Assembly: GCA_964494945.1 (NCBI GenBank)
Contig: CAZBTX010000004.1
Location: forward strand, 27,385 to 91,384
Length of the DNA: 64,000 nt
Direction of reading: 5' to 3'
Origin: an uncultured Candidatus Saccharibacteria bacterium
Lineage (GTDB): Bacteria; Patescibacteriota; Minisyncoccia; Sungbacterales; JACQCQ01
Shown: piece after piece, positions 1 through 64,000 of the stretch
How positions within the stretch are numbered: position 1 is the first letter of the stretch
How the letters are laid out: each line of letters begins with the position of its first letter
Translations under genes and position numbers: made by a program
Notes under the pieces: model-generated
Seen by the model: the letters and a program-made list of their open reading frames with translations, nothing else
The model's database searches: none
Told to the model about the DNA's origin: nothing

Positions 1-4
1 GCGA

Positions 5-1330
5 ATGATAATGAAGGGTGACGCTCTACGGGGCGGAATGCCCTGGTGGAAATTCGTAGCTAATATTGGTCTTACGGCACTTGAAAATTTCATTCTTGGG
101 CTTGGTCTCACCGAGTATCATTCGGGTTTTCGTGCTTACAGCCGCGAAGTACTCTCTATTTTGCCTCTGCAAAAAAACGCCGACGGATTTGTATTTGACA
201 GCGAGATCATAGTGCAGCTTGGAATAGCGGGTTTTTCCATTAAGGAAATTCCCATTACCACTCGTTATTTCAAAGAGGCCTCCATGATAGGTTTCTGGAA
301 AAGCGTTCGTTACGGATTTTCCATACTACTCCTAATGGAGCATTATTTGCTGCACCGCAAAGGTTTTTACACGGACCCGCGTTTTGTCATCTCGCGCCAT
401 CCATGCCCCGTCTGCGCCGGCAAAGACACCCCACTTTTATATCCGCGCTCTACGGAGTTCATGGGACTTGCCGCCTATCGGATAACGGAAAATACTGTGG
501 GGGCGCACGATAACATTTTCCTCTGCCACGCCTGCGGCAGTGCTTTCTCGCGTTCTGGGCATAAGCCGTTGTCTCTGGTCGATTATTACACGTCCCAGCC
601 CTGCGATCCTGCTTATCTGGCCGAAGAGAAAGGCAGAAGAAAAAGCTTCAGGAGGATAATTAAAAGAATAGAAACGCATATTACCAAGGGCGCGATACTG
701 GAGGTGGGGTCCGGTCCTGGGTTTTTTCTGGCTGAAGCCAAAGAACGCGGCTGGAAAACTTCAGGTATTGAACTTTCGCGCCAGTCGGCGGATTTCGCGC
801 GTTCGCGTCTCGGTCTGGACGTCAAGGAGGGCGATGCTTCGCTTCTCTCCACATTTCCCGATAATACTCTGGACGCCGTTGCGGCTCTGGATGTGGTGGA
901 ACATCTGGCGGAGCCGCTGGTTTTCCTGAAAGAAGTGCGTAGAGTACTCAAACCCGGAGGGCTTTTTGTCTGGACCACCCCGCGCTTTGATAGCTGGCTT
1001 AGACGGATTCTGGGCAGGCGCTGGTATGCTATTTTGCCGTCTCATCTTGTCTATTTCAGCCGAAAAGGAATAATCATAGCCGCCCGCGCTACAGGGTTCA
1101 CACTAAAAGAATCACGGAGTTTCACCCGTTATTTTTCCCCCGCCTATGTTATTTTCCGTCTTAAGGGATATATTTCCGGCAGTAATCGCTCCTCGAAGAA
1201 AAGCGGCCCGCCGTTGGGCGCCCGCTCCGACTTGGAAACGAGGCGAGAGGCTCGCCCTGTAGGCGGCCTGCTTATCCCGCTTCAGCTTTTTGACGAATTT
1301 GAGCTTTATTTTGAAAAACCTATAAAATGA
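5..1330 (+). CDS. 5'-truncated fusion protein: C-terminal part of a GT2 glycosyltransferase, Cys4 zinc-ribbon, and class I SAM-dependent methyltransferase
   Basis: The ORF runs to the window edge. The N-terminal region has the hydrophobic/GT2 C-terminal character. It carries CPVC...CHAC, followed by the methyltransferase motif I ILEVGSGPGFF and VLKPGG. Confidence 0.6.
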   Translation: MIMKGDALRGGMPWWKFVANIGLTALENFILGLGLTEYHSGFRAYSREVLSILPLQKNADGFVFDSEIIVQLGIAGFSIKEIPITTRYFKEASMIGFWKSVRYGFSILLLMEHYLLHRKGFYTDPRFVISRHPCPVCAGKDTPLLYPRSTEFMGLAAYRITENTVGAHDNIFLCHACGSAFSRSGHKPLSLVDYYTSQPCDPAYLAEEKGRRKSFRRIIKRIETHITKGAILEVGSGPGFFLAEAKERGWKTSGIELSRQSADFARSRLGLDVKEGDASLLSTFPDNTLDAVAALDVVEHLAEPLVFLKEVRRVLKPGGLFVWTTPRFDSWLRRILGRRWYAILPSHLVYFSRKGIIIAARATGFTLKESRSFTRYFSPAYVIFRLKGYISGSNRSSKKSGPPLGARSDLETRREARPVGGLLIPLQLFDEFELYFEKPIK

Positions 1331-2472
1331 AAGTCATTTTTTTAAGTTCCGATCGTCTGATCCTGGGAGATTCTCCGGCGCGTCGTCGCATGGCGGAGTA
1401 CGGCAGGATATTTGATGAGGTGCACGTTATTGTTTTTGCGAAAGGAGTACGTCGCAAAGAAAATATTTCCGCGAATGTAAGCTACTATACCACGGGTTCA
1501 CTTTCGCGCTGGCGGTATCCCTTTGACGCATTTCTTATCGCCAAAGCAATTATCGCTAAGTCCGGCAGCGTAAAAGGCGACTTTATTGTCAGCGCTCAAG
1601 ACCCCTTTGAGGCCGGGGCAATAGCGTACTGGCTCAAAAAAAGAACCGGCGTGCCTTATCAGATACAAATCCATACAGATTTTCTTTCGCCTTATTTCGT
1701 AAAAGAACACTGGGAGAACCGATTACGTTTACTGACGGCCGGTTTTATATTAGAGAGAGCCGATTGCATACGCGCGGTTTCCCAACGCATCGTTCGTTCC
1801 TTGGTCCTTCGCTACCCCGCTATTTCCAGAGAACGGATTGCCGTACTTCCGGTTTGGGGCGAACCGTTTTCCATTCATCCGGTACCCGAAGCCGGGAGAT
1901 TCAACATTCTGGTTGTTTCCAGATTAGAACCGGAAAAAGGCATAGACGATGCCCTGTCTGCTTTTAAGATGTTCCACGCTCTCGGTGGGAGCGGGCGTCT
2001 GGTTATCGTGGGCAGCGGCAGTCAATATCAAAAACTTCGTAAACGCGCGGAGTCGCAAGACATAGCACCCTTTGTTTCTTTTGAGGGGTGGCAAGCAACA
2101 CTCGGCAAATACTATGAAACGGCCGATGTATTCCTTATGCCATCGCATTACGAAGGATGGGGTATGGCCGCATATGAAGCGGTACGTATTGGTATTCCGG
2201 TGGTTATAACAAATGTCGGACTTGCGGGAGAAGCGGTGAAAGACGGTGAGAACGGCCTCATTGTGCCCGTGGGAGACATAGAAGCCATGGCTCATGCTCT
2301 TCTTAAGGTATCTAGAGGTGAGTTGCGTTTTAGCGGGGCCGTAGGCGCGGATTTACCCCCACACCAGAAAATCACGGGCTTACGCCCGTGGTGTGGGGGT
2401 TTATCGGCAACGCAGGCGGAATATCTGGAACAATATCTTAAGGCAATGAAACTTTGCCAAAAACCAAGCTAA
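1327..2472 (+). CDS. Glycosyltransferase family 4 (GT-B); C-terminal tail reads through a palindromic repeat
   Basis: It carries EGWGMAAYEA..GIPVV.TNVGLAGE, typical of a GT4 C-domain. Its start overlaps the upstream stop as ATGA. The last ~40 codons are encoded by the TTTACCCCCACACC repeat element. Confidence 0.7.
   Translation: MKVIFLSSDRLILGDSPARRRMAEYGRIFDEVHVIVFAKGVRRKENISANVSYYTTGSLSRWRYPFDAFLIAKAIIAKSGSVKGDFIVSAQDPFEAGAIAYWLKKRTGVPYQIQIHTDFLSPYFVKEHWENRLRLLTAGFILERADCIRAVSQRIVRSLVLRYPAISRERIAVLPVWGEPFSIHPVPEAGRFNILVVSRLEPEKGIDDALSAFKMFHALGGSGRLVIVGSGSQYQKLRKRAESQDIAPFVSFEGWQATLGKYYETADVFLMPSHYEGWGMAAYEAVRIGIPVVITNVGLAGEAVKDGENGLIVPVGDIEAMAHALLKVSRGELRFSGAVGADLPPHQKITGLRPWCGGLSATQAEYLEQYLKAMKLCQKPS
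2351..2404. repeat. Palindromic element family 2 copy (ATTTACCCCCACACC-N24-GGTGTGGGGGTTTAT) inside 3' end of GT4 ORF
   Basis: It was verified. Confidence 0.7.
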
Positions 2473-2533
2473 TCATCTCGCCGTCTCGTAATATTTAAGA
2501 TATACTTATAAAAAGATTTTAATTCCCATTATT

Positions 2534-2908
2534 ATGTCGCTTATCACTCTCGGTCTTATAGCTTTCACGGTGCTTTCGGCGGTTTCAAGTCAAACGATAT
2601 TCAAATCCTGGTCCAACCAACTTGGTTCTCAAAGTATTTCGGCCGGGAATGTTCTGGATGTCTTTCTGAAGATTTTACAGAGCCCGCTGATGCTTTTGGC
2701 GCTTATTATCTATGGGCTGGGTTTTATGTCCTGGATCTTTTTGCTTTCCCGCAATGAACTTTCGCTGGTATACCCGGTGGTGCTTAGCGTAAATATCGTA
2801 GTTATGCTTTTTGCTTCCTCCATTTTTTTTCATGAGTCAATCAATTTTTTTCAGCTCCTGGGAACCTTCGTTGTCATAGCGGGCATATATCTGCTATTTG
2901 TCGCTTAA
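2534..2908 (+). CDS. Small 4-TM membrane protein, GtrA/SMR(ArnE/F)-like lipid-linked sugar flippase candidate
   Basis: It is 124 aa with four hydrophobic helices and lies inside a glycosylation locus. Confidence 0.45.
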   Translation: MSLITLGLIAFTVLSAVSSQTIFKSWSNQLGSQSISAGNVLDVFLKILQSPLMLLALIIYGLGFMSWIFLLSRNELSLVYPVVLSVNIVVMLFASSIFFHESINFFQLLGTFVVIAGIYLLFVA

Positions 2909-2915
2909 TACGGCG

Positions 2916-3040
2916 ATACGCCCGCCTAAGTCCGCCTAAATTTTTATAGTGGCGGGTAGGGCGTACGTATGTCTAGAATATTTTGTAGAGTATGATGAAT
3001 CCTGTATATAGATTAAAACTTAGGCGGATTTAGGCGGGTA
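2916..3040. promoter_or_regulatory. Intergenic inverted repeat (CCCGCCTAAGTCCGCCTAAATT / AACTTAGGCGGATTTAGGCGGG) flanking ~75 bp AT-rich spacer immediately upstream of GT4 start
   Basis: Arms of 22 bp at 2921-2942 and 3017-3038 are near-perfect reverse complements. The second arm abuts the ATG at 3040. Confidence 0.5.
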
Positions 3041-4083
3041 TGCGGCTTCTTATCGTAACCCACGCCCTTGATGCCCGGGATACTAATCTCGGGTTTTTCC
3101 ATGAATGGGTCAGGCGGTTCTCTGAAACGTTTGAAGAAGTATTTGTCATAGCGCAGCGCATCGGTTCCGTTGATCTGCCTTCAAACGTTTTTGTGGAATC
3201 TTCCGGAAAGGAGAGGGGCGCCGGCAGATTTATGAGATTTTCCCGTTTTTGGGCGGCCGAGCGGCGTTTTATTTCAAGGACCGATGCTGTTTTTGTGCAT
3301 ATGAGTCCTTTGTATGCGATACTCGCTTGGCCTATGGCCCGCTTTTACGGCCGACCGCTTTATTTTTGGTATGTTCACGGAAGTGTCACATTCTTGCTTC
3401 GCGCGGCAGAGCGCCTGGTAAAACGCGTATTCACGGCTTCTCCGGAAAGTTTTCGCATTCCTTCTAAAAAAACGATAGTGGTAGGGCACGGCGTTGATAC
3501 CGATGTCTACGCTCCGGGAACGCGGGAAAATCGCGGAATTCTAACCATTCGTACACTGGGCAGGATAAGCCGTTCCAAAAATCTGCATATACTGGTAAAA
3601 TCCGCCGTTCTGCTTAAAAAAACTAAACCATCGGGGTGGGGGTTAAGTATTATTGGGGATCCGCCCGATGAGGAGGGCAAGGTCTATCTCAAAGAATTGT
3701 TATCGCTTAGCGAAAAGGAAGGCGTTACTGGAGAGGTCATATTCCATCGGGGAGTTCCGCATTCAGAGACGCCAAAACTTTATCGGGATACCGACATCTT
3801 CGTTAATCTTTCCGAAACGGGGAGCATAGATAAAGCCGTACTGGAAGCCATGAGTTCTGGGTGCTCAATTGTGAGTTCCAACGAGGCCTTTTTCTCCGTA
3901 TTGCCGGAGTCATCGCTCGTAAGAGAATTAACACCCGAAAATGTTGCCGGAGCTATCTTGAAAGCGTGGGATGAAAGTAGACCGCGAATGGACATGCGCA
4001 GAGTTGTGGAAAAAAGATTCAATTTGAGGTCGTTGATAAAAAATATCTCGGAGACAATAAAAAAAGACCAAAGTGAGGCATGA
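3040..4083 (+). CDS. Glycosyltransferase family 4 (GT-B)
   Basis: Its architecture is GT4-like and the reading frame is clean. Confidence 0.6.
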   Translation: MRLLIVTHALDARDTNLGFFHEWVRRFSETFEEVFVIAQRIGSVDLPSNVFVESSGKERGAGRFMRFSRFWAAERRFISRTDAVFVHMSPLYAILAWPMARFYGRPLYFWYVHGSVTFLLRAAERLVKRVFTASPESFRIPSKKTIVVGHGVDTDVYAPGTRENRGILTIRTLGRISRSKNLHILVKSAVLLKKTKPSGWGLSIIGDPPDEEGKVYLKELLSLSEKEGVTGEVIFHRGVPHSETPKLYRDTDIFVNLSETGSIDKAVLEAMSSGCSIVSSNEAFFSVLPESSLVRELTPENVAGAILKAWDESRPRMDMRRVVEKRFNLRSLIKNISETIKKDQSEA

Positions 4084-4883
4084 AATCTTTTCTGCGCAAA
4101 CTGCTTACTTTGAAGCTGTGGATATTGCAAGCCGCACTGCGGCCATTTTTTAGTCAGCCGGTTGTGGCGGTCTTGGTCTACCACAGCGTTGACGATACGA
4201 ATTGGTTTTACGGCGTTTCTCCCGGTGCTTTCCGGCAGCAGATGGAATACCTAAAGCGTTACTGCCGGCCGGTTACATTCCAAGAAGTAGTAAGTTATGC
4301 CAAAGGTGAGATAAAACTTTCTCCGCGCTCCGTGGCTGTAACCTTTGATGACGGTTATGCCAATGTGGTGGAGGCGGCCTTTCCCGTTTTAAGGGATTAC
4401 GGCATACCCATGACCATATTTTTGACAACCTCTCCGGAGGCCAACCGAAAAGAACTGGACAACTCTTTCCCCATAGCAAGCTGGGACCAAATTCGCGACA
4501 TGGCGCGCTCCGGGCTTGTAACCGTGGGCGCTCACGGGGCTACGCATGTCCGCTTGGACACTATTCCCCCGGAGTTGCTGGAGCGGGAAATATACGAGTC
4601 GCAAAGAACAATTGAAAAAGAATTGGATGGTCCCCCCAAGTTCTTTGCTTACCCTAAGGGGTTATTTTCAAAAGAAGTGGTTGAAGCCGTTAAGCGTCAC
4701 GGCTTTGAAGCCGCGGCTGCCGCCAAGCAGGGCATAGTCCGACCGGGCGATGACCCTTATGCCATAAAAAGAGTGGCGGTGCACCGCGGCATCGGCGAGT
4801 GGGAATTTAAGGCGCGGCTTACGGCGGCCATTGATTGGATAACGTATTGGTGGGTATTATATCAGCGTCTTATTTCAAGATAA
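4080..4883 (+). CDS. Polysaccharide deacetylase (NodB-homology, CE4)
   Basis: It carries VTFDDGY...HGATH, the NodB motifs. Its start overlaps the upstream stop as ATGA. Confidence 0.7.
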   Translation: MKSFLRKLLTLKLWILQAALRPFFSQPVVAVLVYHSVDDTNWFYGVSPGAFRQQMEYLKRYCRPVTFQEVVSYAKGEIKLSPRSVAVTFDDGYANVVEAAFPVLRDYGIPMTIFLTTSPEANRKELDNSFPIASWDQIRDMARSGLVTVGAHGATHVRLDTIPPELLEREIYESQRTIEKELDGPPKFFAYPKGLFSKEVVEAVKRHGFEAAAAAKQGIVRPGDDPYAIKRVAVHRGIGEWEFKARLTAAIDWITYWWVLYQRLISR

Positions 4884-4887
4884 GTTT

Positions 4888-5736
4888 ATGGGGGGAATAC
4901 CGGCTTCAGTGAGCATTCTTACGTTTAACTCTGCCACGACTTTGCCGCGGGCGCTTGAATCCCTGAAAGATTTTGATGAGATCATTGTTTGTGATGGAGG
5001 CAGTACCGACGGAACATTAGCCATTGCCGAAAAATACGGCTCCAAGGTAATCTTTCAAAACGCAAAGTATAAAAATGCCGACGGCACAATTCGTGATTAT
5101 GCCGGAGTGCGTAACCAGTGTTTGGGTGCCGCAGAACATGACTGGTTCTTCTATTTGGATTCCGACGAGGTCATAACTCCCGAGCTGTGCGATGAGATCC
5201 GCGATATTATTGCTTCTCTCCCCAGTGTTCTTATATATGAAGTGAGTTTTGAGATGGAATTACCAGGCCGTTTGGTGCGTGAAAGTGCCGCCCTGCCGAG
5301 TTATCAATTGAGATTTTTCAACATCATGACGGGTGCGCGATTTACCAAAGAAGTCCATGAAAAGATTGTTTTTGACAGAAAGAAGTATAAAGTGGGCCGG
5401 CTTAAAGGCAAATGGCGCGTGATCTGGAACGAAGATAGAGTAAGGAACTACTGGAAGAGGGCCGACCGTTATCTGGCTATGGAGGTGCGCCGTCTCGGCC
5501 ATCAGACATTCCCGGAATTCATCGGGTTTGCTTTTGGGAACATACTGCAAATTGGTAAGCGAGCGTCAAAAATCGCCATTAATCTTTTGCGTTTGCCCGT
5601 GCGGTCGCGGATGCCCATACGCTTGGAACTCTACAGCATTGGCTATGCCGCCAAACTGATGTATCTTATGGCTAAAAAAGGGTTTACCCCCACACCCAAG
5701 AATACTTCACCCTTCAAGGTGAGGATGAGTAGATGA
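4888..5736 (+). CDS. Glycosyltransferase family 2 (GT-A)
   Basis: It carries ILTFNSATTLPRALESL...DGGSTDGT...YLDSDE, the DxD region. The C-terminal codons run into the palindromic repeat. Confidence 0.65.
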   Translation: MGGIPASVSILTFNSATTLPRALESLKDFDEIIVCDGGSTDGTLAIAEKYGSKVIFQNAKYKNADGTIRDYAGVRNQCLGAAEHDWFFYLDSDEVITPELCDEIRDIIASLPSVLIYEVSFEMELPGRLVRESAALPSYQLRFFNIMTGARFTKEVHEKIVFDRKKYKVGRLKGKWRVIWNEDRVRNYWKRADRYLAMEVRRLGHQTFPEFIGFAFGNILQIGKRASKIAINLLRLPVRSRMPIRLELYSIGYAAKLMYLMAKKGFTPTPKNTSPFKVRMSR

Positions 5737-5789
5737 TTAAATTTTCCCCCCAAATGCCCCATCTTTTAGGATGAGGTGTGGGGGTTTAC
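5683..5789. repeat. Palindromic element family 2 copy (GTTTACCCCCACACC ... GGTGTGGGGGTTTAC) spanning GT2 stop and AsnB-like start
   Basis: It was verified. Confidence 0.65.
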
Positions 5790-5794
5790 AAAAC

Positions 5795-7153
5795 ATGCAT
5801 AACTTACGCAATAATTTTGAAGGCGACCGATTGCTGTGGCACGACGAGGCGCGTAAGTTGCCGTTAATTTACGATTTTTTTGAGGCGCATAAGGCGATAG
5901 ACGTTTTTTCCATTTTTGATTTCATCCTTTACGGCGCGGTACTTCCGCCCCATGCCCCGCTTTTGGGCGTAAGGCAGCTTTTCCCGGGAGAGATGATCAA
6001 AAACGGAGAGAGAACCAATGAATACGTCAATCTTGATCTTACAGTGCGGCCGCGGAACATCGCGACTATGGCCGCCGAGTTCCAGAAACTCCTCGCGGAA
6101 TATTTTGCTTCGTTCCATGACACGGAGTCAGCCGTTTTGCTGTCCGGCGGCATTGATTCGGCTATCATAGCGAGCTTCTTGGGGTCAAGGGCGACAGCGT
6201 TCACTTGGGGCGGTTGGGGCGAACAATCCACCGATGTCCGCTACGCGAAAGAAACCAGAAAAACTTTTGGCTTGAAAGAACATCATTTCGTTTACGCCGA
6301 CTACAAAAAAGACCATGAGGGATACCGTAAAGCAGTTGAAGCGCTTGGCATACCTCTGCTTTTCCACAATGCGGTGCCCCATATAAGATTAGCTCAAGCC
6401 GCGGCGGAGCGCGGCGTCAAGAGCTGGTTTATGGGGCAGAACGCCGACACGGTGCTGGTTTCTTACCCGGCGCCGATAATCATAAGACGTCTCATAAGAT
6501 TGAAGAAAATTCTGCCGATAAATCCGCTTCATCTGTGGAAACGCAAAGGATTTTTGTTCTCTACCGCCAGCGTTGTTCGTCTTTTTGCCTACTTTAAGTC
6601 ATCCGGCGTTTTTCCGGGGCCTTGGATAAAAGTTCCTCATGGCTACTTTGAGGAAAAGGAAGAGATCATGCGGCGCTACGTGCCGCGCGGCACGCTGATG
6701 CAGAAAATAATCTTAATAGAAGAGCTTCTGACCGAAGCGAGGCGAAACCAGATACATCAAAACGAGATACCGCGGCTCTATAATATAGACGTTCGTTGCC
6801 CGTACTACACCAGAAAATTCATAGAGTTCGCTCTCTCTTTGCCGGATGGGGCGCGGAGAAAAGACCATTACGGCAAGGCGGTTTTCAAGGAACTGGCGCG
6901 CCTTAGGGGCGTACCCGATGTTGTCATAGAAAAAGGCAAAAAGGGCCTTTCCTACGGCTACAAGGAATTCATGGCCCGCAAGATGCATATCCCCATTTGG
7001 GACGTTATGGAAAAAGATGATTTCATGAACCACTTTCTTGATATGAGAAAGGCAAGAGCCGCCCTGCAGGATAATTTTCTGGCGTTTGACGTGCTGCGCA
7101 GTCTTTACTCTTGGGGAGAATGGGTTGCCAAAAAACGCGGATTAAAATTATAA
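5795..7153 (+). CDS. Asparagine-synthetase-like PP-loop amidotransferase lacking the N-terminal glutaminase (Ntn) domain
   Basis: It carries SGGIDS, the PP-loop, and an AsnB C-domain-like body. The ORF as listed starts at 5771 (MRCGG), but those codons are the repeat element. The start was therefore placed at the Met at 5795. Confidence 0.6.
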   Translation: MHNLRNNFEGDRLLWHDEARKLPLIYDFFEAHKAIDVFSIFDFILYGAVLPPHAPLLGVRQLFPGEMIKNGERTNEYVNLDLTVRPRNIATMAAEFQKLLAEYFASFHDTESAVLLSGGIDSAIIASFLGSRATAFTWGGWGEQSTDVRYAKETRKTFGLKEHHFVYADYKKDHEGYRKAVEALGIPLLFHNAVPHIRLAQAAAERGVKSWFMGQNADTVLVSYPAPIIIRRLIRLKKILPINPLHLWKRKGFLFSTASVVRLFAYFKSSGVFPGPWIKVPHGYFEEKEEIMRRYVPRGTLMQKIILIEELLTEARRNQIHQNEIPRLYNIDVRCPYYTRKFIEFALSLPDGARRKDHYGKAVFKELARLRGVPDVVIEKGKKGLSYGYKEFMARKMHIPIWDVMEKDDFMNHFLDMRKARAALQDNFLAFDVLRSLYSWGEWVAKKRGLKL

Positions 7154-7158
7154 CGCGT

Positions 7159-8286
7159 ATGCGTCTTATATATATAGCGTCAGCCCGTATTCCCACCGAA
7201 AAAGCGCACGGGCTTCAAATTATGAAAATGTGCGAAGCGCTGGCCGGCGCCGGCGCGGAAATTGAGCTTTGGACGGCGCGGAGGGAGTCAAGCGTCAAAT
7301 CCGACCCTTTCGCTTATTATGGTCTTAAGGCGCGTTTTCCCATACGGCGTTTCTTTGTCCTTGATTGGTTCTGGTTGCCGCGCTATTTGGGCTTCGGTCT
7401 TTTTGAGCTGACGTTCGCGCTCGGAATTCTCGCGGCCGCCGCGTTGCGTAAAGATGAAACCGTATATTACTCGCGCGACATCATGTCAGCCGCAATGCTC
7501 TCGCTCGCGGGCAAGAAAATATATCTTGAGCTTCACGACATCCCGCGTTCTCTAGCCGGTCTAAGGCTCGTATGGAAAAGGATAACGGGCATGGTCGCTA
7601 TCAGTTCCGGCATCGCCGCGGCGCTTGAGAAAAAAGGTTTCTCATCTTCCAAAATTAAGGTGTTACGCGACGGATTTGACGCCTCGCTTTTTCGTAGTTT
7701 ACCCAAAGAAGAAGCCAGACGACTTCTGGAACTTCCGGCCATGATGCGTATAGTTATTTACTGCGGGAGTGCGGAACCCTGGAAGGGGGTCTATACGCTT
7801 CTGGGCGCGGCTAGGACTTTTAAGGGGGAAGCCGAGTTCTATTTTATATTGGCGGGGGATAAGAAACTTGCCGAAGACTTTAAGCGCAAGGCCGAAAAAA
7901 TCCCCCATGTTAAGATATTGATGCAACGTCCCCATAGCGAGATACCTATGTGGCTTGCAGCGGCTGACGTGGCTGTTATCCCTAATCTGCCGGGTAAGGA
8001 AATTTCCCGGCTCTACACTTCACCTTTAAAGCTCTTTGAAGCGATGGCGGCCGGCAAACCTATTGTGGCCTCGCGGCTTCCTTCAATTACCGAGATACTT
8101 AACGACAATAACAGTTTTCTTTTTGAAGCGGGGGACCCGGTCTCACTTGCATCCACCGTTAAAGAAGCGCTTCGCGATATTGAGCGAGCGAGTGCTAGAG
8201 GAAACATGGCGATGTCCAAGAGCGTTAACTACAGCTGGGCGGCCAGAGCCGGGGAGCTTGTAAATTTCATAAGAGAAAAAGCGTAA
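7159..8286 (+). CDS. Glycosyltransferase family 4 (GT-B)
   Basis: It has the PTEKAHGLQI N-domain and a GT4-like C-terminus. The start was chosen at MRLIYIA to remove overlap with the upstream gene. Confidence 0.6.
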   Translation: MRLIYIASARIPTEKAHGLQIMKMCEALAGAGAEIELWTARRESSVKSDPFAYYGLKARFPIRRFFVLDWFWLPRYLGFGLFELTFALGILAAAALRKDETVYYSRDIMSAAMLSLAGKKIYLELHDIPRSLAGLRLVWKRITGMVAISSGIAAALEKKGFSSSKIKVLRDGFDASLFRSLPKEEARRLLELPAMMRIVIYCGSAEPWKGVYTLLGAARTFKGEAEFYFILAGDKKLAEDFKRKAEKIPHVKILMQRPHSEIPMWLAAADVAVIPNLPGKEISRLYTSPLKLFEAMAAGKPIVASRLPSITEILNDNNSFLFEAGDPVSLASTVKEALRDIERASARGNMAMSKSVNYSWAARAGELVNFIREKA

Positions 8287-8354
8287 ATTGGACAAATACG
8301 AGCTATGAATGAGGAAGTATTCCGGCTAAATATTTCAAGGGTTAAATGGGCTGA

Positions 8355-8423
8355 TTTACTGAAAGCGAGAATACCACTTCAATTTTGCTGGAAGTTTACT
8401 GAAAGCCAGAGTAACACTTCAAT
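8355..8423. promoter_or_regulatory. Imperfect 29-bp tandem direct repeats (TTTACTGAAAGCGAGAATACCACTTCAAT / TTTACTGAAAGCCAGAGTAACACTTCAAT) upstream of GT gene
   Basis: It was read from the sequence. The repeat starts are 40 bp apart. Confidence 0.55.
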
Positions 8424-8498
8424 ACTGTACAGTATTTAAGTGAAGGGGATGCGATGTAGGCATGGGATGCGGTTTAAGCATTTAAGTACAAAATCAGT

Positions 8499-9611
8499 TT
8501 GAGTATAAAATCAGAAAGTATGTCAGAAAGCATGAAGGCATTTATTGTTACACGGAACGCTCCGGGAAAGGATTTTATCGGCGGCGCCGAGCTGCAGGCG
8601 TGGCTTATCACGAAATACTTGCGTAAGGATTATGGGTGGGAAACACTGTATGTCGCGCTGGAAGGCGAAACAGTGGGCAAAGAAACCAGAGACGACGCCG
8701 AGTTTTGTTATCTTTCAAGTAAAGGTGAAGAATTTTGGAGAAGTTTCCGCCGTTTCAGTGAACTCATTCGTGAAGAAAAGCCAGACCTTTGTTATATACG
8801 GGATTTTCGCTATCTCTTCCCGCTTGCTGTTGTGGCATGGATGCGGGGCATCCCAGTCGTATACAACACGACTCACGAAAAGAATCTTTATTTTTATTGC
8901 GGCTGGCAGGGCGTAAAGGGAACTCTTTTGCACGCTTTGTCTTTTATTGCACTCCATTTCGTGACCGTTATCACCAATAATGAGTCGCATGCCAAGAATC
9001 TGGCGACCCGCGGCATTAAAGCCACCGCCATCATGAACAGCATTGAGGACAATTATCGCGAGGGTATCGCCAAGAAAAAGCGCGTGGTATGGGTTGCTAA
9101 CTTAAAACCGAGAAAACGCCCCGAGCTTTTTATTGAATTGGCAGGACGTTTTCGCGGCTCCGGTTATGAATTTGTGATGATCGGTCATCTTCAGGCGGAT
9201 ACCGCGCGGTACCTGCGCTTGATAGACGAGGAAAGTACCTACAATCCCAATTTCCGTTATATGGGCGGGTTATCTTTGCACGAGGTTGACGAAATTCTGG
9301 CAGAATCAGAGATCTTTGTTTCCACCTGCAAACCGGAAGGATTTCCCAATAACATCATTCAAGCCTGTTTCGCTAAATGTGTTATCGTCAGTTTCAATTA
9401 CGACCCTGATGGAGTTCTGCGCCGTTACGCCGCGGGCTACGTTCCCAAGACATTTGATAGCATGGTTGAAGTAATTCAAAATCTTATGGCGGGGAATGCG
9501 GACAAGGAAATGGCGGAGCGGGCTCGGGCTTATGCTTTGGAACATCACTCCATCAGGCGGAATATGGCCCGCTTTAACGATGTTTTCCAAAATATAGCAG
9601 CGTCCCGATGA
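8499..9611 (+). CDS. GT-B fold glycosyltransferase (GT1/GT4-like)
   Basis: The N-terminal motif GGAE...L...L is typical of GT4. The protein is 370 aa. Confidence 0.5.
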   Translation: MSIKSESMSESMKAFIVTRNAPGKDFIGGAELQAWLITKYLRKDYGWETLYVALEGETVGKETRDDAEFCYLSSKGEEFWRSFRRFSELIREEKPDLCYIRDFRYLFPLAVVAWMRGIPVVYNTTHEKNLYFYCGWQGVKGTLLHALSFIALHFVTVITNNESHAKNLATRGIKATAIMNSIEDNYREGIAKKKRVVWVANLKPRKRPELFIELAGRFRGSGYEFVMIGHLQADTARYLRLIDEESTYNPNFRYMGGLSLHEVDEILAESEIFVSTCKPEGFPNNIIQACFAKCVIVSFNYDPDGVLRRYAAGYVPKTFDSMVEVIQNLMAGNADKEMAERARAYALEHHSIRRNMARFNDVFQNIAASR

Positions 9612-9621
9612 CGTAATTCGC

Positions 9622-11004
9622 ATGTCTCAATTTATATCAGAAGAAAAAAGTGAGAGCGTGGGACGCGCTGTAGCGCGCGGGGTGGTGATTTCGGGTAGTA
9701 CGAATGTCATACTCCGTTTTCTTGAAGCCGCGGTCGCGGTTCTTTTGCTTTCTCGGCTGTCAATTTTCCAGTACGGGGCTTATCAGCTTACACTTTCCGC
9801 TTTTGAGCTTTTTGCCGGGTTTTTCTTTGCGGGACTTTCTTCGGTTATCATAGCCGATGTTTCTCGCGAGGCCGCCGGGGATAATAAGTTCCAAGCGAAT
9901 ACGCTTTTCGGCGCTTATGCTTATTTCCAATTCGCCGTCAGCGTTTTTCTTTGGGCGGTTTTTTTCTTCGGCGCGAATCTATTGACGTATTGGGTGGGAG
10001 GAGAGACACAGCTTATCCGCATCGTCTCCTTCCTTTTTCTGGCAAGCCCGGCGGAACAGCTTTTGGGGCTTCATCTTCAAATACAACTTAAATTTTGGTG
10101 GCTGAATGCCTACAAGATACTTTACATGATATCTCGTCTCGGCATGCTGACGACGGTGTTTTTCCTGGGACTGCTTGACGCGAAATGGGCCGTGGTGAGC
10201 TTGGTTTTTTCCTCGGTCGCTGCGTCCTTAGTCGTTATACCCTTCGTCAGTTTTGTAAGTTCCATCGGCGCGCCACAACCGATGCGCCGAGCCAAAGCAC
10301 TTTTTGCGGTTATTAAAGAACACGGCAAGTGGGCTATTGTAAATGATTTCATAGGGAACATCGGTTCCTCTATTCGGCCTTTTCTTATCCGCATCTTTGT
10401 GGGCGTGGAAGCGGTTGCCGTATTCACCGTGGCGCAGAACTTCGCCGGCTATCTAAGTTCGGCGTTTCCTATCAGAGAAGTATTGTCGCCCATATTTCCG
10501 CGTCAAGCCCATGACGCCAAAGCGCTGGCCGCGACTTTTAATCGCGTCTTGAAATATTCCACCCTGGCTTTTTTGCTGATTGCCGCAGCTGGCGCCGTGG
10601 CAGTTCCGTTATTCGTAAAATTAGCTTTTCCCAAATACGTTCTTTCGCTCCCGTATTTATTTGTCTATCTTTTTGCCATGCCGCTTCTTGGTTTCCGACT
10701 TGCCGTAACTCCGCTTTTTGCCGCGCTTAAAAACCAAAAATTATTCTTTTCCATTACAATTTACCGCACCGCTACTTCCGCGCTTTTAGGCGCTCTACTG
10801 ATATGGCTTTGGGGCCTTTGGGGGGCGGCGTTGGAGGCCTCGTTCGGCGTAAGTTTATTGCTCTTGCCCGTCTATACCAAGGCCCTGAGGCGGATGCTTC
10901 CCGACTGGAAGTTTTCCGCGCGTGAATTCTTTGCCTTTAATCAGGACGACCGCCGTCTTGCTTCTGCAATCGTAAGGCGACTTAAACCGGCTTTTTGGAG
11001 ATAA
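9622..11004 (+). CDS. Wzx-like oligosaccharide flippase (MOP superfamily polysaccharide biosynthesis protein)
   Basis: It is 460 aa with about 12 predicted TM helices and sits in a glycan locus. Confidence 0.55.
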   Translation: MSQFISEEKSESVGRAVARGVVISGSTNVILRFLEAAVAVLLLSRLSIFQYGAYQLTLSAFELFAGFFFAGLSSVIIADVSREAAGDNKFQANTLFGAYAYFQFAVSVFLWAVFFFGANLLTYWVGGETQLIRIVSFLFLASPAEQLLGLHLQIQLKFWWLNAYKILYMISRLGMLTTVFFLGLLDAKWAVVSLVFSSVAASLVVIPFVSFVSSIGAPQPMRRAKALFAVIKEHGKWAIVNDFIGNIGSSIRPFLIRIFVGVEAVAVFTVAQNFAGYLSSAFPIREVLSPIFPRQAHDAKALAATFNRVLKYSTLAFLLIAAAGAVAVPLFVKLAFPKYVLSLPYLFVYLFAMPLLGFRLAVTPLFAALKNQKLFFSITIYRTATSALLGALLIWLWGLWGAALEASFGVSLLLLPVYTKALRRMLPDWKFSAREFFAFNQDDRRLASAIVRRLKPAFWR

Positions 11005-12796
11005 TAAAATTTTCAATCACCAAGTAGTCCATTTCGGTCGCGAGGAAGCACCCCAAGGCGTCTTCTGGTGTTTCAATAATGGGGTCACCCGCGAGATTAA
11101 ATGAAGTATTTAGGATGAGCGGAACTCCAGTGATCTTTGCGAACTCGTTTATGAGCTCGTAATACCGACCGTTGGCTTCTTTGGTCACGGATTGAATCCG
11201 GCAAGTGCCGTCAACGTGGACTATGGATGGCACAAGCCGGCGTTTCTCCGGTACCACCAGAGCGGCGAGAAGCATAAAAGGGCTTTCTTCCAACAGTTCA
11301 AACCATTCAGACATCTTTTCGCGTAGCACTGCCGCGGCGAAGGGACGCCACGGTTCACGGTGTTTGACGCGGTTATTGAGAATATCCTTGGCATCTTCCG
11401 GCCGCGGGTCGCAAAGTATGGAACGATTTCCCAGAGCCCTCGGGCCGTATTCGGCACCCCCCTGGAACCAGCCGATAATTTTCTTTTCCGCCATCAGTTT
11501 GGCGGCTTCAGCCGATACATTTGGTGATTTTTGGGCGTTAACCCTGTCTTTGACCTTTGATATTGCTTCGGTAATTTCTTTTTCGGAATAACCGCGGCCA
11601 AGCGCGGCATTTTGCATTTTCCAGAATCTGGGACGGTCCAGTATCATGTGCCAGCCGTAAAGAGCGCACCCTAACGCCACGCCGGTGTCGGAACATCCCG
11701 GCTGAATGAATATTTTCTTGAATCCCGCCTTATCAAGAAAGTTCTTATTGGCGTCGATGTTCAGCCCCACGCCGCCCGCAACGCAAAGATTGGGGATATT
11801 CGTAAGTTCCCTAAGTTTTATGCCCCAGCTAACCGCCACTTCTTCCAGTACTTTTTGAGCGGCATAAGCCACCGAAGCGTAATAATCGTCCGGCAATTTT
11901 TCCGATTTTTCGCGCGGCGGGCGGGGGAGGCGAATTTCATCAAATACATGGGGTTCGGTCAGGCGCTCACCGGCGACACCCGAGACCTTCAAAAGTTTCA
12001 GCGCCATGGGGCGCAGAACCAAGCGGAGCTTCATGCGGAGTATATTTCGCGCTACCTCGGCTATTTCTCGTAAACTTTTATTTTTCAGGCGCGCGCCGTA
12101 TGAGCGCGAGGGGAAAGTTATTCTGGGATTGCATAAAATATGGCCGTACTTTTCCGCGTACCAGTGACTGGCGGGAAATTGCTTAAGAATTGAATCGTTG
12201 CCATAGGGGGCAAGTCCCATCATCTTGCCTTCGTTGTATTTGCCGAGTCCGATGTAACGCTCGGATATCAGCGAGTAAAGTTTCCCGATGCCGAAAGTGT
12301 AGGGGAATATCTTGCCTTCTCTTAAGTGCGTGGTCTTTTGTATCTGATACAGGCGATTGCCTCGGCCGACGTACATGGTCTCGGTTTCGGTGGCCGCGAC
12401 CCCAAGATGATTTTCAAATTTCTCTCCGGCGCCGTCGTATACCAGAACCGCCGCCTCTTCAAACGGAGAACAAAAGAACGCCGAGGCGGCGTGCGCGTCG
12501 TGATGGTTGATAATCTCAATTCTCGCCTTGGAAAAAGCGGCTCCGGTATGTTCCAGTAACCATTGCTTCATGGGGGCGTTCTTTCTCGTGTCTATCTGGT
12601 CAATTACAACAAGGTCAACTTCTTCCGGCTTAATACCCAGTGCCTCAAGACAATAAGGTATCGCTAAAACCGGGAACATATTGTGCGAATGCTTAACACG
12701 ATTCAGGCGCTCTTCGGCAATAGCGATTACTTTTCCGTCCGATATCAGGCAGGCGCCGGTATCATGCCCCGCGATTTTTAGTCCGAGTACGTTCAT
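10982..12796 (-). CDS. Carbamoyltransferase, NodU/CmcH/TobZ family
   Basis: The N-terminus MNVLGLKIAGHDTGACL...ERLNR.KH and the ~600 aa length are typical. Confidence 0.75.
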   Translation of the reverse strand: MNVLGLKIAGHDTGACLISDGKVIAIAEERLNRVKHSHNMFPVLAIPYCLEALGIKPEEVDLVVIDQIDTRKNAPMKQWLLEHTGAAFSKARIEIINHHDAHAASAFFCSPFEEAAVLVYDGAGEKFENHLGVAATETETMYVGRGNRLYQIQKTTHLREGKIFPYTFGIGKLYSLISERYIGLGKYNEGKMMGLAPYGNDSILKQFPASHWYAEKYGHILCNPRITFPSRSYGARLKNKSLREIAEVARNILRMKLRLVLRPMALKLLKVSGVAGERLTEPHVFDEIRLPRPPREKSEKLPDDYYASVAYAAQKVLEEVAVSWGIKLRELTNIPNLCVAGGVGLNIDANKNFLDKAGFKKIFIQPGCSDTGVALGCALYGWHMILDRPRFWKMQNAALGRGYSEKEITEAISKVKDRVNAQKSPNVSAEAAKLMAEKKIIGWFQGGAEYGPRALGNRSILCDPRPEDAKDILNNRVKHREPWRPFAAAVLREKMSEWFELLEESPFMLLAALVVPEKRRLVPSIVHVDGTCRIQSVTKEANGRYYELINEFAKITGVPLILNTSFNLAGDPIIETPEDALGCFLATEMDYLVIENFIISKKPV

Positions 12797-12863
12797 TCCT
12801 TACACACTATGCCGAAATGTCGGCTTGGTTTCAAGCCATAGCCAGGTATGATACATTCTTAAT

Positions 12864-15305
12864 ATGACCGAAGGCACACGGAGCAGTTTTATTAAAAAGG
12901 AGGCGCTAATTTTTCTCTTCCTTGCCGCATTGGTGATCGCAGCATTCGCTTCTCCTCTTTTTGAGGGAAAGCTTTTTTTTGACTCCGACACGACAAATGA
13001 GGACTATCCTCTCTACACCTTCTATGCCAAGGCATTGCGTACAGGGGAGCCATTTTGGTGGAATCCGTCATATTTGATGGGGTATCCTTCCTATGTTTCC
13101 GCCGCTTTTAATATGCTTGACCCGGTCAATTTGGCGTTATTCCGCTTGATTGAAAATCCGCTGACCGCTCATACCGTACGAGTTGCGGTTGACTACATAT
13201 TCTCACTTTGGCTCGGTTACGCTTTTGCGCGCCGCACCGGGCTTACTCGTCTCCCCAGCATCGTAGTGACGCTTGGCTATTTGGTCGGATTCTCTCTGCC
13301 TCATACGACGCAGAACTTAATGGGGAGCGGTTCTACCTTCGTCCTTCCCGGACTTCTTCTCTTGGTCTACAATCTAAGATTTTCCGAGCGTCGTTGGTTA
13401 TGGGTTATTTTAGGCGGGATATTCTGGGGGTTTTCCTGGCTGCATGCCTTTGCGAACTACGTATTCAACTTTTCGGCGGTTGCGTATCTTTTTGCTTTGT
13501 ATCTCGACATCGCTTATCCGAAAATTCCGGGGTGGGGAGTGCGGCGTTTCGGCACGTTAATACTAACTGCCGGCGCGAGTATCATGGGCATTGTCATCGG
13601 GTTGCCGTTCATATTGCCCGCGATGATATTGCGTCCCTTAACACGGCGTGTCGCGGGCTTCGGGCTCACTGATTTGGGCGGCATTGCCGTAGCCGACGTA
13701 TTGAATTTTTTCTTCCCGGATTATATCCGCATTCCCATGCTCTCAAGTTCCGGAGCTTTATACGGCTTTTATATCGGCGGCTTCGGCTTGATTACCGCGG
13801 GGCTTGGTTTTATTGCGATGCGGGCCAAAGAACGTTTGTGGTACGGCGGCATGTATCTTTTGACGCTAGCGCTTACCATTAAGCCGCTTGGGCTATCTTG
13901 GCTTCTTTTGCATATTCCGGTATTTTCGTATTTTCATACCATGCGGCGTTGGCTTTTGATCGGTATTTTTTTTCTTGCCTACGCTGCGGGGTATGGGTTA
14001 GAAGCGATACTTGCCGATGAGAAATTCCGCCAAAGCGCTGCTTTCAGGCGTTATATGATCGGTGCCTTTATAGTTGCCGGAGTCGTGGTTCTCGGGGTGG
14101 TTATCGTGAATCTCGGCTTTCTTCTCCTTCCCTGGAATGATCCCGTTTGGCTTACATCACTTTTCACCAAACTCTCCGGTTTTATTTCGATAACGGGCTC
14201 ATACCCGGAAGAGTATTATGTGGCGGTCCTCGCTAAGATTCTCAATCAAATTCGCGCTTCATTCTCCGTAACGAACTGGATGTTTGTTTTGCCGCTAATT
14301 TTATTTCTGACTTCGCTTGCATTTATTGCTCGTTTTTGGAAAGAGAAAATTTCGTACAGGAATTTCACAATTATAGGTCTTGTAATTATCTCGGCAAATT
14401 TTGTTTCGTATTACGCTCTCCAGCGTCCGTTGCTGATCGATAGGCGCGAATACGAAAATCCGCCCAATCTTGTTAAGACGCTGCAAAAGTACGAACCGGA
14501 TACTAATCAATATCGCCTGGTCAGTTTCCTCACGGGCGAGGCCGCTTTTAAAAAAATCCGGGCGCAAGAAATTCTCACCAATACCCGGGACTACGCCATT
14601 TCCAAAGAAATGCTTACGACGAACGTCAATATGTATTTCGGCATTCCCCGAGCTGACGGGTACGAACCATACTGGACAGAGCGCCAGTCCCATGTATGGC
14701 GTGAAATTATTGGGAATGAAGACCCGAAAGATAATATATCAAAGCAGGCAAAAGATTTTGTTGGATGGCTTCCGCTTCTTTCAGATTTTAATGTGAAATA
14801 CCTGCTTTCGGGATATCCGCTTATAGACGCGTCTCTCATTGAGATCCCCGTGGCAGCTGACAGTTTTCGCGAATTGGGCTTACATCTTTATCAAAATCAG
14901 AGCGTACGGCCGAGGGTCTATTCTCCAGAACGCGTGCGCCAGGTCTCGCAGTGGGACGAATCATATTTCCAGCTCTATAGAAAGAGAGGCGGGGTTTCGG
15001 ATATAGTTGAATGTGTTGAGTGTAAGGAGGAAATAATCCCCGGCGGGCTTTCGGTCAGTAATGTTTTTTACTCCGCCGGCGAGATCCGATTTCAAACAAA
15101 GGGTCGGAGTTCCGGCTGGGTCGTAATTTCAGAGTCGCACTTGCCGGGCTGGGAAGCTGTCGTAGACGGCGCGCCGGTCCCTATCCGCACCGCGAATTAC
15201 CTGACTCAAGCCGTAATGGCTCCGGCGGGAGAGCATAATGTAGAGCTGCGGTATCGGGGGGTCGTGTGGGAAAAAATCAAATTATACGGTTATGGGAATG
15301 AATAA
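12864..15305 (+). CDS. YfhO-like large polytopic membrane protein (GT-C-like glycosyltransferase)
   Basis: It is 813 aa, with a multi-TM N-terminal region carrying the FWWNP motif and a soluble C-terminal domain. Confidence 0.45.
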   Translation: MTEGTRSSFIKKEALIFLFLAALVIAAFASPLFEGKLFFDSDTTNEDYPLYTFYAKALRTGEPFWWNPSYLMGYPSYVSAAFNMLDPVNLALFRLIENPLTAHTVRVAVDYIFSLWLGYAFARRTGLTRLPSIVVTLGYLVGFSLPHTTQNLMGSGSTFVLPGLLLLVYNLRFSERRWLWVILGGIFWGFSWLHAFANYVFNFSAVAYLFALYLDIAYPKIPGWGVRRFGTLILTAGASIMGIVIGLPFILPAMILRPLTRRVAGFGLTDLGGIAVADVLNFFFPDYIRIPMLSSSGALYGFYIGGFGLITAGLGFIAMRAKERLWYGGMYLLTLALTIKPLGLSWLLLHIPVFSYFHTMRRWLLIGIFFLAYAAGYGLEAILADEKFRQSAAFRRYMIGAFIVAGVVVLGVVIVNLGFLLLPWNDPVWLTSLFTKLSGFISITGSYPEEYYVAVLAKILNQIRASFSVTNWMFVLPLILFLTSLAFIARFWKEKISYRNFTIIGLVIISANFVSYYALQRPLLIDRREYENPPNLVKTLQKYEPDTNQYRLVSFLTGEAAFKKIRAQEILTNTRDYAISKEMLTTNVNMYFGIPRADGYEPYWTERQSHVWREIIGNEDPKDNISKQAKDFVGWLPLLSDFNVKYLLSGYPLIDASLIEIPVAADSFRELGLHLYQNQSVRPRVYSPERVRQVSQWDESYFQLYRKRGGVSDIVECVECKEEIIPGGLSVSNVFYSAGEIRFQTKGRSSGWVVISESHLPGWEAVVDGAPVPIRTANYLTQAVMAPAGEHNVELRYRGVVWEKIKLYGYGNE

Positions 15306-16128
15306 AACAAAAAAGCCGGATATGTTTCGCTTTGGACGGAATTGGGATAACTATGACCGGATGTATTCGAACCGCGGTCGTATCGATGAGGCGAAGAGCT
15401 CTCTTACGCGTTTCTTGAACAAGGAATCGTTAAAAGGTTTATCGTTCCTTGATATTGGAAGCGGCAGCGGCATATTTTCACTGGCTGCCTTTGAGTTAGG
15501 CGCAACGGTGGTCAGTTTTGATATTGATAACGATTCAGTTCTTGTGACGGAGCGCGTCTGGAAAATGGCCGGGGCTCCTTCAAATTGGAAAGTATTCCAC
15601 GGCTCGATTCTTGATGAGAAGTTTATCCGTTCCCTGGGCGAGTTTGACATAGTGTATTCCTGGGGCGTTTTGCATCATACCGGGTCAATGTGGCAGGCGA
15701 TTAAGAATGCGGCAAGTCTGGTGCGACAGGGCGGCCTGCTCCATATCGCCATCTACAATAAGTCGGAGGGCTGGGGGTTGCATCCCGATGGACGTTTGTT
15801 CCCTTCAAAATTCTGGCTTTGGGAAAAGCGGTTCTATTCGCGTCTCCCATGGTTTTTACAAAATATCATTGATTGGTTTTTAATGGCTATTCTTGTTTTG
15901 GGCTATTTGATAACATTTCAAAATCCAATAACAAAGATTCGCGGGCATATACGATATCGCGGCATGTCGTGGCGGATCGATATTAAAGATTGGCTCGGGG
16001 GGTATCCCTATGAATTTGCGAGCGCGGGGGAGATTTTTCGGTTCGTGAAGCCGCTAAGCTTCGTTTTGGAGAATTTGAACACTAATGACGGTCTTCTGAA
16101 TAATGAATTTCTTTTTAAAAAGATATGA
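15292..16128 (+). CDS. Class I SAM-dependent methyltransferase with C-terminal TM segment
   Basis: It carries the motif LDIGSGSGIFS. Confidence 0.6.
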   Translation: MGMNKTKKPDMFRFGRNWDNYDRMYSNRGRIDEAKSSLTRFLNKESLKGLSFLDIGSGSGIFSLAAFELGATVVSFDIDNDSVLVTERVWKMAGAPSNWKVFHGSILDEKFIRSLGEFDIVYSWGVLHHTGSMWQAIKNAASLVRQGGLLHIAIYNKSEGWGLHPDGRLFPSKFWLWEKRFYSRLPWFLQNIIDWFLMAILVLGYLITFQNPITKIRGHIRYRGMSWRIDIKDWLGGYPYEFASAGEIFRFVKPLSFVLENLNTNDGLLNNEFLFKKI

Positions 16129-17711
16129 ACCGCCAAATCTATCTTGATCACGCACTCGCGGCCTTACCTCGGGTATTAAGCGCGCTGAATCGTACGAAAG
16201 GAATGGAAAGTTTCGGCTGTTTTGACCGAAACTGGTGGCACTATAAAATCACCGATTTCCCCTCGGCGCGTATGCAAGAAGGGGTTTTGACGCTTGCCAT
16301 TCTTTGGAAAGGAGAGTGGAGCCCGTATCGCAGCGATGAAAAGATCTTTGAATGTATCAACGCCGCAATCGACTTTTGGATCTCGCGACAGCATCGGGGC
16401 GGCTCGGTGGAGGAGTGGTACCCGGGCGAGCGAAGCTTTGTGGCAACCGCTTTTTCGCTCTACGCCGTCTCCGAAACTCTGCTGTTAATCCCGGAGCTTA
16501 AGAATCGGCAAATACTTACAGCACACATCCGGCGTTCGGCTGACTGGCTCTTGGGGCGTAGAGAGGAAACGGTAACAAACCAAAATAGCGGGGCGCTGGC
16601 GGCTTTGTATAACGCTTTCCTGCTGACGGGCGATGAACGATATCGTCAGGCCTCAAAAAATCTGGCTAGATTCATAGCCAGCCGCCAATCAAGCGAAGGC
16701 TGGTTTCCCGAATACGGCGGGCCGGACATCGGCTACCTTTCGCTGACCATCGACTATCTCGCCAAATATTATTTGAAATCAAAGGACGACGAGGTAAAAC
16801 CGATGCTTGAAAAAGCCCTAGAGTTCATTTCGCACTTTATTCACCCCGACGGCAGTGCGGGCGGCATTTACGCAAGCCGTAATACCGCCTATCTTATTCC
16901 TTCCGGTTTTGAGGCGCTGGCGAGTGAGTTTCCTATCGCGGCCGCAATCGCAAAAAAAGTTCGCGTGGGTTATCAAACCAACGCCTTGCCGACACCCGAA
17001 ACACTCGATGATCGGTATCTTCTCCAAAATGGATACACATTCTTGCAGGCGCATATGACGGGACTGGCGCGCGAGGAATCCAATGTGCCTGAATTGCCGT
17101 GTGAGACAGAGCGTACTTTCCAATTCCCGCAAGCCGGTATATTGGTGCATTCTGACTCTAAGGTATATTTCGTGGTTAATACTAAAAAGGGCGGCGTTTT
17201 TTACCTGTACGACAAAGAGATAGGAAAAGGAGAATCAAGAGGCGGGCTTGTCCTGCGGCGCGCAAAAAAAGTATATGTTTCCGGCTCGCTGCAAACTCGA
17301 TCAGGGCTAACGAATGATGCGCCTCTTACATTTTTAATCCAAGGAAGTTTGGTGAGAGAAAAAGAGACAAAAGTTTCCGGGACATTCTTCTTTCTCTTGC
17401 GAGCGGCTCACGTTGTCTTTTCTTTTCTGCCGAACGGCGAACAATTCTTAAAGGTCTTTCTGCGTCGGGTGCTTATTTTAAATCGGCGGGAGAGCCGTTG
17501 GAAATTCTCGCGTAAATTCATTTATCAAAATGGGAAACTTGAAGTTGCCGATTATTTCCCGCCGCATATTTTCGATAAAGGATATGCCGGCGGATACGAA
17601 GAGTTCGTTTATGTTCCCTCAAGCCGGCTGTTTCTGGGGTCGCAGCTAAATTCGGACACGCGCGATATAAGCTCTGCCGATCTGAAAATCGGAAAGGTCA
17701 GAGTTTTTTAA
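16125..17711 (+). CDS. Hypothetical protein (possible alpha/alpha-toroid, heparinase II/III-like) in glycan locus
   Basis: It is 528 aa with no TM segment and W/Y-rich helical repeats. Its start is ATGA-coupled to the upstream methyltransferase. Confidence 0.25.
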   Translation: MNRQIYLDHALAALPRVLSALNRTKGMESFGCFDRNWWHYKITDFPSARMQEGVLTLAILWKGEWSPYRSDEKIFECINAAIDFWISRQHRGGSVEEWYPGERSFVATAFSLYAVSETLLLIPELKNRQILTAHIRRSADWLLGRREETVTNQNSGALAALYNAFLLTGDERYRQASKNLARFIASRQSSEGWFPEYGGPDIGYLSLTIDYLAKYYLKSKDDEVKPMLEKALEFISHFIHPDGSAGGIYASRNTAYLIPSGFEALASEFPIAAAIAKKVRVGYQTNALPTPETLDDRYLLQNGYTFLQAHMTGLAREESNVPELPCETERTFQFPQAGILVHSDSKVYFVVNTKKGGVFYLYDKEIGKGESRGGLVLRRAKKVYVSGSLQTRSGLTNDAPLTFLIQGSLVREKETKVSGTFFFLLRAAHVVFSFLPNGEQFLKVFLRRVLILNRRESRWKFSRKFIYQNGKLEVADYFPPHIFDKGYAGGYEEFVYVPSSRLFLGSQLNSDTRDISSADLKIGKVRVF

Positions 17712-19557
17712 CCCAGTGCTCATACCAGACCTGAAAGATGAGCAGTGTCCAGAGTTCTAGGTAGCGGTTCTTGCTGCCGGAGAGATGCTCGTTCATAAGA
17801 GCGGTAACGGCCGCCGGTCTAAAGATATCCTGGCGCTTTAATTTTTGCGGGTCTAGGTATTCCCGGAGTACGGGCTTCAGTATGCCGGAAAACCAACGCG
17901 CGAGTGGCGGCGTTAAACCCTGCTTTTTTTTATCGACGATTTCAGTCCCAAGACGAGGCCGCATAAGTTCGCGCAAAATATATTTTCGTTTCAATCCGCG
18001 GACTTTGTAGCGTTGGGGGAGCGAGATGGCAAAATCAGCCACGCGGGGGTCAAGGAACGGAACGCGGACCTCAAGTGAGTGATACATGCCGGCCCGGTCG
18101 GTTTTCATTAAAATGTCGTCTTGCAGATAGCTCGAAATATAATAGTAAGCGCTTCTTTGAAAATCGTTGAGGTCTCGAGCTTCTCTGTTGCGGTTTGTCA
18201 CGGCCTTAAAGAGCGAATCGCCCAGCGGGCGTTGTACTATCTTGGAAATGAGGTCGGAGTTGATGGCCGATGTCCATTCGGCTTGCCGCAACATCACATC
18301 TTTCTTGTAATTTCCGAAAAAGCGTTCAGCCATAAAGGAAGCGCTCATATACTCACGTGAGGCCGGGAGCATGGTGCGAATCAACCCGCCGATGCCTTTC
18401 ACCGCGCCTTCCGGCAGAGTTCCAAGAATCCGAGCAACGGCCTGGGCCTTAAAGACCTCATACCCGCCGAATAGTTCGTCAGCTCCATCGCCGTCCAGAG
18501 CCACTGTTACTTCTTCCCGCGCGAAACGGCAGAGGAGCGCTGTCGGGAGAAGTGAAGCGTCCGCGAACGGCTCATCCAGCATGGTTGTCAGTTTTTCAAA
18601 CTCGTTCACAACCTCATGTTCGCTGAAGGTCTTCAGACGATGCGTAACACCGGTGCGTTGAGCGGCTAAGCGCGCCGTTTCCGATTCGTCATACGATCTT
18701 TCAGCAAAACCGATCGTGAAGGCCTTGATGTTCGGCGAAATTTTTCTTGCGTAGTAAGCAACAGTGCTTGAATCCACCCCGCCGGAAAGCAGGATTCCCA
18801 GGGGCACGTCGCTTATCATGCGCGACTCGACCGCGCCAGCCAGTTTCGCATCCAATTCGGCTTTGGCTGTTTCAAAAGGTATTTGATTCGCTCCCGGATT
18901 TTTAGGATATTCCCGCCAAGAAAATATCCGCTCCCTTCCGTCTTTGAAAATAAGCGCGTGTGCCGCCGGCAGACGAAAAACATTATTCCAGATGGTTTCC
19001 GGGGTTGGCGTGAAATGATGATAGAGATACCGCAGGGCTCCCGCTTCGTTGAATTCTTTTTTAAAGGCGGGGTGTGCCGCGAGTGCCTTCAGTTCCGAGC
19101 CGAAAAGGAATGTTTCCGGCGTTTTCGTCCAATACAGCGGTTTTTCCCCGAAGCGGTCGCGGGCGAGAAAGAGCATTTCTTTTTTGGCATCCCACAATGC
19201 GATAGCAAACATGCCATCAAGCTCGCTTACCATGTTTTCTCCTTTTTCTTCCCAGAGATGAACCAGTACCTCCGTATCCGAGCGCGTTTTAAAAGTATGC
19301 GTGCTCTCGAGTTTTTTGCGCAATGACGGATAGTTGTAAATCTCACCGTTAAACACCACGGTCACCGTTCCGTCCTCGTTTGATTGCGGCTGCTTGCCGG
19401 TTGAAAGATCAATGATTGAAAGGCGCCGCATGCCAAGATGCGTCCTGCCCGAAATGAAAAAGCCCTCATCATCGGGCCCGCGATGCCTTAAGGTATCCGT
19501 CATATGGCGGAGCGTTCTTTCGTCACCGTCGCCAATGAACCCGGCGATTCCGCACAT
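17698..19557 (-). CDS. asnB: Asparagine synthase (glutamine-hydrolysing) family amidotransferase
   Basis: It has the MCGIAGF N-terminal catalytic Cys2, the SGGVDSS PP-loop, and a length of 619 aa. Confidence 0.8.
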   Translation of the reverse strand: MCGIAGFIGDGDERTLRHMTDTLRHRGPDDEGFFISGRTHLGMRRLSIIDLSTGKQPQSNEDGTVTVVFNGEIYNYPSLRKKLESTHTFKTRSDTEVLVHLWEEKGENMVSELDGMFAIALWDAKKEMLFLARDRFGEKPLYWTKTPETFLFGSELKALAAHPAFKKEFNEAGALRYLYHHFTPTPETIWNNVFRLPAAHALIFKDGRERIFSWREYPKNPGANQIPFETAKAELDAKLAGAVESRMISDVPLGILLSGGVDSSTVAYYARKISPNIKAFTIGFAERSYDESETARLAAQRTGVTHRLKTFSEHEVVNEFEKLTTMLDEPFADASLLPTALLCRFAREEVTVALDGDGADELFGGYEVFKAQAVARILGTLPEGAVKGIGGLIRTMLPASREYMSASFMAERFFGNYKKDVMLRQAEWTSAINSDLISKIVQRPLGDSLFKAVTNRNREARDLNDFQRSAYYYISSYLQDDILMKTDRAGMYHSLEVRVPFLDPRVADFAISLPQRYKVRGLKRKYILRELMRPRLGTEIVDKKKQGLTPPLARWFSGILKPVLREYLDPQKLKRQDIFRPAAVTALMNEHLSGSKNRYLELWTLLIFQVWYEHWVKKL

Positions 19558-19558
19558 A

Positions 19559-20512
19559 TTAGAACCTCAAAGTTTCCTTAATGGGGAGTGCCGCGCCCGC
19601 TTCGGAAGTTTTGAATACGCGGTGCAACATTTCAGCCAAGAGTCCCATCAAAACGAATTGGACAGCGATCATGAAGAAAAATGTGGTGAGTACGGGCAAG
19701 GGGCTTTGGGTGAAGCGAAGCCCCTCGAGCAATTTGAGCAAGAGCATCCAAATAAAAGTTAGAAAGCCCAGAAATGCTGAAATAAATCCGGCTACTCCAA
19801 AAAAATGCATGGGCCGCGCCCCGTACTTCCCGAAGAAGTAAAAGACTATTACATCTAGAATCACGCGGAAAGTGCGCATCAGGCCGTATTTTGAAACCCC
19901 GTATCTCCGGCGCTGCCACGCGACCGGTACTTCGGCGACCCCGGCTCCGGCCGAGGCGGCGTAGGCGGGCATCAGGCGATGGATATCTCCCGAGAAGGGC
20001 AAAGACACCACCGATTCGCGCGCATAGGCCTTGAAAAACCCCCCATGGTCATGCAAGTGTACCCCGGTAACTTTGGAGATGAACCAGTTTGCCAGAACTG
20101 AAGGGATTTTGCGGGTTATCATCTCGCCCTGCCAGCGGTCTTTGCGCCAGCCGGATACGACGTCAAACCCCTCGTTCATTTTCTCCAAAAGAAGCGGTAT
20201 GTCTTCCGGAAGATTTTCCAAATCACCGTCCATAGTCACGATTATCTCGCCCTTTGACTCGCGCACCCCCGCCGCAGTTGCGGTAGTTTTGCCTGAATTA
20301 TGGGATAGCCGCACAATGGTGACGGGTCTTAGCACCTTTAACGCCTCAAGCGTACCGTCATTTGACCCGTCATCTACAAATATGATTTCAAAGCTTTTCA
20401 CGGCATCACTAAGGACCTTCGTCAGCCGTGCGTGAAGTTCCTTAACCGTCCCGGCTTCATTGCATACGGGAATGACTACCGAGACCTCCGTTTTCCTAGC
20501 TGAATCAGCCAT
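19559..20512 (-). CDS. GT2 polyprenyl-phosphate glycosyltransferase (Dpm1/GtrB/ArnC-like) with C-terminal TM helices
   Basis: It carries VVIPVCNE...DDGSNDGT...DGDL and two C-terminal TM segments. Confidence 0.7.
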   Translation of the reverse strand: MADSARKTEVSVVIPVCNEAGTVKELHARLTKVLSDAVKSFEIIFVDDGSNDGTLEALKVLRPVTIVRLSHNSGKTTATAAGVRESKGEIIVTMDGDLENLPEDIPLLLEKMNEGFDVVSGWRKDRWQGEMITRKIPSVLANWFISKVTGVHLHDHGGFFKAYARESVVSLPFSGDIHRLMPAYAASAGAGVAEVPVAWQRRRYGVSKYGLMRTFRVILDVIVFYFFGKYGARPMHFFGVAGFISAFLGFLTFIWMLLLKLLEGLRFTQSPLPVLTTFFFMIAVQFVLMGLLAEMLHRVFKTSEAGAALPIKETLRF

Positions 20513-20688
20513 TTTCGGTCAAGTGGATGATAGCTCAAATGCGGCGAGCGGACAACTTTCTTGATAAATTTGAACAATATTTATATAATTCCCTTCCTTG
20601 TTTTCTTCTAAAGCGATGGGGCCCAGAACGAATGCCTATAGTTCCTGCGTGTTGTCTCGCTATGGATGCCGAAGTAGAATAAAACAAT

Positions 20689-21411
20689 ATGTGGCCTCAA
20701 AAGATTGCCAGAGTCCTGGCGAATGAACTGCAGGTTTGGCGGCGCATGTTGTATAAAAAGACGGCAGTCGGTGGTGTCTCCGGAAAAACGCTGATTGATG
20801 CTTTTCATCGTCTTTACTACGATTCTTACGTTTGGAACGAAACAACTTGGTTCGGAGCCAAGGTAATGAAATATCCCGGAGACCTGGTTATTTATCAGCA
20901 GTTGGTGGCGGAAACTAAGCCGATGGTGATCATTGAAACAGGAACGGCACACGGCGGTTCAGCGCTTTTCTTCGCTCATCTCATGGATATTTTAGGTGGG
21001 GGAAAGGTGATTACGATTGATACCAAAGTTCAGCCCGGCCGTCCCGCGCATCCGAGAATTAAATATCTCACGGGATTTTCCACATCGCAGGATATAATGG
21101 AGCGGGTAAAAAATATGCTGCGACCCGGAGATAGAATAATGGCGGTGCTGGATTCGGATCACGGCAAAGATAACGTATCACGGGAATTGAAAGCATACTC
21201 GCCGCTCGTAACCCCAGGGAACTATCTTATTGTGGAAGACACGAACATCAACGGTCATCCGGTTTATCCGGCCTTCGGCCCCGGTCCCATGGAAGCGGTA
21301 GAGGAATTTTTGCGTGAGAACCATGATTTTGAGATTGACCGCGCTATGGAAAAGTTTTTGGTCACGTTCAATCCTTCCGGATTCTTAAAGAAGCGTAAAA
21401 CGGCAAAATGA
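20689..21411 (+). CDS. CmcI/cephalosporin-hydroxylase-family SAM-dependent O-methyltransferase
   Basis: It matches the family pattern IETGTAHGGSALFFA...DSDH. Confidence 0.65.
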   Translation: MWPQKIARVLANELQVWRRMLYKKTAVGGVSGKTLIDAFHRLYYDSYVWNETTWFGAKVMKYPGDLVIYQQLVAETKPMVIIETGTAHGGSALFFAHLMDILGGGKVITIDTKVQPGRPAHPRIKYLTGFSTSQDIMERVKNMLRPGDRIMAVLDSDHGKDNVSRELKAYSPLVTPGNYLIVEDTNINGHPVYPAFGPGPMEAVEEFLRENHDFEIDRAMEKFLVTFNPSGFLKKRKTAK

Positions 21412-22853
21412 ACATCATATATCGGCATATGAATAAATCCCCACACCTTCCCACGGGGTCTTCGGGAAGGTGTGGGGATAAATCGGAACGGCGAATATGG
21501 TTAGCCGCGCTAGCAGTTCGCCTTTTGGTGTTCGGTCTGATCATTTGGTCGCTCGGCGGCAACGGTCTTATATCGCTGGGAGACTCAAGTCAATATCTGC
21601 GTCTGGCTAAAGGGCTTTTGGATACCGGAACTCTTAGCGACCCCGGCTTTCCCGGTCTCATAGAGGGTACAAGGCCGCCTGGGTATCCCTTGTATCTCGC
21701 GGCATTCCTGTATTTCGGCGTTCCTTTATGGGTTGCTTCTCTTATTCAAATTATGGCGGCGAGTTTTATTCCCATTTTCGTAATGAAAATAGGAGTCCTT
21801 CTGGGTTTTGAGAGAAAGCTGGTTGCCATAGCCGGGTGGTTCACGACGCTTGAACCGCTTGAAGTTCTATACAGCGTAACGCTTCTTTCCGATGCCTTCG
21901 GCGCGCTTTTCTTTATCGCGGGAGCATATTTTCTGGTTCGTTTCTGGCGTACCAGAGCATGGAAAAATTTGATATTGGCATCGTTAATTTTGGGCGCGAT
22001 GAACTACGTACGACCCATCGCTCTATTTCTCTACATTTTGATACCGGCACTCATATTAGCAGCCGGTTTTATCCTTGAACGCTGGCGCTGGAAAGAGCAT
22101 TTAAAAGCCGCCGTCGTATTTGCCGCAGTTTTTTATTTGGTTTTAACACCTTGGCTCGCGCGAAATTATTACGATTTTAACCACTGGGGCTTCCTCTCCG
22201 CTAACAGCCGCCATCTTTATGATTATTCAGCGGTTGCCGTACGAGCGGCCGCAGAAGGAACAACGTATGAAGAGATGCGGCAAAAAATGAGAAGAGAGAT
22301 ACAGCCCCTGCTTCCTGAGCCGCGCGACATCCGGCAATTCGCTAATCAGGAAGTTTTAGGCAAGAAAGCGATTGAGATAATACTTCAGCATCCCAAAGAA
22401 TATGCCAAACTTTATTTTTTCTCCCTGCAAACATTTTTGATCTCCGGCAACTATCATTTCTTGATGGCTTTTTACGGTCTGATAGACGGCCCCAGTGCGG
22501 GGGATCAATCGTTCACGGTACTGCTTTCCAGCCGCAGTATCACCGATGGTTGGGCGGCGGTGAAGGCATTCATTAGTGAGCCCTATGGATTGATAGCGCT
22601 GATGGGTAGAGTCGTTTGGGGCCTGGTATTTGTTTTATCGCTTTTGGGGACGTGGGTCGCGTATAGGCGATATCCCGAGAGTCGTTTTGGCGCATTGTTT
22701 TATATTTTTCTCCTTTTTTATCTTGCGCTTATTACGTTGAGCTTAGTAACCGGCCTTGAGGCGCGGCACCGGCTGTTCGTGAACCCCTTCTACTTCCTGT
22801 TTATGTCTGCGGCTTTGACCTGGCTTTTTGGCAGATTAAGACGAGCGTCCTGA
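21408..22853 (+). CDS. ArnT/PMT-like (GT39/GT83) GT-C membrane glycosyltransferase
   Basis: It is polytopic and carries PPGYPLYLAAF. Its N-terminal tail contains a perfect 14-bp hairpin. Confidence 0.55.
   Translation: MNIIYRHMNKSPHLPTGSSGRCGDKSERRIWLAALAVRLLVFGLIIWSLGGNGLISLGDSSQYLRLAKGLLDTGTLSDPGFPGLIEGTRPPGYPLYLAAFLYFGVPLWVASLIQIMAASFIPIFVMKIGVLLGFERKLVAIAGWFTTLEPLEVLYSVTLLSDAFGALFFIAGAYFLVRFWRTRAWKNLILASLILGAMNYVRPIALFLYILIPALILAAGFILERWRWKEHLKAAVVFAAVFYLVLTPWLARNYYDFNHWGFLSANSRHLYDYSAVAVRAAAEGTTYEEMRQKMRREIQPLLPEPRDIRQFANQEVLGKKAIEIILQHPKEYAKLYFFSLQTFLISGNYHFLMAFYGLIDGPSAGDQSFTVLLSSRSITDGWAAVKAFISEPYGLIALMGRVVWGLVFVLSLLGTWVAYRRYPESRFGALFYIFLLFYLALITLSLVTGLEARHRLFVNPFYFLFMSAALTWLFGRLRRAS
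21439..21477. repeat. Perfect hairpin CCCCACACCTTCCC-N11-GGGAAGGTGTGGGG in N-terminal codons of GT-C gene (related CCCCACACC core)
   Basis: It was verified. Confidence 0.65.
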
Positions 22854-22881
22854 ATGGGTCGCGGCGCAATATACCGATAAA

Positions 22882-24192
22882 ATGGAATTTTCAAAGAAAA
22901 ACTATTTGATATTAGGCATAATTCTCGGCGCTATGATCCTGCGACTTTTTGCTTTTTCGTTCAATTATTTTACGCACGGGAACGTCAATGAGAACGCTAA
23001 AGCCGCCGTGGCTGTGGCATCGTCCTGGACGCTACGGGTAGCGGAGCCGTCTGATGAGCCGTACTGGTATTCCACCAAAGAATACGGCGGGAGGTATCTG
23101 GATTTGAACGCGCCTCTTTGGCCCACCATAGGGGGTGTATTGATGAAGTTCAGCGGTATTAAGCCGTCCGAGGCGAACGCATTCCTGCTTTTTAGAATAA
23201 TGTCATTGGTTGTAGGAATGGGCGTTGTGATATCGGGATATTTGGCCGGGAAAAGGATAATAAGTTCTGATGCCGGAATATTTCTTTCGGCGGTGCTGGG
23301 ACTTTCTTACGTCCTGGTAGATTATTCGGGGAACGGCGCCTTTTATATGGCGCAGGCCCTGCTTTATCTTCTTTGGGTTCTTGCGGCAATAAGTAGAATT
23401 CATTTTCGTGCGTTACTACTTGCCGTTCTTTCCGGCATCGGCTGGCTTTTGAATTATCAAGCCGTGGTGATGATCGCGGCAACCATAATCCTTATTCTTT
23501 GGGAGCGGCGTTTATGGAAAGAAAAGATGCAATCGGCGGGTTTGGCACTGGTTGTGTTTCTTCTGGTGATTTCGCCGCTTCTTATAAGAAATGCCCGGGT
23601 CTTCGGAGACCCTCTTCATACGACCAAAATAAATCTAACTTATGTCTGGAACAAAGCCGGGCTTACGCCGGTAATAGAAGGCCCAGTTAAAACTTTCCAC
23701 CTTGGTTTTGCGGATAAACTTCGCGTGGCCGAGAGCGCCCTTTTGGAATGGCTGCCGCACAACGCCTACTACGTCGCGAGGAAACTTTTTGTGCTTTTGC
23801 CCGTACTTTTTATCTTGGCGCTCTACGGCGCCGTAGACCTTGCTTTTTCTAAGGAACGCAGAAACCGTGTGTTCCCGGTTATTTTGCTCCTGGGGTTGGC
23901 CCTGTCGCAGATGCTGACCTGGCCCATTGTGCAATTCCGTTATTTCGTTCCTATAATCTCGTTGGCGGCACTTATAGGCGTTGAGTTCCTGTATAATTCT
24001 ATTCGGCAATCTGGTGCGAGATATCTCTTAATGGCGGGAACGCTGGCGGGGCTCGTACTCGTGGGATTTCTGTTGTTTAACTCCAATCCTCTTCATGTCT
24101 GTTATTATGATTGCGCGGTGACCACCGGCCCTTTAGGGAGAAACGAAGAGCTGGAACATTTGCGGGCCAATAATCCCTCGCTACTGCCATGA
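22882..24192 (+). CDS. Polytopic membrane protein, possible second GT-C/ArnT-like transferase
   Basis: It is 436 aa with many TM helices. Confidence 0.3.
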   Translation: MEFSKKNYLILGIILGAMILRLFAFSFNYFTHGNVNENAKAAVAVASSWTLRVAEPSDEPYWYSTKEYGGRYLDLNAPLWPTIGGVLMKFSGIKPSEANAFLLFRIMSLVVGMGVVISGYLAGKRIISSDAGIFLSAVLGLSYVLVDYSGNGAFYMAQALLYLLWVLAAISRIHFRALLLAVLSGIGWLLNYQAVVMIAATIILILWERRLWKEKMQSAGLALVVFLLVISPLLIRNARVFGDPLHTTKINLTYVWNKAGLTPVIEGPVKTFHLGFADKLRVAESALLEWLPHNAYYVARKLFVLLPVLFILALYGAVDLAFSKERRNRVFPVILLLGLALSQMLTWPIVQFRYFVPIISLAALIGVEFLYNSIRQSGARYLLMAGTLAGLVLVGFLLFNSNPLHVCYYDCAVTTGPLGRNEELEHLRANNPSLLP

Positions 24193-24299
24193 GACCGGAA
24201 AGCATCAAATTCTTAAAACGTATCCTCCAGTGGTTTGTTGCCGCTGGTCTCGTTTTCATATTTATTGAAGGAGTGCTTTTACGACTACACTAGCGAAAC

Positions 24300-24333
24300 A
24301 ACATTCTCATATTCTCAAGAATATGAGAATGTT
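24300..24333. promoter_or_regulatory. 34-bp perfect palindrome AACATTCTCATATTCT-CA-AGAATATGAGAATGTT 10 bp upstream of oxidoreductase ATG
   Basis: This was checked base by base. The arms are 16 bp with a 2-bp centre. Confidence 0.8.
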
Positions 24334-24342
24334 TTGAACTCA

Positions 24343-25770
24343 ATGGATAAAGGAGAAAATAAAGCAGTAGTTATTATCGGAGCCGGGCCGGCAGGGCTTA
24401 CGGCCGCGTATGAATTGGCTAAACGCGGCACCCGTTCAATTATTCTTGAAAAGGACTCGGTGGTCGGCGGCATCGCGCGCACGGTTCTCTATAAAGGATA
24501 TCGTTTTGACATCGGCGGGCACCGCTTTTTCACAAAAGTGGAGTGCGTGTTCAAAATGTGGCAGGAGGTGCTCGGTGCCGATTTTCTGAAACGCCCCCGG
24601 CTTTCCAGGATATATTACAAAGGAAAGTTCTTTTTTTATCCCTTAAAGGCGCTGGATGTCGTAAGAAAGCTTGGGTTGAAAGAAACATTTCTATCGGGTC
24701 TTTCCTACGTTTGGGCGCGCGTAAAAAAGCGGCCGAGGGAAGATTCGTTCGAAGATTACATTATCAATCACTTCGGGACTCGGTTATATCGCACTTTTTT
24801 CAAATCATATACCGAAAAGGTCTGGGGGATACCCTGTACCGAGATCAAGGCCGAGTGGGCGGCACAGCGCATCAAGGGACTTTCGCTTACGAGCCTTTTG
24901 AAGGCGACCCTCTTCGGCAACCGGAGAAATAAAATAAAGACCCTGATAGAAGAATTTTATTATCCCCGGCTTGGGCCCGGCATGATGTGGCAGAAAACCA
25001 AGGACTTGGCGGAACATTCCGGTTACGGAAAAGTGCTTTTTAAGACGGTGCCGGTTGCCATCCATCATGACAGTTCGCGAATAACCGCCGTTACGATACG
25101 CGGCGATAACGGCAAGGAAGAAACCATTGAAACAGACGCGGTGATATCAAGCATGCCGCTTTCCGAACTTTTCCGGCTTTTCCGGCCAGAGCTTGACGGG
25201 AAGATACTCAAAGCCGCCGCTTCTCTTCATTATCGGGATTTTATAACCGTAGCGCTTGTGCTGGATAAAGAGCATCTTTTTGGAGACAACTGGATATACG
25301 TGCACGAGCCGGGCGTGCTGCTCGGCCGCATTCAAAATTTCAAGAACTGGTCTCCAAGCATGGTGCCGGATGCTTCTAAAACCTGCCTGGGTCTTGAGTA
25401 TTTTTGTTTTACCTCGGACCCTATATGGAAAATGACGGACGAGGTCCTGGTGAATCTCGGCGCCGCAGAACTTGAGAAAATCGGCCTTGCCCAAAAGTCG
25501 GATGTCGTTGACGGAGCGGTGGTGCGGATGGAGAAAACCTATCCCGTGTACGACGATGCCTATGAAAAAGCCATGCCGCTCATAAAAGACGCGGCGGCGA
25601 AATTTCCCAATCTCTATCCGGTAGGCCGGAACGGCATGCACAAATACAACAATCAGGATCACGCTATGTATACCGCCATGCTGGCGGTAGAGAATATTTT
25701 CGGCGCGCGGCATAATCTCTGGGATGTCAACGTGGAGCGGGTGTATCACGAGGAGGTTCAGCGTACTTAG
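24343..25770 (+). CDS. FAD/NAD(P)-binding oxidoreductase (amine-oxidase/phytoene-desaturase-like)
   Basis: It carries [12 protein letters not shown]....GG, the dinucleotide-binding motif. The start was chosen at MDKGENK rather than the read-through at 24235. Confidence 0.6.
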
Positions 25771-25826
25771 AGAAACTTGATGGCTTGCTGGGCAGTTTCA
25801 CTAATTAGTTGTATAAATATTTTGGT

Positions 25827-26555
25827 ATGGAAATACTCGCAGTCATTCCCGCCAGAGGCGGGTCAAAGGGCATACCGCGGAAAAATATTAAACTGCTTTG
25901 CGGCAAGCCATTGATTGCTTGGACGATTGAGGAAGCAAAAAAGTCAAAGCATTTGACTCGCGTTATCGTTTCCACCGACGACGAAGAGATCGCGGAAGTT
26001 GCGAAACGATACGGCGCGGAAGTGCCTTTTATGCGTCCTCCCGAAATTTCCGGCGATTTGGCTACCGATGTAGAATTTCTGACGCACGCGCTGGATTTTT
26101 TGAAAGAAAAAGAAAATTACGAACCGGAAATAATTTTGCGTTTGCCGCCGACCTCACCCCTCCGCACGGCGGCGCATATTGATGAAGGCATAGAAGTTTT
26201 ATTAAAAAATCCCGAGGCTGACGCCTCGCGGCCCATGACGGAGGCTCCCAAGCATCCATATAAAATGTGGCGCGTTTCTGCGGAAGATGAGCGTTTTGTG
26301 GAGCCGTTTCTGCCAAAGTCATTTACTCAAATAGACGAACCGTATAACTTGCCGCGCCAGGCCTTGCCGAAAGCCCATATTCATACGGGTGCTATGGATG
26401 TGATGCGGCTTCGCACCGTACGTGAAATGAAATCAACCTCGGGCAAAAAGCTCGCGTATTTTTTCATGAAGCCGGAAGATTCCATAAATATTGATACGCC
26501 GGTTGATTTTGAATTGGCCGAGATCCTGCTGAAAAAGAGGATCGCGCAAGGGTAA
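25827..26555 (+). CDS. CMP-nonulosonic acid synthetase (acylneuraminate cytidylyltransferase family, NeuA/PseF/LegF-like)
   Basis: It carries ILAVIPARGGSKGIPRKN. Confidence 0.75.
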   Translation: MEILAVIPARGGSKGIPRKNIKLLCGKPLIAWTIEEAKKSKHLTRVIVSTDDEEIAEVAKRYGAEVPFMRPPEISGDLATDVEFLTHALDFLKEKENYEPEIILRLPPTSPLRTAAHIDEGIEVLLKNPEADASRPMTEAPKHPYKMWRVSAEDERFVEPFLPKSFTQIDEPYNLPRQALPKAHIHTGAMDVMRLRTVREMKSTSGKKLAYFFMKPEDSINIDTPVDFELAEILLKKRIAQG

Positions 26556-26642
26556 ATTCCGGGAAACCGGCGCCTTGCCAAAGTGGTTTCAAGTATATAG
26601 AATCTATCGGTCAATTTGGTATTGCGAAATTAAATATTCTTA

Positions 26643-27995
26643 ATGAGTGAGAAGAAGATTATTTTCATGACGGTGGAGACCAGCATGGCGGCCAAGGAGT
26701 TTTTGCGCTCGGGAGCGTTTCCTATTCTGAAATCCAAACGCCGCGTGGTGCTCTTCGTTCCGGCCGACAAAGTCGCTTACTACCAGAAGCAGTACGGCGG
26801 AGATTCGGTCTTCATTGAGCCCTTGCCGGAGATTAAGCGCCAAGGGCTGCATTTGATTATTAAAAATGTTGCCTTCAACAGTCTTTCTACGGCGAGCGTC
26901 TGGTATCGCATCTGGGAATCGTATTATTTGACCCATCGGCCGTGGAATCTTGCCATGCGCATTATTTTCTGGCACCTCGGCAAACTAAGAATTTGGCGCG
27001 AAGCCACACGCTTGGCCGAATGGCTGATGCGAGATGATGAGATCTGGCGAACAGTTTTTAATAAATACAATCCGGATTTTGTGCTGTGCACTAATGTCAT
27101 CGGCGAAGCCGACATCTCGTTGATGAAACATGCCAGGCGCCGCGGCAGGGGGGCTTACGCCATGATCCGCGGTTGGGACAACTTAACCTCCAAGGGCACC
27201 ATTCGCTTCAAGCCCGATCAGTTGATGGTTTATAACGAGAATATTAAGCGAGAGGCCGTTGAGTACGGCGACATGCGCGCCGAAAGGATAACCGTTGTAG
27301 GTATGCCGCATTATGATTCATACGTTAATTCCGGATTCTATTGGACGCGGGAGGAATTTTTTCTCCGCCTTGGTCTTGACCCGGCCAAAAAGCTGATTGT
27401 GTATGCCATGGGCGGCAATATCGCGGTTGAGGATCCTTACAATCACGCCAAGATGATAAATGACGCCATTGACAGAGGCGACTTGCCCCCAACTCAGCTT
27501 CTTATAAGAGCTCATCCCAAGTACGATATGACCGTATCGGATATCAGCCAGCTTAAGCACGTGAAATTTTATCAGCCCGGCAAAAAGGTCGCCGGCACCA
27601 GGGGCTGGGAGTTCGAAAAGGAAGACACGATGATCTTGATCAATACGGTTCGCTGGAACGACATTAACATCAACTCGGGTTCCGGCCAGACCCTGGAATC
27701 AGTCATGTTTGACCGGCCGGTGGTGATTTTGGGATTCAACGGATACAAACCCGTGCCTTGGCATAAAAATGTCGGAACCGGGCTCGATCTTTTCACGCAT
27801 TATCGGTACATTGTCCGTTCCGGCGGGGTTACCCGCGCCAATAACGAGCAAGAATTGATTGCGGCCTGTCGCGCCTATCTTGCAAATCCCGCATTGCATC
27901 GAGACGGCAGAAAGCGCATGGTGGAAGATATCGCGGGCAAACTCGATGGCAAATCCAGCGAGCGTCTGGCTACGGCGATTTTGTCGTTGGCGTAA
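26643..27995 (+). CDS. GT-B-like capsule/teichoic-type glycosyltransferase (TagF/KpsS-like); candidate nonulosonic-acid transferase
   Basis: It is 450 aa with no TM segment. Its position right after the CMP-sugar synthetase supports the call. The family assignment is inferred. Confidence 0.3.
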   Translation: MSEKKIIFMTVETSMAAKEFLRSGAFPILKSKRRVVLFVPADKVAYYQKQYGGDSVFIEPLPEIKRQGLHLIIKNVAFNSLSTASVWYRIWESYYLTHRPWNLAMRIIFWHLGKLRIWREATRLAEWLMRDDEIWRTVFNKYNPDFVLCTNVIGEADISLMKHARRRGRGAYAMIRGWDNLTSKGTIRFKPDQLMVYNENIKREAVEYGDMRAERITVVGMPHYDSYVNSGFYWTREEFFLRLGLDPAKKLIVYAMGGNIAVEDPYNHAKMINDAIDRGDLPPTQLLIRAHPKYDMTVSDISQLKHVKFYQPGKKVAGTRGWEFEKEDTMILINTVRWNDININSGSGQTLESVMFDRPVVILGFNGYKPVPWHKNVGTGLDLFTHYRYIVRSGGVTRANNEQELIAACRAYLANPALHRDGRKRMVEDIAGKLDGKSSERLATAILSLA

Positions 27996-28016
27996 CGTGA
28001 TAAGGCGGACAGTGCT

Positions 28017-28934
28017 ATGAATTTTGGCCGATCTATTTTAGGAACATTGTGGAATTCTTCCTCGGTCATGAGCTTAAGGGGTCTTTTCTTTGATTTATGG
28101 GAAATATTATCCAGATATCGTCACGAGAAACAGCGATTCATAAAGATGATGGGTTATCCTCTGGATCTCAAAAACCCGCGAAGTTTCAGCCAGCGTATAG
28201 TTTGGAAAAAAATTTACGACCGGAATCCTCTTTTGCCGATCGTCTGCGATAAATACAGGGTGAGGCAGTATATCAAAGATGTTTTGGGCGAAGAAGAAGC
28301 AGAGAAAGTCCTCATCCCGCTGCTGTATGCTTCTGATAATCCCGACACAATTCCTTTTGATAGTTTAAGCGGAGGATACATCGTGAAGCCCAATCATAAC
28401 TCGGGATCCAATATTATAGTTGAAAAAGGAGTAGCCCCTGACAGGGAAAAAATCATTTCAGATCTAAAAAAGCAGCTTAAATCGGCTTACGGGGTCTTTA
28501 AGCACGAGTGGGCTTACAAAAAAATAAAAAAAAGAATGTTTGTGATCGAAAAGCTGCTTAAAGACGCGAATGGGGGGATACTAAAAGATTATAAATTCCA
28601 TATGATCCATGGAAAATGCGCCTTTATACAAGTTGATTACGACCGATTTTCTAGTCATTCCAGGTCTCTTTACGACAGCAACTGGAATTTCATTAAAACG
28701 ACGCTGAAATATAAACAAGGCCCGATAACGTCCAGACCTTATGAGTTGGGAAAAATGCTTTTGCTGGCCGCCAAATTATCGAAAGGTTTTGATTATATAC
28801 GAGTAGATCTTTACAATATCGGGGATCGGATCTACTTTGGCGAACTGACCCAATATCCCGGATCGGGCGTAGAAAGGTTTACACCTCAGTCCTTTGATTT
28901 TGAACTTGGGAAGTATTGGACAAATAAAAAATGA
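28017..28934 (+). CDS. TupA-like ATP-grasp ligase
   Basis: It is ~300 aa with ..KPNHNSGSNIIV. and KYRVRQYI, the TupA pattern. It is strongly AT-rich at ~38% GC. Confidence 0.55.
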   Translation: MNFGRSILGTLWNSSSVMSLRGLFFDLWEILSRYRHEKQRFIKMMGYPLDLKNPRSFSQRIVWKKIYDRNPLLPIVCDKYRVRQYIKDVLGEEEAEKVLIPLLYASDNPDTIPFDSLSGGYIVKPNHNSGSNIIVEKGVAPDREKIISDLKKQLKSAYGVFKHEWAYKKIKKRMFVIEKLLKDANGGILKDYKFHMIHGKCAFIQVDYDRFSSHSRSLYDSNWNFIKTTLKYKQGPITSRPYELGKMLLLAAKLSKGFDYIRVDLYNIGDRIYFGELTQYPGSGVERFTPQSFDFELGKYWTNKK

Positions 28935-28965
28935 CAGAAAGAAAATTAAAAATCCGCTTTAAGGC

Positions 28966-30855
28966 ATGTGTGGAATCGTAGGCATCAGAGATCCTCGCGG
29001 CGTCCCCTCGGACGTTCTCCAGGCAATGACGCGCGAGCTCGTGCACCGCGGACCCGACGACGAGGGTTTCCTCTATCTCGATAAGGCGAAAGGCGAGTAT
29101 GTCGACGCGCCGAGTGCGCATGCGACCCTTGGCTTCCGGTTCCGGCGGCTCTCCATCGTTGACCTCGGCGCGACCGGCCACCAGCCGATGCTGACACCGG
29201 ACCGCGGCGCGGCGATCATCTTCAACGGCGAGATTTACAATTACCTCGAGCTCCGCGCGGAATTGGAGGCACGCGGTGTGCACTTCCGGGGACGCAGCGA
29301 CTCCGAAGTGATCCTCCACCTGCTCGCCCTTGAAGGTCTGGCCGCTCTCCCGCGCCTCAACGGGATGTTCGCCCTTGCCTTCCATGACCGTCGCACGGGG
29401 ACGCTAATCCTCGCGCGCGACCACGTCGGTATTAAACCGCTCTACTGGCTCCGCGAAGGCCCCGCGATTGTCTGGGCGAGCGAGCCAAAGGCCTTTCTCC
29501 ACTACCCCTCGTTCCGACCAGATGTCAACCGCGAGCGCCTCCACGAATTTTTCCTTTTCCGCCACGTCATTGGACCCGACACGCTTCTCCGCGGCGTGCA
29601 CTCGGTGGAGCCGGGAGGGTACGTACTTATTCGCGACGGCGAAGCGCGGGAAGTGCGCTGGTACAAGCCGCCACCGCACGAGCCCGAGCCATTAACGGAG
29701 GACGAGGCGGCGGCGCGCGTTGATGCCGCCGTCGGCGAAAGCGTGAAGGCGCAGCTCATGAGCGACGTGAAAGTCGGCTGTCAATTGTCCGGCGGTATTG
29801 ATTCCACCCTCATTTCCTGGTGGGCCGCGCGCCATCACGGCTCGCTTTTTGACTCCTTCTCCGTAAGCTTCGACGACCCGCGTTACGACGAGAGTCCGTT
29901 CATAGATGCCGTCGTCGCTAAGTTAGGGCTCGTCGGTCACACTACGCGCCTTGCCACTGATGAAATGGCGGCCTCGCTCCTCGACGCGGCGTGGCATCAC
30001 GATTTCCCCATCAGCCACCCCAACGCTCTCGGTATTTACGCGCTCGCTCGCGAGGCCCGCCGCCACCACGTAACTGTACTTCTCAGTGGCGAGGGCGCGG
30101 ACGAGGTGTTCGGCGGATACGCGCACTACAACCGCGCCGCGTGGCTCGCGCGCCTCAATGCTCTACCCGGCGGCCTCGAACTCGCCCGGTGCCGCGGCCT
30201 CGCGCGCGCGGGCGACCTCGCTCGGGCACTCGTTCTGCTCTCCGCTATCTACGACCCCAAAGTGGTGCGCGAGGCCTGTCCATGGTTCGACGGCGAGCAG
30301 GCACTCCGCGAGCGTCTTGAGCTTTGGGCGGCGACGCCGGAGACGGACGCCCTCGAGCACCTCATGGCCTATGAGCGGCGCGCGTACATGGAGGAATTAC
30401 TCCACCGCCAGGACCGCATGTCGATGACGCACTCTATCGAGAACCGCGTGCCGTACCTCGATCCGCGCGTCCTCGCACTCGCCCGGCGTCTCCCCACGCG
30501 CCTCAAGGTTGCCGTCGGGTTGTTCCCACGCCGCGGCACAGCACCCCGCGCCACGAAGCCGATACTTAAGCGCCTCGTCGCGAACCGCTTCGGCGATAAT
30601 TTCGCCTACCGCGCGAAGTCCGGCTTCGCGTTACCGCTCCGCGCGATCTTCGTAGCACCCGCGTTCGAGGCGACGTGGCCGGCGATCCGCGACGCTGTCG
30701 TCGCACTCTCTGTCGCGGAGGCGCCCGCACTCGATGCCTTGAAGGAGCAGGCACTCCGCGAGGGCGGCGACGCGGCGAAGCTTCTATGGACATTTACAGC
30801 GCTCGGCGCGTGGTGGCGCGGCATCTCGCGCGTAGGCGCGGTATTACGGACGTGA
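28966..30855 (+). CDS. asnB: Asparagine synthase (glutamine-hydrolysing) family amidotransferase, compositionally foreign (~65-70% GC)
   Basis: It has the MCGIVGI start and the SGGIDS PP-loop. Many spurious ORFs overlap it on both strands, as expected for a high-GC segment. Confidence 0.8.
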   Translation: MCGIVGIRDPRGVPSDVLQAMTRELVHRGPDDEGFLYLDKAKGEYVDAPSAHATLGFRFRRLSIVDLGATGHQPMLTPDRGAAIIFNGEIYNYLELRAELEARGVHFRGRSDSEVILHLLALEGLAALPRLNGMFALAFHDRRTGTLILARDHVGIKPLYWLREGPAIVWASEPKAFLHYPSFRPDVNRERLHEFFLFRHVIGPDTLLRGVHSVEPGGYVLIRDGEAREVRWYKPPPHEPEPLTEDEAAARVDAAVGESVKAQLMSDVKVGCQLSGGIDSTLISWWAARHHGSLFDSFSVSFDDPRYDESPFIDAVVAKLGLVGHTTRLATDEMAASLLDAAWHHDFPISHPNALGIYALAREARRHHVTVLLSGEGADEVFGGYAHYNRAAWLARLNALPGGLELARCRGLARAGDLARALVLLSAIYDPKVVREACPWFDGEQALRERLELWAATPETDALEHLMAYERRAYMEELLHRQDRMSMTHSIENRVPYLDPRVLALARRLPTRLKVAVGLFPRRGTAPRATKPILKRLVANRFGDNFAYRAKSGFALPLRAIFVAPAFEATWPAIRDAVVALSVAEAPALDALKEQALREGGDAAKLLWTFTALGAWWRGISRVGAVLRT

Positions 30856-31049
30856 TGCGGCTTCGCACCATACGTGAAATGAGATCCACCTCGGGCAGAA
30901 AACTCACGTATTTTTTAATGAAGCTCGAGGATTCCATAAATATAGACAATCCGATTGATTTTGAGTTGGCAGGGCTTATTCTGCGGCGTCGCCTCGGGGA
31001 CGCATCCTGGAAAACCGGGAGGTCTCTTTTGCGGTTCTATAAAATATAG
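30847..31049 (+). pseudogene. Remnant 3' fragment of a second cytidylyltransferase gene (~85% nt identity to 26395-26540)
   Basis: The remnant translates as DVMRLRTIREMRSTSGRKLTYFLMKLEDSINIDNPIDFELA. This parallels the intact gene's DVMRLRTVREMKSTSGKKLAYFFMKPEDSINIDTPVDFELA. Confidence 0.75.
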
Positions 31050-31108
31050 GCCCGTATTGACGTTTTTGTGGTTTAAGGGTACTAATAGCAAGTATTTAGA
31101 ACTATCGG

Positions 31109-32698
31109 ATGGGTGACCACGCGATGCAGTCAACACTAGGGAACAAAGGAAAATTTGACTTCAACGGCCTTTTTACCTTTGAGATGGCGAACAACCATCA
31201 GGGGTCGGTGGAGCACGGAAAACGCATCATCCAGGAGATGGCGGCTTTGGCGCGAAAACACGGTGTTCGCGCCGCGGTTAAACTCCAATTCAGGGACTTG
31301 GATACCTTTATTCATCCCGATTACCGCGAGAGCACCGAAAATAAGCACATTCAGCGTTTTCTTTCTACGCGGCTTTCGGAGGATGAATTCGGTGAACTTT
31401 TGGCGGAAATAAAAAGCCACGGACTGCTTACGATGGTAACGCCCTTTGACGAAGCGTCCGTGGACGCGATTGAGCGTCTGGGCGCGGATATCATAAAGAT
31501 AGGCAGTTCATCGGCGCATGATTGGCCACTGCTTGAAAGAATTGCCGATACGGGAAAGCCGGTGATTTGCTCCACCGGGGGTTTAATGATCCGTGATATT
31601 GACAGAGTTGTCTCGTTTTTTCAGCACCGCGGCGTGCATTTTGCCATAATGTACTGTGTTTCCATGTACCCGACGCCGAATAATAAACTTCATTTGAATC
31701 AAATTGCCATCATGCGCAATCGTTATCCGGACATAACGGTTGGATGGTCCACGCACGAAAGCCCGTCGGATACCCATACGGTGCGCCTGGCTTACGCCAA
31801 GGGCGCCAGGATATTTGAAAAACACGTGGGAGTGCCGACGGATGAGATTAAATTGAATGCTTACTCCGCAACACCCGAAGAAGCAGACGCCTGGGTCGCG
31901 GCTTATAAGGAAGCGGTTGAGGCCTGCGGTGATAACGCGGAACGCGAAATTGATGAGAAAGAAACAGCCGATTTGAAGTCCCTGATGCGCGGAGTTTACG
32001 CCAAAAAGGAAATTAAAGCCGGTGAGCCGATAAAACGCTCGGACGTATTTTTCGCCATGCCGATAATGGAGGGGCAATTAACCAGTGGCAAATGGAAAGA
32101 GGGGCTTTTGGCTGACCGCGATTATCACGTTCACAAACCCGTAAGCGAGCGCATTTACCCCAATCATAAAAGTAAGAAAGAAATAATTTACTCCACCATA
32201 CACGCCGTAAAGGGCATGCTGAATACCGCGCGCATCCCGCTGGGGCATGATTTTTCCGTGGAGATCTCGCATCACTACGGCGTGGAAAACCTGCATAAGA
32301 TAGGATGCCTTTTGATAGAATGCATTAACCGCGAATACGCCAAGAAGATAATTGTCCAGTTGCCGGGACAGTGGAACCCGGTGCACTACCATAAGAAAAA
32401 GGATGAAACGTTCCAACTGCTTTACGGCGAGTTGTATGTGGAAATTGAAGGCAAAAAGAAAATGCTCTATCCCGGCGATTCGCTTTGGGTTCCTCGTGGC
32501 GTTTGGCACTCTTTCGGTACGGCGACTGGAGCCATCTTTGAAGAAATTTCCACCGCGAGTTTCAACGACGATTCATTTTATGTTGACCGCGAGATAGCCA
32601 AAATGGCTAGGGACGACAGGAAGACCCGGCTCCAAAATTGGGGTCGGCATCAGTTTGATGAGGTTAAAGAAGAAGAGCTAGCTAAGAGTTTGCGCTGA
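31109..32698 (+). CDS. NeuB-family nonulosonic acid synthase fused to C-terminal cupin domain
   Basis: It carries FEMANNHQGS and has the NeuB TIM-barrel length. The C-terminus carries the cupin signature HYH...LYPGDSLWVPRGVWHSF. Confidence 0.7.
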   Translation: MGDHAMQSTLGNKGKFDFNGLFTFEMANNHQGSVEHGKRIIQEMAALARKHGVRAAVKLQFRDLDTFIHPDYRESTENKHIQRFLSTRLSEDEFGELLAEIKSHGLLTMVTPFDEASVDAIERLGADIIKIGSSSAHDWPLLERIADTGKPVICSTGGLMIRDIDRVVSFFQHRGVHFAIMYCVSMYPTPNNKLHLNQIAIMRNRYPDITVGWSTHESPSDTHTVRLAYAKGARIFEKHVGVPTDEIKLNAYSATPEEADAWVAAYKEAVEACGDNAEREIDEKETADLKSLMRGVYAKKEIKAGEPIKRSDVFFAMPIMEGQLTSGKWKEGLLADRDYHVHKPVSERIYPNHKSKKEIIYSTIHAVKGMLNTARIPLGHDFSVEISHHYGVENLHKIGCLLIECINREYAKKIIVQLPGQWNPVHYHKKKDETFQLLYGELYVEIEGKKKMLYPGDSLWVPRGVWHSFGTATGAIFEEISTASFNDDSFYVDREIAKMARDDRKTRLQNWGRHQFDEVKEEELAKSLR

Positions 32699-32757
32699 AA
32701 CGCCGAACTTTTTGCTTGCTCTTTTTCAGGTATGCGAAACCAAAGGAGACAACTCTC

Positions 32758-33402
32758 ATGATAAAAGTAGTGGTGTTTGACTTCGACGACACGCTGGTTC
32801 GCGGGACGGAGTGGAAGAAACAAACCGCGTTTTGGAGTATATTCTGCGACATTCCCGGCGCGGAGGATAAAGCACGGGCGTTCACGATAGAACACCCGGG
32901 CACGGGTCGTCTGGACATGATAACTGGCATTCTGGCGGAACTGGAGCGTTTCGGCATTTTGGACGGCCCCGCTTCGGCAGAATACTATCTAGCGCGCTAT
33001 ACTAAGGCGGCAGAAGACCTACAATCGGCTGCGCCGGCGACGCCGGGTGCCGAAAAAGCGCTTGATGACCTGGTTCGGGCAGGCATCTTGGTCGCTTTGA
33101 ATTCCGCGACGCCCCAGGAGGCGATAGAGCGAGTGCTGGAGATTCGGGGCTGGCGGCATAAATTTGCGGCAGTATGCGGTGCCCCACCCGGCACCAAGAT
33201 GGAGAATCTCGGCAAGATTCTGGCACTCCTCGGCGTTCAAGGACACGAGACCGCGGTTGTCGGAGACGGGCAATCGGACTTGGACGCGGCGATGCGGCAC
33301 GACTGCCGTTTTGTAGCCATTCGCGGCGGGTTATCTCGTTTCGGCCGTAAGGATATGATGATACTGGACGACCTTAACGGCCTCCTGACGGCGTTGGATT
33401 AA
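32758..33402 (+). CDS. HAD-superfamily hydrolase/phosphatase
   Basis: It carries VVVFDFDDTLV, motif I. The start was chosen at MIKVVV. Confidence 0.65.
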   Translation: MIKVVVFDFDDTLVRGTEWKKQTAFWSIFCDIPGAEDKARAFTIEHPGTGRLDMITGILAELERFGILDGPASAEYYLARYTKAAEDLQSAAPATPGAEKALDDLVRAGILVALNSATPQEAIERVLEIRGWRHKFAAVCGAPPGTKMENLGKILALLGVQGHETAVVGDGQSDLDAAMRHDCRFVAIRGGLSRFGRKDMMILDDLNGLLTALD

Positions 33403-33405
33403 GGA

Positions 33406-33445
33406 CGGCCCGCCCCGATGACCATCGGGGCGGGCTACAAAATTT
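33406..33445 (+). terminator. GC hairpin GCCCGCCCCGAT-GACC-ATCGGGGCGGGC followed by A/T-rich tract
   Basis: It is a perfect 12-bp stem. Confidence 0.5.
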
Positions 33446-33483
33446 TAATGATATAATCATTCAATATTCGGTCTATTTACTTT

Positions 33484-34542
33484 ATGAAAATAAAAATAAT
33501 CGGAGCGGGTTCCATAGGCAATCATTTAGCCCAGGCCTCTCGCAGGATGGGCTGGGACGTAGTGGTTGTGGATAAAGACTCGGAAGCGCTTCGGCGCATG
33601 AAAGAGGATATTTATCCGAAGCGTTACGGCGCTTGGGATGAGACCATTCAGCTTTTTACAAGCGATAAAGAACCTAGGGGTGGATTTGACATAATAGCGA
33701 TAGGCACGCCGCCGGATGCGCGGATGAAGCTGGCGCTGGCCGCACTTCGCGAAGAACCTAAAATACTGCAACTGGAAAAACCGCTTTGTCCTCCAACTCT
33801 GGATGGTCTTCAGGAATTTCTTGATGCAGCGGCAAAGCAACCGGAAACGGTGGTAATTGTAGGGTATGACCACGCAGTTGCCGAATCTATCGGCGAGGTG
33901 GTAAGTATTTTGACAGAAAAAAAGATAGGCGAAGTGGAAACGCTGGATGTTGAGTTCCGGGAACACTGGGGCGGTATTTTTGCCGCACATCCATGGCTTA
34001 GCGGTCCGCAAGATTCATATCTCGGTTTTTGGAAGCGGGGAGGGGGTGCGGGCGGAGAACATTCACACGCGTTGCATCTTTGGCAGTTTCTTGCTGGAAA
34101 AGCTGGGATTGGCGCTTGGAAGAAAATGGGGGTTTCCATGGAGATAAAAACCGATGGCGGCACCGAATATGATTCGGTTTCGGCATTTCTCGTAAACACC
34201 GACAAGGGGAAAGTCGGACGGATAGTGCAGGATGTGGTTACCAAACCAGTGCGGAAATGGATGCGAGCCCAGGGCAGTAACGGGTTCGTTGAGTGGTTTT
34301 GCGGTGGGGTACCCGAAGGAGATCTAGTCAGGTTCTCACTCAGTGGGGGAGAGGTCTCGGAAAAGGTATTCCCCAAAAAACGTCCTGACGATTTTTATCG
34401 TGAGATGCTTCATATGCAGGATATTCTTGATGGTAAAATTAAAGCATCGGAGTCGCCGCTTTCGCTTGATAGCGCTTTATCGGTAATAAAAATATTAAAC
34501 AAGGCCTATCAAGCGCGGTCAGGTACTTTCGAGGTTCTCTAG
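33484..34542 (+). CDS. Gfo/Idh/MocA-family NAD(P)-dependent oxidoreductase
   Basis: It has the Rossmann motif IIGAGSIGNH and the EKPL motif. Confidence 0.6.
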   Translation: MKIKIIGAGSIGNHLAQASRRMGWDVVVVDKDSEALRRMKEDIYPKRYGAWDETIQLFTSDKEPRGGFDIIAIGTPPDARMKLALAALREEPKILQLEKPLCPPTLDGLQEFLDAAAKQPETVVIVGYDHAVAESIGEVVSILTEKKIGEVETLDVEFREHWGGIFAAHPWLSGPQDSYLGFWKRGGGAGGEHSHALHLWQFLAGKAGIGAWKKMGVSMEIKTDGGTEYDSVSAFLVNTDKGKVGRIVQDVVTKPVRKWMRAQGSNGFVEWFCGGVPEGDLVRFSLSGGEVSEKVFPKKRPDDFYREMLHMQDILDGKIKASESPLSLDSALSVIKILNKAYQARSGTFEVL

Positions 34543-34675
34543 CATGCGAGGTTCTCTAGCACGGAAGAAAAAACCATCTTCATAACGGAGCCGCATTTGA
34601 ATGGACTGACTTGGCTACGCGTTACGAAAGATTTACTTATTTGCCTTTTCCCCATCAATTCGTAGAATAGGTCTT

Positions 34676-36928
34676 ATGCGTTTACAAGACCTTGAGCGGT
34701 ATCTCTCAAATACAATTAAAACGGGATTGTATTTTATTTTGCCGTTGCCGCTATATATTTCCACCTCCATGCTCTTCCCGTTCATTACGGGAAGGAATTT
34801 TGCTTTTAGGATAATAATTGAAATTCTGGCTATTGCCTGGGTTGGACTGCTTGTAATGTCCCGCGAATACCGGCCGCGCTTAACGCCGCTCGTGAAAGCG
34901 GTGATCGTACTCCTTTTTATCGTGACACTCGCGGACATTTTAGGGGTCAATCCCTACCGCAGTTTTTGGTCCAATTACGAACGCATGGAGGGACTTCTGG
35001 GACTGATCCATATGGTTCTTTTCTTCCTGATCGCCGCGTCCATGTTCCGCAAGGTTTCTGATTGGAGATTGTACCTTTACGGTTCCTCTATTGTAAGCGT
35101 CTTCGTCGCGCTTACGGCACTTTTCCAGAACCTCGGCCTTGCCCGATCATACCAAGGGGGTGTGCGCGTTGACGGGACCATAGGCAATCCGGCCTACCTC
35201 GCGTCTTACCTGATGTTCCATGTGTTCTTCCTGCTTTTTCTGGCGTACCGCGAAAGACGTTCCTGGCTTCGCTGGGCGGCAATAAGCGCGGCGGTTTTTG
35301 AACTCGTCATTATTTATCTGACCGCGACTAGAGGCGTGATACTTGCCATGGGCGGCGTGGCGGCTCTCGTAGCGATCTTTTTCGCATTTAAGAGACCGGC
35401 TGAACCAAGAGGGCGCGTAGTCCGCGACATTTCTATGGGGATACTTGCAGTCGGCATTGCGGTTGCCGCCGGTTTTTTCCTTTTGAGAAGTACCGCTTTC
35501 GTAAAAGAAAATCCGGTCCTCGCGCGTTTTGCTTCACTTTCTTCCAGTGAGCGCACTGTGCAGTCGCGCATTATGATCTGGAAAATCGCCTGGCAGGGAG
35601 TCAAGGAACGTCCGATTCTCGGGTGGGGTCAGGAGAATTTCTACGCTGCTTTCAATAAATATTTTGACCCCAAGCTCTGGAACAGCGAGCCCTGGTTTGA
35701 TAGGTCGCATAATTTCTTTTTTGACTGGTTGATACACGCCGGCGTCTTGGGACTGGCCGCATATCTCACGGTTATCGGCGTTGGAGTGTTAAATATCAAG
35801 CGAGCTTGGATGAAAGGTAACTTTGCCTCTTTGGAAGGAGGCCTGCTTGTGGGGCTTTCGGCCGCTTATCTCGCGCAGAATTTTTTCGTGTTTGATAATT
35901 TCCAAAGCTACTTTTTTCTCTTTACGCTGTTAGGTTTCTCTGATTTTATGGCTCATCGCGTTTCGCCCGGGGAAGCAAATCGATCAAACCGAGAACCGGC
36001 TCCCCTCAAGGATGTTGGCCGCGTATGGATTCTCATGGGCGGCACGGGAATTTTCATTTTGGCTTCGCTTTATTATTTCAATCTGAAACCGATACTGGCG
36101 TCGCGCGAGATAATTCAAGGCCTTAGCCAAGCGAATCCCCGGATTCTTCCTGAAGTGCAAAGGCATTTTGAGAATGCATTGAGCTATGAGACCTTCGGTA
36201 GCGGCGAAGCCCGGGAACAACTTGCTTCGCTTTCCAGGGTATTCGTTGCGCGCCCACCCCAAGTAAGCGCGGAGGATTACGGGCGCTATGTTGAATTCAC
36301 GGTGCGCGAAGTGGAAAAATTGGCGGTGACTCCCGCAGCTGACGCCAAGTATTTTCTCTTTTTAGGGTCAATCTACAATAACTATCTTGGATTAAATGGC
36401 GATTACGCCCGCCGTGCGGTTGACGCGCTGGAGTCCGGAATAAAGCTTTCTCCGAATAAACAGCAGTTATATTTTGAGTTGGCCTCGGTTTATCTGTCAG
36501 TTGGCCAACCCGCCCGGGCGCTTGAACTTATGCAAAAGGCGGTTGAGCTTGACCCGACATTTCACGGCGCCCAGCTCAATCTGGCCGTTACGGCTATAGT
36601 CGCTAAAAAGAAGGACATTGCCGACAAGGCGCTTGCGGAATACCGCCGGCTGATTCCGGCCGTAGATGTCCCATCTATCCAGCGTCTTATCCAGGCCTAT
36701 TCCAGCGCTAATGACGTGGTGAGCATCAAGCCACTAATTGAAGAAGCACTTAAGCTTGAGCCGCGAAACGGCGCGTTATATGGCCAATACGCCGCCGTTT
36801 TGTATGCCCTTGGAGACCGTGAAGGGGCGAGGGCCGCAGCTCGCCAGGCAGGCGAGCTCGCTCCTGAACTCAAAGCGGAAGCGGAGCGGTTCATTAAAGA
36901 ACTTGATTCCGGCAAACCCTTGCGTTAG
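34676..36928 (+). CDS. O-antigen ligase/polymerase-like (Wzy_C) membrane protein with C-terminal TPR repeats
   Basis: It is polytopic. The Wzy_C-like loop with RSHN/FDWLIHAG and the TPR-like C-terminus support the call. Confidence 0.55.
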   Translation: MRLQDLERYLSNTIKTGLYFILPLPLYISTSMLFPFITGRNFAFRIIIEILAIAWVGLLVMSREYRPRLTPLVKAVIVLLFIVTLADILGVNPYRSFWSNYERMEGLLGLIHMVLFFLIAASMFRKVSDWRLYLYGSSIVSVFVALTALFQNLGLARSYQGGVRVDGTIGNPAYLASYLMFHVFFLLFLAYRERRSWLRWAAISAAVFELVIIYLTATRGVILAMGGVAALVAIFFAFKRPAEPRGRVVRDISMGILAVGIAVAAGFFLLRSTAFVKENPVLARFASLSSSERTVQSRIMIWKIAWQGVKERPILGWGQENFYAAFNKYFDPKLWNSEPWFDRSHNFFFDWLIHAGVLGLAAYLTVIGVGVLNIKRAWMKGNFASLEGGLLVGLSAAYLAQNFFVFDNFQSYFFLFTLLGFSDFMAHRVSPGEANRSNREPAPLKDVGRVWILMGGTGIFILASLYYFNLKPILASREIIQGLSQANPRILPEVQRHFENALSYETFGSGEAREQLASLSRVFVARPPQVSAEDYGRYVEFTVREVEKLAVTPAADAKYFLFLGSIYNNYLGLNGDYARRAVDALESGIKLSPNKQQLYFELASVYLSVGQPARALELMQKAVELDPTFHGAQLNLAVTAIVAKKKDIADKALAEYRRLIPAVDVPSIQRLIQAYSSANDVVSIKPLIEEALKLEPRNGALYGQYAAVLYALGDREGARAAARQAGELAPELKAEAERFIKELDSGKPLR

Positions 36929-38352
36929 CGTCCGCGCCTTCCCAATATAGAGAATACGGTGCGCAATGCTATCAAAAGGTCTAAGATCAAAGAGCGGTTC
37001 TTGATGTAATAAAGGTCGTACTGCATCTTTTCCGGCGCGTCATCCACCGCGGCATCATTTTCCATATTGATCTGCGCCCAACCCGTAATACCGGGTTTTA
37101 CCAGAAGGCGCATTTCGTAAAATGGTACTTTCTCTTTTAATTTTTCAACATACTGCGGGCGTTCCGGCCGCGGGCCGACAAACGACATTTCCCCCTTTAA
37201 TACGTTCCATACCTGCCCCAGCTCATCCAGATATGACTTTCGCATAAAAGTGCCGAAAGCGTACTGGCGCGGGTCATTTATGGCTTCTTTGGTCTCGTTC
37301 ATAGCTGCGCTTAGGCGCTCCGCCCCCAGTACCTGGCTTCTGAATTTAACAAAATTGAAAATTCGTCCGTTCTTACCCACGCGTTCCTGACGAAAGAAAA
37401 ATATGCCGTCTCCCGGACGCGCACGTTTTTGTTTGTAGCGTAAAATATCTCTGGGATTTGAAATAAATATTCCGAGAGCAATCAAGGGAAAAAGAATAAG
37501 AGCCAACGCGCCAACCGCAACACTGAACAGAATATCAAGAACGCGCTTGAAGAATTCATATCTGGTATTTCTACCGCCTATCAGATTTTCTAAGAACCAA
37601 ACTTCTTCTATCAAATAAAGAGAAATTTTCCCCGTCAGCATTTCATGAAAAGACGGAAATTCCACGATGTTCACCCCCATGGGAACCACTTGGAATAAGG
37701 ACTTCACTAATTCCCGGTTCTCTTTCATGACCGGCGAGATGACAACCGTATTGGCTTTCGTGTCTTGGACTATCTTCAGGAAATTTTGCTGACTCAACGA
37801 GATAACGGGTAGCGGCAAGTCCCCGATGCTATTTGACCCGCCATTAACTATAAAAGCTGCGGGTTTTTGCCCGAGTTGCGGATTTTTCAGAAGATATTCG
37901 GCAAGATCCACGGTCTCTTGGTTGGCGCCAAAAAATATAACGCGGTCAGCTGGAGCTCTAATCACGAGGGCATTAAAGCAGTATCGCCAGGTGGCCATGA
38001 GAATTGTTGATATCAGAGTAATCATTAAAAGATTGCGCCGCGGTTCAATTTCAAATATCGGTAGCGACGAATAGAGTATCAAAACGGCTACTAGAGTATT
38101 GATGATACCCACCCATATCAGGCGGTAGAGGAATATTTTACTGTTTTTTATGAAACGGAGGTCATAAAGCCCGAAAGCGCCGAAAAACACGGCCCAGGCA
38201 AAAAACACAATACTGAAGGGTACGGCGTGAAGCTCTAAAAGCTCCAATATGTCTTCTGTGGGGTAATAGCGGAAAAAAAGCGTAAGCCAAAGCGTCCCGT
38301 ACCAGATGATAAGGTCTCCCGCCAACAGAATGAGAACTTTGCCTCGTTGTTT
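36925..38352 (-). CDS. Polyprenyl-phosphate hexose-1-phosphate transferase (bacterial sugar transferase, WbaP/PglC family)
   Basis: It carries the conserved C-terminal domain LLVKPGITGWAQI and has N-terminal TM helices. Confidence 0.8.
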   Translation of the reverse strand, partial: KQRGKVLILLAGDLIIWYGTLWLTLFFRYYPTEDILELLELHAVPFSIVFFAWAVFFGAFGLYDLRFIKNSKIFLYRLIWVGIINTLVAVLILYSSLPIFEIEPRRNLLMITLISTILMATWRYCFNALVIRAPADRVIFFGANQETVDLAEYLLKNPQLGQKPAAFIVNGGSNSIGDLPLPVISLSQQNFLKIVQDTKANTVVISPVMKENRELVKSLFQVVPMGVNIVEFPSFHEMLTGKISLYLIEEVWFLENLIGGRNTRYEFFKRVLDILFSVAVGALALILFPLIALGIFISNPRDILRYKQKRARPGDGIFFFRQERVGKNGRIFNFVKFRSQVLGAERLSAAMNETKEAINDPRQYAFGTFMRKSYLDELGQVWNVLKGEMSFVGPRPERPQYVEKLKEKVPFYEMRLLVKPGITGWAQINMENDAAVDDAPEKMQYDLYYIKNRSLILDLLIALRTVFSILGRRGR

Positions 38353-38371
38353 CATATATATCAAGTTAGTA

Positions 38372-39538
38372 TCAGTTAGATACTTCCCTGTAAAGGCGGC
38401 GAGTTTCTTCAATCATAGCGTTTATATTGAATAATTTTTCAACGCGATACCTCGCATTTTTTGCCAAATTATCACGGAGCTGACCATCCTCCGCTAGTTT
38501 TCGTATGGCTGCCGCAAGCATTTCCGGGTCTTTCGGCGCAACAAGAATACCCGATTCATTTTGAACCAAGAGATCAGGGATTCCGCCAATATTGGTTGCA
38601 ATAATGGGAAGTCCCGCTGCCATAGCTTCCATAATAACGTAGGGCAGACCCTCTTTTACGGAAGTCAGAATAAAACAGTCAAGCCCCCTTAAGAGGCGCC
38701 AAGCATCCTTCACAAACCCGGTCAAGAAAACCTTATGAGCAGCGTCCAGTTCTTCTATTAATTTTCTTAAGCGGGTCTCATCCTCACCGCCTCCGATAAT
38801 GATGGAAACGGCGTTTTGGGGCAGTTTAGCGGCGGCCCGTATCAGTGTCGGCAGGTCTTTGTTCGCGGTCAGTTCCGTGATAGTCCCGATTATAAAAGGA
38901 GTGTCGTAAAAACTTGCTAAGTCGCGCAGTTCCTTTCTCGCGATGGTACGCTCTACGAAATTTCCGTATTCTCCAATGCCGTTCGGTATCAATGTGAATT
39001 TCCGTTTAGCGATGAAGGGAAAATCTTGGGCCGCCAGATAATCGCGATGAGTAATGACAATGACCTTGTGGGTGAATACCGCGGTAAACCATGAAAAAAA
39101 CCATATGATAGTTCTTGCGACAGTGTTCCTATCTTCGAAGAACGACCAGCCATGTATAGTGACGACTATTTTTGGCACGCCTAGAATCCGTCCCGCCAGT
39201 GCTCCCAGCCCCGCCATTTTGGGGCTATTTAGGTGAAGAATATCCGGCCGCTCGCTTCGTAAAATTGAGATAAGTCGTTTAAGGATTAGAAGCTCACCCA
39301 GCCATCTGATATCACGCCTCATGCCGGAGATAATAATTACTCGTATACCAATGGCCTTGAGGCGTTCAGCGAGTAACCCGGACTCGCCAGCGACGAGAAC
39401 GACATCAAATTGGTTTTTAGCAAGATGCGTCGCCAGATCAAAACAATAGCGCTGCGCGCCGCCCCAGGTGGCCTTGGTAATACCTATGACAACTTTTTTT
39501 CTGCGTTTTGAGTTAGTATCTTCTATTTCCGTCGGCAT
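38372..39538 (-). CDS. Glycosyltransferase family 4 (GT-B)
   Basis: It carries EGLPYVIMEAMAAGLPIIATNIGG. Confidence 0.7.
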   Translation of the reverse strand: MPTEIEDTNSKRRKKVVIGITKATWGGAQRYCFDLATHLAKNQFDVVLVAGESGLLAERLKAIGIRVIIISGMRRDIRWLGELLILKRLISILRSERPDILHLNSPKMAGLGALAGRILGVPKIVVTIHGWSFFEDRNTVARTIIWFFSWFTAVFTHKVIVITHRDYLAAQDFPFIAKRKFTLIPNGIGEYGNFVERTIARKELRDLASFYDTPFIIGTITELTANKDLPTLIRAAAKLPQNAVSIIIGGGEDETRLRKLIEELDAAHKVFLTGFVKDAWRLLRGLDCFILTSVKEGLPYVIMEAMAAGLPIIATNIGGIPDLLVQNESGILVAPKDPEMLAAAIRKLAEDGQLRDNLAKNARYRVEKLFNINAMIEETRRLYREVSN

Positions 39539-39639
39539 AGTCGGATTCTATCACATTCATAATATATAACTCTAAAATAACCGCCGTAGTTCCTTTCGCC
39601 AGATTTTGATTTTTATTGCCGCGATTCCAAGAATTCTAT

Positions 39640-39661
39640 AAGTTTGAGTTATCCACACTTG
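39640..39661. promoter_or_regulatory. Repeated 22-bp motif AAGTTTGAGTTATCCACACTTG containing a consensus DnaA box (TTATCCACA)
   Basis: A second copy lies at 41142-41163 with one mismatch. Confidence 0.5.
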
Positions 39662-39814
39662 CTTCTCAAATCAAATTTCAGTACGATAGAAGTAATTCTA
39701 TTAAGGATTAGGAACGGATTTTATTTCCGAATCGTATTAAGAGCATATGCGGTGGTCGGCATATGCTCGCGTCCCTAGCGACGGGTTAACTTAGAATTAA
39801 TTTAGAATATTATC

Positions 39815-39874
39815 ATGGCAAAGAGAAGAAAGGCGTCCAAGAAGGCCAGAAAGGGCGGCAAGAGGCGAAGATAA
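39815..39874 (+). CDS. Candidate 19-aa Lys/Arg-rich peptide MAKRRKASKKARKGGKRRR followed by a perfect hairpin
   Basis: The ORF was read directly from the sequence. The hairpin AGAAACACCCCC-GCTA-GCGGGGGTGTTTCT lies at 39888-39921. No clear Shine-Dalgarno sequence is present. Confidence 0.25.
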   Translation: MAKRRKASKKARKGGKRRR

Positions 39875-39972
39875 GCCGATTCCCACTATAGAAACACCCC
39901 CGCTAGCGGGGGTGTTTCTATATACGAGGGTTCATAAATTAGCTATATTTAAGTTAATCTAGTTGGTTTTTT

Positions 39973-40094
39973 AACGGCATGATCCCGTTAGAAGCCGCGA
40001 TTGCGAAAGATAGGTTAAAAGTATGTCAATTTTTTCATTTAATATTCTATAAAGCAGAAAATGCGTTTGATCGTGATCTGCTTCTAACGGGATG
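39973..40094. repeat. Palindromic TIR element copy A (ATCCCGTTAGAAGC ... GCTTCTAACGGGAT), hpf ATG inside right arm
   Basis: The 14-bp perfect terminal inverted repeats at 39982-39995 and 40080-40093 were verified. Confidence 0.75.
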
Positions 40095-40505
40095 AGATAC
40101 CAAATTCGTTATACAAAAGTTGACCCCTCGCCGGCGCTCACCGACTATATTGAGAAAAAAATTGTTGATGCCCTACAAAGATTGATCGGCGGGACGGGAG
40201 AGACGCCTTGGCAGATCTTGATAGAAGTGGGGCGCGATACCCTGCATCACAAAAAGGGCAATGTTTGGTTTGCTGAAGTATCCGGCGCCGGTCCTTATGG
40301 GCCACTCCGCGTTCGGGCCGAGGGGTCCGATATACATGAAGCGATTGATATTGCCGAAGACGACTTAAAGGCCAACCTTTCCAAATTAAAAGGCAGAATT
40401 GTCGCTAAGGGTCTGCGTGCCGCGCGCCGGGTGAAACGCATTATGCGCCTTTCGCGCTTCGCTCGTTTTTTCCGCAAAGGCAGAATTCGCGAAGAGGGCA
40501 TCTAA
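40092..40505 (+). CDS. hpf: Ribosome hibernation promoting factor / RaiA (S30EA family)
   Basis: It carries ALTDYIEKK and HEAIDIAEDDL..L.KLK, typical of the S30EA family. Confidence 0.65.
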   Translation: MRYQIRYTKVDPSPALTDYIEKKIVDALQRLIGGTGETPWQILIEVGRDTLHHKKGNVWFAEVSGAGPYGPLRVRAEGSDIHEAIDIAEDDLKANLSKLKGRIVAKGLRAARRVKRIMRLSRFARFFRKGRIREEGI

Positions 40506-40551
40506 TTTCCATATTCTTATAAAATTGCGTATCATGCCCTAATGAAAGGAG

Positions 40552-40974
40552 GTGGTTTTCGTGCCTTCCATACCGCTCGTTAACAAGTTCCAGCCGCTTA
40601 CCGAAGCGCCGCCGGAAGTTGCAGCGCTTCTTGACCGCACCAAAAGCACAAGTCATGCAAGGGCGCTGTTGTCGCTTCTCATTCAGTCCCCGGCGGGGAT
40701 TCAGATCGGCACATGCACAGGGGGCGCAGATGTAATCAAACTTCAGAAGTGCATCTCTTGGCTTGGTCGGGAGCCGGGAGCATTTCTTCGCTGGGGCGAA
40801 CTGCTTTCGGCAAAAAACGGGATTCGCTATCTTCTTCAGAGTGCCGGTCTCCAGTACGGCATCTGGTGCTCATGCCCCGACTGGCTTGGCGGACGAAGAA
40901 AAGGAAACTACCGCGGCGGGGAAGTTCCAGTTTCCGTAGGTCTTGTCGACAAACAGAAACCAGTAACAGAGTGA
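40552..40974 (+). CDS. Hypothetical protein
   Basis: It is an ORF only, with a terminator immediately downstream. Confidence 0.3.
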   Translation: MVFVPSIPLVNKFQPLTEAPPEVAALLDRTKSTSHARALLSLLIQSPAGIQIGTCTGGADVIKLQKCISWLGREPGAFLRWGELLSAKNGIRYLLQSAGLQYGIWCSCPDWLGGRRKGNYRGGEVPVSVGLVDKQKPVTE

Positions 40975-40975
40975 C

Positions 40976-41012
40976 CGGGGCCGCATTCTTCGGGGTGCGG
41001 CCGCTTTTTTTA
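40976..41012 (+). terminator. Rho-independent terminator (GGCCGCA-loop-TGCGGCC + T8)
   Basis: It is a hairpin followed by GCTTTTTTTA. Confidence 0.7.
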
Positions 41013-41141
41013 TTTAAACTTTATGACTATTATTGGTTTTTGTCATAGCAAAGTTCGTGAATAGAAAATCTGAATTATAAAATGCGAAATTTATTTTAAA
41101 GTTGTCAAGAATATTCACATTGCCATCGTTGGTTTTTCGTC

Positions 41142-41163
41142 AAGTTTGAGTTATCCACAGTTG
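41142..41163. promoter_or_regulatory. Second copy of DnaA-box-containing motif AAGTTTGAGTTATCCACAGTTG
   Basis: It was read from the sequence. Confidence 0.5.
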
Positions 41164-41312
41164 AAGTTTTACGGGATTCTTGCAAAAATGAGAGCAGGAG
41201 TGAAAAAGAACGCTGAGACACTTAACGAAAGCGTTTAACATAAGGAAGTGCGAAACCAACGTCGTTCGGCGCGGTACGCGCTACCCCATGCGGAACGTTT
41301 CTCGAAAAGGAA

Positions 41313-41687
41313 ATGCATAAGTCGCTTCATATCCTCGCGGACCTCTATAACTGTCGCGGGGACGAAAAATATCTCACAAAGGTAAGCACGGTAAAAAAGA
41401 AAGTTTTGCAGATGATAAAGCGGGCCGGCTTTAAAGTTGTGGCTTCGCGTTTTCATAAATTTCCACCCGGCTCCAACGCGACCGAAGGCGGTATTACGGG
41501 CGTTATCGTGGTTTCGGAGTCGCACTTGACCATCCATACCTGGCCGGAAAAACATTACGTCAATTTTGACGTGTTCTTTTGCAGTTATTCGCGGGACAAC
41601 TCGCATAAGACCAGAAACATCTTCCGCGAATTTTCCTCGCTCTATAAACCAAAAAAACTTCGTAAGCGTGAAGTTTGGAGGGATTAA
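41313..41687 (+). CDS. speH: S-adenosylmethionine decarboxylase proenzyme, small bacterial/archaeal type
   Basis: It has the ESHLTIHTWPE signature with the pyruvoyl-precursor Ser. Confidence 0.75.
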   Translation: MHKSLHILADLYNCRGDEKYLTKVSTVKKKVLQMIKRAGFKVVASRFHKFPPGSNATEGGITGVIVVSESHLTIHTWPEKHYVNFDVFFCSYSRDNSHKTRNIFREFSSLYKPKKLRKREVWRD

Positions 41688-41822
41688 TCCCGTTAGAGGT
41701 CAGGTTTGCTCCGCGCAAACCGGCGGCAACCAAAACGGTTCCATAATAAGTAGTTTTAGAAAGGGTACTCGGTATTTCAAAGCAAGTTAACTTTCGAGGT
41801 TAGTTGCCTACCTCTAACGGGA
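41688..41822. repeat. Palindromic TIR element copy C (TCCCGTTAGAGG ... CCTCTAACGGGA) between speH and secA
   Basis: The 12-bp perfect terminal inverted repeats were verified. It is a variant of the 39982 and 49318 element. Confidence 0.7.
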
Positions 41823-41909
41823 CTAACCCAAGGCTCTAAAATAGCCCCGATGAGCCGGGGTCGTTTTTGGCTTCCTATAATCGCTTTTTTGTCTTAGAAT
41901 AATCCAGTT

Positions 41910-44642
41910 ATGGCCCTATTGGCTAAGATTTTCGGAGACGCCAATGAGCGCGCGGTGCGTGAGTATTTACCTATGGTGGCGGGTATCAACGCGCTTGAGC
42001 CGGAATTTAAAAAGTTATCGGAGGAGAATTTAAAAGCAAAAACAGCCGAATTCAAAGAGCGGATGAGCAAAGGAGAAACGTTGGATGACCTGCTCCCGGA
42101 GGCCTTTGCGACCGTTCGCGAAGCGTCCCAAAGAACGCTCGGCCAGCGGCATTTTGACGTGCAGTTAATGGGCGGTATGGCTTTGCACCAAGGAAAAATT
42201 TCAGAGATGAGGACAGGCGAAGGCAAAACTCTGGTAGCCACACTACCCGCGTATCTGAACGCGCTATTGAGTAAGGGAGTTCATATCGTAACGGTTAACG
42301 ACTATTTGGCGCGGAGAGACGCCGTGTGGATGGGGCAGATTCATCATGCCTTGGGGCTGACAGTGGGAGTATTGAATCATGAGGCGTCGTATATTTATGA
42401 TCCAACACACGAAAATCCAAATGATCAAAACAACTTAGACAAAACACGGGATACATTAGGAGCATTTAAGGTGGTGCATGAATTTTTGCGTCCCGTGACG
42501 CGCCGCGAAGCGTATGAGGCCGACATAACTTACGGCACCAATAATGAATACGGTTTTGATTATCTTCGCGACAACATGGTGTATGCAACGGCCCAACTCT
42601 CTCAAAGAGAGCACAATTTCGCCATCATTGACGAGGTGGACTCCATTTTAATAGATGAAGCCAGAACCCCGCTGATAATTTCGGCTCCCGATGAGGAATC
42701 CGGCGAGCTTTACAAGACCTTTTCGCAATTTGTGCCGCGCCTTTCAGCGCCCGACGACTTCACGATTGACGAAAAACTAAAAGCCGTGGCTATTACAGAG
42801 CATGGCATTGATAAGGTGGAGGGCATCATCGGCAAGAAACTTTACGAAGGCGGGCACGAAGCCGAGTCCATTAAATTAGTGCATCATCTAGAGCAAGCCC
42901 TAAGAGCTCATTCTTTGTATTTAAGAGATAGGGATTATGTGGTTAAGGATGGCGAGGTAATTATTGTTGACGAATTTACGGGGCGTTTAATGCCGGGCAG
43001 GCGCTGGTCGGAGGGATTGCATCAAGCGATTGAAGCCAAAGAGGGAGTTCAAATTCAGCGCGAATCAAAGACACTTGCCACTATTACCTTCCAGAATTAT
43101 TTCCGCATGTACCCGAAGTTAGCTGGTATGACGGGAACGGCCGCGACCAACGCCGAAGAATTTCATAAGGTTTATAAATTGGAAGTTGTTTCCGTTCTCA
43201 CTCACCGTCCTAATGTCCGCGAGGACAGGTCGGACCTGGTATTTCGCACCGAGAAGGGGAAATTCACAGCGCTGGCTCGAGAAATAAAACGTCTTAATCA
43301 AATTGAGGCGTCGGTGTTAATCGGCACTGTTTCCATTGAAAAGAACGAGCGGCTTTCCGAGATATTAAAGCGTGAAGGCGTGCCGCATAGGGTGTTAAAC
43401 GCCAAGAATCATGAAGAGGAAGCGGCGATTATCGCGCAAGCCGGGCGCAAGGGAGCTGTCACGGTTGCCACAAACTTAGCCGGTAGAGGTGTGGACATAA
43501 TTTTAGGCGGTAATCCACCAACCGCTGAAGAAGCGGAATTGGTAAAACAAAATGGGGGATTGCATGTTTTCGGCACGGAGCGGCACGAAGCGCGCCGCAT
43601 TGATAACCAGTTAAGAGGCCGCTCCGGACGCCAAGGCGACCCCGGCGTTACTCAATTTTATCTTTCACTGGAAGACGACCTAATGCGCGTTTTCGGCTCT
43701 TCACGCATTAAAAGCATGATGGAAAGTTTCGGCATTCCCGAAGACGAGCCGATAGAAAATCGCATGGTCTCTAAAGCCATTGAATCGGCCCAGGCCAAAA
43801 TTGAAGGATTCCATTTTGACGCCCGGAAGCATGTCTTGGAATACGACGACGTTATGAATAAACAGCGCGAAGCGATTTACAGAATGCGGAAATCCATTTT
43901 AGGTACAGCCGAAAATCCCGCGGTGCTACAGGTTCAAGTGCATGTAATGATACGCGACGAGGCATCAGCCATTGCCGAGGCACATGCAGCTGCTGAAAAT
44001 TTGGAAGAAGGCATTGATGAATTGAAGAAATTTATTGCCGCGTTCATCCCCGGCGATTTTGAGAACGAAGACCTTAAAAAACTGGATGAGGCCAAGAATC
44101 TCGGACGAGAAGGCGCGCGCGAGTTTTTGCAAGAAATAGTCGCCGAAATTTTGACGGCGGCGTATACGAGAAGAGAGAAGGATTTGGGTGAGCCGTTCTC
44201 GCAAGCGGTGCGAACGGTGATGCTCCAAACCATTGATTTTATTTGGATAGACCATCTGACGGAAATGGACCATTTACGCGATTCGGTGCGACTCCGCGCC
44301 TACGGCCAGCGCGACCCGTTGGTGGAATATAAAAATGAATCGGTGCGACTCTTTAGATTATTGCAAGCCAGCATCCGCCAATATTCCATCCAAACAATAT
44401 TTAGGGTGGGGGAGAAAACAGGAAACAGAACACAGGACACAGCGCGTCAAGAACCCAACTTGATTTTCCAATCGGCTAAAGATGAATCAAATTCCGCCGG
44501 CGCTAAAGTATATACGCCGTCAGCCAAAAAAGAACCCGGCCGCAACGACCCCTGCCCGTGTGGAGCGGTCAATCCCGCGACAGGGGAAGTATATAAATGG
44601 AAGAAATGTGGCATGGTTAATGCCTCATATCATAAGAAGTGA
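41910..44642 (+). CDS. secA: Preprotein translocase ATPase SecA
   Basis: It has the DEAD-like motor motifs and the C-terminal zinc motif CPCG...C. The protein is 910 aa. Confidence 0.9.
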   Translation: MALLAKIFGDANERAVREYLPMVAGINALEPEFKKLSEENLKAKTAEFKERMSKGETLDDLLPEAFATVREASQRTLGQRHFDVQLMGGMALHQGKISEMRTGEGKTLVATLPAYLNALLSKGVHIVTVNDYLARRDAVWMGQIHHALGLTVGVLNHEASYIYDPTHENPNDQNNLDKTRDTLGAFKVVHEFLRPVTRREAYEADITYGTNNEYGFDYLRDNMVYATAQLSQREHNFAIIDEVDSILIDEARTPLIISAPDEESGELYKTFSQFVPRLSAPDDFTIDEKLKAVAITEHGIDKVEGIIGKKLYEGGHEAESIKLVHHLEQALRAHSLYLRDRDYVVKDGEVIIVDEFTGRLMPGRRWSEGLHQAIEAKEGVQIQRESKTLATITFQNYFRMYPKLAGMTGTAATNAEEFHKVYKLEVVSVLTHRPNVREDRSDLVFRTEKGKFTALAREIKRLNQIEASVLIGTVSIEKNERLSEILKREGVPHRVLNAKNHEEEAAIIAQAGRKGAVTVATNLAGRGVDIILGGNPPTAEEAELVKQNGGLHVFGTERHEARRIDNQLRGRSGRQGDPGVTQFYLSLEDDLMRVFGSSRIKSMMESFGIPEDEPIENRMVSKAIESAQAKIEGFHFDARKHVLEYDDVMNKQREAIYRMRKSILGTAENPAVLQVQVHVMIRDEASAIAEAHAAAENLEEGIDELKKFIAAFIPGDFENEDLKKLDEAKNLGREGAREFLQEIVAEILTAAYTRREKDLGEPFSQAVRTVMLQTIDFIWIDHLTEMDHLRDSVRLRAYGQRDPLVEYKNESVRLFRLLQASIRQYSIQTIFRVGEKTGNRTQDTARQEPNLIFQSAKDESNSAGAKVYTPSAKKEPGRNDPCPCGAVNPATGEVYKWKKCGMVNASYHKK

Positions 44643-44718
44643 AGCGGAGTCCATCCGTAGCGAAGCGTAGGAGGATGGAAGCGGGAAGAAATATAAAAAG
44701 TGTCACGGAACGTAAAAT

Positions 44719-44752
44719 AACATTCCAACATTCTGCAGAATGTTGGAATGTT
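44719..44752. promoter_or_regulatory. 34-bp perfect palindrome AACATTCCAACATTCTG/CAGAATGTTGGAATGTT
   Basis: It was verified. It shares its AACATTC...GAATGTT ends with the 24300 palindrome. Confidence 0.75.
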
Positions 44753-44805
44753 TAGGGGTTTATCTTAAGCGAATTGAGGTGTGGCGCAGAGATATAGAGC
44801 AATAA

Positions 44806-44814
44806 TGGTATTAT
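44806..44814 (+). promoter_or_regulatory. Extended -10 TGGTATTAT 7 nt upstream of ATG (possible leaderless transcript)
   Basis: It matches a sequence motif. The same TGGTATAAT is seen at 48926. Confidence 0.3.
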
Positions 44815-44820
44815 CCTTAT

Positions 44821-45168
44821 ATGACTATGGAAGTTGTTAGAGAGCTGATATCGCGCGAGAAACTTAAAAGTATTGCCGAGAATCAATTTGGTAATTTGGT
44901 GAAGGCCGTAGTTGACATAGAACAAGAGATTATGGTCATTGGCGGGGAATTGCACGCGGATGAAGAAGCCGTATTGATTGAGCAAGGATCAAATCAGCGA
45001 AATCTTTGGGGCATTAATCTCTATCCCGCCAAAACCGGAGACGATTTTATAGAGTTTGATTCAATGATCAATATACGTCCTTCGCAAAATAATAACTCAG
45101 GAAGCGTGGGAGATGCTGGAATACGGGAGAAAATACGCGCTATCATCGCAAAATTAATAAAGGATTAA
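44821..45168 (+). CDS. Hypothetical small protein
   Basis: It is an ORF only. Confidence 0.35.
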   Translation: MTMEVVRELISREKLKSIAENQFGNLVKAVVDIEQEIMVIGGELHADEEAVLIEQGSNQRNLWGINLYPAKTGDDFIEFDSMINIRPSQNNNSGSVGDAGIREKIRAIIAKLIKD

Positions 45169-45169
45169 T

Positions 45170-45502
45170 ATGCTGCATCAGCACGCAGAACTTTCAAGGG
45201 GCGGATGGCAGAAACTTTCTTTGGTGGAACAACTTGGGAATATCGGGAGCGAAGTTGGAAGAGCCGCGAAGTGGCAAGGGAAGGATGACGAGAACTTCAA
45301 AGCGTCTTTCGTGCGCGCGCTGGATTTATTAGATCTAACCATGCAGGATCCGCGCTGGAGCAAGAGCTTAAAAGAAATCGCTAGAGTCCGGGAGCTGTTG
45401 TGTGAAGCGGTATTCGGCGACAGAAAAAAATATAATACAACACTCGAGGACATCGATCGCTATTTTTACCAGTTTGCGCTAGCCGCACGTTTAAAAACTT
45501 AG
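45170..45502 (+). CDS. Hypothetical small helical protein
   Basis: It is an ORF only and sits 2 nt after the previous gene. Confidence 0.35.
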   Translation: MLHQHAELSRGGWQKLSLVEQLGNIGSEVGRAAKWQGKDDENFKASFVRALDLLDLTMQDPRWSKSLKEIARVRELLCEAVFGDRKKYNTTLEDIDRYFYQFALAARLKT

Positions 45503-46100
45503 TTTCATTTATATCGCATAACAAAAAGTGACAACCGATTCGCGCGTCTCAACACAAACCTAACCACTACCATACTCTAGAGTATGGTAGTGGAACAAAG
45601 TTGAGGGTTTTTTAATACAGAGGGGTATCGGAAGATGGTTGCGATAAAATAAATCTTTGTTTGACAGGATTTTGTGACTTTGCTATAAAGGATTTGCTAT
45701 GCAGATAGCAGTACGACAATTGAAGCATTGGTGGCATCCTCTTTGTGAGAGAGGCCAGTGAGTTGTCGTCCCAATAGGCGGAAAAGCTCCCCAAGAACGT
45801 TGGCCTCTTTCAAAAGAGGTTTTCGCGTTTTTAGGGAGCTTTTTGCGTATATCGCGCCAGGAGGTGCGAAAAACTAAGAAAGGGGGTGGTGCCGCATGCA
45901 CGGCCACGGCGGAAAGTAACTGGGGGTCGAGAAGTTTACTCAATCCATGAAAGGGGGTGAGAATAATGCACGGCTGGGGCAAGTAGGCAGTACGGAGGTG
46001 CGGACATCGGTCCGCACCTCCCCATAAATCCCCTATGATACAATTTATGTTTATTGAAACAAGCCGCAAAAAGATTTAGACTAAGCCAACTCTCAAAAAC

Positions 46101-48686
46101 ATGCCTAGTCCGAAGAAATTAAATGTACGTCTCCCCAGGAACGTAAAACCCGAGCGTTATCGTTTGGTACTTCACCCAGATCTAAAGCGTTTTACCTTCC
46201 AGTGCGAGGAGACGGCTTATTTAAACCTTGCGAAGCCGACAAGGGAAATTGTTTTGCATGGGAAGGATTTAAGAGTTTCTTCAGCGAAAGCCGCGCGGGG
46301 AAAAGAAGAAATTAAGGCAAAGAAAATTTCATATGACGCGAAAGCTGAAACTATAACGTTTTCGTTCCCCTGGGTGATTCCAAAGGGGAAAATCGAACTT
46401 CAATTGGAGTTTACGGGTACTTTAAATGATCAGATGCGCGGGTTTTATCGAAGCCGCTATGAGAAAGATGGTAAAGAGCATTGGCTTGCGACAACGCAAT
46501 TTGAAGCGACAGACGCGAGAAGGGCATTTCTCTGCGTTGATGAGCCGGAAGCAAAAGCGGTTTTTGATGTAACACTCATGACTCCGCGGGGGCATACGGC
46601 AATTTCCAACACGCTGCCCGTGCATGTGGCGGAACATGAATCCGGATACCAAATCGTGAAATTTGCCCCGACGCCAAAAATGTCAACCTATCTTCTGGTG
46701 TTCATCGTGGGCGATTTCGAATTTGTAGAAAAAAAGACCTCCCGCGGGACACTGGTGCGGGTGTTCGTAACCCCCGGGAAAAAACATCAGGCCATGTTCG
46801 CGCTTGATGTAGCCGCGAAAGTCCTTACGTTCTTTGAAAATTACTTTGCGATCAAGTATCCGTTGCCGGTGCTCGATATGATTGCCATTCCGGATTTCTC
46901 CGCCGGAGCGATGGAAAACTGGGGAGCGGTAACTTATCGGGAGTCCGCGATTTTATTCGATCCGAAACATTCTTCGACCGGGAACAAACAATGGATTGCC
47001 TTGGTAATCTCGCATGAGTTAGCCCATCAGTGGTTCGGGAATTTAGTAACGATGGAGTGGTGGACCCATCTCTGGTTGAATGAAGGATTTGCTTCTTATA
47101 TTGAATACTTGGCAGTGGATCATCTCTTCCCGGAATGGGATATCTGGACCCAATTTGTGGTGCTTGATCTTGGCGCAGCCCTGAATCTGGATGCTCTAAA
47201 AAATACCCACCCCATTGAAGTGGAAGTCCATCATCCTTCTGAAATCAGTGAGATATTCGATGCCGTCTCATACCAAAAGGGTGCGTCCATTATTCGCATG
47301 CTTGCCGATTATCTGGGAGAGAAAAGTTTCCGCGACGGACTCCGGCACTATCTGAAAAAGCATGCCTATGCCAACGCAAGGACCGAAGATCTTTGGCTTG
47401 CGCTGGAACACGTCACAAAAAAGCCCGTGCGGAAGATTATGGCGGCATGGACGGGAAAGGCAGGTTATCCCCTGGTAAGAGCCAAGGAAACGAAAAAGGG
47501 CGTCGTGATTTTGCAGTCGCGGTTTTTCTCAAGCGCTATTATTCGGAAACAGACGAAAGATTCTACGGTTTGGAATATTCCGATTAATTTTCTGAAAGAG
47601 AGCGCCTCAAAACCCGAACGATTTCTTTTGGATAAAAGAGAAAAGCCATTTCCGGTCCGTCTAGAAGACGGCGAATGGGTATCATTGAATGCTGGAGCCT
47701 CAGGCGTTTATCGGGTTGATTATCCTGCTCCGATGTTGCATCGCCTTCGCGAAGCCATCGAAGAAAGGTCGCTTTCAGCGCGGGAGCGCCTGGCGATCGG
47801 ATCGGATACTTTTTCGCTTGCGGAATCCAGCGAACTTCCGACAACCGAGGCGCTTCTTCTTGCTAAAGCATACAAGGAAGAAACGGATTACTCTGTCTGG
47901 TCGGATTTGGATTCACATTTTAGTTATTTGGAAGGCTTACTGGCGGATGAGAATTTTTTAGATTCGTATCGGACGTATCTTCGCGGTATATATCAGGCAA
48001 TTGCGAAGCGAATGGGTTGGGAGAAAAAGAAAGGCGAAAAACATACAGATTCGCTACTGCGAAGTTTAGCGCTGTGGGGGTTTGGCTCTCGCGGGGAAGA
48101 TGAAAATACAGTCAAAGAGGCGAAACGTAGGTTCCGTGAGCTGCAAAAAGGGAAGCATCTTGATCCCGATATTCGCGGAGTTGTCTATGGTTTAGCAGCT
48201 CAACATGGCGGAAAAGCCGAGTATGATTGGTTTGTGAAGAGACACCAAGCCGAGCGATTGAACGAAGAAAAAGTGCGCCTTCTCCGGACATTGGGAAGGT
48301 TTTCCAATACATCGCTTCTTCGTAAAACTCTTAATTACACATTTTCAAAACATGTGCGCACTCAAGACGATATCTTCGGAATTCAGAGTGTTGCCGGAAA
48401 TCCGAAAGGCAGAGGACTCGCCTGGAATTTTGTAAAAGCGAATTGGAAAAAAATTCTAGAGCGGCACGGAAGGGGCGGACACGTACTCCCGAATTTTGTG
48501 AAGGTCGCTCAAATTTTCAATACCAAAGAAAAAGCAAAGGACGTGCGAGAGTTCTTTCGAACACACGAAGCGCCCGGCGCTATTCGCGCGGTGGAGCAAA
48601 CTATTGAGCGCATTGAGTCAAAAGCAGATTGGCTTTCCCGCGACCGGACAAAAATTAGAGAATGGCTAAAAAATACAAAAATTTAG
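46101..48686 (+). CDS. pepN: Aminopeptidase N (M1 family zinc metallopeptidase)
   Basis: It carries GAMEN and HELAHQWFGN...E, the HEXXH-18-E motif. Confidence 0.9.
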   Translation: MPSPKKLNVRLPRNVKPERYRLVLHPDLKRFTFQCEETAYLNLAKPTREIVLHGKDLRVSSAKAARGKEEIKAKKISYDAKAETITFSFPWVIPKGKIELQLEFTGTLNDQMRGFYRSRYEKDGKEHWLATTQFEATDARRAFLCVDEPEAKAVFDVTLMTPRGHTAISNTLPVHVAEHESGYQIVKFAPTPKMSTYLLVFIVGDFEFVEKKTSRGTLVRVFVTPGKKHQAMFALDVAAKVLTFFENYFAIKYPLPVLDMIAIPDFSAGAMENWGAVTYRESAILFDPKHSSTGNKQWIALVISHELAHQWFGNLVTMEWWTHLWLNEGFASYIEYLAVDHLFPEWDIWTQFVVLDLGAALNLDALKNTHPIEVEVHHPSEISEIFDAVSYQKGASIIRMLADYLGEKSFRDGLRHYLKKHAYANARTEDLWLALEHVTKKPVRKIMAAWTGKAGYPLVRAKETKKGVVILQSRFFSSAIIRKQTKDSTVWNIPINFLKESASKPERFLLDKREKPFPVRLEDGEWVSLNAGASGVYRVDYPAPMLHRLREAIEERSLSARERLAIGSDTFSLAESSELPTTEALLLAKAYKEETDYSVWSDLDSHFSYLEGLLADENFLDSYRTYLRGIYQAIAKRMGWEKKKGEKHTDSLLRSLALWGFGSRGEDENTVKEAKRRFRELQKGKHLDPDIRGVVYGLAAQHGGKAEYDWFVKRHQAERLNEEKVRLLRTLGRFSNTSLLRKTLNYTFSKHVRTQDDIFGIQSVAGNPKGRGLAWNFVKANWKKILERHGRGGHVLPNFVKVAQIFNTKEKAKDVREFFRTHEAPGAIRAVEQTIERIESKADWLSRDRTKIREWLKNTKI

Positions 48687-48940
48687 CTACCTTTTCTCTC
48701 TGTATTGCACATCAAAAAACGCCACGGGGAGTAAGTGCCACAAACATCCTTACATACTTGAGAATATAAGGATGTTTGTGGAAATGAAATATAAAAATGC
48801 GGGGTGTTAGATACGGAGGAGCGTATAAAAAGAATTCAAAAATAGACCTGCGGATGTTTTTAAACCCCTGCCCCGCGATTCGCGGGGCAGGGGTTTTATT
48901 AGAACATACAATCCCACAATTTTTATGGTATAATTTGACA

Positions 48941-49070
48941 CTATTGACTTTTCATTTTGAATTCGATATAAGAAATGAAGTTTCCAGGAAGCTCTAACAG
49001 CGCGCCAACAACAGCACGTGGGTGACCGAAACATTGGTCATTAGTACCCACGTGCTGTTTTCTTTTTTCA
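48941..49070 (+). ncRNA. Candidate small RNA: extended -10 (TGGTATAAT 48926-48934) to rho-independent terminator (stem 49010-49059 + T-run)
   Basis: A promoter-like element and a strong terminator bracket about 130 nt. It holds only a 16-codon ORF. Confidence 0.35.
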
Positions 49071-49169
49071 AAAAATTATTTAGTACGTGATACACTTAGC
49101 GTCAGTCAAAACGGTTCTTCGTCAACTTTAACTTTCGTAAAAGGGGGGATGCGGATTAGTATTCAACAC

Positions 49170-49298
49170 ATGAATAAGTTAGTATTTTTATTAATAATGG
49201 CAGCGTTAGTATGGGGGGCTTATAAACTTGTCTCGCCTTACTTTTTTACCGACCAGGCGGGTGGGAAACTTAATGAATTCAAAGCCATGGGGCAATAA
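49170..49298 (+). CDS. Candidate 42-aa single-TM peptide
   Basis: The ORF reads MNKLVFLLIMAALVWGAYKLVSPYFFTDQAGGKLNEFKAMGQ, with a G-rich stretch upstream. Confidence 0.2.
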   Translation: MNKLVFLLIMAALVWGAYKLVSPYFFTDQAGGKLNEFKAMGQ

Positions 49299-49303
49299 TA
49301 ATT

Positions 49304-49433
49304 TTCTAACGGGGATGATCCCGTTAGAAGCCGCGATCGCGGAAGCGGGATTTAAAGTTAAAGGATGTTATATTCAAAGAAAATAATATGGGCAGATTTG
49401 CGCGTTTGATCGCGATCTGCTTCTAACGGGATG
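49304..49433. repeat. Palindromic TIR element copy B with extra half-site; CYTH gene ATG inside right arm
   Basis: The arms are ATCCCGTTAGAAGC at 49318-49331 and GCTTCTAACGGGAT at 49419-49432. An upstream half-site TTCTAACGGG lies at 49304-49313. Confidence 0.75.
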
Positions 49434-49949
49434 AAGGAAATAGAGCTAAAATTCAGGGTTGCCAATTTTAAGGAAATTATTCCCAAATTAAAGAAGTTGG
49501 GCGGTAAATGCGTTTGGCGTGGGATAGAAGAAAGTTATTTTTACGATACACCCGCCAAAACCTTAAAAAGAAAGCATCAAATGCTGCGACTACGTTCATG
49601 GGCGGAGCATAGCTATTCGCTGGCGTTAAAATTGGAGCCGGAGCATTCGCACAAACGTTATAAGGTAAGAGATGAATTTCAGATAATTGTGGATGACATT
49701 AATGCGACCCGCGAAATCTTAAAGCATTTGGGATTCGTGGAATATATAAGATACAAGAAATATCGCGAGCATTGGAAACTGCCCGGGGCCTTCATAGAAC
49801 TTGATACTCTAAAACATCTGCATTTCGTGGAAATTGAAGCGTCTAAGGATCGTATTAATCAATTAGCTCAAATTTTGCGATTGGACTGGGGCCAAACTAC
49901 AACTCAAGGTTACCTTTCAATTTTAAGGGATTTAAATAGGGACGCTTGA
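49431..49949 (+). CDS. CYTH-domain protein (class IV adenylate cyclase / triphosphatase-like)
   Basis: The N-terminal EIELKF motif (ExExK) is present. The protein is 172 aa. Confidence 0.6.
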   Translation: MKEIELKFRVANFKEIIPKLKKLGGKCVWRGIEESYFYDTPAKTLKRKHQMLRLRSWAEHSYSLALKLEPEHSHKRYKVRDEFQIIVDDINATREILKHLGFVEYIRYKKYREHWKLPGAFIELDTLKHLHFVEIEASKDRINQLAQILRLDWGQTTTQGYLSILRDLNRDA

Positions 49950-50051
49950 ACGGCAAAAATATTGTGGATACCGAGATTGACGGACTATGTATTTTCCAGG
50001 TAAAATGAATTCTACGGAGGCCCGTTTAGGGCTTCACTTAATTTTCTGAAT

Positions 50052-50879
50052 ATGCATAAACTATCAACTTTAATCGTAGGCAGTTCTTTGGCTCTAGGGT
50101 TAGTATTGCCGGTAGCAGTATTGGCGGAGGATTCTGCCGGTGCTACAGCTGGCGGCACGTCATCCGACGGCGCGGCTAATACGTCGGTTACACCCGTAAA
50201 ACCGCCATTGCCGGGTGTTCGTGGCGAGCTCAAGGATTTGCGCCAAACCATCAACAAAGAGCGCGAGGGTATTTTGCAGAAAGCGGCCGAAACCCGTAAA
50301 AACATCATAGAAGGCGCCAAAGAAGCGCGTGAGAATATCAAAAATCAAGTGATGGAAAAGAGAAAAACTCTGGAAGCCGAGATAAAAGAAAAGCGCGCCG
50401 ATATTAAAGATAAGTTCAAAGAACGGCAGGAAGAATTGAAAAAGAAATTCGGCGAGGAGCGCTTAAGGCGCATTCAGGAAGTGGCCGCCCGCATGTTCAA
50501 GCATTTTGAGGATGCCATTGATAAATTGAGCAACGTGGCTGACCGCATAAGTTCCCGCATTGACAAACTGGCCGCAGACGGCGTTGACGTAACGGCCGCC
50601 AATGCCCAGTTTGAAATCGCTAAAACCGCCACTATGTCCGCTAAAACTGCGCTGGAGGATGCTAAGACCAAACTCACCTCGGCCCTTACTTCCAATAACG
50701 TCGGCCAGGGAGTTAAAAACATGCGTGAAGTATTGAAGGGCGTTGAGGACGCCTTGAAGAAAGCGCGTGAAGAATTGCGGAAAACCGTAGATGAAATAAA
50801 AAAGCTTAAGCCGCCGGTTCCTGCCACGACGGGTACTACGACGCCTGCTTCTACTGAATCAACAGCACCTGCTCAATAA
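50052..50879 (+). CDS. Secreted coiled-coil protein (signal peptide, K/E-rich helical repeats)
   Basis: The N-terminal hydrophobic signal and heptad-like composition support the call. Confidence 0.4.
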   Translation: MHKLSTLIVGSSLALGLVLPVAVLAEDSAGATAGGTSSDGAANTSVTPVKPPLPGVRGELKDLRQTINKEREGILQKAAETRKNIIEGAKEARENIKNQVMEKRKTLEAEIKEKRADIKDKFKERQEELKKKFGEERLRRIQEVAARMFKHFEDAIDKLSNVADRISSRIDKLAADGVDVTAANAQFEIAKTATMSAKTALEDAKTKLTSALTSNNVGQGVKNMREVLKGVEDALKKAREELRKTVDEIKKLKPPVPATTGTTTPASTESTAPAQ

Positions 50880-50907
50880 TCATTAATAAACTCTAAACTG
50901 AAAAAAT

Positions 50908-51216
50908 ATGGAGCCAATCTATCAATCAAATCAGACACCGAGAAACACAATACCCCCAATGTCTCCAGTATCTACGCCGGGAAGCGGGTCTTCCATCAAA
51001 TATGTTTGGGTGGTTGTCGCTGTCATCGTGCTTTTGGCAATAGCATATTTCTGGTATTCGGGGACGTTTTCGTTGTATCAGCCGAATGAAACCGCGACAG
51101 AAGAAACAGCGCCAGCGGCTGATGATGTTACCTCAATTGAGGCCGACCTGGGCACAACCGACCTGGACAATCTTGGGGCTGATTTGAACAGTTTGGAAAC
51201 GGAGCTCAATCAATAA
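50908..51216 (+). CDS. Small single-TM protein
   Basis: It is an ORF with one TM helix. Confidence 0.3.
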   Translation: MEPIYQSNQTPRNTIPPMSPVSTPGSGSSIKYVWVVVAVIVLLAIAYFWYSGTFSLYQPNETATEETAPAADDVTSIEADLGTTDLDNLGADLNSLETELNQ

Positions 51217-51288
51217 GGATCAAATCAGGCAATTCAAAAAAGTCCGGAGGGACTTTTTTGAATTGTGGTACTATGCTTATAACTTCGT

Positions 51289-51696
51289 ATGAACCAAAGA
51301 AGAATGCCGCGGGACGACGATAAGTACCAATGGACCAATCACGTTGTTGAGAAAATGCGCCATTATGGGCTTTCAGAGGGAAGAGTCAGGCGCGTGTTGT
51401 ATTCTCCCAAGCGTGTGGAAAGTGGCGTGGCCCCCGGAACCACCGCCGTCATGCAGCCGGGCGGGACCGCGAAACATCCATATGAGGTGTGGGTAATGTA
51501 TCAGGACATAAAATCAAAAATCAAAATGTCCCGACATATCGAGGATCCTCGATTCTCTAAAGCAGAATCGGGACAAAAATCAAAATTGCGGAAACGGATT
51601 ATTAGCGCTTGGAAATATCCGGGAGTTTCCAAGCGGAGGGGCGAAGTGCCCGTGCCGGATGATATTCGCCGCTATGTGGCCAATTTAAAAGATTGA
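51289..51696 (+). CDS. Hypothetical protein, DUF4258-like (toxin-like fold)
   Basis: It carries WTNHVVEKMRHYGLSEGRVRRVL, which resembles the DUF4258 N-terminal motif. Confidence 0.3.
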   Translation: MNQRRMPRDDDKYQWTNHVVEKMRHYGLSEGRVRRVLYSPKRVESGVAPGTTAVMQPGGTAKHPYEVWVMYQDIKSKIKMSRHIEDPRFSKAESGQKSKLRKRIISAWKYPGVSKRRGEVPVPDDIRRYVANLKD

Positions 51697-51721
51697 CCCA
51701 TTGATGTAAGGTTATAAGCGT

Positions 51722-52402
51722 ATGAATATGAAGATTTTAGGAGTCATCGTTGGTTTAGCGCTTGTTTTTATAATAGGAGCTGTCTATTATCTTTCCGGCG
51801 GCAAAACCGTTGAATCGTCGCCGGGCTCAACAGAAAGTGCCATATCGGATCAAACAAAAACTATGGAGACAAAAATAAAAACATATAAGGTTTCAATGAA
51901 AACCGACGCGGGCGTTATTCAGCTGGGACTCTATTCAGCAGTGGCGCCAAAAACGGTGGATAATTTTATAACACTCGCAAAAAAAGGATTTTATGACGGC
52001 ATAAAGTTCCATCGCGTAGTTCCGGGCTTTGTAATCCAGGGCGGCGACCCGTTATCAAAAACCAATGACCCCAGAACGGGGAGCGGGGGCCCCGGGTACC
52101 AATTTGAAGATGAGATAAATCCCAAGGCCCTCGGCCTCTCTGATGCTGAAATTAAAGTTCTAGAATCACAGGGCTACAAATACGATTTCAGTTTGCCGTC
52201 TTTGCAGATGGAAGTAGGGGCTCTCGCCATGGCTAATGCCGGCCCTGATACCAACGGGTCTCAGTTCTTTATTGTTAGCGATTCGCCGCAGCCCTATTTG
52301 AACGGCAAGCATACGGTTTTTGGCAAAGTTACCGATGGCATGGATGTGGTTAAGAAAATAAAACAGGGCGATGTCATTCAATCAGTTGTGGTTATTGAAT
52401 AA
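51722..52402 (+). CDS. ppiB: Cyclophilin-type peptidyl-prolyl cis-trans isomerase with N-terminal membrane anchor
   Basis: It carries FHRVVPGFVIQGGDP and QFFIV. Confidence 0.85.
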   Translation: MNMKILGVIVGLALVFIIGAVYYLSGGKTVESSPGSTESAISDQTKTMETKIKTYKVSMKTDAGVIQLGLYSAVAPKTVDNFITLAKKGFYDGIKFHRVVPGFVIQGGDPLSKTNDPRTGSGGPGYQFEDEINPKALGLSDAEIKVLESQGYKYDFSLPSLQMEVGALAMANAGPDTNGSQFFIVSDSPQPYLNGKHTVFGKVTDGMDVVKKIKQGDVIQSVVVIE

Positions 52403-52408
52403 TTCGAT

Positions 52409-53095
52409 ATGCATAAAATTTCTCCTTCGGGTATTAGTTCTCTCTTAGAATGCTCCCGATGCCTTTGGTTGCAGTTTAACAAAGACATCAAGCGTCCGCG
52501 CGGCATTTATCCATCACTGCCTGACGGCATGGATAATGCCTTCAAAAATTATTTTGACCAGTTTCGCGATAAAGGTATATTGCCGCCAGAGCTGGACGGC
52601 AAAGTGGATGCCAAGCTTTTTGGAGATGTGAAGCAGTTACATACTTGGAGAGAATTTAATTTTGGGCGTGGCGGTATCCGGGCGGAAATTAGTGAGTATG
52701 AAATGACGGTGGCGGGAGCGATTGATGATATTTTAGTAGCACCCGATGGTTCTTTGATCCCCCTTGACTTTAAAACCAGAGGATATCCCACCAAAGAAGA
52801 TACTCATAAACATTATCAATCCCAACTGGATCTTTACGCCTTATTATTTGAGAGAAACGGCCAGCGGGTTGCGACCAAAGGTTACCTCCTCTTTTTTTGG
52901 CCGGATGTATATCATAAGGACGGCGTTCACCTGAAAACTGATCTTGTGGAAGTAAGCGTTTCTTCCAAACGTGCTATGGCAGTGCTCAAGCATGTTCACT
53001 CTCTTATTATGGGGGAATTGCCCCTGGCGGCCCCCACTTGCGAATACTGTAGTTATCGCGAAGCCGCGGCGGGAGCGGTGGAAAACGAATCATGA
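52409..53095 (+). CDS. PD-(D/E)XK nuclease, Cas4/RecB-like with Fe-S cysteines
   Basis: It has an N-terminal CxxC-like motif (ECSRC), a D...LDFKT (D/E-x-K) motif, and a C-terminal CEYCSY. Confidence 0.5.
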   Translation: MHKISPSGISSLLECSRCLWLQFNKDIKRPRGIYPSLPDGMDNAFKNYFDQFRDKGILPPELDGKVDAKLFGDVKQLHTWREFNFGRGGIRAEISEYEMTVAGAIDDILVAPDGSLIPLDFKTRGYPTKEDTHKHYQSQLDLYALLFERNGQRVATKGYLLFFWPDVYHKDGVHLKTDLVEVSVSSKRAMAVLKHVHSLIMGELPLAAPTCEYCSYREAAAGAVENES

Positions 53096-54153
53096 TACTT
53101 CGTGGAGTAATTGCTTTTCTGGCGCTTTTTGCCATTTTTACTTCACCTTTATGGCAGAAGATTATTTTTAATGGGGCCCAACCATCTAAAAATAGCTTAA
53201 TCGAGGATTTGGTTTCCCATAATTTAATAACAGAGCTCTTTTTTCCGAAAACCACATCAACGCCAAATACAAAAGGCACAATTGCAGATACCCAAAATTA
53301 TTTGCCGAGTAAAGCCCCATTGATTGATAAAAAAACACTACCCGTATCTAAAGAAATTCCGGTTCCATCAAAAAGCCAGCCGCCAGTATCACCACAGCCA
53401 AAAATTGTTCCTCCAACTCCGCTCTTAACATCTAAAGAAATTTACGCTCTCTTGGATACGGCCATAGTGCAGATAGTATGCAAGGCCGGTGATAATCTTT
53501 ACGTTTCCGGGAGCGGGGTAGTGGTTTCTGATAAGGGCGTGGTATTAACTAACGCTCACGTGGTTGAGAATGGCAAGGATTGTTTTGTAAAGACCGGAAA
53601 CCCCGCCGTTATTTCCGGCAAAGCTGAAGCGCGTTTTATTGGGAATACAAAAAACTTTATTACTGACACTAAAATTCCCAAAGAAGATTTTGCGTTTATG
53701 AAAATTACGGAGAGAACCCCAAACTCCATGTTTGCGGAGCCGTTTAAATATTTGCGTCTGTCGTATACGTATACGCCGCAGTCCGGCGACGGATTTTATC
53801 TGGCGGCTTACGCGTCGGAATTCGTCGGCGGAGGCATTCCCTCCGGCGGCCAAAATCTGGTTTTCACTATCGCGAGGGTTCTTGATCTTTACACCGTGGA
53901 CGGGTCAGGTACGGATGTAGCAGAGCTTGAGGGGAATATTTCCACCCAGGAGGGCGCTTCGGGCAGCCCCGTAATTTCTCCCGTTGATGGGAGCGTTATT
54001 GGGCTTGTTTTCGGCCAAAATAAGGGCGAGGGCGGCGCCAGCGTCACCAGTCAAAGAACGGAATTCGCTTTTTTGATTTCCTACATCAATCGAGTTCTGG
54101 AAAGTACCAGAAACACAACTTTAGCGGATTTGATCGCGGAAGCAGGCCGTTAG
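53092..54153 (+). CDS. Trypsin-like (S1/HtrA-like) serine protease with N-terminal TM anchor, no PDZ
   Basis: It carries TNAHVV (His), D, and GASGSPV (Ser). Its start overlaps the nuclease stop as ATGA. Confidence 0.65.
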   Translation: MILRGVIAFLALFAIFTSPLWQKIIFNGAQPSKNSLIEDLVSHNLITELFFPKTTSTPNTKGTIADTQNYLPSKAPLIDKKTLPVSKEIPVPSKSQPPVSPQPKIVPPTPLLTSKEIYALLDTAIVQIVCKAGDNLYVSGSGVVVSDKGVVLTNAHVVENGKDCFVKTGNPAVISGKAEARFIGNTKNFITDTKIPKEDFAFMKITERTPNSMFAEPFKYLRLSYTYTPQSGDGFYLAAYASEFVGGGIPSGGQNLVFTIARVLDLYTVDGSGTDVAELEGNISTQEGASGSPVISPVDGSVIGLVFGQNKGEGGASVTSQRTEFAFLISYINRVLESTRNTTLADLIAEAGR

Positions 54154-54196
54154 TTGCGGTTGCGGCCTATTTTTGGTATTTTCCGTAGGTTAGATA

Positions 54197-55570
54197 ATGG
54201 CGCTTCAAGCTAAAACGTATTCGGCGGCAAAAAGGCGCGTAATAGCCGCTCTTCTTTTATTGGTGGCGGCACTCATCGGCATTTATGATGGCGCCGAAGT
54301 TTGGAACAAATATGTTCCCGCGACTTTGCGTTTGGGCGGCAATTTATCCGAGCCATATCGTTTAGGTCTTGATCTCCAGGGCGGGACGCATTTGGTTTAT
54401 CAGGCGGATTTTTCCAACGTTGATGTTTCCGACAAGAACGAGGCCATGCAGGGACTTAGGGACGTGATAGAACGTAGAGTTAATCGCTTCGGCGTTACCG
54501 AGCCGGTGGTGCAAGTTAACCACGTGGGAGAAAATTGGCGGCTGATAGTGGAGCTAGCCGGCATTAAAGATGTGGGTGAGGCCATAAAATACATAGGCGC
54601 CACGCCGCTTCTGGAATTTCGTGAAACGCGTGATGCTTCAACCACCGATATTATTCTTGAAGCCCAGAAAAAGGGTGAGCGAATCGGCGAAAATCCTTAT
54701 TTCCTTCCGGCACTCCTTACTGGTCGCTACTTCAAACGAGCCGAACTGCAGTTTGACCAAAATGTTCCCAATACGCCGATTATCGGCATTGAATTTAACG
54801 ATGACGGCGTCAAGATCTTCGAAACACTGACAAGTACTAATGTAGGAAAACCGCTTGGCATATTCATAGATAATGAGTTAATCAGCGCCCCCAACGTCAA
54901 TGAAGAGATTTCCGGCGGCAAAGCCGTGATCACCGGCCAATTTAGCGTTGATGAGGCCAAGACCCTGGTACGGAATTTGAATTCCGGAGCCCTTCCCGTA
55001 CCCATCAATTTGGTATCCCAGCAATCAGTAGAGGCCTCATTGGGCCTTACTTCATTGAAAGCATCATTGAAAGCCGGACTTATCGGATTCTTGATCGTGG
55101 CGCTATTCATGCTCTTTTGGTATAGATTACCTGGAGTTTTGGCGGTAGTGGCCCTTACGGTTTATGCCGTAATCACACTGGCGCTTTTTAAACTTATCGG
55201 TGTGACTTTAACAGTCGCGGGTATCGCGGGCTTTATTCTTTCCGTCGGCATGGCGGTAGATGCCAATATCCTTATATTTGAGCGCCTAAAAGAAGAAATT
55301 CTTCGCGGCCGCGCTCTTTCGGATGCTGTACACGAAGGATTCGCGAGGGCTTGGACTTCCATACGCGATTCCAACGTTTCCAGTTTGATAACCGCGGGTA
55401 TTCTTTATTGGCTGGGGACTTCCGTGGTTCAAGGATTCGCCACCACCCTGATTTTGGGGATTTTGGTCAGTATGTTTACGGCCCTGACTGTCACGCGCAC
55501 TTTCCTTTACGCGGTCTTGCGGAAAAATGCCGGGACTTTCTGGTATCTGTCAGGAGTTTCAAGGACATAA
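54197..55570 (+). CDS. secD: Protein translocase subunit SecD
   Basis: It carries LGLDLQGG and C-terminal TM helices. Confidence 0.85.
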   Translation: MALQAKTYSAAKRRVIAALLLLVAALIGIYDGAEVWNKYVPATLRLGGNLSEPYRLGLDLQGGTHLVYQADFSNVDVSDKNEAMQGLRDVIERRVNRFGVTEPVVQVNHVGENWRLIVELAGIKDVGEAIKYIGATPLLEFRETRDASTTDIILEAQKKGERIGENPYFLPALLTGRYFKRAELQFDQNVPNTPIIGIEFNDDGVKIFETLTSTNVGKPLGIFIDNELISAPNVNEEISGGKAVITGQFSVDEAKTLVRNLNSGALPVPINLVSQQSVEASLGLTSLKASLKAGLIGFLIVALFMLFWYRLPGVLAVVALTVYAVITLALFKLIGVTLTVAGIAGFILSVGMAVDANILIFERLKEEILRGRALSDAVHEGFARAWTSIRDSNVSSLITAGILYWLGTSVVQGFATTLILGILVSMFTALTVTRTFLYAVLRKNAGTFWYLSGVSRT

Positions 55571-55728
55571 ATCAAAATTCAAAATGCAAGGGAGAACGAC
55601 TAATTAATCTAATTTCTAATTATTCTAATCAAATCCCAATAACCCGAAATAATAACTAATGAGTCATTAGACATTAAGGCATTAGACATTGATTAGGTTA
55701 ATTAGAATAATTAGGTCAATTTTAATTT
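55571..55728. repeat. AT-rich secD-secF spacer built of CTAAT/ATTAG pentamer repeats and duplicated CATTAGACATT
   Basis: It was read directly from the sequence. Confidence 0.6.
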
Positions 55729-56628
55729 ATGTTTCTGATTAAACATCGCAAACTCACCTATATCATCTCCGGGACGCTGGTTTTGCTTTCAATTTTATTT
55801 GTGTCTTGGTGGGGCTTAAAACTGGGTATTGATTTTACCGGCGGGTCGTTCATGGAGGTTGAATATCAAAATACCCGGCCGCCTATGGACGAAGTTAAGA
55901 TGAATATTGAAAATGCCGGAATCCCGCACGCCGCCGTGCAACCAACGGGGGAGCGCGGATTTTTCATACGCACCGGGCACCTTACCGAAGACCAACATCA
56001 GGTACTTTTAAATGCCATGCGCGGCGATGATAAAAATGAAGTATTGGAAAAACGCTTTGACGCCATCGGCCCCACCATAGGCCAGGAGCTTAAAAGAAAG
56101 TCCGTTTGGGCGATAGGGCTTGTTATACTTTTGATCGTGCTTTACATTGCCTGGGCTTTTCGCAAGGTTTCGGAGCCGGTGGCTTCCTGGAAATACGGAG
56201 TGGCGACAATCATCGCGCTGGTGCATGACGTAATGATACCTGTCGGTATTTTTTCCATACTGGGACATTTTTACGGAGTGGAAGTGGATACTCTTTTTGT
56301 GACGGCCCTGCTTACGATTCTTGGATTTTCCGTGCATGACACCATCGTGGTTTTTGATCGTATTCGCGAGAATTTGAAGAATAGCCGCTCAAAGTCCGAT
56401 TTTGAAATGATAGTGGGTAGTAGCATTTCGCAAACTATCGTGCGTTCCGTAAATACTTCGTTTACGGTGCTTTTGGTGATGCTCGCGATTTACTTTTTTG
56501 GGGGGTCTTCCATCAGTATTTTCGCCTTAACCCTGATTATCGGCATATTTTTTGGGACTTATTCTTCAATTTGTCTTGCATCGCCCATTTTAGTGACCTG
56601 GCAGAAGTGGTCGGGAAAACGAGCATAA
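55729..56628 (+). CDS. secF: Protein translocase subunit SecF
   Basis: It carries GIDFTGGS. Confidence 0.85.
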   Translation: MFLIKHRKLTYIISGTLVLLSILFVSWWGLKLGIDFTGGSFMEVEYQNTRPPMDEVKMNIENAGIPHAAVQPTGERGFFIRTGHLTEDQHQVLLNAMRGDDKNEVLEKRFDAIGPTIGQELKRKSVWAIGLVILLIVLYIAWAFRKVSEPVASWKYGVATIIALVHDVMIPVGIFSILGHFYGVEVDTLFVTALLTILGFSVHDTIVVFDRIRENLKNSRSKSDFEMIVGSSISQTIVRSVNTSFTVLLVMLAIYFFGGSSISIFALTLIIGIFFGTYSSICLASPILVTWQKWSGKRA

Positions 56629-56629
56629 G

Positions 56630-56660
56630 AAAAACCCCGCCTTGCGGGGTTTTTCTTATC
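56630..56660 (+). terminator. Rho-independent terminator AAAACCCCGC-CTTG-CGGGGTTTTT
   Basis: It is a perfect hairpin plus a T-run. Confidence 0.8.
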
Positions 56661-56696
56661 TTTTCAATTCTGAATAGTGTCAGCGCTGAAAAGAGT

Positions 56697-56740
56697 GGGG
56701 GAGCGCGCCCCGATGGTCATCGGGGCGCGCTCCTTTTCGA
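56697..56740. terminator. Second GC hairpin GAGCGCGCCCCGATG-GTC-ATCGGGGCGCGCTC (same CCCCGATG(A/G)(C/T)CATCGGGG core as 33408)
   Basis: It was verified. It is bidirectional in principle. Confidence 0.5.
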
Positions 56741-56748
56741 GCTACTAC

Positions 56749-57048
56749 TTATCCGTAAACAAGAAGACGCTTCGTGCCGTCCTTTTCCACGACGACCGCA
56801 CGAGAGAGCGGACCGGTACTGTCACTTTCCGTGGTTCGCCATTCGCGGACGACGAAGCCCTGCGCCTTGAGTGCCGGGGTCGCGGCCTTCTCTTCCCAGT
56901 CCAGATACCGCCCTCGAGAACCACAGTAGTTCGTCATCGAGACCGGTCCGAGCACTGTCAGTAGGTCTTCTGGCACCATGCCGTACATAAGCCCTCCCTC
57001 GGTGTGAGTTATTGCAAGTGAACCTGTTCTCTGAAAGAACCTAAGCAC
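56749..57048 (-). CDS. Hypothetical protein (GC-rich island)
   Basis: It is an ORF in a high-GC segment and may be a gene fragment. Confidence 0.2.
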   Translation of the reverse strand: MLRFFQRTGSLAITHTEGGLMYGMVPEDLLTVLGPVSMTNYCGSRGRYLDWEEKAATPALKAQGFVVREWRTTESDSTGPLSRAVVVEKDGTKRLLVYG

Positions 57049-57057
57049 AAATCATTG

Positions 57058-57137
57058 CGCTCTTCTGAATCTCAAAAAATTTTCTGAAACTCGGAAGAAC
57101 GGAGCGGCGGGACGAAGACTTCTCGCCCGCGCCGCTC
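57058..57137. repeat. 80-bp direct repeat copy 1 (identical to 58151-58230), immediately 3' of minus-strand gene
   Basis: The sequence CGCTCTTCTGAATCTCAAAAAATTTTCTGAAACTCGGAAGAACGGAGCGGCGGGACGAAGACTTCTCGCCCGCGCCGCTC is identical at both sites. Confidence 0.9.
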
Positions 57138-57149
57138 TTCGAAACTTAC

Positions 57150-57557
57150 TTATTGCCGAAGAACTTCTGCGAAGAACTTGGCTCCGGCAGTGCCGATCTC
57201 CGCAGATACAAACTGGTATCCCGGCTCCACGCGGAACGCGAAGCGTGGTACTTCAGGGAGGTGATCTGCGCATACGGTTGCCGAAACCGGACTCCACCCG
57301 GCCGATGACCCGCCATGCAACCCTCGACCTTTCAGGAATCGGCAGTAGATCGCGGATTCCTTGGGCCAGCGTGCGGGACGGATTATAACATCAAGATCAT
57401 CGTCCGCACCGAGTCTCCCAACGAACTCATAGTCGAAGCCACTCGCTACATCCCATCCCCTCACCCGAAGGGCAAAGAGAATGTTCAGTCGCGCGAGAAG
57501 CTCAGCAACGGCGAAGTCGAGAGCTCCGAGCTTCCGCTCTGTGGCCTTCTGGCGCAT
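57150..57557 (-). CDS. Hypothetical protein (GC-rich island), 6 nt downstream of REC-like gene
   Basis: The ORF on this strand is protein-like. The antisense ORF 57315-58004 was rejected. Confidence 0.35.
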   Translation of the reverse strand: MRQKATERKLGALDFAVAELLARLNILFALRVRGWDVASGFDYEFVGRLGADDDLDVIIRPARWPKESAIYCRFLKGRGLHGGSSAGWSPVSATVCADHLPEVPRFAFRVEPGYQFVSAEIGTAGAKFFAEVLRQ

Positions 57558-57563
57558 GGCGGG

Positions 57564-58067
57564 CTACTTCCACCACTTCGCACTGCGCGTGAGGCAGATG
57601 TCGTACCGCTGATGCTCTGCGCACCGGCCCTTCTCGGTGAGCCACTTCAGCAGCTTGAACGCCAAGTCCCATCGCTTCTCGGGTGCGTCCTTGAAGAGGT
57701 CGCGCGACGCGTCGATGATACCCGGCCAGCGAAGAGCGAGCGACAGCTCGTGGATCCACTGGTACTTCGGTCCGTGGTGATACCCCGCGGTGTTCAGAGT
57801 ACATGGGATCCCGCGCTCCCAGCAGATCATCATGACACTGACACCGATCGGCTCGGGCGTGGTGTACGTGTCGCCCTGATACTTGCTGTACGGAGCGAAC
57901 GGGAAGTAGATGTCGGAGATTACGCCATCGACCATGCCAGGCATGAGATGCTCGATTGCCCCGTGCATGGTACTGACGTAGACCACTTCGATCCCTTCCT
58001 GTGACGCGAAAAACTGCTTTGCGTCGGCCACGTGCTTGGCATCATCCTCGATCACAAGGATCTTCAT
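57564..58067 (-). CDS. Stand-alone CheY-like receiver (REC)-fold domain protein
   Basis: It has the MKILVIEDD N-terminus, an Asp at the ISDIYFP position, and a later Thr and Lys. An AGGAGG sequence lies 8 nt upstream. Confidence 0.4.
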   Translation of the reverse strand: MKILVIEDDAKHVADAKQFFASQEGIEVVYVSTMHGAIEHLMPGMVDGVISDIYFPFAPYSKYQGDTYTTPEPIGVSVMMICWERGIPCTLNTAGYHHGPKYQWIHELSLALRWPGIIDASRDLFKDAPEKRWDLAFKLLKWLTEKGRCAEHQRYDICLTRSAKWWK

Positions 58068-58150
58068 TTCCGAACCTCCTGAGGCATCGCGCCTCAGTAA
58101 GCGTTAAGGAACGCCTGCCGCCCTCACGGCAGCATAGAGCAGGCCAATCC

Positions 58151-58230
58151 CGCTCTTCTGAATCTCAAAAAATTTTCTGAAACTCGGAAGAACGGAGCGG
58201 CGGGACGAAGACTTCTCGCCCGCGCCGCTC
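58151..58230. repeat. 80-bp direct repeat copy 2
   Basis: It is identical to 57058-57137. Confidence 0.9.
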
Positions 58231-58237
58231 GCTTTGC

Positions 58238-58706
58238 TCATACGCCGAGGCTTTCGCTCTGAAGGAGAACCACAACTGCCTTGCCGTCTTCGATGGCGAA
58301 GCGGATGCGGTCACCCGGCCCCGTCCACTTGCGGATCTTCCGGCCATCCTCCGTCTGTACGTCCTCCGGCAGGTACCAGGCGCGCCCCTCGGTGTCTTCC
58401 ACGATGATTCCATAGGGAAGCGCATAGGAGCCGCCGTCCATGAGTCGCCTCGCGACAGTGAACTCCGTGCCGACATGCTCGGCGCGGATTCCTCGGCTGA
58501 TGCCGTTCACGGCCCGAGCCTTGATGGTGCTCACTTCAGCCCAGTACGGCCCCCACTTCTCTCGCCACTCGGCGATGGCACGATGGCCTTCGGCGACACG
58601 CGCCTCCGCTTCCTGTCGCTTGCGCTCTCTCGTCTCTCGCCGCTTCGTGGGGGAGAGGAGCCAGTGAAGGCCGTCCGCGATGAGCATGAACATATCTTGG
58701 ATCATT
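58238..58706 (-). CDS. Hypothetical protein (GC-rich island); alternative start at 58786
   Basis: It is an ORF with a basic, helical N-terminal half and a beta-rich C-terminal half. Confidence 0.3.
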
Positions 58707-58965
58707 GCGCACCTCCATGTTTTTTGGGTGAATATCACCCTGCAGGCTTGTGAAATAACACAAGCACCAAATAGAACTTCTGTCAAGTTTTTGGGCAGGG
58801 GGTAATCTAGGTCTGTTAGCGCATATCATAGATAACTTCTAGGCCTTGAAGTCATTAAGCTGCCCTCCAAAATCCCCTTATTGACAAGATTGTCAAACCG
58901 GTGCTACTCTATACGCGCACTGATTTTCGGCCTATTTTTAGCCAAAACACACAGTAGCGCGAAAA

Positions 58966-60015
58966 ATGCTGCAACCCATTAAAACATCAATCAAACCGCG
59001 CGAAGTTTCCCAAAAATTGCTCGCCAACGTGGAGAATAAACGCGTGCGCGAAGTACTGGAAAAACGCTTCGGTTTGAAAAACAGCGCCAAAAAGACGCTG
59101 GATGCCATCGGAAAAGAATACGGAATTACAAGAGAACGCGTTCGCCAAATTGAAGCGGACGGTCTTCGCGTGCTGGCTTCTCCGGCAATATATGGCACGG
59201 CCGATTTGGTTTTCAAAGCGTTAAAAGAACATTTGGACGAGCACGGAGGTGTCGCCGCTGAAGACCATTTGCTGGGTAGCATAGCCGATGAAAAAGACCA
59301 TCCTCATGTTTCATTTTTGCTGACAGTCGGCAAACCCTTCCAAAAAAAGCAGGAAACCGATGGTTTGCGTTCTGCGTGGTTTACCAATAAGAACGCGCAT
59401 GATGCCGTGGGGAAAATCTTGGACGGAGTTCATCGCGAGCTGGACTCAAAGAAAAATCCCGTAGCCAAGGAAGTACTTTTGGATATGATAGCAACTCACG
59501 CGGAAAAAATTCTGGGCGCGCGTCCCAGGGAGCACGTGGCCCGCAATTTTCTGGGTCTCGCCAATCAAATTGGGGAAAATCCCTACCGCGAATACGGGCT
59601 GGTTTCCTGGTCAACCATTCGCCCCAAGGGCGTTCGCGACAAGGCCTACTTGGTTCTGCAAAAAGCCGGAAAGCCTATGCACTTTAGGGAAGTGGCGAGT
59701 GCCATCAACGGCATGAATTGGATGAAAAAAGCCGCGCATCCGCAAACGGTGCATAACGAGCTTATCAAAGCTGGAGACCGCTTTGTGCTGGTGGGTCGCG
59801 GACTTTACGCGCTTCGCGAATGGGGTTATACGCCGGGGACAGTCGCGGATGTCATGAAAGGAGTTCTTACAAGTGCCGCCAAACCCATGGCTAAAGATGA
59901 ACTGGTACAGAAAGTCATGGAGAAGCGATTTGTCAAAGAGAATACCATTCTTTTGAACCTGCAAAATAAGTCCCTTTTCAAAAAGGGGGCTGACGGTAAG
60001 TATTTTTTGGCGTGA
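58966..60015 (+). CDS. Sigma-70 region-4-like HTH domain protein with ~270-aa C-terminal domain
   Basis: It carries KTLDAIGKEYGITRERVRQIEADGLRVL. A TTGACA motif lies at 58882. Confidence 0.5.
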   Translation: MLQPIKTSIKPREVSQKLLANVENKRVREVLEKRFGLKNSAKKTLDAIGKEYGITRERVRQIEADGLRVLASPAIYGTADLVFKALKEHLDEHGGVAAEDHLLGSIADEKDHPHVSFLLTVGKPFQKKQETDGLRSAWFTNKNAHDAVGKILDGVHRELDSKKNPVAKEVLLDMIATHAEKILGARPREHVARNFLGLANQIGENPYREYGLVSWSTIRPKGVRDKAYLVLQKAGKPMHFREVASAINGMNWMKKAAHPQTVHNELIKAGDRFVLVGRGLYALREWGYTPGTVADVMKGVLTSAAKPMAKDELVQKVMEKRFVKENTILLNLQNKSLFKKGADGKYFLA

Positions 60016-60016
60016 A

Positions 60017-60130
60017 ATAGCGCATAGCGTGTAGGGGATAGCGTATGGCGTATAGCGTCCAGATAAATTGGGTGGCCGCGAACATGTTGCCGTCCTCTGT
60101 ACGCTATCCGCTATTCGCTATACGCTATTA
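60017..60130. promoter_or_regulatory. Composite inverted repeat built from ATAGCGT heptamers between sigma-like gene and downstream membrane-protein gene
   Basis: The left arm at 60025-60058 carries four ATAGCGT-like units. The right arm at 60101-60128 carries four ACGCTAT-like units. Confidence 0.6.
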
Positions 60131-60153
60131 TAAGAAGGAAGACCTTCTATTGT

Positions 60154-61596
60154 ATGGATTTTTTAATTGAAAGTTTCGGAACTATTCTACAGCTGGCCAT
60201 AGAGCTTTGGTGGATTATTTTGCCGTTGATCGTAGTGCCGCTGGCGGCACACACTTGGAAATATTATTTAGTTTCAAAAAAATTAAAAGAGACGGAGTGG
60301 TTGCTTTTAGAAATTCAAATCCCGCGGGAAATAATGAAATCCCCCGAGGCCATGGAGCGGGTGTTTGCCGGACTCCACGGCCCCTACGACCCGCCGCAAT
60401 ATTTTAAAGATAATTATTTGAAGATCAAAGTCCGCCTTTGGTACAATTTTGAGATTGTGGGGCAGGGCGGCGATATGCGTTTTTTCATGCGTCTGCCCAA
60501 GGGCTGGCGCAAAGCGGCGGAAGCGCAAATGCACGCCCAGTATCCCGGCGTCACCATCCGCGAGGCCGAGGACTACGCCAAATCCCTTCCCGAAAATATG
60601 CCCAATGATGACTATGATCTTTGGGGAATGGAGATGCAGTTCGCCAAAGACAATCCTTATCCCATTTTAACTTACAAGGACTTCACGACGCTTACCGAGG
60701 CGAAATTGGAGGAAGTGAAGGTTGACCCCTTGTCGGCTTTTGCCGAGGCGTTGGCCAAACTGCGCCCCGGCGAGCAAATTTGGTTCCAGATCATGGCGCG
60801 TCCCTGCGGTTTACCCGGTAAGGGGCCCAATGATGATTGGCAGAAAAAGGGCGAGGAGCTGGTAAATAAACTGGCAGGGCGGGAAAAACCCAAAGCCAAA
60901 CCCTGGTGGCATTGGCTCGCTGATCTCTTTGCGGCCCTTGTGGAAGAAATCCCGGAGCACCTATCGGAGCTCGCCAAACCCGGCACTTCTTCGCCGGAGC
61001 AGGGACTGGGACGACTGAACGTGGCAGCTAAAAAGGACGAAACAAAAAAGGACCCGTCAAAGCTGATGCATATCACGCAAGGCGAGAAAGACGTGATTTC
61101 CGCCATTGAGAGCAAGATTTCCAAGATGGGATTTGAATGCGTGGTGCGCCTGATTTATGTGGCGCGAAGGGACGTCATGGACCTGGGCGCCATCGGCTCG
61201 CTTTTTGGCATTATCAAACAATTCAATACCCAGCATTTGAACGCTTTTCGCCCCAACGGCGCGGCGTTAACCAGGCCCCAGGATTATCTTTGGGGATTTT
61301 TCCAGTCAAAACGATATCTGACGCGTATAAAACGCGGGCTTCTGCGCGCCTATAGAGCGAGAAACCTTTTTTACGATTCAAAAGATTTCTTGCCCGGGCA
61401 AACTTTTCCGGAGACCGCGAGTGTTATTGAACGTATTTTCCCGAACAGTATGACGATGTTGCGTTCCAAACCCGTCGTTTTAAATATTGAAGAAATGGCG
61501 ACTTTGTTCCATTTCCCGGGTGCTACCGTGTCTTCGCCCACTATGCCGAAAATTGAGGCCAAGCAGGCCGAGCCGCCGGTAAACTTACCCCTCTGA
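60154..61596 (+). CDS. Membrane-anchored hypothetical protein (N-terminal TM pair, large soluble domain)
   Basis: It is an ORF with TM helices. Confidence 0.35.
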   Translation: MDFLIESFGTILQLAIELWWIILPLIVVPLAAHTWKYYLVSKKLKETEWLLLEIQIPREIMKSPEAMERVFAGLHGPYDPPQYFKDNYLKIKVRLWYNFEIVGQGGDMRFFMRLPKGWRKAAEAQMHAQYPGVTIREAEDYAKSLPENMPNDDYDLWGMEMQFAKDNPYPILTYKDFTTLTEAKLEEVKVDPLSAFAEALAKLRPGEQIWFQIMARPCGLPGKGPNDDWQKKGEELVNKLAGREKPKAKPWWHWLADLFAALVEEIPEHLSELAKPGTSSPEQGLGRLNVAAKKDETKKDPSKLMHITQGEKDVISAIESKISKMGFECVVRLIYVARRDVMDLGAIGSLFGIIKQFNTQHLNAFRPNGAALTRPQDYLWGFFQSKRYLTRIKRGLLRAYRARNLFYDSKDFLPGQTFPETASVIERIFPNSMTMLRSKPVVLNIEEMATLFHFPGATVSSPTMPKIEAKQAEPPVNLPL

Positions 61597-61658
61597 TATG
61601 AATAAAAAACAAGAAGCAAAAAACAAAACACATAAAACGGATTCTTGTTTCTTGTTTC

Positions 61659-63614
61659 TTGTTTCTTATTTTAACTTTCATGATTGACGACATCACCTAT
61701 TTCGCTGAAACCAATTACCGGGGCGATAAAAAACGCTTCGGCATTAAGCACGCGGACCGCCGCCGCCACATGTACATCATCGGTAAAACCGGCACCGGCA
61801 AAACCACGCTCTTGGATAATATGACGGTACAAGACATCCAGCGTGGGAACGGGGTGGCCGTGATTGACCCGCACGGCGAATATGCCGAGCGCATGCTCTC
61901 ATTCGTGCCCAAGGAGCGCATTCAGGATGTGGTCTATTTCAATCCGGCGGACCTGGAATATCCCTTTGGATTCAATATGCTGGAGCAGACCAAAATTGAA
62001 CTGCGTCACTTTGTGGCCTCGGGTCTTATGAGCGTTTTCAAAAAACTCTGGATAGACGCTTGGTCGGCCAGAATGGAATATTTTCTTTCTAATTCCATCC
62101 TTTCGCATCTGGAAGTTGAAGGGTCAACTCTCATGGGCGTGCACCGGATGTTCGGCGATAAGGCCTATAGAAAAACCATCGTATCTCAATTACGGGACCC
62201 GGTGATCAAGGCCTTCTGGGAGAATGAATTTGACAAACTGCCGGAGCAGTTCATGCGCGAGGCCATTGCTGCCATTCAAAATAAAGTCGGCCAGTTCATT
62301 GCCAATCCCTTAATTAGAAATATCACAGGTCAGCCGCATTCCACTTTCAATTTGCGCGATATCATGGATAAGAAAAAGATCCTGATCGTCAACCTCGCTA
62401 AAGGCAAGATAGGCGAGGAGAACTCCAAGCTTTTGGGAGCTATGCTGGTGACGCGAATTTATTTGGCGGCCATGTCCAGAGTGGATCTGCCCGAAGATGA
62501 GCGTGAAGATTTTTACGTCTATGTGGACGAGTTCCAAAATTTTGCCACGGAGGCCTTTGCTTCTATTCTTTCCGAGGCGCGCAAGTACCGCCTGAATCTT
62601 ACGCTGGCTAATCAATACATGGCGCAATTAGTGGACGACAAAACAAAGTCAGCGGTCCTGCGAGACGCCATTATCGGGAATGTGGGTACCATGATAAGTT
62701 TTCGCATTGGCGGGGAAGACGCAGAGGTGCTGGAGAAGGAGTTCATGCCGGAGTTCCTGATCCAGGATTTCGTTTCGCTGGGATTCGCCAATATTTATTT
62801 GAAACTCATGATTGATAACGTGGCCTCGCGCCCCTTTTCCGCCGTAACGCTCCCGCCCATTCCCGCGCCGCACGAAAATTACGCTAAAGAAATTATTGAG
62901 CACTCGCGGCTTACCTACGGCAAGCCCGTAGTCGAAGTGGACACGGCTATTCGCGTCTGGGGCGGATTTGTTCTCAGAACTTCTCCGGCGTCCCCCGGCG
63001 CGGAAGCTGCCGGAGTAAGTCAAGCGCCTGCCCGAGAACCGGAAAGAAAAAGAAGTGAAACGGAAAAGCCGCCAAGAAAAAAAGAAGAAAAAGGACAATA
63101 TCCGGCGGTTTGTGCCGTGGATGGAAAGCCGATAATGTTGCCATTCAAACCAGATAATCGCAGGCCTGTTTATTGCCAGGAGCATTTGAGCCAGATCCAG
63201 CGCATGCCTGCGCATGCAGGCGGCGGCCAAACCAACGCACCCAAACCAATACCGAGAGAAAACAGAAATTCCATGCCGCAAGCTGCTTCGTTTCCATCTC
63301 AATCCGCCCCGGCTATTCGCGCCGACCCCAACGCCAGACACATTTCACTTAATGACCTTAAGCCAAGAAATGAGGCATCACCTAATCGAAATCAAACGCC
63401 AAGAGAAAACAATACTGGGACAAGTCATGATTGGTCGCCTAGCCGTCGTTCGGAAGCCCCCAAAAAGTCAGTTGACCTTGGCGAACTCCGCAAAGTTTTG
63501 CAGGAGTCTCTACAAAAGCCCGTTGCCGAACCCCCCGAAGCAGAATCGGTTCCAAAATCTTCGGATGTACCACAAGCCGGCGCTCTAAAACCCGGAGAAA
63601 CAGTCAATTTTTAG
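61659..63614 (+). CDS. FtsK/HerA-superfamily ATPase, TraD/TraG/VirD4-like (type IV coupling-protein-like) with C-terminal low-complexity tail
   Basis: It has the Walker A motif GKTGTGKTT, AVIDPHGEY, and the Walker B motif YVYVDEFQNF. Confidence 0.55.
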   Translation: MFLILTFMIDDITYFAETNYRGDKKRFGIKHADRRRHMYIIGKTGTGKTTLLDNMTVQDIQRGNGVAVIDPHGEYAERMLSFVPKERIQDVVYFNPADLEYPFGFNMLEQTKIELRHFVASGLMSVFKKLWIDAWSARMEYFLSNSILSHLEVEGSTLMGVHRMFGDKAYRKTIVSQLRDPVIKAFWENEFDKLPEQFMREAIAAIQNKVGQFIANPLIRNITGQPHSTFNLRDIMDKKKILIVNLAKGKIGEENSKLLGAMLVTRIYLAAMSRVDLPEDEREDFYVYVDEFQNFATEAFASILSEARKYRLNLTLANQYMAQLVDDKTKSAVLRDAIIGNVGTMISFRIGGEDAEVLEKEFMPEFLIQDFVSLGFANIYLKLMIDNVASRPFSAVTLPPIPAPHENYAKEIIEHSRLTYGKPVVEVDTAIRVWGGFVLRTSPASPGAEAAGVSQAPAREPERKRSETEKPPRKKEEKGQYPAVCAVDGKPIMLPFKPDNRRPVYCQEHLSQIQRMPAHAGGGQTNAPKPIPRENRNSMPQAASFPSQSAPAIRADPNARHISLNDLKPRNEASPNRNQTPRENNTGTSHDWSPSRRSEAPKKSVDLGELRKVLQESLQKPVAEPPEAESVPKSSDVPQAGALKPGETVNF

Positions 63615-63724
63615 CTTTATACAGCCGAGTTGACATTTTATCAGTTATGTGATAGTGTTTTTACATTGTTCTTTGTGTGCCTGAATTGTGGAAGTGAAAA
63701 TAGTTCGTTGAGGAGGTATGAAAG

Positions 63725-63862
63725 ATGTTCGACTGCATCCTTAGAGTATTCATCTGGGTTGCGCTGATTTACTTCGTGTCCCTAGAAGTTGTCGGTGTTG
63801 CTGGTTTGTGCGGCATCGGGCCGTGGGCGACGAAGAAGGACAGTGAAGGAGACATCTACTAA
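63725..63862 (+). CDS. Candidate 45-aa membrane peptide with strong SD (GAGGAGGT)
   Basis: It translates as MFDCILRVFIWVALIYFVSLEVVGVAGLCGIGPWATKKDSEGDIY. It is flanked by the 12-bp inverted repeat CCTGAATTGTGG/CCACAATTCAGG. Confidence 0.3.
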   Translation: MFDCILRVFIWVALIYFVSLEVVGVAGLCGIGPWATKKDSEGDIY

Positions 63863-64000
63863 CCCTGGGGAGGCCGTCCTCCCCTCCACAATTCAGGTAC
63901 ACACTAAAAATTCAGCGAAGCGGTTAGGTCATAAGGAACGACAGACAAGCATCCAGACATTACCAGAATTGGAATTTGACGCTTAATGCCTTAGAGAATT

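Follow-up and report, generated by a model that had tools for sequence, protein, structure and literature searches.

The three palindromes of the window, by which is meant the whole 64-kb stretch of DNA analysed here, are likely to be non-autonomous members, lacking an open reading frame (ORF), of a family of very small mobile elements whose full-length form carries a GIY-YIG nuclease gene. Its members occur widely among uncultivated bacteria, and it is undescribed in the literature that could be searched. Its recognition accounts for the GC-rich palindromes found inside genes of the small, gene-dense CPR genomes.

Anatomy and copy number of the palindromes

Six occurrences of the motif CCCCACACC/GGTGTGGGG in the window make up exactly three inverted pairs; in dinucleotide shuffles of the same DNA, CCCCACACC and its complement occur 0.28 times on average and never more than twice. 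With up to two mismatches allowed, the 14-mer TTTACCCCCACACC likewise gives six matches, where 0.25 are expected. Each pair is enclosed by a 4-nt direct repeat, and no strand is assigned to any of the copies. In copy 1, TTTA (2352-2355) precedes the arm CCCCCACACC (2356-2365), a 24-nt interior containing the inner stem CACGGGC/GCCCGTG, and the arm GGTGTGGGGG (2390-2399), after which TTTA recurs at 2400-2403. Copy 2 has the arms CCCCCACACC (5687-5696) and GGTGTGGGGG (5775-5784) around a 78-nt interior, with TTTA at 5683-5686 and 5785-5788. Copy 3 is flanked by TAAA (21434-21437 and 21479-21482) and is composed of the arms TCCCCACACC (21438-21447) and GGTGTGGGGA (21469-21478) around a 21-nt interior, its stem reaching 16 bp inward from the arms. 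Without flanks these elements, with their 10-nt arms, measure 41-98 nt; together with one flank they measure 48, 102 and 45 nt, respectively, each a multiple of three. Folded as DNA hairpins, copy 1 (-19.7 kcal/mol, z = -6.3) and copy 3 (-19.3 kcal/mol, z = -7.0) are very stable. The first-pass annotation had recognized a palindrome family at three sites, and both the motif count and the exact anatomy confirm three copies.

A fourth copy is present elsewhere in the same genome (L121 2775-2855), giving a density of four copies per ~73 kb at unrelated sites. The interiors of these four copies have no clear mutual similarity. No ORF or GIY-YIG remnant was found inside the window copies, and a search of Rfam 15 at gathering score returned zero matches in the window and only tRNAs in 18 related loci.

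Effects on the host genes

Copy 1 lies within the gene of a GT4 glycosyltransferase (1327..2472, plus strand; 381 aa), assigned by Pfam, orthologue alignment and reconstruction, to which its 48 nt contribute 16 codons in frame. The encoded peptide, PPHQKITGLRPWCGGL (16 aa), is internal and is followed by 22 native residues. It is absent from all 13 of the aligned orthologues, relative to which the window protein is ~16 residues longer in a variable linker that precedes the conserved C-terminal helix. Excision of copy 1 with one 4-nt flank yields a protein of 365 aa, the length of the five closest orthologues.

Copy 2 is inserted in a GT2 glycosyltransferase gene (4888..5736, plus strand; 282 aa), four codons upstream of the original stop. 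The last 15 residues and the stop codon of this protein derive from the element, the new tail PTPKNTSPFKVRMSR displacing the native ...KHA end. After excision the protein has 270 aa and ends in ...KKGFTKHA, with a stop that overlaps the ATG of the AsnB-like gene, from which GT2 is now kept apart by copy 2. The AsnB-like gene itself (Asn_synthase domain; 5795..7153, plus strand) encodes 452 aa from the ATG at 5795 according to the NCBI gene call, the protein beginning MHNLRNNF. A further in-frame ATG upstream, at 5771, is located inside copy 2, and the ATG at 5795 is the next to follow the repeat-encoded head MRCGGLQN. Since the NCBI call begins at 5795, this head is probably untranslated, and ATG 5795 is likely the true start.

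Copy 3 interrupts the gene of a GT-C/PMT_2-like membrane glycosyltransferase (21408..22853, plus strand; 481 aa) after codon 10, where its 45 nt form 15 in-frame codons and the insert corresponds exactly to the 15 residues SPHLPTGSSGRCGDK. Its excision leaves a protein of 466 aa with a short basic, orthologue-like N-terminus; the orthologue in L138 has 461 aa. At the protein level, the window copies are insertions missing from the orthologues.

The first-pass annotation had proposed small insertion elements, sited at gene boundaries, that create terminal extensions and probably mis-set ORF boundaries. Its central proposal held, as excision of the element and one flank gives orthologue-like genes at all three sites. 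Orthologue alignment, which it had set as a test, found that the tails are not conserved, and the outcome that would have refuted it was not met. The peptide described as a GT4 tail failed in detail, being internal, with the SATQ native. The repeat-encoded GT2 tail and the repeat-encoded segment of the GT-C N-terminus both held, as did the repeat origin of the MRCGGLQN head, albeit probably not as translated protein. The claim of terminal extensions was only partly borne out, two of the three copies being internal in-frame insertions instead, and that of mis-set boundaries applies to the AsnB-like ORF only. As the hairpins add Pro/Gly-rich loops of 15-16 residues, replace C-termini and create false upstream starts, their recognition would improve gene calls in CPR genomes.

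The family in public genomes and its flanking repeats

One genome per species was scanned for CCCCCACACC-N10-40-GGTGTGGGGG, with perfect 10-nt arms demanded. At least 120 loci have the same arms, against a naive expectation of ~17; these counts are incomplete and, owing to the requirement for perfect arms, skewed to intact arms. CPR/Patescibacteria contribute 59 of the 120 loci, and several other genomes hold 2-5 copies among the loci that were fetched.

Exact 4-nt direct repeats flank 49 of 123 copies, compared with 8.1 (maximum 18) when left and right flanks are paired by shuffling, and no 5-nt direct repeats were found at the flanks of these 123 copies. The exact matches are found in 38/63 CPR copies, 0/9 from cultured organisms and 0/13 from viral contigs, and the consensus of the flanks in CPR copies is TWWA. 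The pairs TAAA/TAAA and TTTA/TTTA together account for 24 copies. The inverted pair TAAA/TTTA would be expected if the flanks simply lengthened the stem, and its absence among the 40 commonest flank pairs listed points instead to target-site duplication. Additionally, similar interiors (TATTT...AAATA) are paired with differing matched flanks, namely TATA, TAAA, TTTA and CCTG. The flanks of the window copies, and of most CPR copies, thus resemble a target-site duplication of fixed 4 bp. A single attempt to find an empty site at the DNA level gave only coincidental matches and no unoccupied site.

Copies within long ORFs have lengths that preserve the frame: (length + 4) is divisible by 3 in 16 of the 22 copies spanned by such ORFs versus 48 of 125 overall. 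As a separate observation, some generic same-arm matches in cultured bacteria and phages look like plain terminators in which the flanks lengthen the stem.

A GIY-YIG nuclease cassette with the same arms

The arms enclose a gene for an 84-aa GIY-YIG nuclease in six independent genomic contexts, in the layout CCCCCACACCAAA…ATG–ORF–stop–TTTGGTGTGGGGG. The full-length unit is ~290 bp, with terminal inverted arms of 10-14 bp, CCCCCACACC[AAA] ... [TTT]GGTGTGGGGG, that closely bracket this one 84-codon gene. In L117 (1342-1596), the GIY-YIG domain (Pfam PF01541) covers residues 1-71 of 84 (E = 6.5e-19), and the protein matches the UPF0213 structures PDB 1zg2 (E = 5.7e-8) and 1ywl (E = 9.5e-6). A protein search returned 783 homologues, of which the 120 listed are 71-96% identical and nearly all 84 aa in length, and the catalytic residues Y3, Y5, R26, H30 and E62 are invariant across homologues. 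The cassette proteins, of 77-91 aa, contain the catalytic domain only, with no auxiliary domains. By sequence, the cassette protein is a minimal GIY-YIG nuclease of the UPF0213/bacterial Slx1-like type; its activity is inferred.

Eight homologues were looked up in their genomic contexts, and exact bracketing arms were found in five (P0143, P0121, P0129, P0233 and P0160), all picked by protein similarity alone. In these five, the arms lie within ~10-20 nt of the ATG and 3 nt after the stop, a near-constant spacing that argues for one cassette moving as a unit. As for the others, P0199 shares the context of P0233, P0167 (L189) has a left arm with one mismatch, and P0213 (L185) is rearranged. Full-length cassettes have flanks that match exactly in 2/7 contexts and differ by one base in three more, and are thus less consistent than those of the ORF-less copies. 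No GIY-YIG gene or remnant was found in the window or the adjacent 8.7 kb of the source genome.

Because the same arms bracket the nuclease gene in six contexts, the window copies are interpreted as ORF-less, MITE-like relatives of the ~290-bp cassette. Weighing against this interpretation, the four copies in this genome have dissimilar interiors without the sub-terminal AAA...TTT that the full-length unit shows, so that they did not arise simply by deletion from a single master copy.

The association extends to other arm types. The second palindrome family of the window has CCCGTTAGA arms, and in a sister genome CCCGTTAGA...TCTAACGGG bracket a homologous GIY-YIG pseudogene (L136 18023-18300). 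A third type, with CCCAGCACTAATT arms, brackets a 77-aa GIY-YIG gene in L048, from the Omnitrophota. The arm sequences of the three types are CCCCCACACC, CCCGTTAGA and CCCAGCAC, with CCC termini, and the arms offer a simple signature for finding further families of this sort. In L048 and L184, the GIY-YIG gene is found at the apex of a larger, pre-existing palindrome.

Proposed mechanism

The window copies would be elements without the gene that retained only their arms around a short interior, variable and often self-complementary. The nuclease is inferred to recognize the hairpin or cruciform made by the arms and to cut at the arm/flank junction. The element would then be joined to the ends of an AT-rich TWWA site that had been opened by cuts staggered by 4 nt, with the duplication filled in by host repair. 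A full-length copy located elsewhere in the genome may mobilize the ORF-less hairpins in trans; alternatively, they may be relics of such a copy. Within genes, survivors would be restricted to copies of length 3n without stop codons. Both the C-rich and the G-rich arms are stop-free in every frame and encode Pro/Gly-rich loops, so that insertion is better tolerated. GIY-YIG nucleases cut DNA, and strand transfer is not among their known activities; integration would therefore depend on host joining. Movement of the hairpins by the nuclease itself is an inference rather than a demonstrated activity. Neither an empty site nor a transposase was found.

A bolder reading, which we regard as tentative and slightly more apt to fail than to hold, is that the 84-residue UPF0213/Slx1-like nuclease is the mobilizing enzyme and constitutes, with its 10-14-bp arms, a previously unrecognized class of prokaryotic transposable element. 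The enzyme would cut in a structure-specific manner at the ends of hairpins or cruciforms, with joining into TWWA sites to follow, and would thereby have seeded ORF-less hairpins in large numbers throughout CPR, Omnitrophota and further uncultivated phyla. A number of palindromic repeat families without mutual relationship, among them the CCCGTTAGA type of the window, would then be products of one mechanism with co-evolving arms, and the ~290-bp unit would rank among the smallest autonomous transposable elements conceivable. If the cassette does move itself along with the hairpins derived from it, the enzymes of mobile elements would gain a class of nuclease with no previous link to bacterial DNA transposition, and part of the widespread UPF0213 family, whose function is uncharacterized, would acquire a selfish-element role. 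An 84-residue nuclease guided by structure or sequence, its activity still being inferred, may also be of interest as a tool.

Alternative explanations

The rival that survives best, though unlikely, holds that the hairpins are ordinary MITEs of an unidentified DDE transposase, for example of piggyBac/IS1380, IS701 or IS5 type, and treats the GIY-YIG gene as a secondary parasite, namely a free-standing homing endonuclease whose target is the multi-copy hairpin and which has lodged in the hairpin loop. The CC(C) termini and the exactly 4-bp T-rich duplication fit published signatures. In piggyBac elements the 5' motifs are CCC and the duplication is TTAA, with TAAA among its variants, while phylogenies of piggyBac take IS1380 transposases as their prokaryotic outgroup (PMC10813416); the IS701 family generates duplications of 'exactly four bps' (PMC2266710), the length seen here. 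GIY-YIG enzymes are classically homing endonucleases, the L048 and L184 genes occupy the apex of larger, earlier palindromes, and full-length copies have less regular flanks than short ones. Against this rival, no transposase or longer element with these termini occurs in the ~1 Mb of fetched loci, and no DDD/DDE transposase was found between the arms, GIY-YIG being present in every full-length unit examined. The likeness to piggyBac/IS1380 (PMC10813416) is one of end signature only, and the target of the hairpin family, TWWA, is not strictly TTAA. Moreover, each of the three arm types has its own GIY-YIG variant, as expected of an enzyme and its own ends, and arm-to-ORF spacing is near constant across independent contexts.

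Arms of 10-14 bp also provide very short homology for classical homing. GIY-YIG homing endonuclease genes of I-TevI or Seg type do resemble the cassette as selfish nuclease genes at many unrelated loci with a conserved catalytic motif, but they possess a DNA-binding domain, spread by repair between homologous alleles and lack inverted termini and target duplication. The cassette protein is instead a bare catalytic domain of the UPF0213/Slx1-like branch, which has been set apart from the homing-endonuclease/UvrC branch and predicted to be a repair enzyme (PMC1564403). Identity as an I-TevI-like homing endonuclease was rejected, the proteins of 77-91 aa consisting of the catalytic domain alone and the NCBIfam group I intron endonuclease model scoring 17-23 bits against a cut-off of 56.

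It is very improbable that the hairpins are conserved, non-mobile structures serving the host as transcription terminators or as stem-loops for RNA stability or regulation. Their stems are GC-rich and very stable, many copies are intergenic, and some same-arm matches in cultured bacteria and phages resemble plain terminators. Two of the three window copies, however, are embedded in coding sequence and missing from orthologues, the direct-repeat flanks are unable to pair, a regular T-run after the stem is absent, no Rfam family matches, and a nuclease gene is bracketed by the same arms.

Equally remote is an identity as REP/BIME-like palindromes, for whose spread a RAYT or IS200/IS605-type HUH (Y1) transposase would act on hairpins of single-stranded DNA. 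Both families comprise short, scattered, GC-rich palindromes that are present many times over and also flank the gene of a dedicated enzyme, and the conserved tetranucleotide adjoining the stem superficially recalls tagged REPs (PMC3733652). REPs, however, are tagged with GTAG or CGTC at one end and make no target duplication, whereas the hairpin family lacks such a tag, has matched TWWA flanks on both sides and encloses a GIY-YIG gene rather than a Y1 transposase.

Relationship to known palindromic elements

Under the preferred reading, of ORF-less relatives of a GIY-YIG cassette, a close likeness is to MITEs, which are similarly small, non-coding and multi-copy, with terminal inverted repeats, short direct-repeat flanks and a longer partner with the same termini. 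Such a partner is present here, but it encodes a nuclease not shown to transpose DNA: it is ~290 bp in length and specifies an 84-aa GIY-YIG protein in place of a DDE, HUH or serine transposase. Many hairpin copies also fall far below typical MITE size, down to ~23-50 nt, with arms conserved over only ~10 bp and interiors that vary even within one genome.

Rickettsia palindromic elements (RPEs) are in-frame palindromic inserts in unrelated genes that encode peptide segments lacking in orthologues and tolerated by the host protein (PMC10969869). In-frame insertion into protein-coding genes is the sole trait shared with the hairpin family. RPEs are ~100-150 bp and restricted to Rickettsia, whereas the window elements, of 41-98 nt, reside in a Candidatus Sungbacteria MAG. 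RPEs are not known to have an autonomous partner or a regular target duplication, nor are their sequences known to be related to the hairpin arms. The hairpins amount to a natural collection of peptides inserted in frame into glycosyltransferases and many other proteins.

Palindromic insertions in the glycosyltransferase cluster

The source of the window is a Candidatus Sungbacteria (CPR/Patescibacteria) MAG, whose assembly is named GCA_016181625.1, and the palindromes it carries are set within a glycosyltransferase cluster, as assigned with Pfam. Across the 64-kb window there are six matches to CCCCACACC or its complement, resolving into exactly three inverted pairs, against a chance mean of 0.28 and a maximum of 2 in dinucleotide-preserving shuffles of the window. 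These pairs lie where the first-pass annotation, made from sequence alone, had located them. In each, two complementary 10-nt arms enclose a variable interior, and the same 4 nt flank the arms on both sides. Copy 1, in the GT4 gene, consists of TTTA (2352-2355), CCCCCACACC (2356-2365), an interior of 24 nt, GGTGTGGGGG (2390-2399) and TTTA (2400-2403), while copy 2, at the boundary of the GT2 and AsnB-like genes, has the same flanks (5683-5686 and 5785-5788) and arms, CCCCCACACC (5687-5696) and GGTGTGGGGG (5775-5784), around 78 nt. Copy 3, in the GT-C gene, is flanked by TAAA (21434-21437 and 21479-21482), with TCCCCACACC (21438-21447) and GGTGTGGGGA (21469-21478) enclosing 21 nt. As the flanks are direct repeats, they do not form part of the stem. 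The DNA hairpins of copies 1 and 3 are very stable, at approximately -19.5 kcal/mol and with z of around -6 to -7. A fourth copy is found just upstream of the window in the same genome (NCBI contig, locus L121, 2775-2855); no difference between the window and this contig falls within the elements. The interiors of the copies in this genome are dissimilar.

The GT4 protein has approximately 16 residues in excess of 13 aligned orthologues, none of which carries the repeat-encoded peptide. The extra residues occupy a variable linker immediately N-terminal to the conserved C-terminal helix EYLxxYRxALxxC, and in silico removal of copy 1 with one flank leaves a protein of 365 aa, the length of the five closest orthologues. 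Excision of copy 2 gives the GT2 the end ...KKGFTKHA, with a stop codon that shares bases with the AsnB-like ATG (ATGCATAA). Likewise, excision of copy 3 gives the GT-C the start MNIIYRHMNKSERRIW..., a short basic N-terminus right before the first membrane helix that is orthologue-like, as judged from one orthologue. Counted with one flank, the inserts measure 48, 102 and 45 nt, all three being multiples of three. The first-pass proposal that the repeats are insertion elements is thus supported by the missing GT4 peptide, the orthologue-like products of excision and the in-frame lengths. Its further claim that they create terminal tails held only in part, two of the three copies being internal in-frame insertions. 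The suspicion of mis-set gene boundaries was correct for the AsnB-like ORF, the repeat-encoded MRCGGLQN head of which is a mis-set start, because the NCBI gene call begins at window position 5795.

Family distribution and target-site duplication

The elements in the window were inserted with duplication of 4 bp, and they are members of a large family. When a single genome from each species was searched for the pattern CCCCCACACC-N10-40-GGTGTGGGGG, at least 120 loci matched, where naive expectation is about 17. By record title, 59 of the 120 are from CPR lineages, and the remainder are mostly from Omnitrophota, Planctomycetota and other uncultivated groups. Between the arms, both length and sequence differ greatly from copy to copy, and self-complementarity is frequent.

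Exact 4-nt direct flanks enclose 49 of 123 copies, compared with 8.1 (maximum 18) after random re-pairing of left and right flanks, and 5-nt direct-repeat flanks are absent from all 123. The flank consensus is T-W-W-A, with TAAA/TAAA and TTTA/TTTA together accounting for 24 copies. Were the flanks only to lengthen the stem, the inverted combination would be expected, and it does not occur among the 40 commonest flank pairs. Additionally, the matched flanks TATA, TAAA, TTTA and CCTG are found around similar interiors, which argues for duplication at insertion and against the flank belonging to the element. Exact flanks are present in 38 of 63 CPR copies (12 more are one base off), in none of nine from cultured organisms and in none of 13 from viral contigs. 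The viral examples are short palindromes with the same arms, all with flanks that extend the stem and without TWWA direct repeats. The cultured and viral hits resemble ordinary chance palindromes or terminators, and are taken as background.

The reading frame is kept in 16 of the 22 copies spanned by a long open frame, versus 48 of 125 overall; the selection behind the former figure is partly circular, and the exceptions are mostly high-GC hits outside the CPR.

A separate observation comes from a sister Sungbacteria genome, in which a 26-nt mini-hairpin, CCCCACACC-tatgcata-GGTGTGGGG, is intergenic in a syntenic cell-wall locus (L136, 1688-1713), at a site different from that of the fourth copy in the window genome.

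The GIY-YIG cassette

The arms of this family form the ends of a cassette that carries a GIY-YIG gene and has spread to unrelated sites. The lead was provided by a "solo" arm in a Saccharibacteria locus (L117), where an ORF of 84 aa (1342-1596) is enclosed by a left and a right arm, each of them flanked by TAAA. Its product consists of a GIY-YIG nuclease domain alone (Pfam E = 6.5e-19) and matches both solved bacterial UPF0213 structures, 1zg2 and 1ywl, which are placed in the minimal "bacterial Slx1-like" branch. In a phylogenomic survey, this branch comprises predicted repair enzymes, and whether further GIY-YIG members are molecular parasites was left open (PMC1564403). A search with the protein returned 783 homologues, at least 120 of which share 71-96% identity; these are nearly all 84 aa in length and in many cases are found on very short contigs.

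Eight homologues, selected solely from the protein list, were taken for DNA context. Five (P0143, P0121, P0129, P0233 and P0160) are bracketed exactly, in the order T-rich 4-mer, CCCCCACACC, AAA, N3-8, ATG, 84 codons, stop, TTT and GGTGTGGGGG. P0199 has the same context as P0233, the left arm of P0167 (L189) has one mismatch and P0213 (L185) is rearranged. With L117 included, this unit of approximately 290 bp is present in six independent genomic contexts; no full-length cassette was found in the viral contigs. The catalytic residues are conserved, with no variation at Y3, Y5, R26, H30 and E62 and almost none at Y16, G18, N31 and E50. The flanks of the full-length unit are irregular, with two of seven exact. 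No GIY-YIG gene or remnant was found in the window and its 8.7-kb upstream extension, and all local copies are therefore non-autonomous.

The P0143 cassette is present in identical form on thirteen contigs (L170-L179) from different groundwater samples. Upstream genes for a UvrD helicase and a Ymh-like protein are common to the ten examined, and the contigs fall into two groups whose sequences part about 30 nt past the right arm. At another locus (L184, 690-1100), a full-length cassette is inserted at the apex of a CCCCGGGG...CCCCGGGG hairpin that predates it, and it is possible that existing hairpin loops or cruciforms are preferred targets.

Relation to known elements

The elements are like MITEs in their inverted termini, target duplication, lack of an ORF and possession of a longer partner, and like Rickettsia palindromic elements (RPEs) in residing in frame within proteins (PMC10969869). 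They are not members of the RPEs, the REPs or the Rfam RNAs; no Rfam family matched in the window, nor did any match the elements in 18 related loci. The partner protein is not a known transposase and, unlike a typical homing endonuclease, has no DNA-binding module, scoring far under the cut-off of the NCBIfam model. Neither an account of this family, under its arm sequences or as MITEs in the CPR, nor a description of bacterial GIY-YIG genes with inverted termini and non-autonomous derivatives was found in the literature searched, the coverage of which was incomplete, such that an earlier description is possible. There is a substantial chance, falling a little short of the balance of probability, that the cassette represents a new class of mobile element.

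Proposed mechanism and the principal rival

By analogy with the action of Slx1-type enzymes on branched DNA, the nuclease may recognise the hairpin or cruciform formed by the arms and would cut at the arm/flank junction, the element then being joined to an AT-rich TWWA target in which the strands are opened 4 nt apart. The short copies would either be moved in trans or be relics, and their survival in genes would require a length divisible by three and an absence of stop codons. The arms contain no stop codon in any frame, and the segments they encode are Pro- or Gly-rich (PPH/PHT/PTP and GVG/VWG/CGG), a composition well suited to termini and to loops at the protein surface. The weak points of this proposal are the lack of a DNA-level empty site, the irregular flanks of the full-length units and the dissimilar interiors in the window genome; furthermore, DNA joining is not a known activity of GIY-YIG enzymes. 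A search of metagenome contigs for the empty site, using the 22-mer of the reconstructed copy-1 junction, gave 30 hits, all from an unrelated soil organism and with random flanks.

The main rival is that the hairpins owe their movement to a DDE transposase that has not been identified, the GIY-YIG gene being a parasite that homes to the hairpin loop. In its favour, the published signatures of piggyBac/IS1380 and IS701 resemble the CCC termini with a 4-bp T/A-rich duplication. However, the piggyBac/IS1380, IS701 and IS5 end signatures were rejected as an identity and kept as a resemblance only, since the gene that the arms enclose does not encode a DDE transposase. No perfect-arm pair 150-6000 nt apart encloses a transposase-like unit, and no longer element with these termini was found in the fetched loci. 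When inverted-repeat pairs of any sequence were sought in all loci, at a spacing of 600-3200 nt and with duplications of 3-9 nt, nothing related to these arms emerged. This rival is considered unlikely, and is not excluded.

One candidate for a longer unit, a 1,415-nt pair with matching TTTG flanks (window 46666-48080), was rejected as a chance match, its arms being imperfect and located inside a single ORF of 861 aa.

Other arm types and related palindromes

Different arm types accompany different GIY-YIG variants. A frameshifted GIY-YIG pseudogene of the sister Sungbacteria genome (L136, 18023-18300) is enclosed by CCCGTTAGA...TCTAACGGG. The arms of a second palindromic family in the window (ATCCCGTTAGAAGC / GCTTCTAACGGGAT; 39982-40093, 41681-41829 and 49318-49432, with a lone arm at 49305), which is ORF-less with 84-109 nt between arms, are those around this pseudogene; on this evidence the family seems to be an element of the same type, distinguished by its arm sequence. 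An Omnitrophota locus (L048, 1410-1640, minus strand) carries a GIY-YIG gene of 77 aa between the variant arms CCCAGCACTAATT / AATTAGTGCTGGG. Within a larger composite palindromic unit, the gene takes up the apex, the exact place where a short variable interior is normally found and where the CCCCCACACC hairpin is the usual occupant.

A nested palindrome of about 190 bp recurs in Omnitrophota and Planctomycetota (L009, L014, L021, L052, L061, L079, L092, L094, L104, L106 and L107). Its outer arms, CCTCCTTCAATGAGC / GCTCATTGAAGGAGG, resemble anti-SD and SD sequences, and enclose ACTTAYG...CRTAAGT hairpins with the CCCCCACACC hairpin at the apex. The interior of about 25 nt is constant within a genome and different between genomes, and the whole spreads as a composite without 4-nt direct flanks.

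A more distant clade of small GIY-YIG proteins (34-48% identity) is found at L078 (2312-2622), L097 (3797-4116), L083 (771-1109), L103 (430-1130) and L181 (880-1300), and the CCCCCACACC arms are absent from all five loci. On one side these genes overlap or abut tRNA genes (Val, Glu, Cys, Leu), and on the other there are partial duplicates of the tRNA, a layout typical of elements integrated into tRNA genes.

Orthologues of a small Cys-rich gene, M(S/A)KEIA(T/N)KTEKEIH...IKCKKCGT, are present in L117 (1617-1720) and in a further locus, L180 (1808-1981). Both are interrupted in frame at one position, by a CCCCCACACC hairpin in L117 and by a CCCGTTAGA hairpin in L180, which might reflect an insertion hot spot or the replacement of one hairpin by the other.

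Lastly, the window differs from the NCBI contig JACOYZ010000016.1 at 15 positions in 12.5 kb, 14 of which are clustered in 100 nt (10734-10833). This patch lies at the 3' end of an ORF (9622-11004), just upstream of its overlap with a minus-strand ORF (10982-12796), and could represent a recombination patch or a mixture of strains.

Follow-up and report, generated by a model that had tools for sequence, protein, structure and literature searches.

A widespread gene cassette around a NeuB-SAF-isomerase fusion protein in a surface-glycan locus of Candidatus Sungbacteria

The stretch of 64,000 nucleotides analyzed here (the window) carries a four-gene cassette built around a protein that joins a NeuB-type synthase to a sugar-isomerase-like domain. 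The other three genes encode a cytidylyltransferase, a phosphatase of the HAD superfamily and a Gfo/Idh/MocA oxidoreductase (GFO), and a TagB-like transferase often accompanies them (Table 1). The cassette is widespread and unstudied. We propose that these proteins make and transfer a CMP-activated, Kdn-like 3-deoxy-2-ulosonic acid by a route through free sugars, and give this reading an about even chance of being correct.

Table 1. Coordinates of the features discussed (positions in the window; aa, residues of the fusion protein).
Feature	Position	Strand	Evidence or remark
NeuB-SAF-isomerase fusion protein, 529 aa	31109..32698	+	Pfam, PDB match, AF2, Foldseek
Fusion, NeuB TIM barrel (aa 21-276)	31169-31936	+	
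Fusion, SAF/antifreeze-like domain (~aa 283-345)	31955-32143	+	
Fusion, D-lyxose/D-mannose-isomerase-like cupin (~aa 356-515)	32174-32653	+	
CMP-ulosonate synthetase (cytidylyltransferase)	25809..26555, likely start ATG 25827	+	PF02348, 95.9 bits
HAD-superfamily (class IA-like) sugar-phosphate phosphatase	32716..33402, likely start ATG 32758	+	Pfam Hydrolase, HAD_2
Divergent Gfo/Idh/MocA NAD(P)-dependent sugar oxidoreductase	33484..34542	+	PF01408, 35.9 bits
TagB/TagF-like GT-B protein	26643..27995	+	Weak BFO_1060-family and Glyphos_transf matches; R-x-H-P motif (LLIRAHPK)
TupA-like ATP-grasp ligase	28017..28934	+	PF14305, 184 bits
AsnB2, full-length AsnB-type glutamine amidotransferase	28966..30855	+	Pfam GATase_7, Asn_synthase
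Relic copy of the cytidylyltransferase gene 3' end	30840..30983	+	Direct repeat of 26388-26531, 82% identity
AsnB1, full-length AsnB-type amidotransferase	17698..19557	-	TIGR01536, 485 bits
Wzx/Wzy-type surface-glycan locus enclosing the cassette	1..39538	.	Pfam scans
Methyltransferases (two)	5-1330 and 15292-16128		Pfam
CE4 deacetylase	4080-4883		Pfam
AsnB without glutaminase domain	5771-7153		Pfam
Carbamoyltransferase	10982-12796	-	Pfam
CmcI methyltransferase	20689-21411		Pfam
Wzy_C (O-antigen polymerase/ligase-like) membrane protein with TPR tail	34676..36928	+	Pfam

Domain architecture and active sites of the fusion protein

The initial annotation described a NeuB homolog in which a cupin barrel had taken the place of the SAF domain. 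Pfam models for NeuB (PF03102, 144.9 bits) and Cupin_2 (41.4 bits) matched the protein, and its best solved relative, 3g8r, aligned with residues 20-331 (E=1e-92), the C-terminal SAF-like domain included. The AF2 model of the fusion (pLDDT 88.4) superposed on 3g8r in Foldseek over 330 columns with a target-normalised TM-score of 0.92, and also superposed on full-length NmNeuB and PseI. Because relatives with the same architecture, in addition, combine Pfam SAF (PF08666) with Cupin_2, the order of the protein is NeuB barrel, SAF-like domain, helix and cupin: the cupin has been added after a retained SAF-like domain, and is a true cupin rather than a divergent SAF domain. The database copy of the protein (P0001) starts at Met6.

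Structurally, the C-terminal part is best matched by D-lyxose isomerases, across almost the full length of these enzymes (2y0o, 7nzo-q and 3kmh; 164-179 columns, target-normalised TM-score ~0.7), and it forms a complete D-lyxose/D-mannose-isomerase-like domain. In the Thermofilum D-lyxose isomerase (TsLI), K62, H75, H77, K86, E88, H143, E156 and D163 make up the active site (PMC8378251). The first seven of these eight residues correspond to K413, H426, H428, K431, E433, H467 and E479 of the fusion, all invariant in 35 homologues, and D163 maps adjacent to the invariant D488.

The PEP- and metal-binding residues of NeuB are likewise intact. The fusion equivalents of sites in solved NeuB enzymes (His216, His239, K58, Q60, T111, K130, S133, S155, Y187, S214 and E237) are invariant in 35 homologues, except for His216, which is kept in at least 90% of them. 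In the NmNeuB structure, Lys53 and Lys129 take part in PEP binding. Solved NeuB binds the metal through His215 and His236 and the sugar through Gln55 and Tyr186 (PMC11339185, PMC8208679), and PEP contacts Ser132, Ser154 and Ser213, or Ser130, Ser152 and Ser211 in the PNH5 numbering (PMC11339185). The fusion family differs from NmNeuB in having an invariant serine where the latter has Glu134, a proposed catalytic residue, and in the Asp247 loop, so that chemistry at the aldose site may depart further than supposed. The N-acetyl-binding Arg314 of NeuB is replaced by Met317.

Conservation of the cassette and its partner genes

Neighbours within 4 kb were scored at 46 loci having at least 4 kb on either side of the fusion gene. 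A CTP_transf_3 gene was present at 44 and a GFO gene at 43 of these loci, and an HAD gene at 35 or more; the three occur together at 31/46, on the same strand and with gaps of tens of bases. Separate look-ups returned identical neighbours. Natural fusions also exist between the cytidylyltransferase, NeuB and isomerase domains (P0089) and between the cytidylyltransferase and GFO (P0215). At least 576 confirmed matches to the fusion were found in species-representative genomes of many phyla, including Patescibacteria, Nitrospira and the cultured Niveispirillum and Salinisphaera; the fusion is thus not peculiar to this lineage. In some genomes the cassette lies next to NeuB paralogues of the canonical kind and a genuine NeuC, and its product is therefore probably none of Neu5Ac, pseudaminic acid and legionaminic acid.

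The cytidylyltransferase matches NeuA and PseF along its entire length and KdsB models only N-terminally, over the first ~75 residues; among solved proteins it is closest to NeuA enzymes (E=1e-32). The HAD protein has the motif FDFDDT and gave only weak NCBIfam matches (phosphoglycolate, hexitol and 2-deoxyglucose-6-P phosphatase types), and its gene lies downstream of the fusion gene in the gene orders compared, at a median distance of 21 bp. The GFO protein has GxGxxG and EKP motifs that do not vary among 31 homologues, and its AF2 model (pLDDT 92.6) has the GFO fold by Foldseek. Enzymes that differ widely in specificity (GenD2, NAD-dependent glycosidases, aldose-aldose oxidoreductase and YjhC/NanOx) match its structure about equally well, near E=1e-19, and do not constrain its role. 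The GFO gene falls just beyond the region initially assigned to the pathway.

The TagB-like GT-B protein scored 43 bits (cut-off 200) against the BFO_1060 family, the Tannerella transferases of Pse/Leg derivatives (PMC5420450), and is a candidate CMP-ulosonate transferase. Its homologues adjoin the cassette at 15 of the 46 loci, and a second cassette-linked family (C7, ~460 aa) is a remote homologue (hhalign probability 97%).

Proposed route and alternatives

In the route we propose, the HAD phosphatase would free a ketose from a common ketose phosphate (fructose-6-P is a guess), the Mn-dependent lyxose/mannose-isomerase domain would turn it into a manno- or lyxo-configured aldose, and the NeuB barrel, with the SAF-like domain as a cap, would condense this aldose irreversibly with PEP. 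Fusing the last two activities would drive an unfavourable isomerase equilibrium onward. The cytidylyltransferase would form the CMP-sugar, GFO would oxidise or epimerise the sugar or its CMP form, and the TagB-like enzyme would move the sugar onto a glycan. The product would most likely be a nonulosonic acid that is deaminated and resembles Kdn. A nine-carbon rather than an eight-carbon chain is suggested by the NeuB-family (not KdsA) synthase, the full-length NeuA/PseF match and the nonulosonate-transferase-like GT-B protein. Deamination is suggested because the locus (~40 kb) and the conserved cassette neighbours contain no aminotransferase, N-acetyltransferase, NeuC, PseB/C or LegB/C, and because of the change from Arg314 to Met317.

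Free sugars are favored because both parent families, the known lyxose isomerases and the bacterial NeuB enzymes, act on unphosphorylated sugars, and because of a beta-proteobacterial branch of the fusion family (branch B). Given that its neighbours are a 4,6-dehydratase and a NUDIX hydrolase and that no HAD gene occurs within 10 kb, branch B would handle unphosphorylated 6-deoxy sugars, on which a terminal phosphate is impossible. These observations argue against a phosphorylated route, in which the isomerase domain would convert Fru-6-P to Man-6-P, NeuB would form Kdn-9-P, the HAD enzyme would dephosphorylate it and the cytidylyltransferase would activate it; we consider this route the less probable one, yet worth serious attention. 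The four activities parallel the Kdn pathway of Bacteroides and Prymnesium, where Man-6-P and PEP yield Kdn-9-P, followed by a phosphatase and a CMP-Kdn synthetase (PMC6200933), and as a set of isomerase, PEP-aldolase, phosphatase and cytidylyltransferase they parallel KdsD/KdsA/KdsC/KdsB. The HAD gene is nearly always directly 3' of the fusion gene, and a phosphatase acting after the synthase fits Kdn-9-P/Kdo-8-P logic just as well. The fusion family also conserves a basic C-terminal tail (R504 and K505; R501, R513 and H514 in close relatives), whereas the solved lyxose isomerases are without it. However, the HAD protein differs from the KdsC/BT1713 type, and K79 and R83, conserved basic residues of the beta2-alpha2 loop, are kept in branch B too, hence are not phosphate-specific.

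An eight-carbon, Kdo-like 3-deoxy-octulosonic acid, formed from D-xylulose(-5-P) via D-lyxose and PEP, is conceivable because some solved lyxose isomerases prefer pentoses: the nearest structures of the C-terminal domain are D-lyxose isomerases, and TsLI is nearly lyxose-specific (PMC8378251). We nevertheless consider it unlikely, given a synthase of NeuB rather than KdsA type, a cytidylyltransferase that resembles KdsB only N-terminally, and the ability of many lyxose isomerases to interconvert mannose and fructose as well (PMC8378251; PMC10165151).

It is similarly improbable that the cupin does not feed the synthase at all, and that it instead acts on the completed ulosonic acid or is a sugar-binding module for regulation or oligomerisation. 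The sequence of steps is itself a proposal, glutamine replaces the first metal histidine of the cupin in branch B, and homologues of the cupin also exist as separate proteins in unrelated contexts, but in the branch that includes the window's protein no metal ligand varies, nor do the catalytic Lys and Glu, and the fusion is kept across many phyla.

A sialic, pseudaminic or legionaminic acid pathway, as originally proposed, with its product amidated (PseA-like acetamidino), carbamoylated and methylated by neighbouring enzymes, is very unlikely: the locus does combine many tailoring genes with a synthase of the NeuB family and a NeuA/PseF-like cytidylyltransferase, and TupA and AsnB2 lie between the genes of these two enzymes on the same strand, but the synthase falls far below the NeuB (138 bits, cut-off 400) and PseI (134 bits, cut-off 340) cut-offs and the cytidylyltransferase below that of PseF (155 bits, cut-off 205.7), Arg314 is replaced, and the 40-kb locus lacks PseH/G and LegH/G besides the amino-sugar genes named above. 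The analogy of AsnB with PseA fails as well, as none of the three AsnB proteins matched TIGR03573 and two pass the asparagine-synthase model.

Tailoring genes and the enclosing glycan locus

Every gene listed in the initial annotation is present as a long ORF with a strong Pfam match, apart from the weak match of GFO_IDH_MocA, and the CMP-activated ulosonic-acid module of the NeuB family is there. In other genomes the synthase is not accompanied by the rich tailoring set: AsnB was found within 4 kb of the fusion at 3-4 of the 46 loci, and TupA, carbamoyltransferase and CmcI at 0/46. The AsnB, TupA and carbamoyltransferase genes do not belong to the conserved cassette. A TupA homologue was seen at one of 80 loci, and only in this genome is TupA within the cassette operon.

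The relic repeat of the cytidylyltransferase 3' end is overlapped by a 64-codon ORF (30855-31049) whose product resembles the cytidylyltransferase C-terminus, and the gene order cytidylyltransferase-fusion is typical of candidate-phylum relatives. The repeat shows the transferase-TupA-AsnB block to be a secondary, lineage-specific insertion into the cassette of the source genome. TupA and AsnB2 (410 bits against TIGR01536, cut-off 267) may here modify the acidic sugar, amidating or aminoacylating a carboxylate of the glycan. AsnB1, which scored 515 bits against the XrtA-system amidotransferase model, below its cut-off of 817, is a member of the wider glycan locus.

The source genome belongs to the Patescibacteria (Candidatus Sungbacteria), and the region is a portion of a Wzx/Wzy-type surface-glycan locus. 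Besides the CE4 deacetylase, carbamoyltransferase and methyltransferases, Pfam identified GT4 and GT2 transferases, a flippase, GT-C proteins (two PMT_2-like and one YfhO-like), an FAD oxidoreductase and a Bac_transf initiating transferase. From 41910 onward come housekeeping genes (SecA, M1 peptidase, SecDF). The Wzy_C gene comes after the cassette, as it does in several candidate-phylum relatives (L004, L008, L017, L027, L030 and L043).

Domain architecture and active sites of the fusion protein

The fusion gene of the surface-glycan locus encodes a protein of 529 residues, which is 100% identical to a protein in the 'Candidatus Sungbacteria' metagenome-assembled genome GCA_016181625.1 (protein search) and is named 'N-acetylneuraminate synthase family protein' or 'SpsE/cupin' in databases. 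This identity places the source organism within the Patescibacteria. Pfam places a NeuB domain at residues 48-276 (PF03102, 144.9 bits against a gathering cut-off of 22.1) and a Cupin_2 domain at residues 419-472. The domain calls of the initial annotation were all borne out, with Pfam E-values from 1e-8 (a weak GFO_IDH_MocA match) to 1e-92, but its proposal that the cupin takes the place of the SAF domain was not. Pfam SAF has no match in the window's fusion, yet the alignment to 3g8r, the best-matching relative of known structure, spans residues 20-331 and takes in the SAF-like C-terminal domain of 3g8r, and the domain is also found in the alignment to Neisseria meningitidis NeuB (NmNeuB). 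When an AlphaFold model of the fusion (from 35 homologues; pLDDT 88.4) is laid over 3g8r, the target-normalised TM-score is 0.92 (330 columns); the model also superposes on full-length NmNeuB and Campylobacter jejuni PseI. Pfam NeuB, SAF and Cupin_2 occur together in the Chromobacterium violaceum protein and dozens more relatives, and the domain order is therefore NeuB barrel, SAF-like domain, helix and cupin. The same evidence rules out that the cupin is a divergent SAF domain: it is a true cupin, added after the SAF-like one.

Features of the window and of loci around homologues of the fusion or of its isomerase domain (L-numbers), with positions in nucleotides
Sequence	Position	Feature	Remarks
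Window	1-39538	Surface-glycan locus	GT4 and GT2 transferases, CE4 deacetylase, Wzx-like flippase, carbamoyltransferase, three methyltransferases, three GT-C proteins (two PMT_2-like, one YfhO-like), FAD oxidoreductase, Wzy_C-TPR protein, Bac_transf initiating transferase
Window	5771-7153	Third AsnB-like protein	No glutaminase domain
Window	12864-15305, 19559-20512, 21408-22853, 22882-24192	YfhO-like GT-C, two PMT_2-like GT-C, one GT2	Within the glycan locus
Window	16125-17711	Long ORF, 528 aa	Pfam matches none or marginal; between methyltransferase and AsnB1
Window	17698-19557 (-)	AsnB1	N-terminal glutaminase domain
Window	24235-25770	FAD-dependent amine-oxidase/UDP-galactopyranose-mutase-like protein	Directly upstream of cytidylyltransferase gene
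Window	25809/25827-26555	Cytidylyltransferase	
Window	26388-26531	144-nt direct repeat, first copy	
Window	26643-27995	TagB-like protein, 450 aa	
Window	28017-28934	TupA-like ATP-grasp ligase	
Window	28966-30855	AsnB2	N-terminal glutaminase domain
Window	30840-30983	144-nt direct repeat, second copy	Just upstream of fusion gene
Window	30855-31049	ORF of 64 codons	
Window	31109-32698 (+)	NeuB-SAF-isomerase fusion	
Window	32716-33402	HAD phosphatase	
Window	33484-34542	Gfo/Idh/MocA oxidoreductase	
Window	from 41910	Housekeeping genes	SecA, M1 peptidase, SecDF
Window	58966-60015	349-aa protein	Sigma-70 region 4 and HARE-HTH domains; outside the glycan locus
Window	60154-61596	Long ORF, 480 aa	Pfam matches none or marginal
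L018	8980-19248	Fusion cassette beside NeuB paralogues	
L088	4466-6510	Stand-alone isomerase-domain homologue	169 aa
L089	4952-8474	Stand-alone isomerase-domain homologue	169 aa
L090	10001-11488	Fusion gene of C. violaceum	
L091	10001-11491	Fusion gene of Azoarcus sp. KH32C	

The PEP- and metal-binding residues, whose loss would have spoken against a NeuB-type enzyme, are kept. In the alignment to NmNeuB, the metal ligands His215 and His236 correspond to H216 and H239, and the PEP and catalytic-site residues K58, Q60, T111, K130, S133, S155, Y187, S214 and E237 are retained; H239, K58, K130, S133, S155 and S214 are invariant in the 35 homologues and H216 is present in at least 90% (residue roles as in the solved enzymes; PMC11339185, PMC8208679). 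The ManNAc-recognition site, on the other hand, is altered. Arg314, in the SAF domain of NeuB, binds the N-acetyl carbonyl of ManNAc (PMC11339185, PMC8208679); it aligns to Met317 of the fusion, in a conserved 'FAMP' segment of which A316 and P318 are invariant. Glu134 is replaced by an invariant Ser, and the loop with Asp247 is missing.

With NmNeuB (1xuz) and PseI (8h2c) the fusion thus shares the TIM barrel with a domain-swapped SAF/antifreeze-like domain, both metal-binding histidines and the Lys and Ser residues that bind PEP, and would be expected to share the condensation of PEP with an aldose. It differs in its low identity (22-25%), its altered substrate site, an extra C-terminal isomerase domain of approximately 175 residues, and the lack of amino-sugar supply genes alongside. 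Its scores against the NeuB/NnaB equivalog TIGR03569 (138.3 bits, cut-off 399.65) and PseI TIGR03586 (134 bits, cut-off 340.25) fall far below the NCBIfam cut-offs, on which canonical NeuB, PseI or PseF membership was rejected for the cassette. The N-terminal half is therefore predicted to be a NeuB-family PEP-condensing enzyme, and not a Neu5Ac or pseudaminic-acid synthase.

For the cupin half, the best Foldseek matches after NeuB-type structures are the D-lyxose/D-mannose isomerases 2y0o (Bacillus subtilis YdaE), 7nzo-q (Thermofilum, TsLI) and 3kmh (Escherichia coli Z5688), with E-values of approximately 1e-11 and target-normalised TM-scores of approximately 0.7 over 164-179 columns, nearly the full enzyme length. 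TsLI binds Mn and sugar through K62, H75, H77, K86, E88, H143, E156 and D163, and mutants in the residues equivalent to K86, E156 and D163 are inactive (PMC8378251). According to a HMMER alignment to 2y0o, the first seven correspond to K413, H426, H428, K431, E433, H467 and E479 of the fusion, so that seven of the eight are identical as well as invariant in 35 close homologues; D163 falls beside the invariant D488. The manganese site (His-His-Glu-His), the catalytic Lys-x-Glu, and a Lys and a Glu that bind the substrate are common to both groups, whereas the fused cupin shows 22-24% identity, is joined to a synthase rather than free-standing, and carries an extra conserved C-terminal 'RKT..L..W' segment. 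The whole fusion protein scores 28.2 bits to PF07385 (cut-off 20.8), yet no single stretch exceeds the cut-off, and it scores 22 bits to NF051472 (cut-off 350). Based on the fold match and the seven conserved active-site residues, the cupin looks like a working metal-dependent aldose-ketose isomerase and not a generic barrel. The lyxose and mannose isomerases that we know of are catabolic or have no assigned role, and none is biosynthetic.

Stand-alone homologues of the isomerase domain (approximately 45% identity) occur at two loci, L088 and L089, with no NeuB gene near; the neighbour is a 467-aa HAD-containing protein at one of them, and an NDK-like protein together with a carbamoyltransferase at the other. 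As these contexts are unrelated to the fusion, such split (Rosetta-stone) forms were uninformative.

The only crystal structure of the family is a shortened piece of a fusion protein. The entry 3g8r, a structural-genomics structure of the C. violaceum 'probable spore coat polysaccharide biosynthesis protein E' without assigned function, is clearly of the same family (E=1e-92, 44-45% identity), but the crystal holds only approximately the first 350 residues, so that the cupin was never seen; the native protein has 495 residues and the same NeuB-SAF-cupin architecture. Together with Azoarcus sp. KH32C it represents a beta-proteobacterial branch (approximately 45% identity to the window's fusion) in which Gln replaces the first metal His of the cupin. 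Its neighbours encode an NDP-sugar nucleotidyltransferase (NTP_transferase), a 4,6-dehydratase, DegT, a TPP enzyme, a C-methyltransferase, a NUDIX hydrolase and a radical SAM protein, with no HAD, Gfo/Idh/MocA or CMP-transferase gene nearby, and in Azoarcus sp. KH32C the fusion gene adjoins flagellin. Judging from the 4,6-dehydratase/NUDIX-type gene context, this branch must presumably handle 6-deoxy, unphosphorylated sugars.

Conservation and distribution of the cassette

In a protein search, the fusion matched more than 100 clusters at 59-80% identity; every one of them has the fusion architecture, and most are from Patescibacteria. In a scan of one genome per species, at least 599 pattern matches were found and at least 576 confirmed. 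Among the best 80 are matches from Patescibacteria, Nitrospira, deltaproteobacterial lineages, Gemmatimonadales, Elusimicrobia, Verrucomicrobiota and Chloroflexota, as well as from cultured bacteria, namely Niveispirillum irakense DSM 11586 and Salinisphaera japonica YTM-1. The fusion is spread over many phyla and not confined to the lineage of the window. The isomerase domain alone is represented by 332 clusters (50% identity, E≤1e-10), and a search of a plasmid collection gave only a distant Ensifer NeuB.

Neighbourhoods were compared for the 46 loci in which the fusion gene has flanks of at least 4 kb to either side, counting homologues of the window's genes within 4 kb on the same strand. 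A cytidylyltransferase is present in 44/46 loci, the Gfo/Idh/MocA oxidoreductase in 43 and the HAD phosphatase in at least 35, a lower bound given its identity of only approximately 30%; all three accompany the fusion in 31 of the 46 loci, and a homologue of the TagB-like protein in 15. Unsupervised clustering of all ORFs agrees with these counts, with median distances to the fusion gene of 41 bp for the oxidoreductase and 21 bp for the phosphatase. Within the candidate phyla the order is typically cytidylyltransferase, fusion, phosphatase, oxidoreductase, and outside them it is typically oxidoreductase, fusion, phosphatase, cytidylyltransferase, often with a methyltransferase next; independent look-ups concur. 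The cassette is thus a real, widespread variant of ulosonic-acid biosynthesis and not a lineage oddity. It is conserved in Patescibacteria, Nitrospira, Desulfobacterota-type lineages and some cultured Proteobacteria and is apparently unstudied: in our literature search, neither the fusion nor the cassette was found described, and no paper reported nonulosonic acids from Patescibacteria.

In nine Nitrospira-type loci (L042, L047, L049, L051, L054, L061, L062, L066, L072), the cassette lies in a fixed larger block, in the order GDP-fucose-synthase-like epimerase, AONS-like PLP enzyme, 811-aa Mito_fiss_Elm1 (GT-B) protein, 465-aa TagB-like homologue, cassette and zinc-ribbon methyltransferase. 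Candidate natural fusions were also observed, namely a 770-aa cytidylyltransferase-NeuB-SAF-isomerase (P0089), a 569-aa cytidylyltransferase-Gfo/Idh/MocA protein (P0215) and a 674-aa protein to which a cytidylyltransferase-like domain (PF01467) is added (P0038).

The cytidylyltransferase of the window (PF02348, 95.9 bits, gathering cut-off 22.6) is nearest to NeuA enzymes (E=1e-32) and resembles NeuA and PseF over its full length, although it scores 155.4 bits to PseF TIGR03584 (cut-off 205.7); likeness to KdsB is limited to the first approximately 75 residues. The HAD phosphatase has the nucleophile motif FDFDDT, matches HAD_2 and resembles capped HAD-IA sugar-phosphate phosphatases of the phosphoglycolate- and hexitol-phosphatase types; the model for cap-less phosphatases of the KdsC/BT1713 type is not among its profile matches. 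The oxidoreductase (PF01408, 35.9 bits) retains GxGxxG (G9 and G12 invariant, G7 in at least 90%) and an invariant E98-K99-P100, and its model (pLDDT 92.6) has the Gfo/Idh/MocA two-domain fold by Foldseek. GenD2, NAD-dependent glycosidases, an aldose-aldose oxidoreductase and the sialic-acid-acting YjhC/NanOx are structural neighbours with similar scores, and with dozens of specificities near E=1e-19 the structure search does not single out a function. PDB sequence searches with the phosphatase, the oxidoreductase and the TagB-like protein gave nothing useful.

The TagB-like protein shares a TagB/TagF-like GT-B type, an HP motif (here R-x-H-P) and a position next to a CMP-nonulosonate synthetase gene with the Tannerella forsythia transferases (BFO_1060/Tanf_01245), a family of genetically proven transferases of pseudaminic- and legionaminic-acid derivatives (PMC5420450). 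The similarity is, however, partial and sub-threshold (43.4 bits to NF046086, whose cut-off is 200, over positions 40-169 of the 365 in the profile). A second family of approximately 460 residues, whose genes adjoin the cassette in other phyla, is remotely homologous to the TagB-like protein (hhalign 97%).

Predicted product and order of steps

The initial annotation had proposed a CMP pathway of the sialic, pseudaminic or legionaminic type. A NeuB-family synthase and a CMP-transferase are indeed present, but the substrate site and the family scores point away from these particular sugars. The combination of a NeuB-type synthase, a NeuA/PseF-like cytidylyltransferase and a nonulosonate-like transferase, with the N-acetyl-binding Arg lost and no aminotransferase, acetyltransferase or NeuC gene in the window's glycan locus or the conserved cassette, suggests a CMP-activated nine-carbon ulosonic acid without amino groups, Kdn-like in nature. 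In some Patescibacteria loci (L018; also L009, L019, L022, L028, L046), the cassette has as neighbours one or two NeuB paralogues of more canonical type (226-266 bits to the NeuB model), together with a second cytidylyltransferase and a bona fide NeuC that exceeds its cut-off (346 bits); such loci would thus hold two or three ulosonic-acid pathways side by side. This coexistence argues for a distinct cassette product.

Most plausibly, the fused isomerase would supply a manno/lyxo-configured aldose from a ketose, and the irreversible PEP condensation would pull the isomerase equilibrium forward. Two orders of steps can be considered. We slightly favor an order that opens with the phosphatase, which would yield a free ketose, as both parent families use unphosphorylated sugars and those of the beta-proteobacterial branch cannot be phosphorylated. 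A phosphorylated route copying Kdo or Kdn-9-P biosynthesis (PMC6200933) also fits; the type of the HAD phosphatase, which is not that of KdsC/BT1713, speaks against it. The Kdn pathways of Bacteroides thetaiotaomicron (BT1713-BT1715) and Prymnesium parvum and the Kdo pathway KdsD/A/C/B contain the same activities as the cassette (isomerase, PEP condensation, phosphatase, CMP activation), and for the cassette, too, a deaminated ulosonic acid made from a central sugar phosphate is predicted. The cassette differs from them in having a cupin isomerase fused to the synthase, a capped HAD-IA phosphatase and an extra conserved Gfo/Idh/MocA oxidoreductase. A relative might lie in SCO4873-4882, the cluster for teichulosonic acid (a Kdn polymer) of Streptomyces coelicolor; published work confirms only the existence of the cluster.

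To our knowledge, a fused isomerase is missing from every known bacterial nonulosonic-acid route (Neu, Pse, Leg and relatives, Kdn). It is conceivable, though in our judgment rather unlikely, that the fusion family forms a fourth, unrecognised route, in which the fused cupin isomerase would replace the NeuC/LegG/PseG-type step that delivers a manno-configured free sugar. The window's branch, with the oxidoreductase, would then make a deaminated CMP-nonulosonic acid, neither Kdn nor any described sugar, found on many Patescibacteria and Nitrospira surfaces, and the beta-proteobacterial branch a 5-hydroxy, amino-deoxy, branched nonulosonic acid on flagellin. Such acids are important determinants of bacterial surfaces, and for candidate phyla, whose cell surfaces mediate an episymbiotic life, the cassette predicts a specific acidic sugar.

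The surface-glycan locus and its tailoring genes

The ORF listing and Pfam/NCBIfam scans show that the cassette lies in one large surface-glycan locus, which as a whole, tailoring genes included, is ordinary for a polysaccharide cluster. The tailoring genes had been counted as a rich set belonging to the nonulosonic-acid module, but they are not tied to the synthase across genomes: AsnB occurs within 4 kb of the fusion in 3-4 of 46 loci, and TupA, the carbamoyltransferase and CmcI in none of the 46. These counts led us to reject them as part of the conserved module, and the prediction of an amidated, carbamoylated and methylated sugar has local gene proximity as its sole basis. The proposed analogy of the AsnB proteins to PseA was likewise abandoned on the NCBIfam result, as none of the three matches TIGR03573 (PseA-type N-acetyl sugar amidotransferase) at E≤0.001. 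AsnB1 (485 bits) and AsnB2 (410 bits) pass the model for glutamine-hydrolysing asparagine synthase, TIGR01536 (cut-off 267), to which the third AsnB-like protein scores 64.5 bits.

The genes for the TagB-like transferase, TupA (PF14305, 184 bits, cut-off 25) and AsnB2 form a block of approximately 4.45 kb between the cytidylyltransferase and fusion genes, and a 144-nt direct repeat (82% identity) marks the rearranged stretch. Its second copy, which directly precedes the fusion gene, is what remains of a duplicated 3' end of the cytidylyltransferase gene and indicates that the block is a secondary 4.45-kb rearrangement or insertion into an ancestral junction of the two genes; in L008, the closest relative among the matches listed, this junction is intact. 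Since they would be co-transcribed, TupA and AsnB2 may plausibly modify carboxylates of the window's glycan, in which locus no gene for uronic-acid synthesis was found.

The GT-C and GT2 genes are those expected for extracytoplasmic glycosylation from a polyprenyl-phosphate sugar. The FAD-dependent protein upstream of the cytidylyltransferase scores 681 bits, well over the cut-off, against NF005548, an NCBIfam equivalog ('hypothetical protein', PRK07208 group), and belongs to a well-conserved family without assigned function.

Follow-up and report, generated by a model that had tools for sequence, protein, structure and literature searches.

The stretch of DNA analysed here (64,000 nucleotides, hereafter the window) derives from a Patescibacteria (CPR) genome and carries a gene set that probably constitutes a multi-component module for glycosylation on the outer face of the membrane, located inside a Wzx/Wzy-type cluster for an exopolysaccharide or cell-surface glycan. 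Sequence and fold comparisons support a parts list consisting of a polyprenyl-phosphate glycosyltransferase (PPGT), three GT-C proteins, a small 4-TM transporter-like protein and a CmcI-type methyltransferase (Table 1). Because the set is embedded in an ~39.5-kb cluster with Wzx, Wzy_C and EPS-type phosphoglycosyltransferase (PGT) genes, the likeliest acceptor is the glycan of that cluster. All open reading frames that a preliminary description had assigned to the set exist, at the coordinates that it gave. The "classic three-component arrangement" that it proposed stands as a parts list but not as a compact operon, since the genes extend over about 22 kb and one synthase faces three GT-Cs. 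Systems of this type are already well known, and a few details are unusual. The altered first-loop residues of GT-C2 (Asn34/Glu37), the flavoenzyme gene that neighbors the GT-C2 family, and the pairing of the PPGT gene with an amidotransferase gene go beyond the preliminary description.

Table 1. Features of the glycosylation gene set and its surroundings (window coordinates)
Feature	Coordinates	Strand	Properties
4-TM DMT/SMR-type protein (EamA half-domain, ArnE/ArnF-like)	2534..2908	plus	124 aa
Wzx-type (Polysacc_synt) flippase	9622..11004	plus	PF01943 E=6e-7
Divergent YfhO-family GT-C	12864..15305	plus	813 aa; full-length homologues carry PF09586
AsnB-type glutamine amidotransferase	17698..19557	minus	619 aa
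PPGT (GT2, ArnC/GtrB/CsbB type)	19559..20512	minus	317 aa; cytoplasmic GT-A domain
Divergent intergenic region, PPGT (-) / CmcI (+)	20513..20688		promoter-like sites
CmcI / rhamnosyl-O-methyltransferase-family SAM methyltransferase	20689..21411	plus	240 aa; soluble
GT-C1, GT-C-fold membrane glycosyltransferase	21408..22853	plus	481 aa; no large soluble domain
GT-C2, second GT-C-fold glycosyltransferase	22882..24192	plus	436 aa
Terminator-like hairpin with T-rich tail	24227..24257	plus	8-bp stem, 5 GC pairs; pattern match only
Flavoenzyme resembling eukaryote-type UDP-galactopyranose mutase (UGM; PRK07208 family)	24343..25770	plus	
Wzy_C (O-antigen ligase/polymerase-type) fused to TPR repeats	34676..36928	plus	750 aa; PF04932 E=2.5e-20
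Initiating polyprenyl glycosylphosphotransferase (Bac_transf), EPS type	36925..38412	minus	PF02397 E=1.6e-53

The donor synthase and its amidotransferase partner

In a Pfam profile search PPGT matched PF00535 (E=1.7e-28), and it could be aligned end to end with the solved structures of ArnC (9bhc; E=6e-41, residues 2-304) and GtrB/sll0501 (5ekp; E=4e-28, residues 7-305); the solved DPMS 5mlz also matched (E=9e-17). Its DxD motif, D95-G-D97, lines up with the DAD motif of ArnC. The best NCBIfam match was the ArnC model NF007986 (E=1.4e-47, residues 8-305), with 162 bits against a 529-bit cut-off, followed by PgfS (E=6e-33); the AglJ model matched as well (E=2e-22). In agreement with the C-terminal anchor proposed before, hydropathy analysis predicted two C-terminal TM helices, at about residues 235-265 and 270-297, which speaks against a soluble GT2. 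Fold and topology, as established by homology, support a predicted function of PPGT as an ArnC/GtrB-type synthase of polyprenyl-phosphate-sugar that is anchored in the membrane.

The amidotransferase contains Asn_synthase (E=7e-92) and GATase_7 domains according to Pfam. Among NCBIfam models it scores best with TIGR03108, the XrtA/PEP-CTERM EPS amidotransferase, though below the cut-off (E=3e-154). Only 1 nt lies between the PPGT stop codon and the start of its gene, and the two are therefore probably co-translated. Orthologues with 35-45% identity are encoded directly downstream of PPGT homologues in four related loci (L041, L044, L045 and L046), and others lie near PPGT homologues in L110, L072, L080 and L014. 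Thus, the PPGT and AsnB-type amidotransferase genes form a conserved pair.

GT-C proteins and adjoining genes

The CmcI-type sugar O-methyltransferase gene noted before to accompany the set is indeed present; its product matches PF04989 (E=3e-61) and NF045824 (E=3e-52, below the equivalog cut-off), and hydropathy analysis predicted no TM segments. The stop codon of this gene overlaps the start of the GT-C1 gene by 4 nt, and the order CmcI to GT-C1 is kept in L005 and L006 (55% and 60% identity). The best sigma-70-like site within 17-27 kb (20561-20589, plus strand; TTGATA-17-TATAAT, 11/12 match) lies in the divergent gap upstream, together with a weaker minus-strand site at 20555-20527; this is only suggestive of a promoter, as such sites are, in total, no more numerous in the region than expected from shuffled sequence. 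The hairpin downstream of GT-C2 came first among the terminator-like sites of the scanned region and probably marks where a CmcI-GT-C1-GT-C2 transcript ends.

High-confidence models show a GT-C fold for both GT-C1, proposed before as an ArnT/PMT-type enzyme, and GT-C2, proposed as a possible second one. The two belong to different subfamilies (about 25% identity over 150 aa). Their best structural matches are scattered over ArnT, ALG12, OST, Pmt and AftA, with ArnT the best for GT-C1 and Pmt4, Pmt2 and Pmt1 among the top matches. The top matches other than OST (ArnT, Pmt4, Pmt2, ALG12, GPI-MT-I and AftA) use polyprenyl-monophosphate sugars as donors. Since neither GT-C1 nor GT-C2 has a sequence-level relative of solved structure, the suggestion that they would use the same type of donor is based on fold analogy.

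An acidic first-loop motif had been expected of the GT-C proteins. GT-C1 has it: D59, in the context G-D-S, is conserved in at least 90% of 26 aligned sequences, and R89, P91, G92, Y93, Q114, W249, R252, R453, R455 and P460 are invariant. It is also present in the YfhO-like protein, in which D43 occupies a position that is acidic in 9/9 sequences of alignment A3. In the same alignment W66, P68, G73 and P75 do not vary, and a YPGW..VDG motif is seen toward the C terminus. The N-terminal half of the YfhO-like protein is polytopic, and some 290 aa at its C terminus form an extracytoplasmic domain. Its direct match to PF09586 is weak (residues 740-798 only, E=3e-4, below cut-off); the YfhO assignment made before holds through homologues that match over the full length and carry PF09586 (P0054 and P0055; 27% identity, 98% coverage, E=5e-69). 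An orthologue that is 36% identical is encoded in L006.

For GT-C2 the expectation failed in part. The first-loop Asp found in 139 of the 144 family rows is replaced by Asn34, the conserved position reading N-V, and a clade-specific Glu37 follows three residues, or one helical turn, later; D147, N151 and G152 are retained. The sequence S-D58-E59-P was considered as a DE motif and rejected, as it is not conserved in the GT-C2 family. Since three sequences that are mutually only 52-56% identical share the Asn34/Glu37 pattern and keep all other conserved residues, the comparison points to purifying selection on GT-C2 and not to decay. GT-C2 may be an enzyme with a variant active site, or else a non-catalytic partner.

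The gene downstream of GT-C2 has a mechanical ORF start at 24235 and a probable start at ATG 24343. The flavoenzyme that it encodes matches NF005548 (E=7e-205), the UGM of T. cruzi (4dsg; E=8e-21, residues 44-491) and that of A. fumigatus, and it keeps the UGM motifs (GGH loop, R of 'R..F.N.S', YP, and GR.G..Y..NQDH). Its probable role is to provide a nucleotide sugar in furanose form. Orthologues adjoin GT-C2 homologues in 8 other loci; members of the GT-C2 family are often found beside such a flavoenzyme, sometimes with GtrA too.

Candidate flippases, surrounding cluster and acceptor

The 124-aa protein lies 17 kb from PPGT. It had been described as a GtrA/SMR-like protein with four TM segments; the four hydrophobic segments and the DMT/SMR type hold, but GtrA (PF04138) gave no match at E<=0.01. 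It matched EamA (E=1e-5, below GA), ArnE (E=4e-6) and ArnF (E=3e-5), the latter two far below their cut-offs, and no homologue was found in the related loci searched (L005-L118). We consider it a candidate flippase for the lipid-linked sugar. The Wzx protein, which has many hydrophobic segments by hydropathy and scores 29.6 bits for PF01943 (GA 28.2), probably exports a PP-linked repeat unit; in place of the 124-aa protein, it could also flip the P-linked sugar.

Besides Wzx, the 1-39.5 kb region encodes the Wzy_C-TPR protein, an EPS-type PGT, five GT4s, one further GT2 and sugar-tailoring enzymes, including a deacetylase that is PgaB/IcaB-like and not ArnD. The PGT scores 307.6 bits for TIGR03025, above the 295.55 cut-off, and the presence of this EPS-type initiating enzyme marks the genes around it as a pathway for a PP-linked polysaccharide. 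The Wzy_C protein, which also matches TPR families in Pfam and has a 41% identical orthologue of the same arrangement in L007, is the predicted polymerase or ligase of the cluster's glycan.

We envisage that PPGT would use a nucleotide sugar to load polyprenyl phosphate with a single sugar at the cytoplasmic face, and that the amidotransferase and the soluble CmcI protein probably tailor this sugar or its precursor. The lipid-linked sugar would be flipped by the ArnE/F-like protein or Wzx, the weakest step of the scheme, after which at least one of GT-C1, GT-C2 and the YfhO-like protein would transfer it to different positions or acceptors; judged from context, these would most likely be side-branches on the cluster's own polysaccharide. 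The latter would be initiated by the PGT, built by the five GT4s and the further GT2, exported by Wzx and polymerised or ligated by Wzy_C-TPR.

Alternatively, PMT_2-type GT-Cs could transfer the polyprenyl-P-sugar to Ser/Thr of secreted or S-layer/pilin proteins, as modelled on actinobacterial Ppm1/Pmt O-mannosylation and streptococcal PgfS/PgfM1/PgfM2. We regard this as unlikely, although there are weak PMT_2 and PMT Pfam matches, PgfS is the second-best match of PPGT, proteins could be acceptors for small GT-Cs that have no carbohydrate-binding domain, and a streptococcal GT2 plus GT-C system for protein glycosylation is documented (PMC12041528). The PMT domain PF02366 is below cut-off in GT-C1 and absent from GT-C2, and neither D-S nor N-V at the conserved loop position is a DE dipeptide. 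The fold does not discriminate, because ArnT, ALG12, OST and AftA score as high as Pmt or higher. GDP-mannose genes are absent from the window, and the polysaccharide-cluster setting is found here and at several homologues. The earlier remark that the set resembles O-mannosylation thus has no specific support. It is quite unlikely that PPGT, instead of making a side-branch donor, initiates a second oligosaccharide, which some of the GT4/GT2 enzymes would elongate on polyprenyl-monophosphate, Wzx would flip and the GT-Cs would polymerise and ligate onto another polymer. In the lactococcal PSP/WpsA model a GacI/WpsA-type GT2 primer acts with a Wzx-like flippase and the GT-Cs WpsH/WpsJ as polymerase and ligase (PMC10821137), and the present five GT4s, one GT2, one Wzx, and three GT-Cs, more than a single decoration needs, would fit such a scheme. 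The conventional PGT and Wzy_C proteins, however, already explain a PP-linked pathway, PPGT anchors itself, as ArnC/GtrB-type enzymes do, and does not correspond to GacI plus GacJ, both an Lcp-type ligase and a second flippase are absent, and two of the GT-Cs are short, without the extra domains usual in polymer-handling enzymes.

Transfer to a glycolipid or lipoteichoic-acid-like anchor instead of the cluster's polysaccharide, in the manner of ArnT, is very unlikely. Against the Arn matches of PPGT and the 124-aa protein, and the glycosylation of LTA by YfhO enzymes in Bacillus and Staphylococcus (PMC8035078), it weighs that every Arn match is far below the equivalog cut-off, that ArnA- and ArnB-type genes are absent, that the deacetylase is not of the ArnD type, and that the window lacks an LTA synthase. 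Moreover, CPR bacteria are generally regarded as lacking lipid A. We find it highly improbable that PPGT and the GT-Cs are merely co-located, with GT-C2 decaying or non-catalytic and donors made elsewhere in the genome. The lost Asp of GT-C2, the spread of the parts, and several related loci with a GT-C and no recognisable PPGT within 10 kb would agree with it; the selection apparent in GT-C2 argues against it, as does the recurrence of PPGT-type GT2s with GT-Cs in many loci. In support of the preferred scheme, related loci combine such parts: GT-C2 homologues adjoin DPM1-like GT2s in L017, L019 and L036 (solved DPMS being the best match of the L019 enzyme, E=3e-16), L014 and L023 have full ArnC-type PPGTs, a GT-C1-like gene lies directly upstream of the closest PPGT homologue (L039), and YfhO-like genes lie about 1 kb from the PPGT homologue in L096 and L118. 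GtrA is present in L010, L012, L016, L019, L028 and L031. In 33 of the 53 evaluable PPGT-homologue loci, an ORF for a polytopic protein (8 or more predicted TM segments) lies within 5 kb, a count that comes without a chance baseline, and adjacency of PPGT and GT-C genes is not constant.

Comparison with known systems

Our preferred reading, decoration of the cluster's own glycan, can be compared with several systems. The ArnC/ArnE-ArnF/ArnT pathway for lipid A aminoarabinose provides the best match of PPGT, the best structural match of GT-C1 and the sole named matches of the small 4-TM protein, but the scores fall far short of the equivalog cut-offs, there is no ArnA, ArnB or ArnD, and a lipid A acceptor is not expected in CPR bacteria. 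Ppm1/Pmt of Actinobacteria and PgfS/PgfM1/PgfM2 of streptococci likewise combine a GT2 polyprenyl-P-sugar synthase with PMT-like outer-face GT-Cs; here the PMT domain is below threshold, DE is absent from the conserved position, the context is a polysaccharide cluster and the window has no mannose-activation genes. The phage-encoded GtrA/GtrB/GtrC O-antigen glucosylation of Shigella and Salmonella shares a GtrB-type GT2, matched over its full length (5ekp), and a polytopic transferase that modifies an exported Wzx/Wzy-made polysaccharide. In contrast to these compact three-gene phage cassettes, the present genes are chromosomal and cluster-embedded, GtrA is absent, and the GT-Cs have an ArnT/PMT-like fold and are unrelated in sequence to the serotype-specific Gtr transferases.

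There are precedents for one synthase that feeds several GT-Cs, for flippases other than GtrA, and for PMT_2 and YfhO GT-Cs that decorate wall polymers (PMC8035078, PMC11127046); in Gram-positive systems the flippase may also be encoded elsewhere (PMC8035078). CsbB/GtcA/YfhO, GtlA/GtlB, CsdAB-CflA and GacI/J/K/L resemble the present set in combining an anchored GT-A polyprenyl-P-sugar synthase with PMT_2- and YfhO-type GT-Cs in a single-membrane cell, with wall polymers as their acceptors (PMC8035078). Teichoic acid genes are not evident here; the window has no GtrA/GtcA, its only small-transporter candidate being ArnE/F- or EamA-like; three GT-Cs of three subfamilies occur in one cluster; the YfhO member is divergent, its last 60 residues alone matching the Pfam model; and the host is an uncultivated CPR bacterium. 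Pentofuranose three-component systems consist of a polyprenyl phosphoribose synthase, a MATE flippase and a GT136 GT-C (Kelly et al. 2024, PMC11127046). In the present set a GT2 takes the place of the UbiA-type phosphoribosyltransferase as donor synthase, a MATE flippase is absent, the GT-Cs resemble PMT_2 and YfhO, and any furanose would be a putative mutase-made hexofuranose. In both cases, nevertheless, a GT-C would add extracytoplasmic side chains after polymerisation from a lipid-linked monosaccharide, and auxiliary enzymes would diversify the sugar, among which a furanose may figure here, given the UGM-like gene beside GT-C2.

Predicted lipid-sugar synthase and its genomic setting

The ArnC/GtrB-type GT2 of the cluster (hereafter PPGT) contains a GT-A catalytic domain (PF00535, E=1.7e-28) in which D95-G-D97 aligned with the D-A-D (DxD motif) of ArnC. 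The protein aligned end to end with solved ArnC (9bhc, E=6e-41, residues 2-304 on 2-303) and with solved GtrB (5ekp, E=4e-28, residues 7-305 on 25-320), and over the catalytic domain with Pyrococcus DPMS (5mlz). Its hydropathy helices 235-265 and 270-297 are the counterparts of the two C-terminal helices of ArnC. In agreement with the preliminary description, which had proposed a Dpm1/GtrB-type GT2 with a C-terminal membrane anchor, this colinearity with ArnC and GtrB, together with the DxD motif and the C-terminal helices, argues by homology that PPGT is a membrane-anchored polyprenyl-phosphate glycosyltransferase, whose product would be a polyprenyl-monophosphate sugar. The best family matches were ArnC (E=1.4e-47, residues 8-305 of 317), PgfS and AglJ. 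Since the score on the NCBIfam ArnC model NF007986 was 162.2 bits and the cut-off is 529, PPGT is ArnC-like, and its assignment as an ArnC orthologue (Und-P-L-Ara4FN transferase) was rejected. The second, soluble GT2 was considered for a lipid-sugar synthase role too and dismissed, being devoid of TM segments and showing no similarity to PPGT at E<1e-3.

Positions of the features discussed, in the window and in related loci
Feature	Locus	Position	Strand	Size
Glycan-biosynthesis cluster	window	1-39,538
124-aa 4-TM transporter-like protein	window	2534-2908	+	124 aa
Second GT2, soluble	window	4888-5736
Asparagine-synthase-domain protein	window	5771-7153		460 aa
YfhO-like protein	window	12864-15305	+	813 aa
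Soluble protein with weak lyase matches	window	16125-17711		528 aa
Partner AsnB (amidotransferase)	window	17698-19557	-
PPGT	window	19559-20512	-	317 aa
PPGT-AsnB pair	window	17698-20512	-
Sigma-70-like site	window	20561-20589
CmcI-type methyltransferase	window	20689-21411	+
GT-C1	window	21408-22853	+	481 aa
GT-C2	window	22882-24192	+	436 aa
GT-C2 codons 34-38	window	22981-22995
Terminator-like hairpin	window	24227-24247
UGM-like (probable start 24343; mechanical ORF from 24235)	window	24343-25770
Nonulosonic-acid branch	window	25809-27995 and 31109-33402
Wzy_C-TPR, PGT, GT4 stretch	window	34676-39538
Initiating phosphoglycosyltransferase (PGT)	window	36925-38412	-
Sigma-70 region 4 and HARE-HTH protein	window	58966-60015
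UGM-like orthologue	L010	7741-9390
UGM-like orthologue	L011	3185-4615
UGM-like orthologue	L012	9941-11605
Methyltransferase beside GT-C	L007	8276-9178
Methyltransferase beside GT-C	L008	11293-12957
Methyltransferase beside GT-C	L010	9400-10008
Wzy_C-TPR, PGT, GT4 layout	L007	12755-19768

The window is part of the chromosome of a CPR/Patescibacteria bacterium, and PPGT lies in a single cluster of densely packed glycan-biosynthesis genes. The cluster encodes five GT4s and one soluble GT2 as cytoplasmic glycosyltransferases, a PgaB/IcaB-like deacetylase, four SAM methyltransferases, a NodU-like carbamoyltransferase, a TupA-like ATP-grasp enzyme, three AsnB-family proteins, a Wzx flippase (Polysacc_synt) and a Wzy_C-TPR membrane protein, as well as two nonulosonic-acid enzymes, a PseF-like cytidylyltransferase and a NeuB/PseI-like synthase fused to a cupin. 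The PGT scored above the curated EPS_sugtrans cut-off (307.6 vs 295.55 bits). SecA, SecD and SecF are encoded downstream. A tRNA scan of the window found no tRNA genes, and composition analysis no island-like break around the glycosylation genes.

Some additional features of the region were recorded. One of the three AsnB-family genes encodes an asparagine-synthase-domain protein without an N-terminal glutamine amidotransferase domain. The 528-aa soluble protein, encoded between a methyltransferase gene and the partner AsnB gene, gave weak matches only, to pectate lyase (Pfam, NCBIfam) and to Ulvan_lyase_N (precomputed Pfam annotation of the contig), and could be a candidate glycan-processing enzyme. 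The nonulosonic-acid branch, in which the cupin of the NeuB/PseI-like synthase is C-terminal, also contains a HAD phosphatase and a 450-aa soluble protein with a weak match to a BFO_1060-family glycosyltransferase; a NeuB-cupin fusion is also present in related locus L011. The 750-aa Wzy_C protein (O-antigen ligase/polymerase) with its C-terminal TPR is followed by the convergent EPS-type PGT and a GT4, a layout repeated at 41% identity in L007, a locus of CPR (Patescibacteria). The protein combining sigma-70 region 4 and HARE-HTH domains is unrelated to the glycosylation set. GT-C1 is 97% identical to a deposited 'glycosyltransferase family 39 protein [Candidatus Sungbacteria bacterium]'. The labels of the relatives conflict: P0001, the 97% identical protein, is assigned to Candidatus Sungbacteria, and GCA_964579195.1 (loci L005 and L013), whose homologues are 56-61% identical, to an uncultured Candidatus Saccharibacteria, so that 'CPR/Patescibacteria' is the only safe label.

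The PPGT stop codon is separated from the AsnB start by 1 nt, CmcI and GT-C1 share 4 nt, and 28 nt lie between GT-C1 and GT-C2. Two pattern matches accompany this arrangement, and they are pattern matches only: the top-scoring sigma-70-like site in the scanned 10 kb (TTGATA-17-TATAAT) falls within the 176-nt divergent gap, and directly 3' of GT-C2 there is a terminator-like hairpin (8 pairs, 5 GC) that was first in the scan list. These signals fit two putative divergent units, PPGT-AsnB and CmcI-GT-C1-GT-C2.

Predicted GT-C enzymes and their first loops

GT-C1 and GT-C2 are each polytopic and have a GT-C fold (ArnT/PMT/OST-like). Profiles of the two families gave nothing meaningful against PDB sequences, and fold comparison was used instead; the GT-C assignment of both predicted folds is solid. 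Thus, both the ArnT/PMT-type GT-C and the possible second one of the preliminary description carry this fold. The structural matches are spread, which indicates that the fold does not point to protein O-mannosyltransferases in particular. Against PMT_2 (PF13231, gathering score 26.1 bits) GT-C2 scored 28.3 and GT-C1 24.1, and many GT-C1 homologues have precomputed PF13231 matches. The two proteins share about 25% identity over 150 aa (BLASTP, E=4e-4) with a profile-profile probability of 96.5%, indicating that they are distant paralogues.

The first-loop acid is present in GT-C1. Residue D59 (G-D-S), located directly behind TM1 and ahead of the first juxtamembrane helix, is kept in at least 90% of the family (26 sequences), and an invariant R89-x-P-G-Y-P lies downstream of it. 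In GT-C2 the position opposite D59 (hhalign) is occupied by Asn34. Behind TM1 the GT-C2 family shows the motif W-N-x-F-x-H-[GA]-D-[VI]-x-x-D. An exhaustive search of a 1.84-billion-protein library with the GT-C2 profile gave 3,908 proteins at E<=1e-3, and the top 150 of these, plus earlier matches, yielded 144 rows spanning the loop-1 Asp position, which is Asp in 139 rows and Asn in five. GT-C2 of the window, the identical P0041 and the two nearest relatives, P0042 and P0043, account for four of the five Asn rows. The family's second Asp, at +4, is likewise Asn in GT-C2, and a Glu at +3 (E37) occurs, among 12 aligned family sequences, only in those with Asn34. The trio with Asn34/Glu37 (N-V-x-E-N) shares only 52-56% identity and retains D147, N151, G152 and all other conserved residues; given this divergence and retention, Asn34/Glu37 looks like a maintained variant rather than decay. 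GT-C2 may have a relocated catalytic carboxylate, or may be a non-catalytic partner or paralogue. The stretch S-D58-E59-P of GT-C2 was considered as a PMT DE motif and rejected, its positions not being conserved in the family.

For the third GT-C, the YfhO-like protein, the direct match to PF09586 stayed below the gathering score (19.6 vs 28.5 bits, E=3e-4) and covered residues 740-798 only. Full-length homologues, among them P0054 (27% identity, 98% coverage, E=5e-69) and P0055, do carry PF09586. The loop-1 acid, D43 in the window protein, is present in nine out of nine aligned sequences, W66, P68, G73, P75, P761, W763 and D768 are invariant, and the C-terminal YPGW..VDG motif is present. On this homology the protein is a predicted divergent YfhO-type GT-C, as had been proposed, despite the sub-threshold family score. 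Loop-1 acids are thus found in two of the three GT-Cs.

Related loci, possible sugar tailoring and flippase candidates

GT-C1 homologues are located in similar CPR clusters. In loci L005 and L006 the CmcI-then-GT-C1 pair (55% and 60% identity) is accompanied by an 806-aa YfhO orthologue (36% identity), Wzx and a carbamoyltransferase. Nearly all of the 26 GTDB-genome loci with GT-C2 homologues belong to Peribacteria/Peregrinibacteria and other CPR. Short DPM1-like GT2s adjoin them in L017, L019 and L036, that of L019 matching solved DPMS best (E=3e-16); in L014 (44% identity) and L023 the nearby genes include full ArnC-type PPGTs that possess both C-terminal helices, and GtrA genes lie near some of the homologues, including those of L010 and L012. 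Among 80 metagenomic PPGT homologues the closest, in L039, has a GT-C1-like gene immediately upstream, and in L096 and L118 YfhO-like genes lie about 1 kb from the PPGT homologue. An ORF with at least eight predicted TM segments lies within 5 kb in 33 of 53 evaluable PPGT-homologue loci, a raw count without a chance baseline. Together these recurrences support a functional link between the PPGT-type GT2 and these GT-C families.

The accompanying CmcI-type methyltransferase, also part of the preliminary description, was borne out by PF04989 (207.2 bits vs a gathering score of 23.2, E=3e-61); on the equivalog model NF045824 it remained below the cut-off (177 vs 400 bits). Methyltransferases of unrelated families stand beside GT-Cs in CPR clusters, namely CmcI, Methyltransf_23/11 and a GT2-methyltransferase fusion, which suggests that O-methylated sugars are a common theme of these clusters. 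The pair of PPGT and AsnB-type amidotransferase is conserved across several metagenomic lineages, often adjacent: AsnB orthologues lie directly downstream of PPGT homologues in L041, L044, L045 and L046 and nearby in L110, L072, L080 and L014, with 35-45% identity to the partner AsnB vs 29-35% to the window's other AsnB. The best family match of the partner AsnB is the XrtA/PEP-CTERM EPS amidotransferase, and the enzyme may amidate a carboxylated sugar handled by PPGT.

The flavoenzyme gene after GT-C2 encodes a UDP-galactopyranose-mutase-like protein (UGM-like; PRK07208 family, E=7e-205); of the proteins with solved structures, UDP-galactopyranose mutases of the eukaryote type are nearest to it (T. 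cruzi 4dsg, E=8e-21, residues 44-491). In the alignment it keeps the GGH loop as well as the R, YP and GR.G..Y..NQDH motifs, which would correspond to the named UGM active-site residues in A. fumigatus numbering. Orthologues by GT-C2 homologues (33-75% identity) are adjacent or one gene away in L010, L011, L022, L024, L025, L026 and L037, and about 6.6 kb away in L012; GtrA is directly upstream in L010 and L012. UGM-like as an obligatory partner of GT-C2 was rejected: it lies within about 7 kb in nine loci including the window (in most of them directly adjacent) and farther away in L033, most Peribacteria loci lack it within 10 kb, and in the window the hairpin stands between the two genes. 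The association is recurrent in CPR genomes, not universal, and hints at furanose in these glycans, possibly by way of a lipid-linked hexofuranose donor. The UGM-like, AsnB and methyltransferase recurrences together suggest candidate tailored donor sugars (furanose, uronamide and O-methyl).

The 4-TM GtrA/SMR-like protein of the preliminary description held up in part. The 124-aa protein has four hydrophobic segments and matched ArnE and ArnF weakly (26.9 and 24.4 bits, cut-offs 92 and 99), a resemblance that would hold at superfamily level only; its Pfam matches at E<=0.01 were TMEM234 and a weak, sub-threshold EamA only. The GtrA reading fell, as PF04138 matched neither this protein at E<=0.01 nor any other in the window. 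The protein is the sole small-transporter candidate of the cluster, 17 kb from PPGT, and the dense packing leaves no room for another small gene. Since no homologue was found near PPGT or GT-C homologues in about 110 related loci, a flippase role for it is without synteny support. Wzx is an equally reasonable flippase; in the GacI/J/K/L system a Wzx-type flippase fills the lipid-sugar flipping role (PMC8035078).

Proposed route, acceptor and known systems

We propose that PPGT would load one sugar onto polyprenyl phosphate at the cytoplasmic side, that the lipid-linked sugar would then be flipped across the membrane, and that the GT-C enzymes would transfer it on the outer face, the three GT-Cs serving three positions or acceptors from one donor. 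The folds, the PPGT helices that define its topology, the loop-1 acids of two GT-Cs and the synteny are shown by the analysis, and enzymatic activity, sugar, flippase and acceptor are inferred. The three-component logic of outer-face glycosylation put forward in the preliminary description holds, apart from its GtrA and O-mannosylation readings. The latter found no support in PF02366 (gathering score 22.7), on which GT-C1 scored 19.5 bits and GT-C2 gave no match, or in the loop-1 Asp-Glu dipeptide, which is absent at the conserved position (D59-S60 in GT-C1, N34-V35 in GT-C2). Mannose-activation genes were not found in the window, which is not decisive for the donor.

The most economical acceptor would be the cluster polysaccharide, decorated as a side-branch, because a PP-linked pathway of the Wzx/Wzy type is encoded in full around the set. 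Protein O-glycosylation of a Ppm1/Pmt- or Pgf-like kind, for which we found no specific evidence, appears improbable. The many cytoplasmic glycosyltransferases of the cluster would also suit a lactococcal PSP-type pathway, a possible alternative in which the GT2 acts as primer of an oligosaccharide linked through a monophosphate, with polymerisation and ligation carried out by GT-Cs (PMC10821137). ArnC-like, ArnE/F-like and ArnT-like parts and a polysaccharide deacetylase are all present, as an Arn-like modification of lipid would have it; the deacetylase, however, is PgaB/IcaB-like without an ArnD match, and every Arn score is far below its cut-off. Since ArnA, ArnB and ArnD are absent, that reading is unlikely, and we rejected it.

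The module could also deliver unusual sugars by an undescribed outer-face route, combining hexofuranose, amidated uronic acid and a GT-C2 with relocated carboxylate or without catalysis; we give this combination little chance. PPGT-AsnB may make a lipid-linked amidated uronic acid, and GT-C2 in this lineage would have exchanged Asp34 for Asn and gained Glu37 as relocated carboxylate, or would be a non-catalytic partner of GT-C1. If true, GT-C2, UGM-like and GtrA would extend the three-component pentofuranose pathway, itself a recent description, to hexofuranoses via a polyprenyl-P-hexofuranose donor. Literature searches on CPR glycosylation and on a lipid-linked galactofuranose donor found nothing relevant. 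The Asp-to-Asn GT-C clade, the GT-C/UGM-like/GtrA synteny and the PPGT-AsnB gene pair are concrete leads that glycobiologists could test.

CPR are uncultivated, ultra-small, mostly episymbiotic bacteria, and to our knowledge their surface chemistry is essentially unknown. The cluster indicates that they encode a full lipid-carrier-dependent apparatus by which surface glycans can be decorated beyond the membrane, with several GT-Cs per cluster and heavy sugar tailoring by methylation, amidation, carbamoylation, nonulosonic acid and possibly furanose. Phage and host recognition usually depends on surface-glycan decorations of this kind, which makes them plausible players in CPR-host attachment.

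As regards known systems, the sharing of one donor has a counterpart in Listeria, where one synthase, GttA, feeds two GT-Cs (PMC8035078). The system described here is an uncharacterised example of a well-known type, a well-supported annotation rather than a new mechanism.
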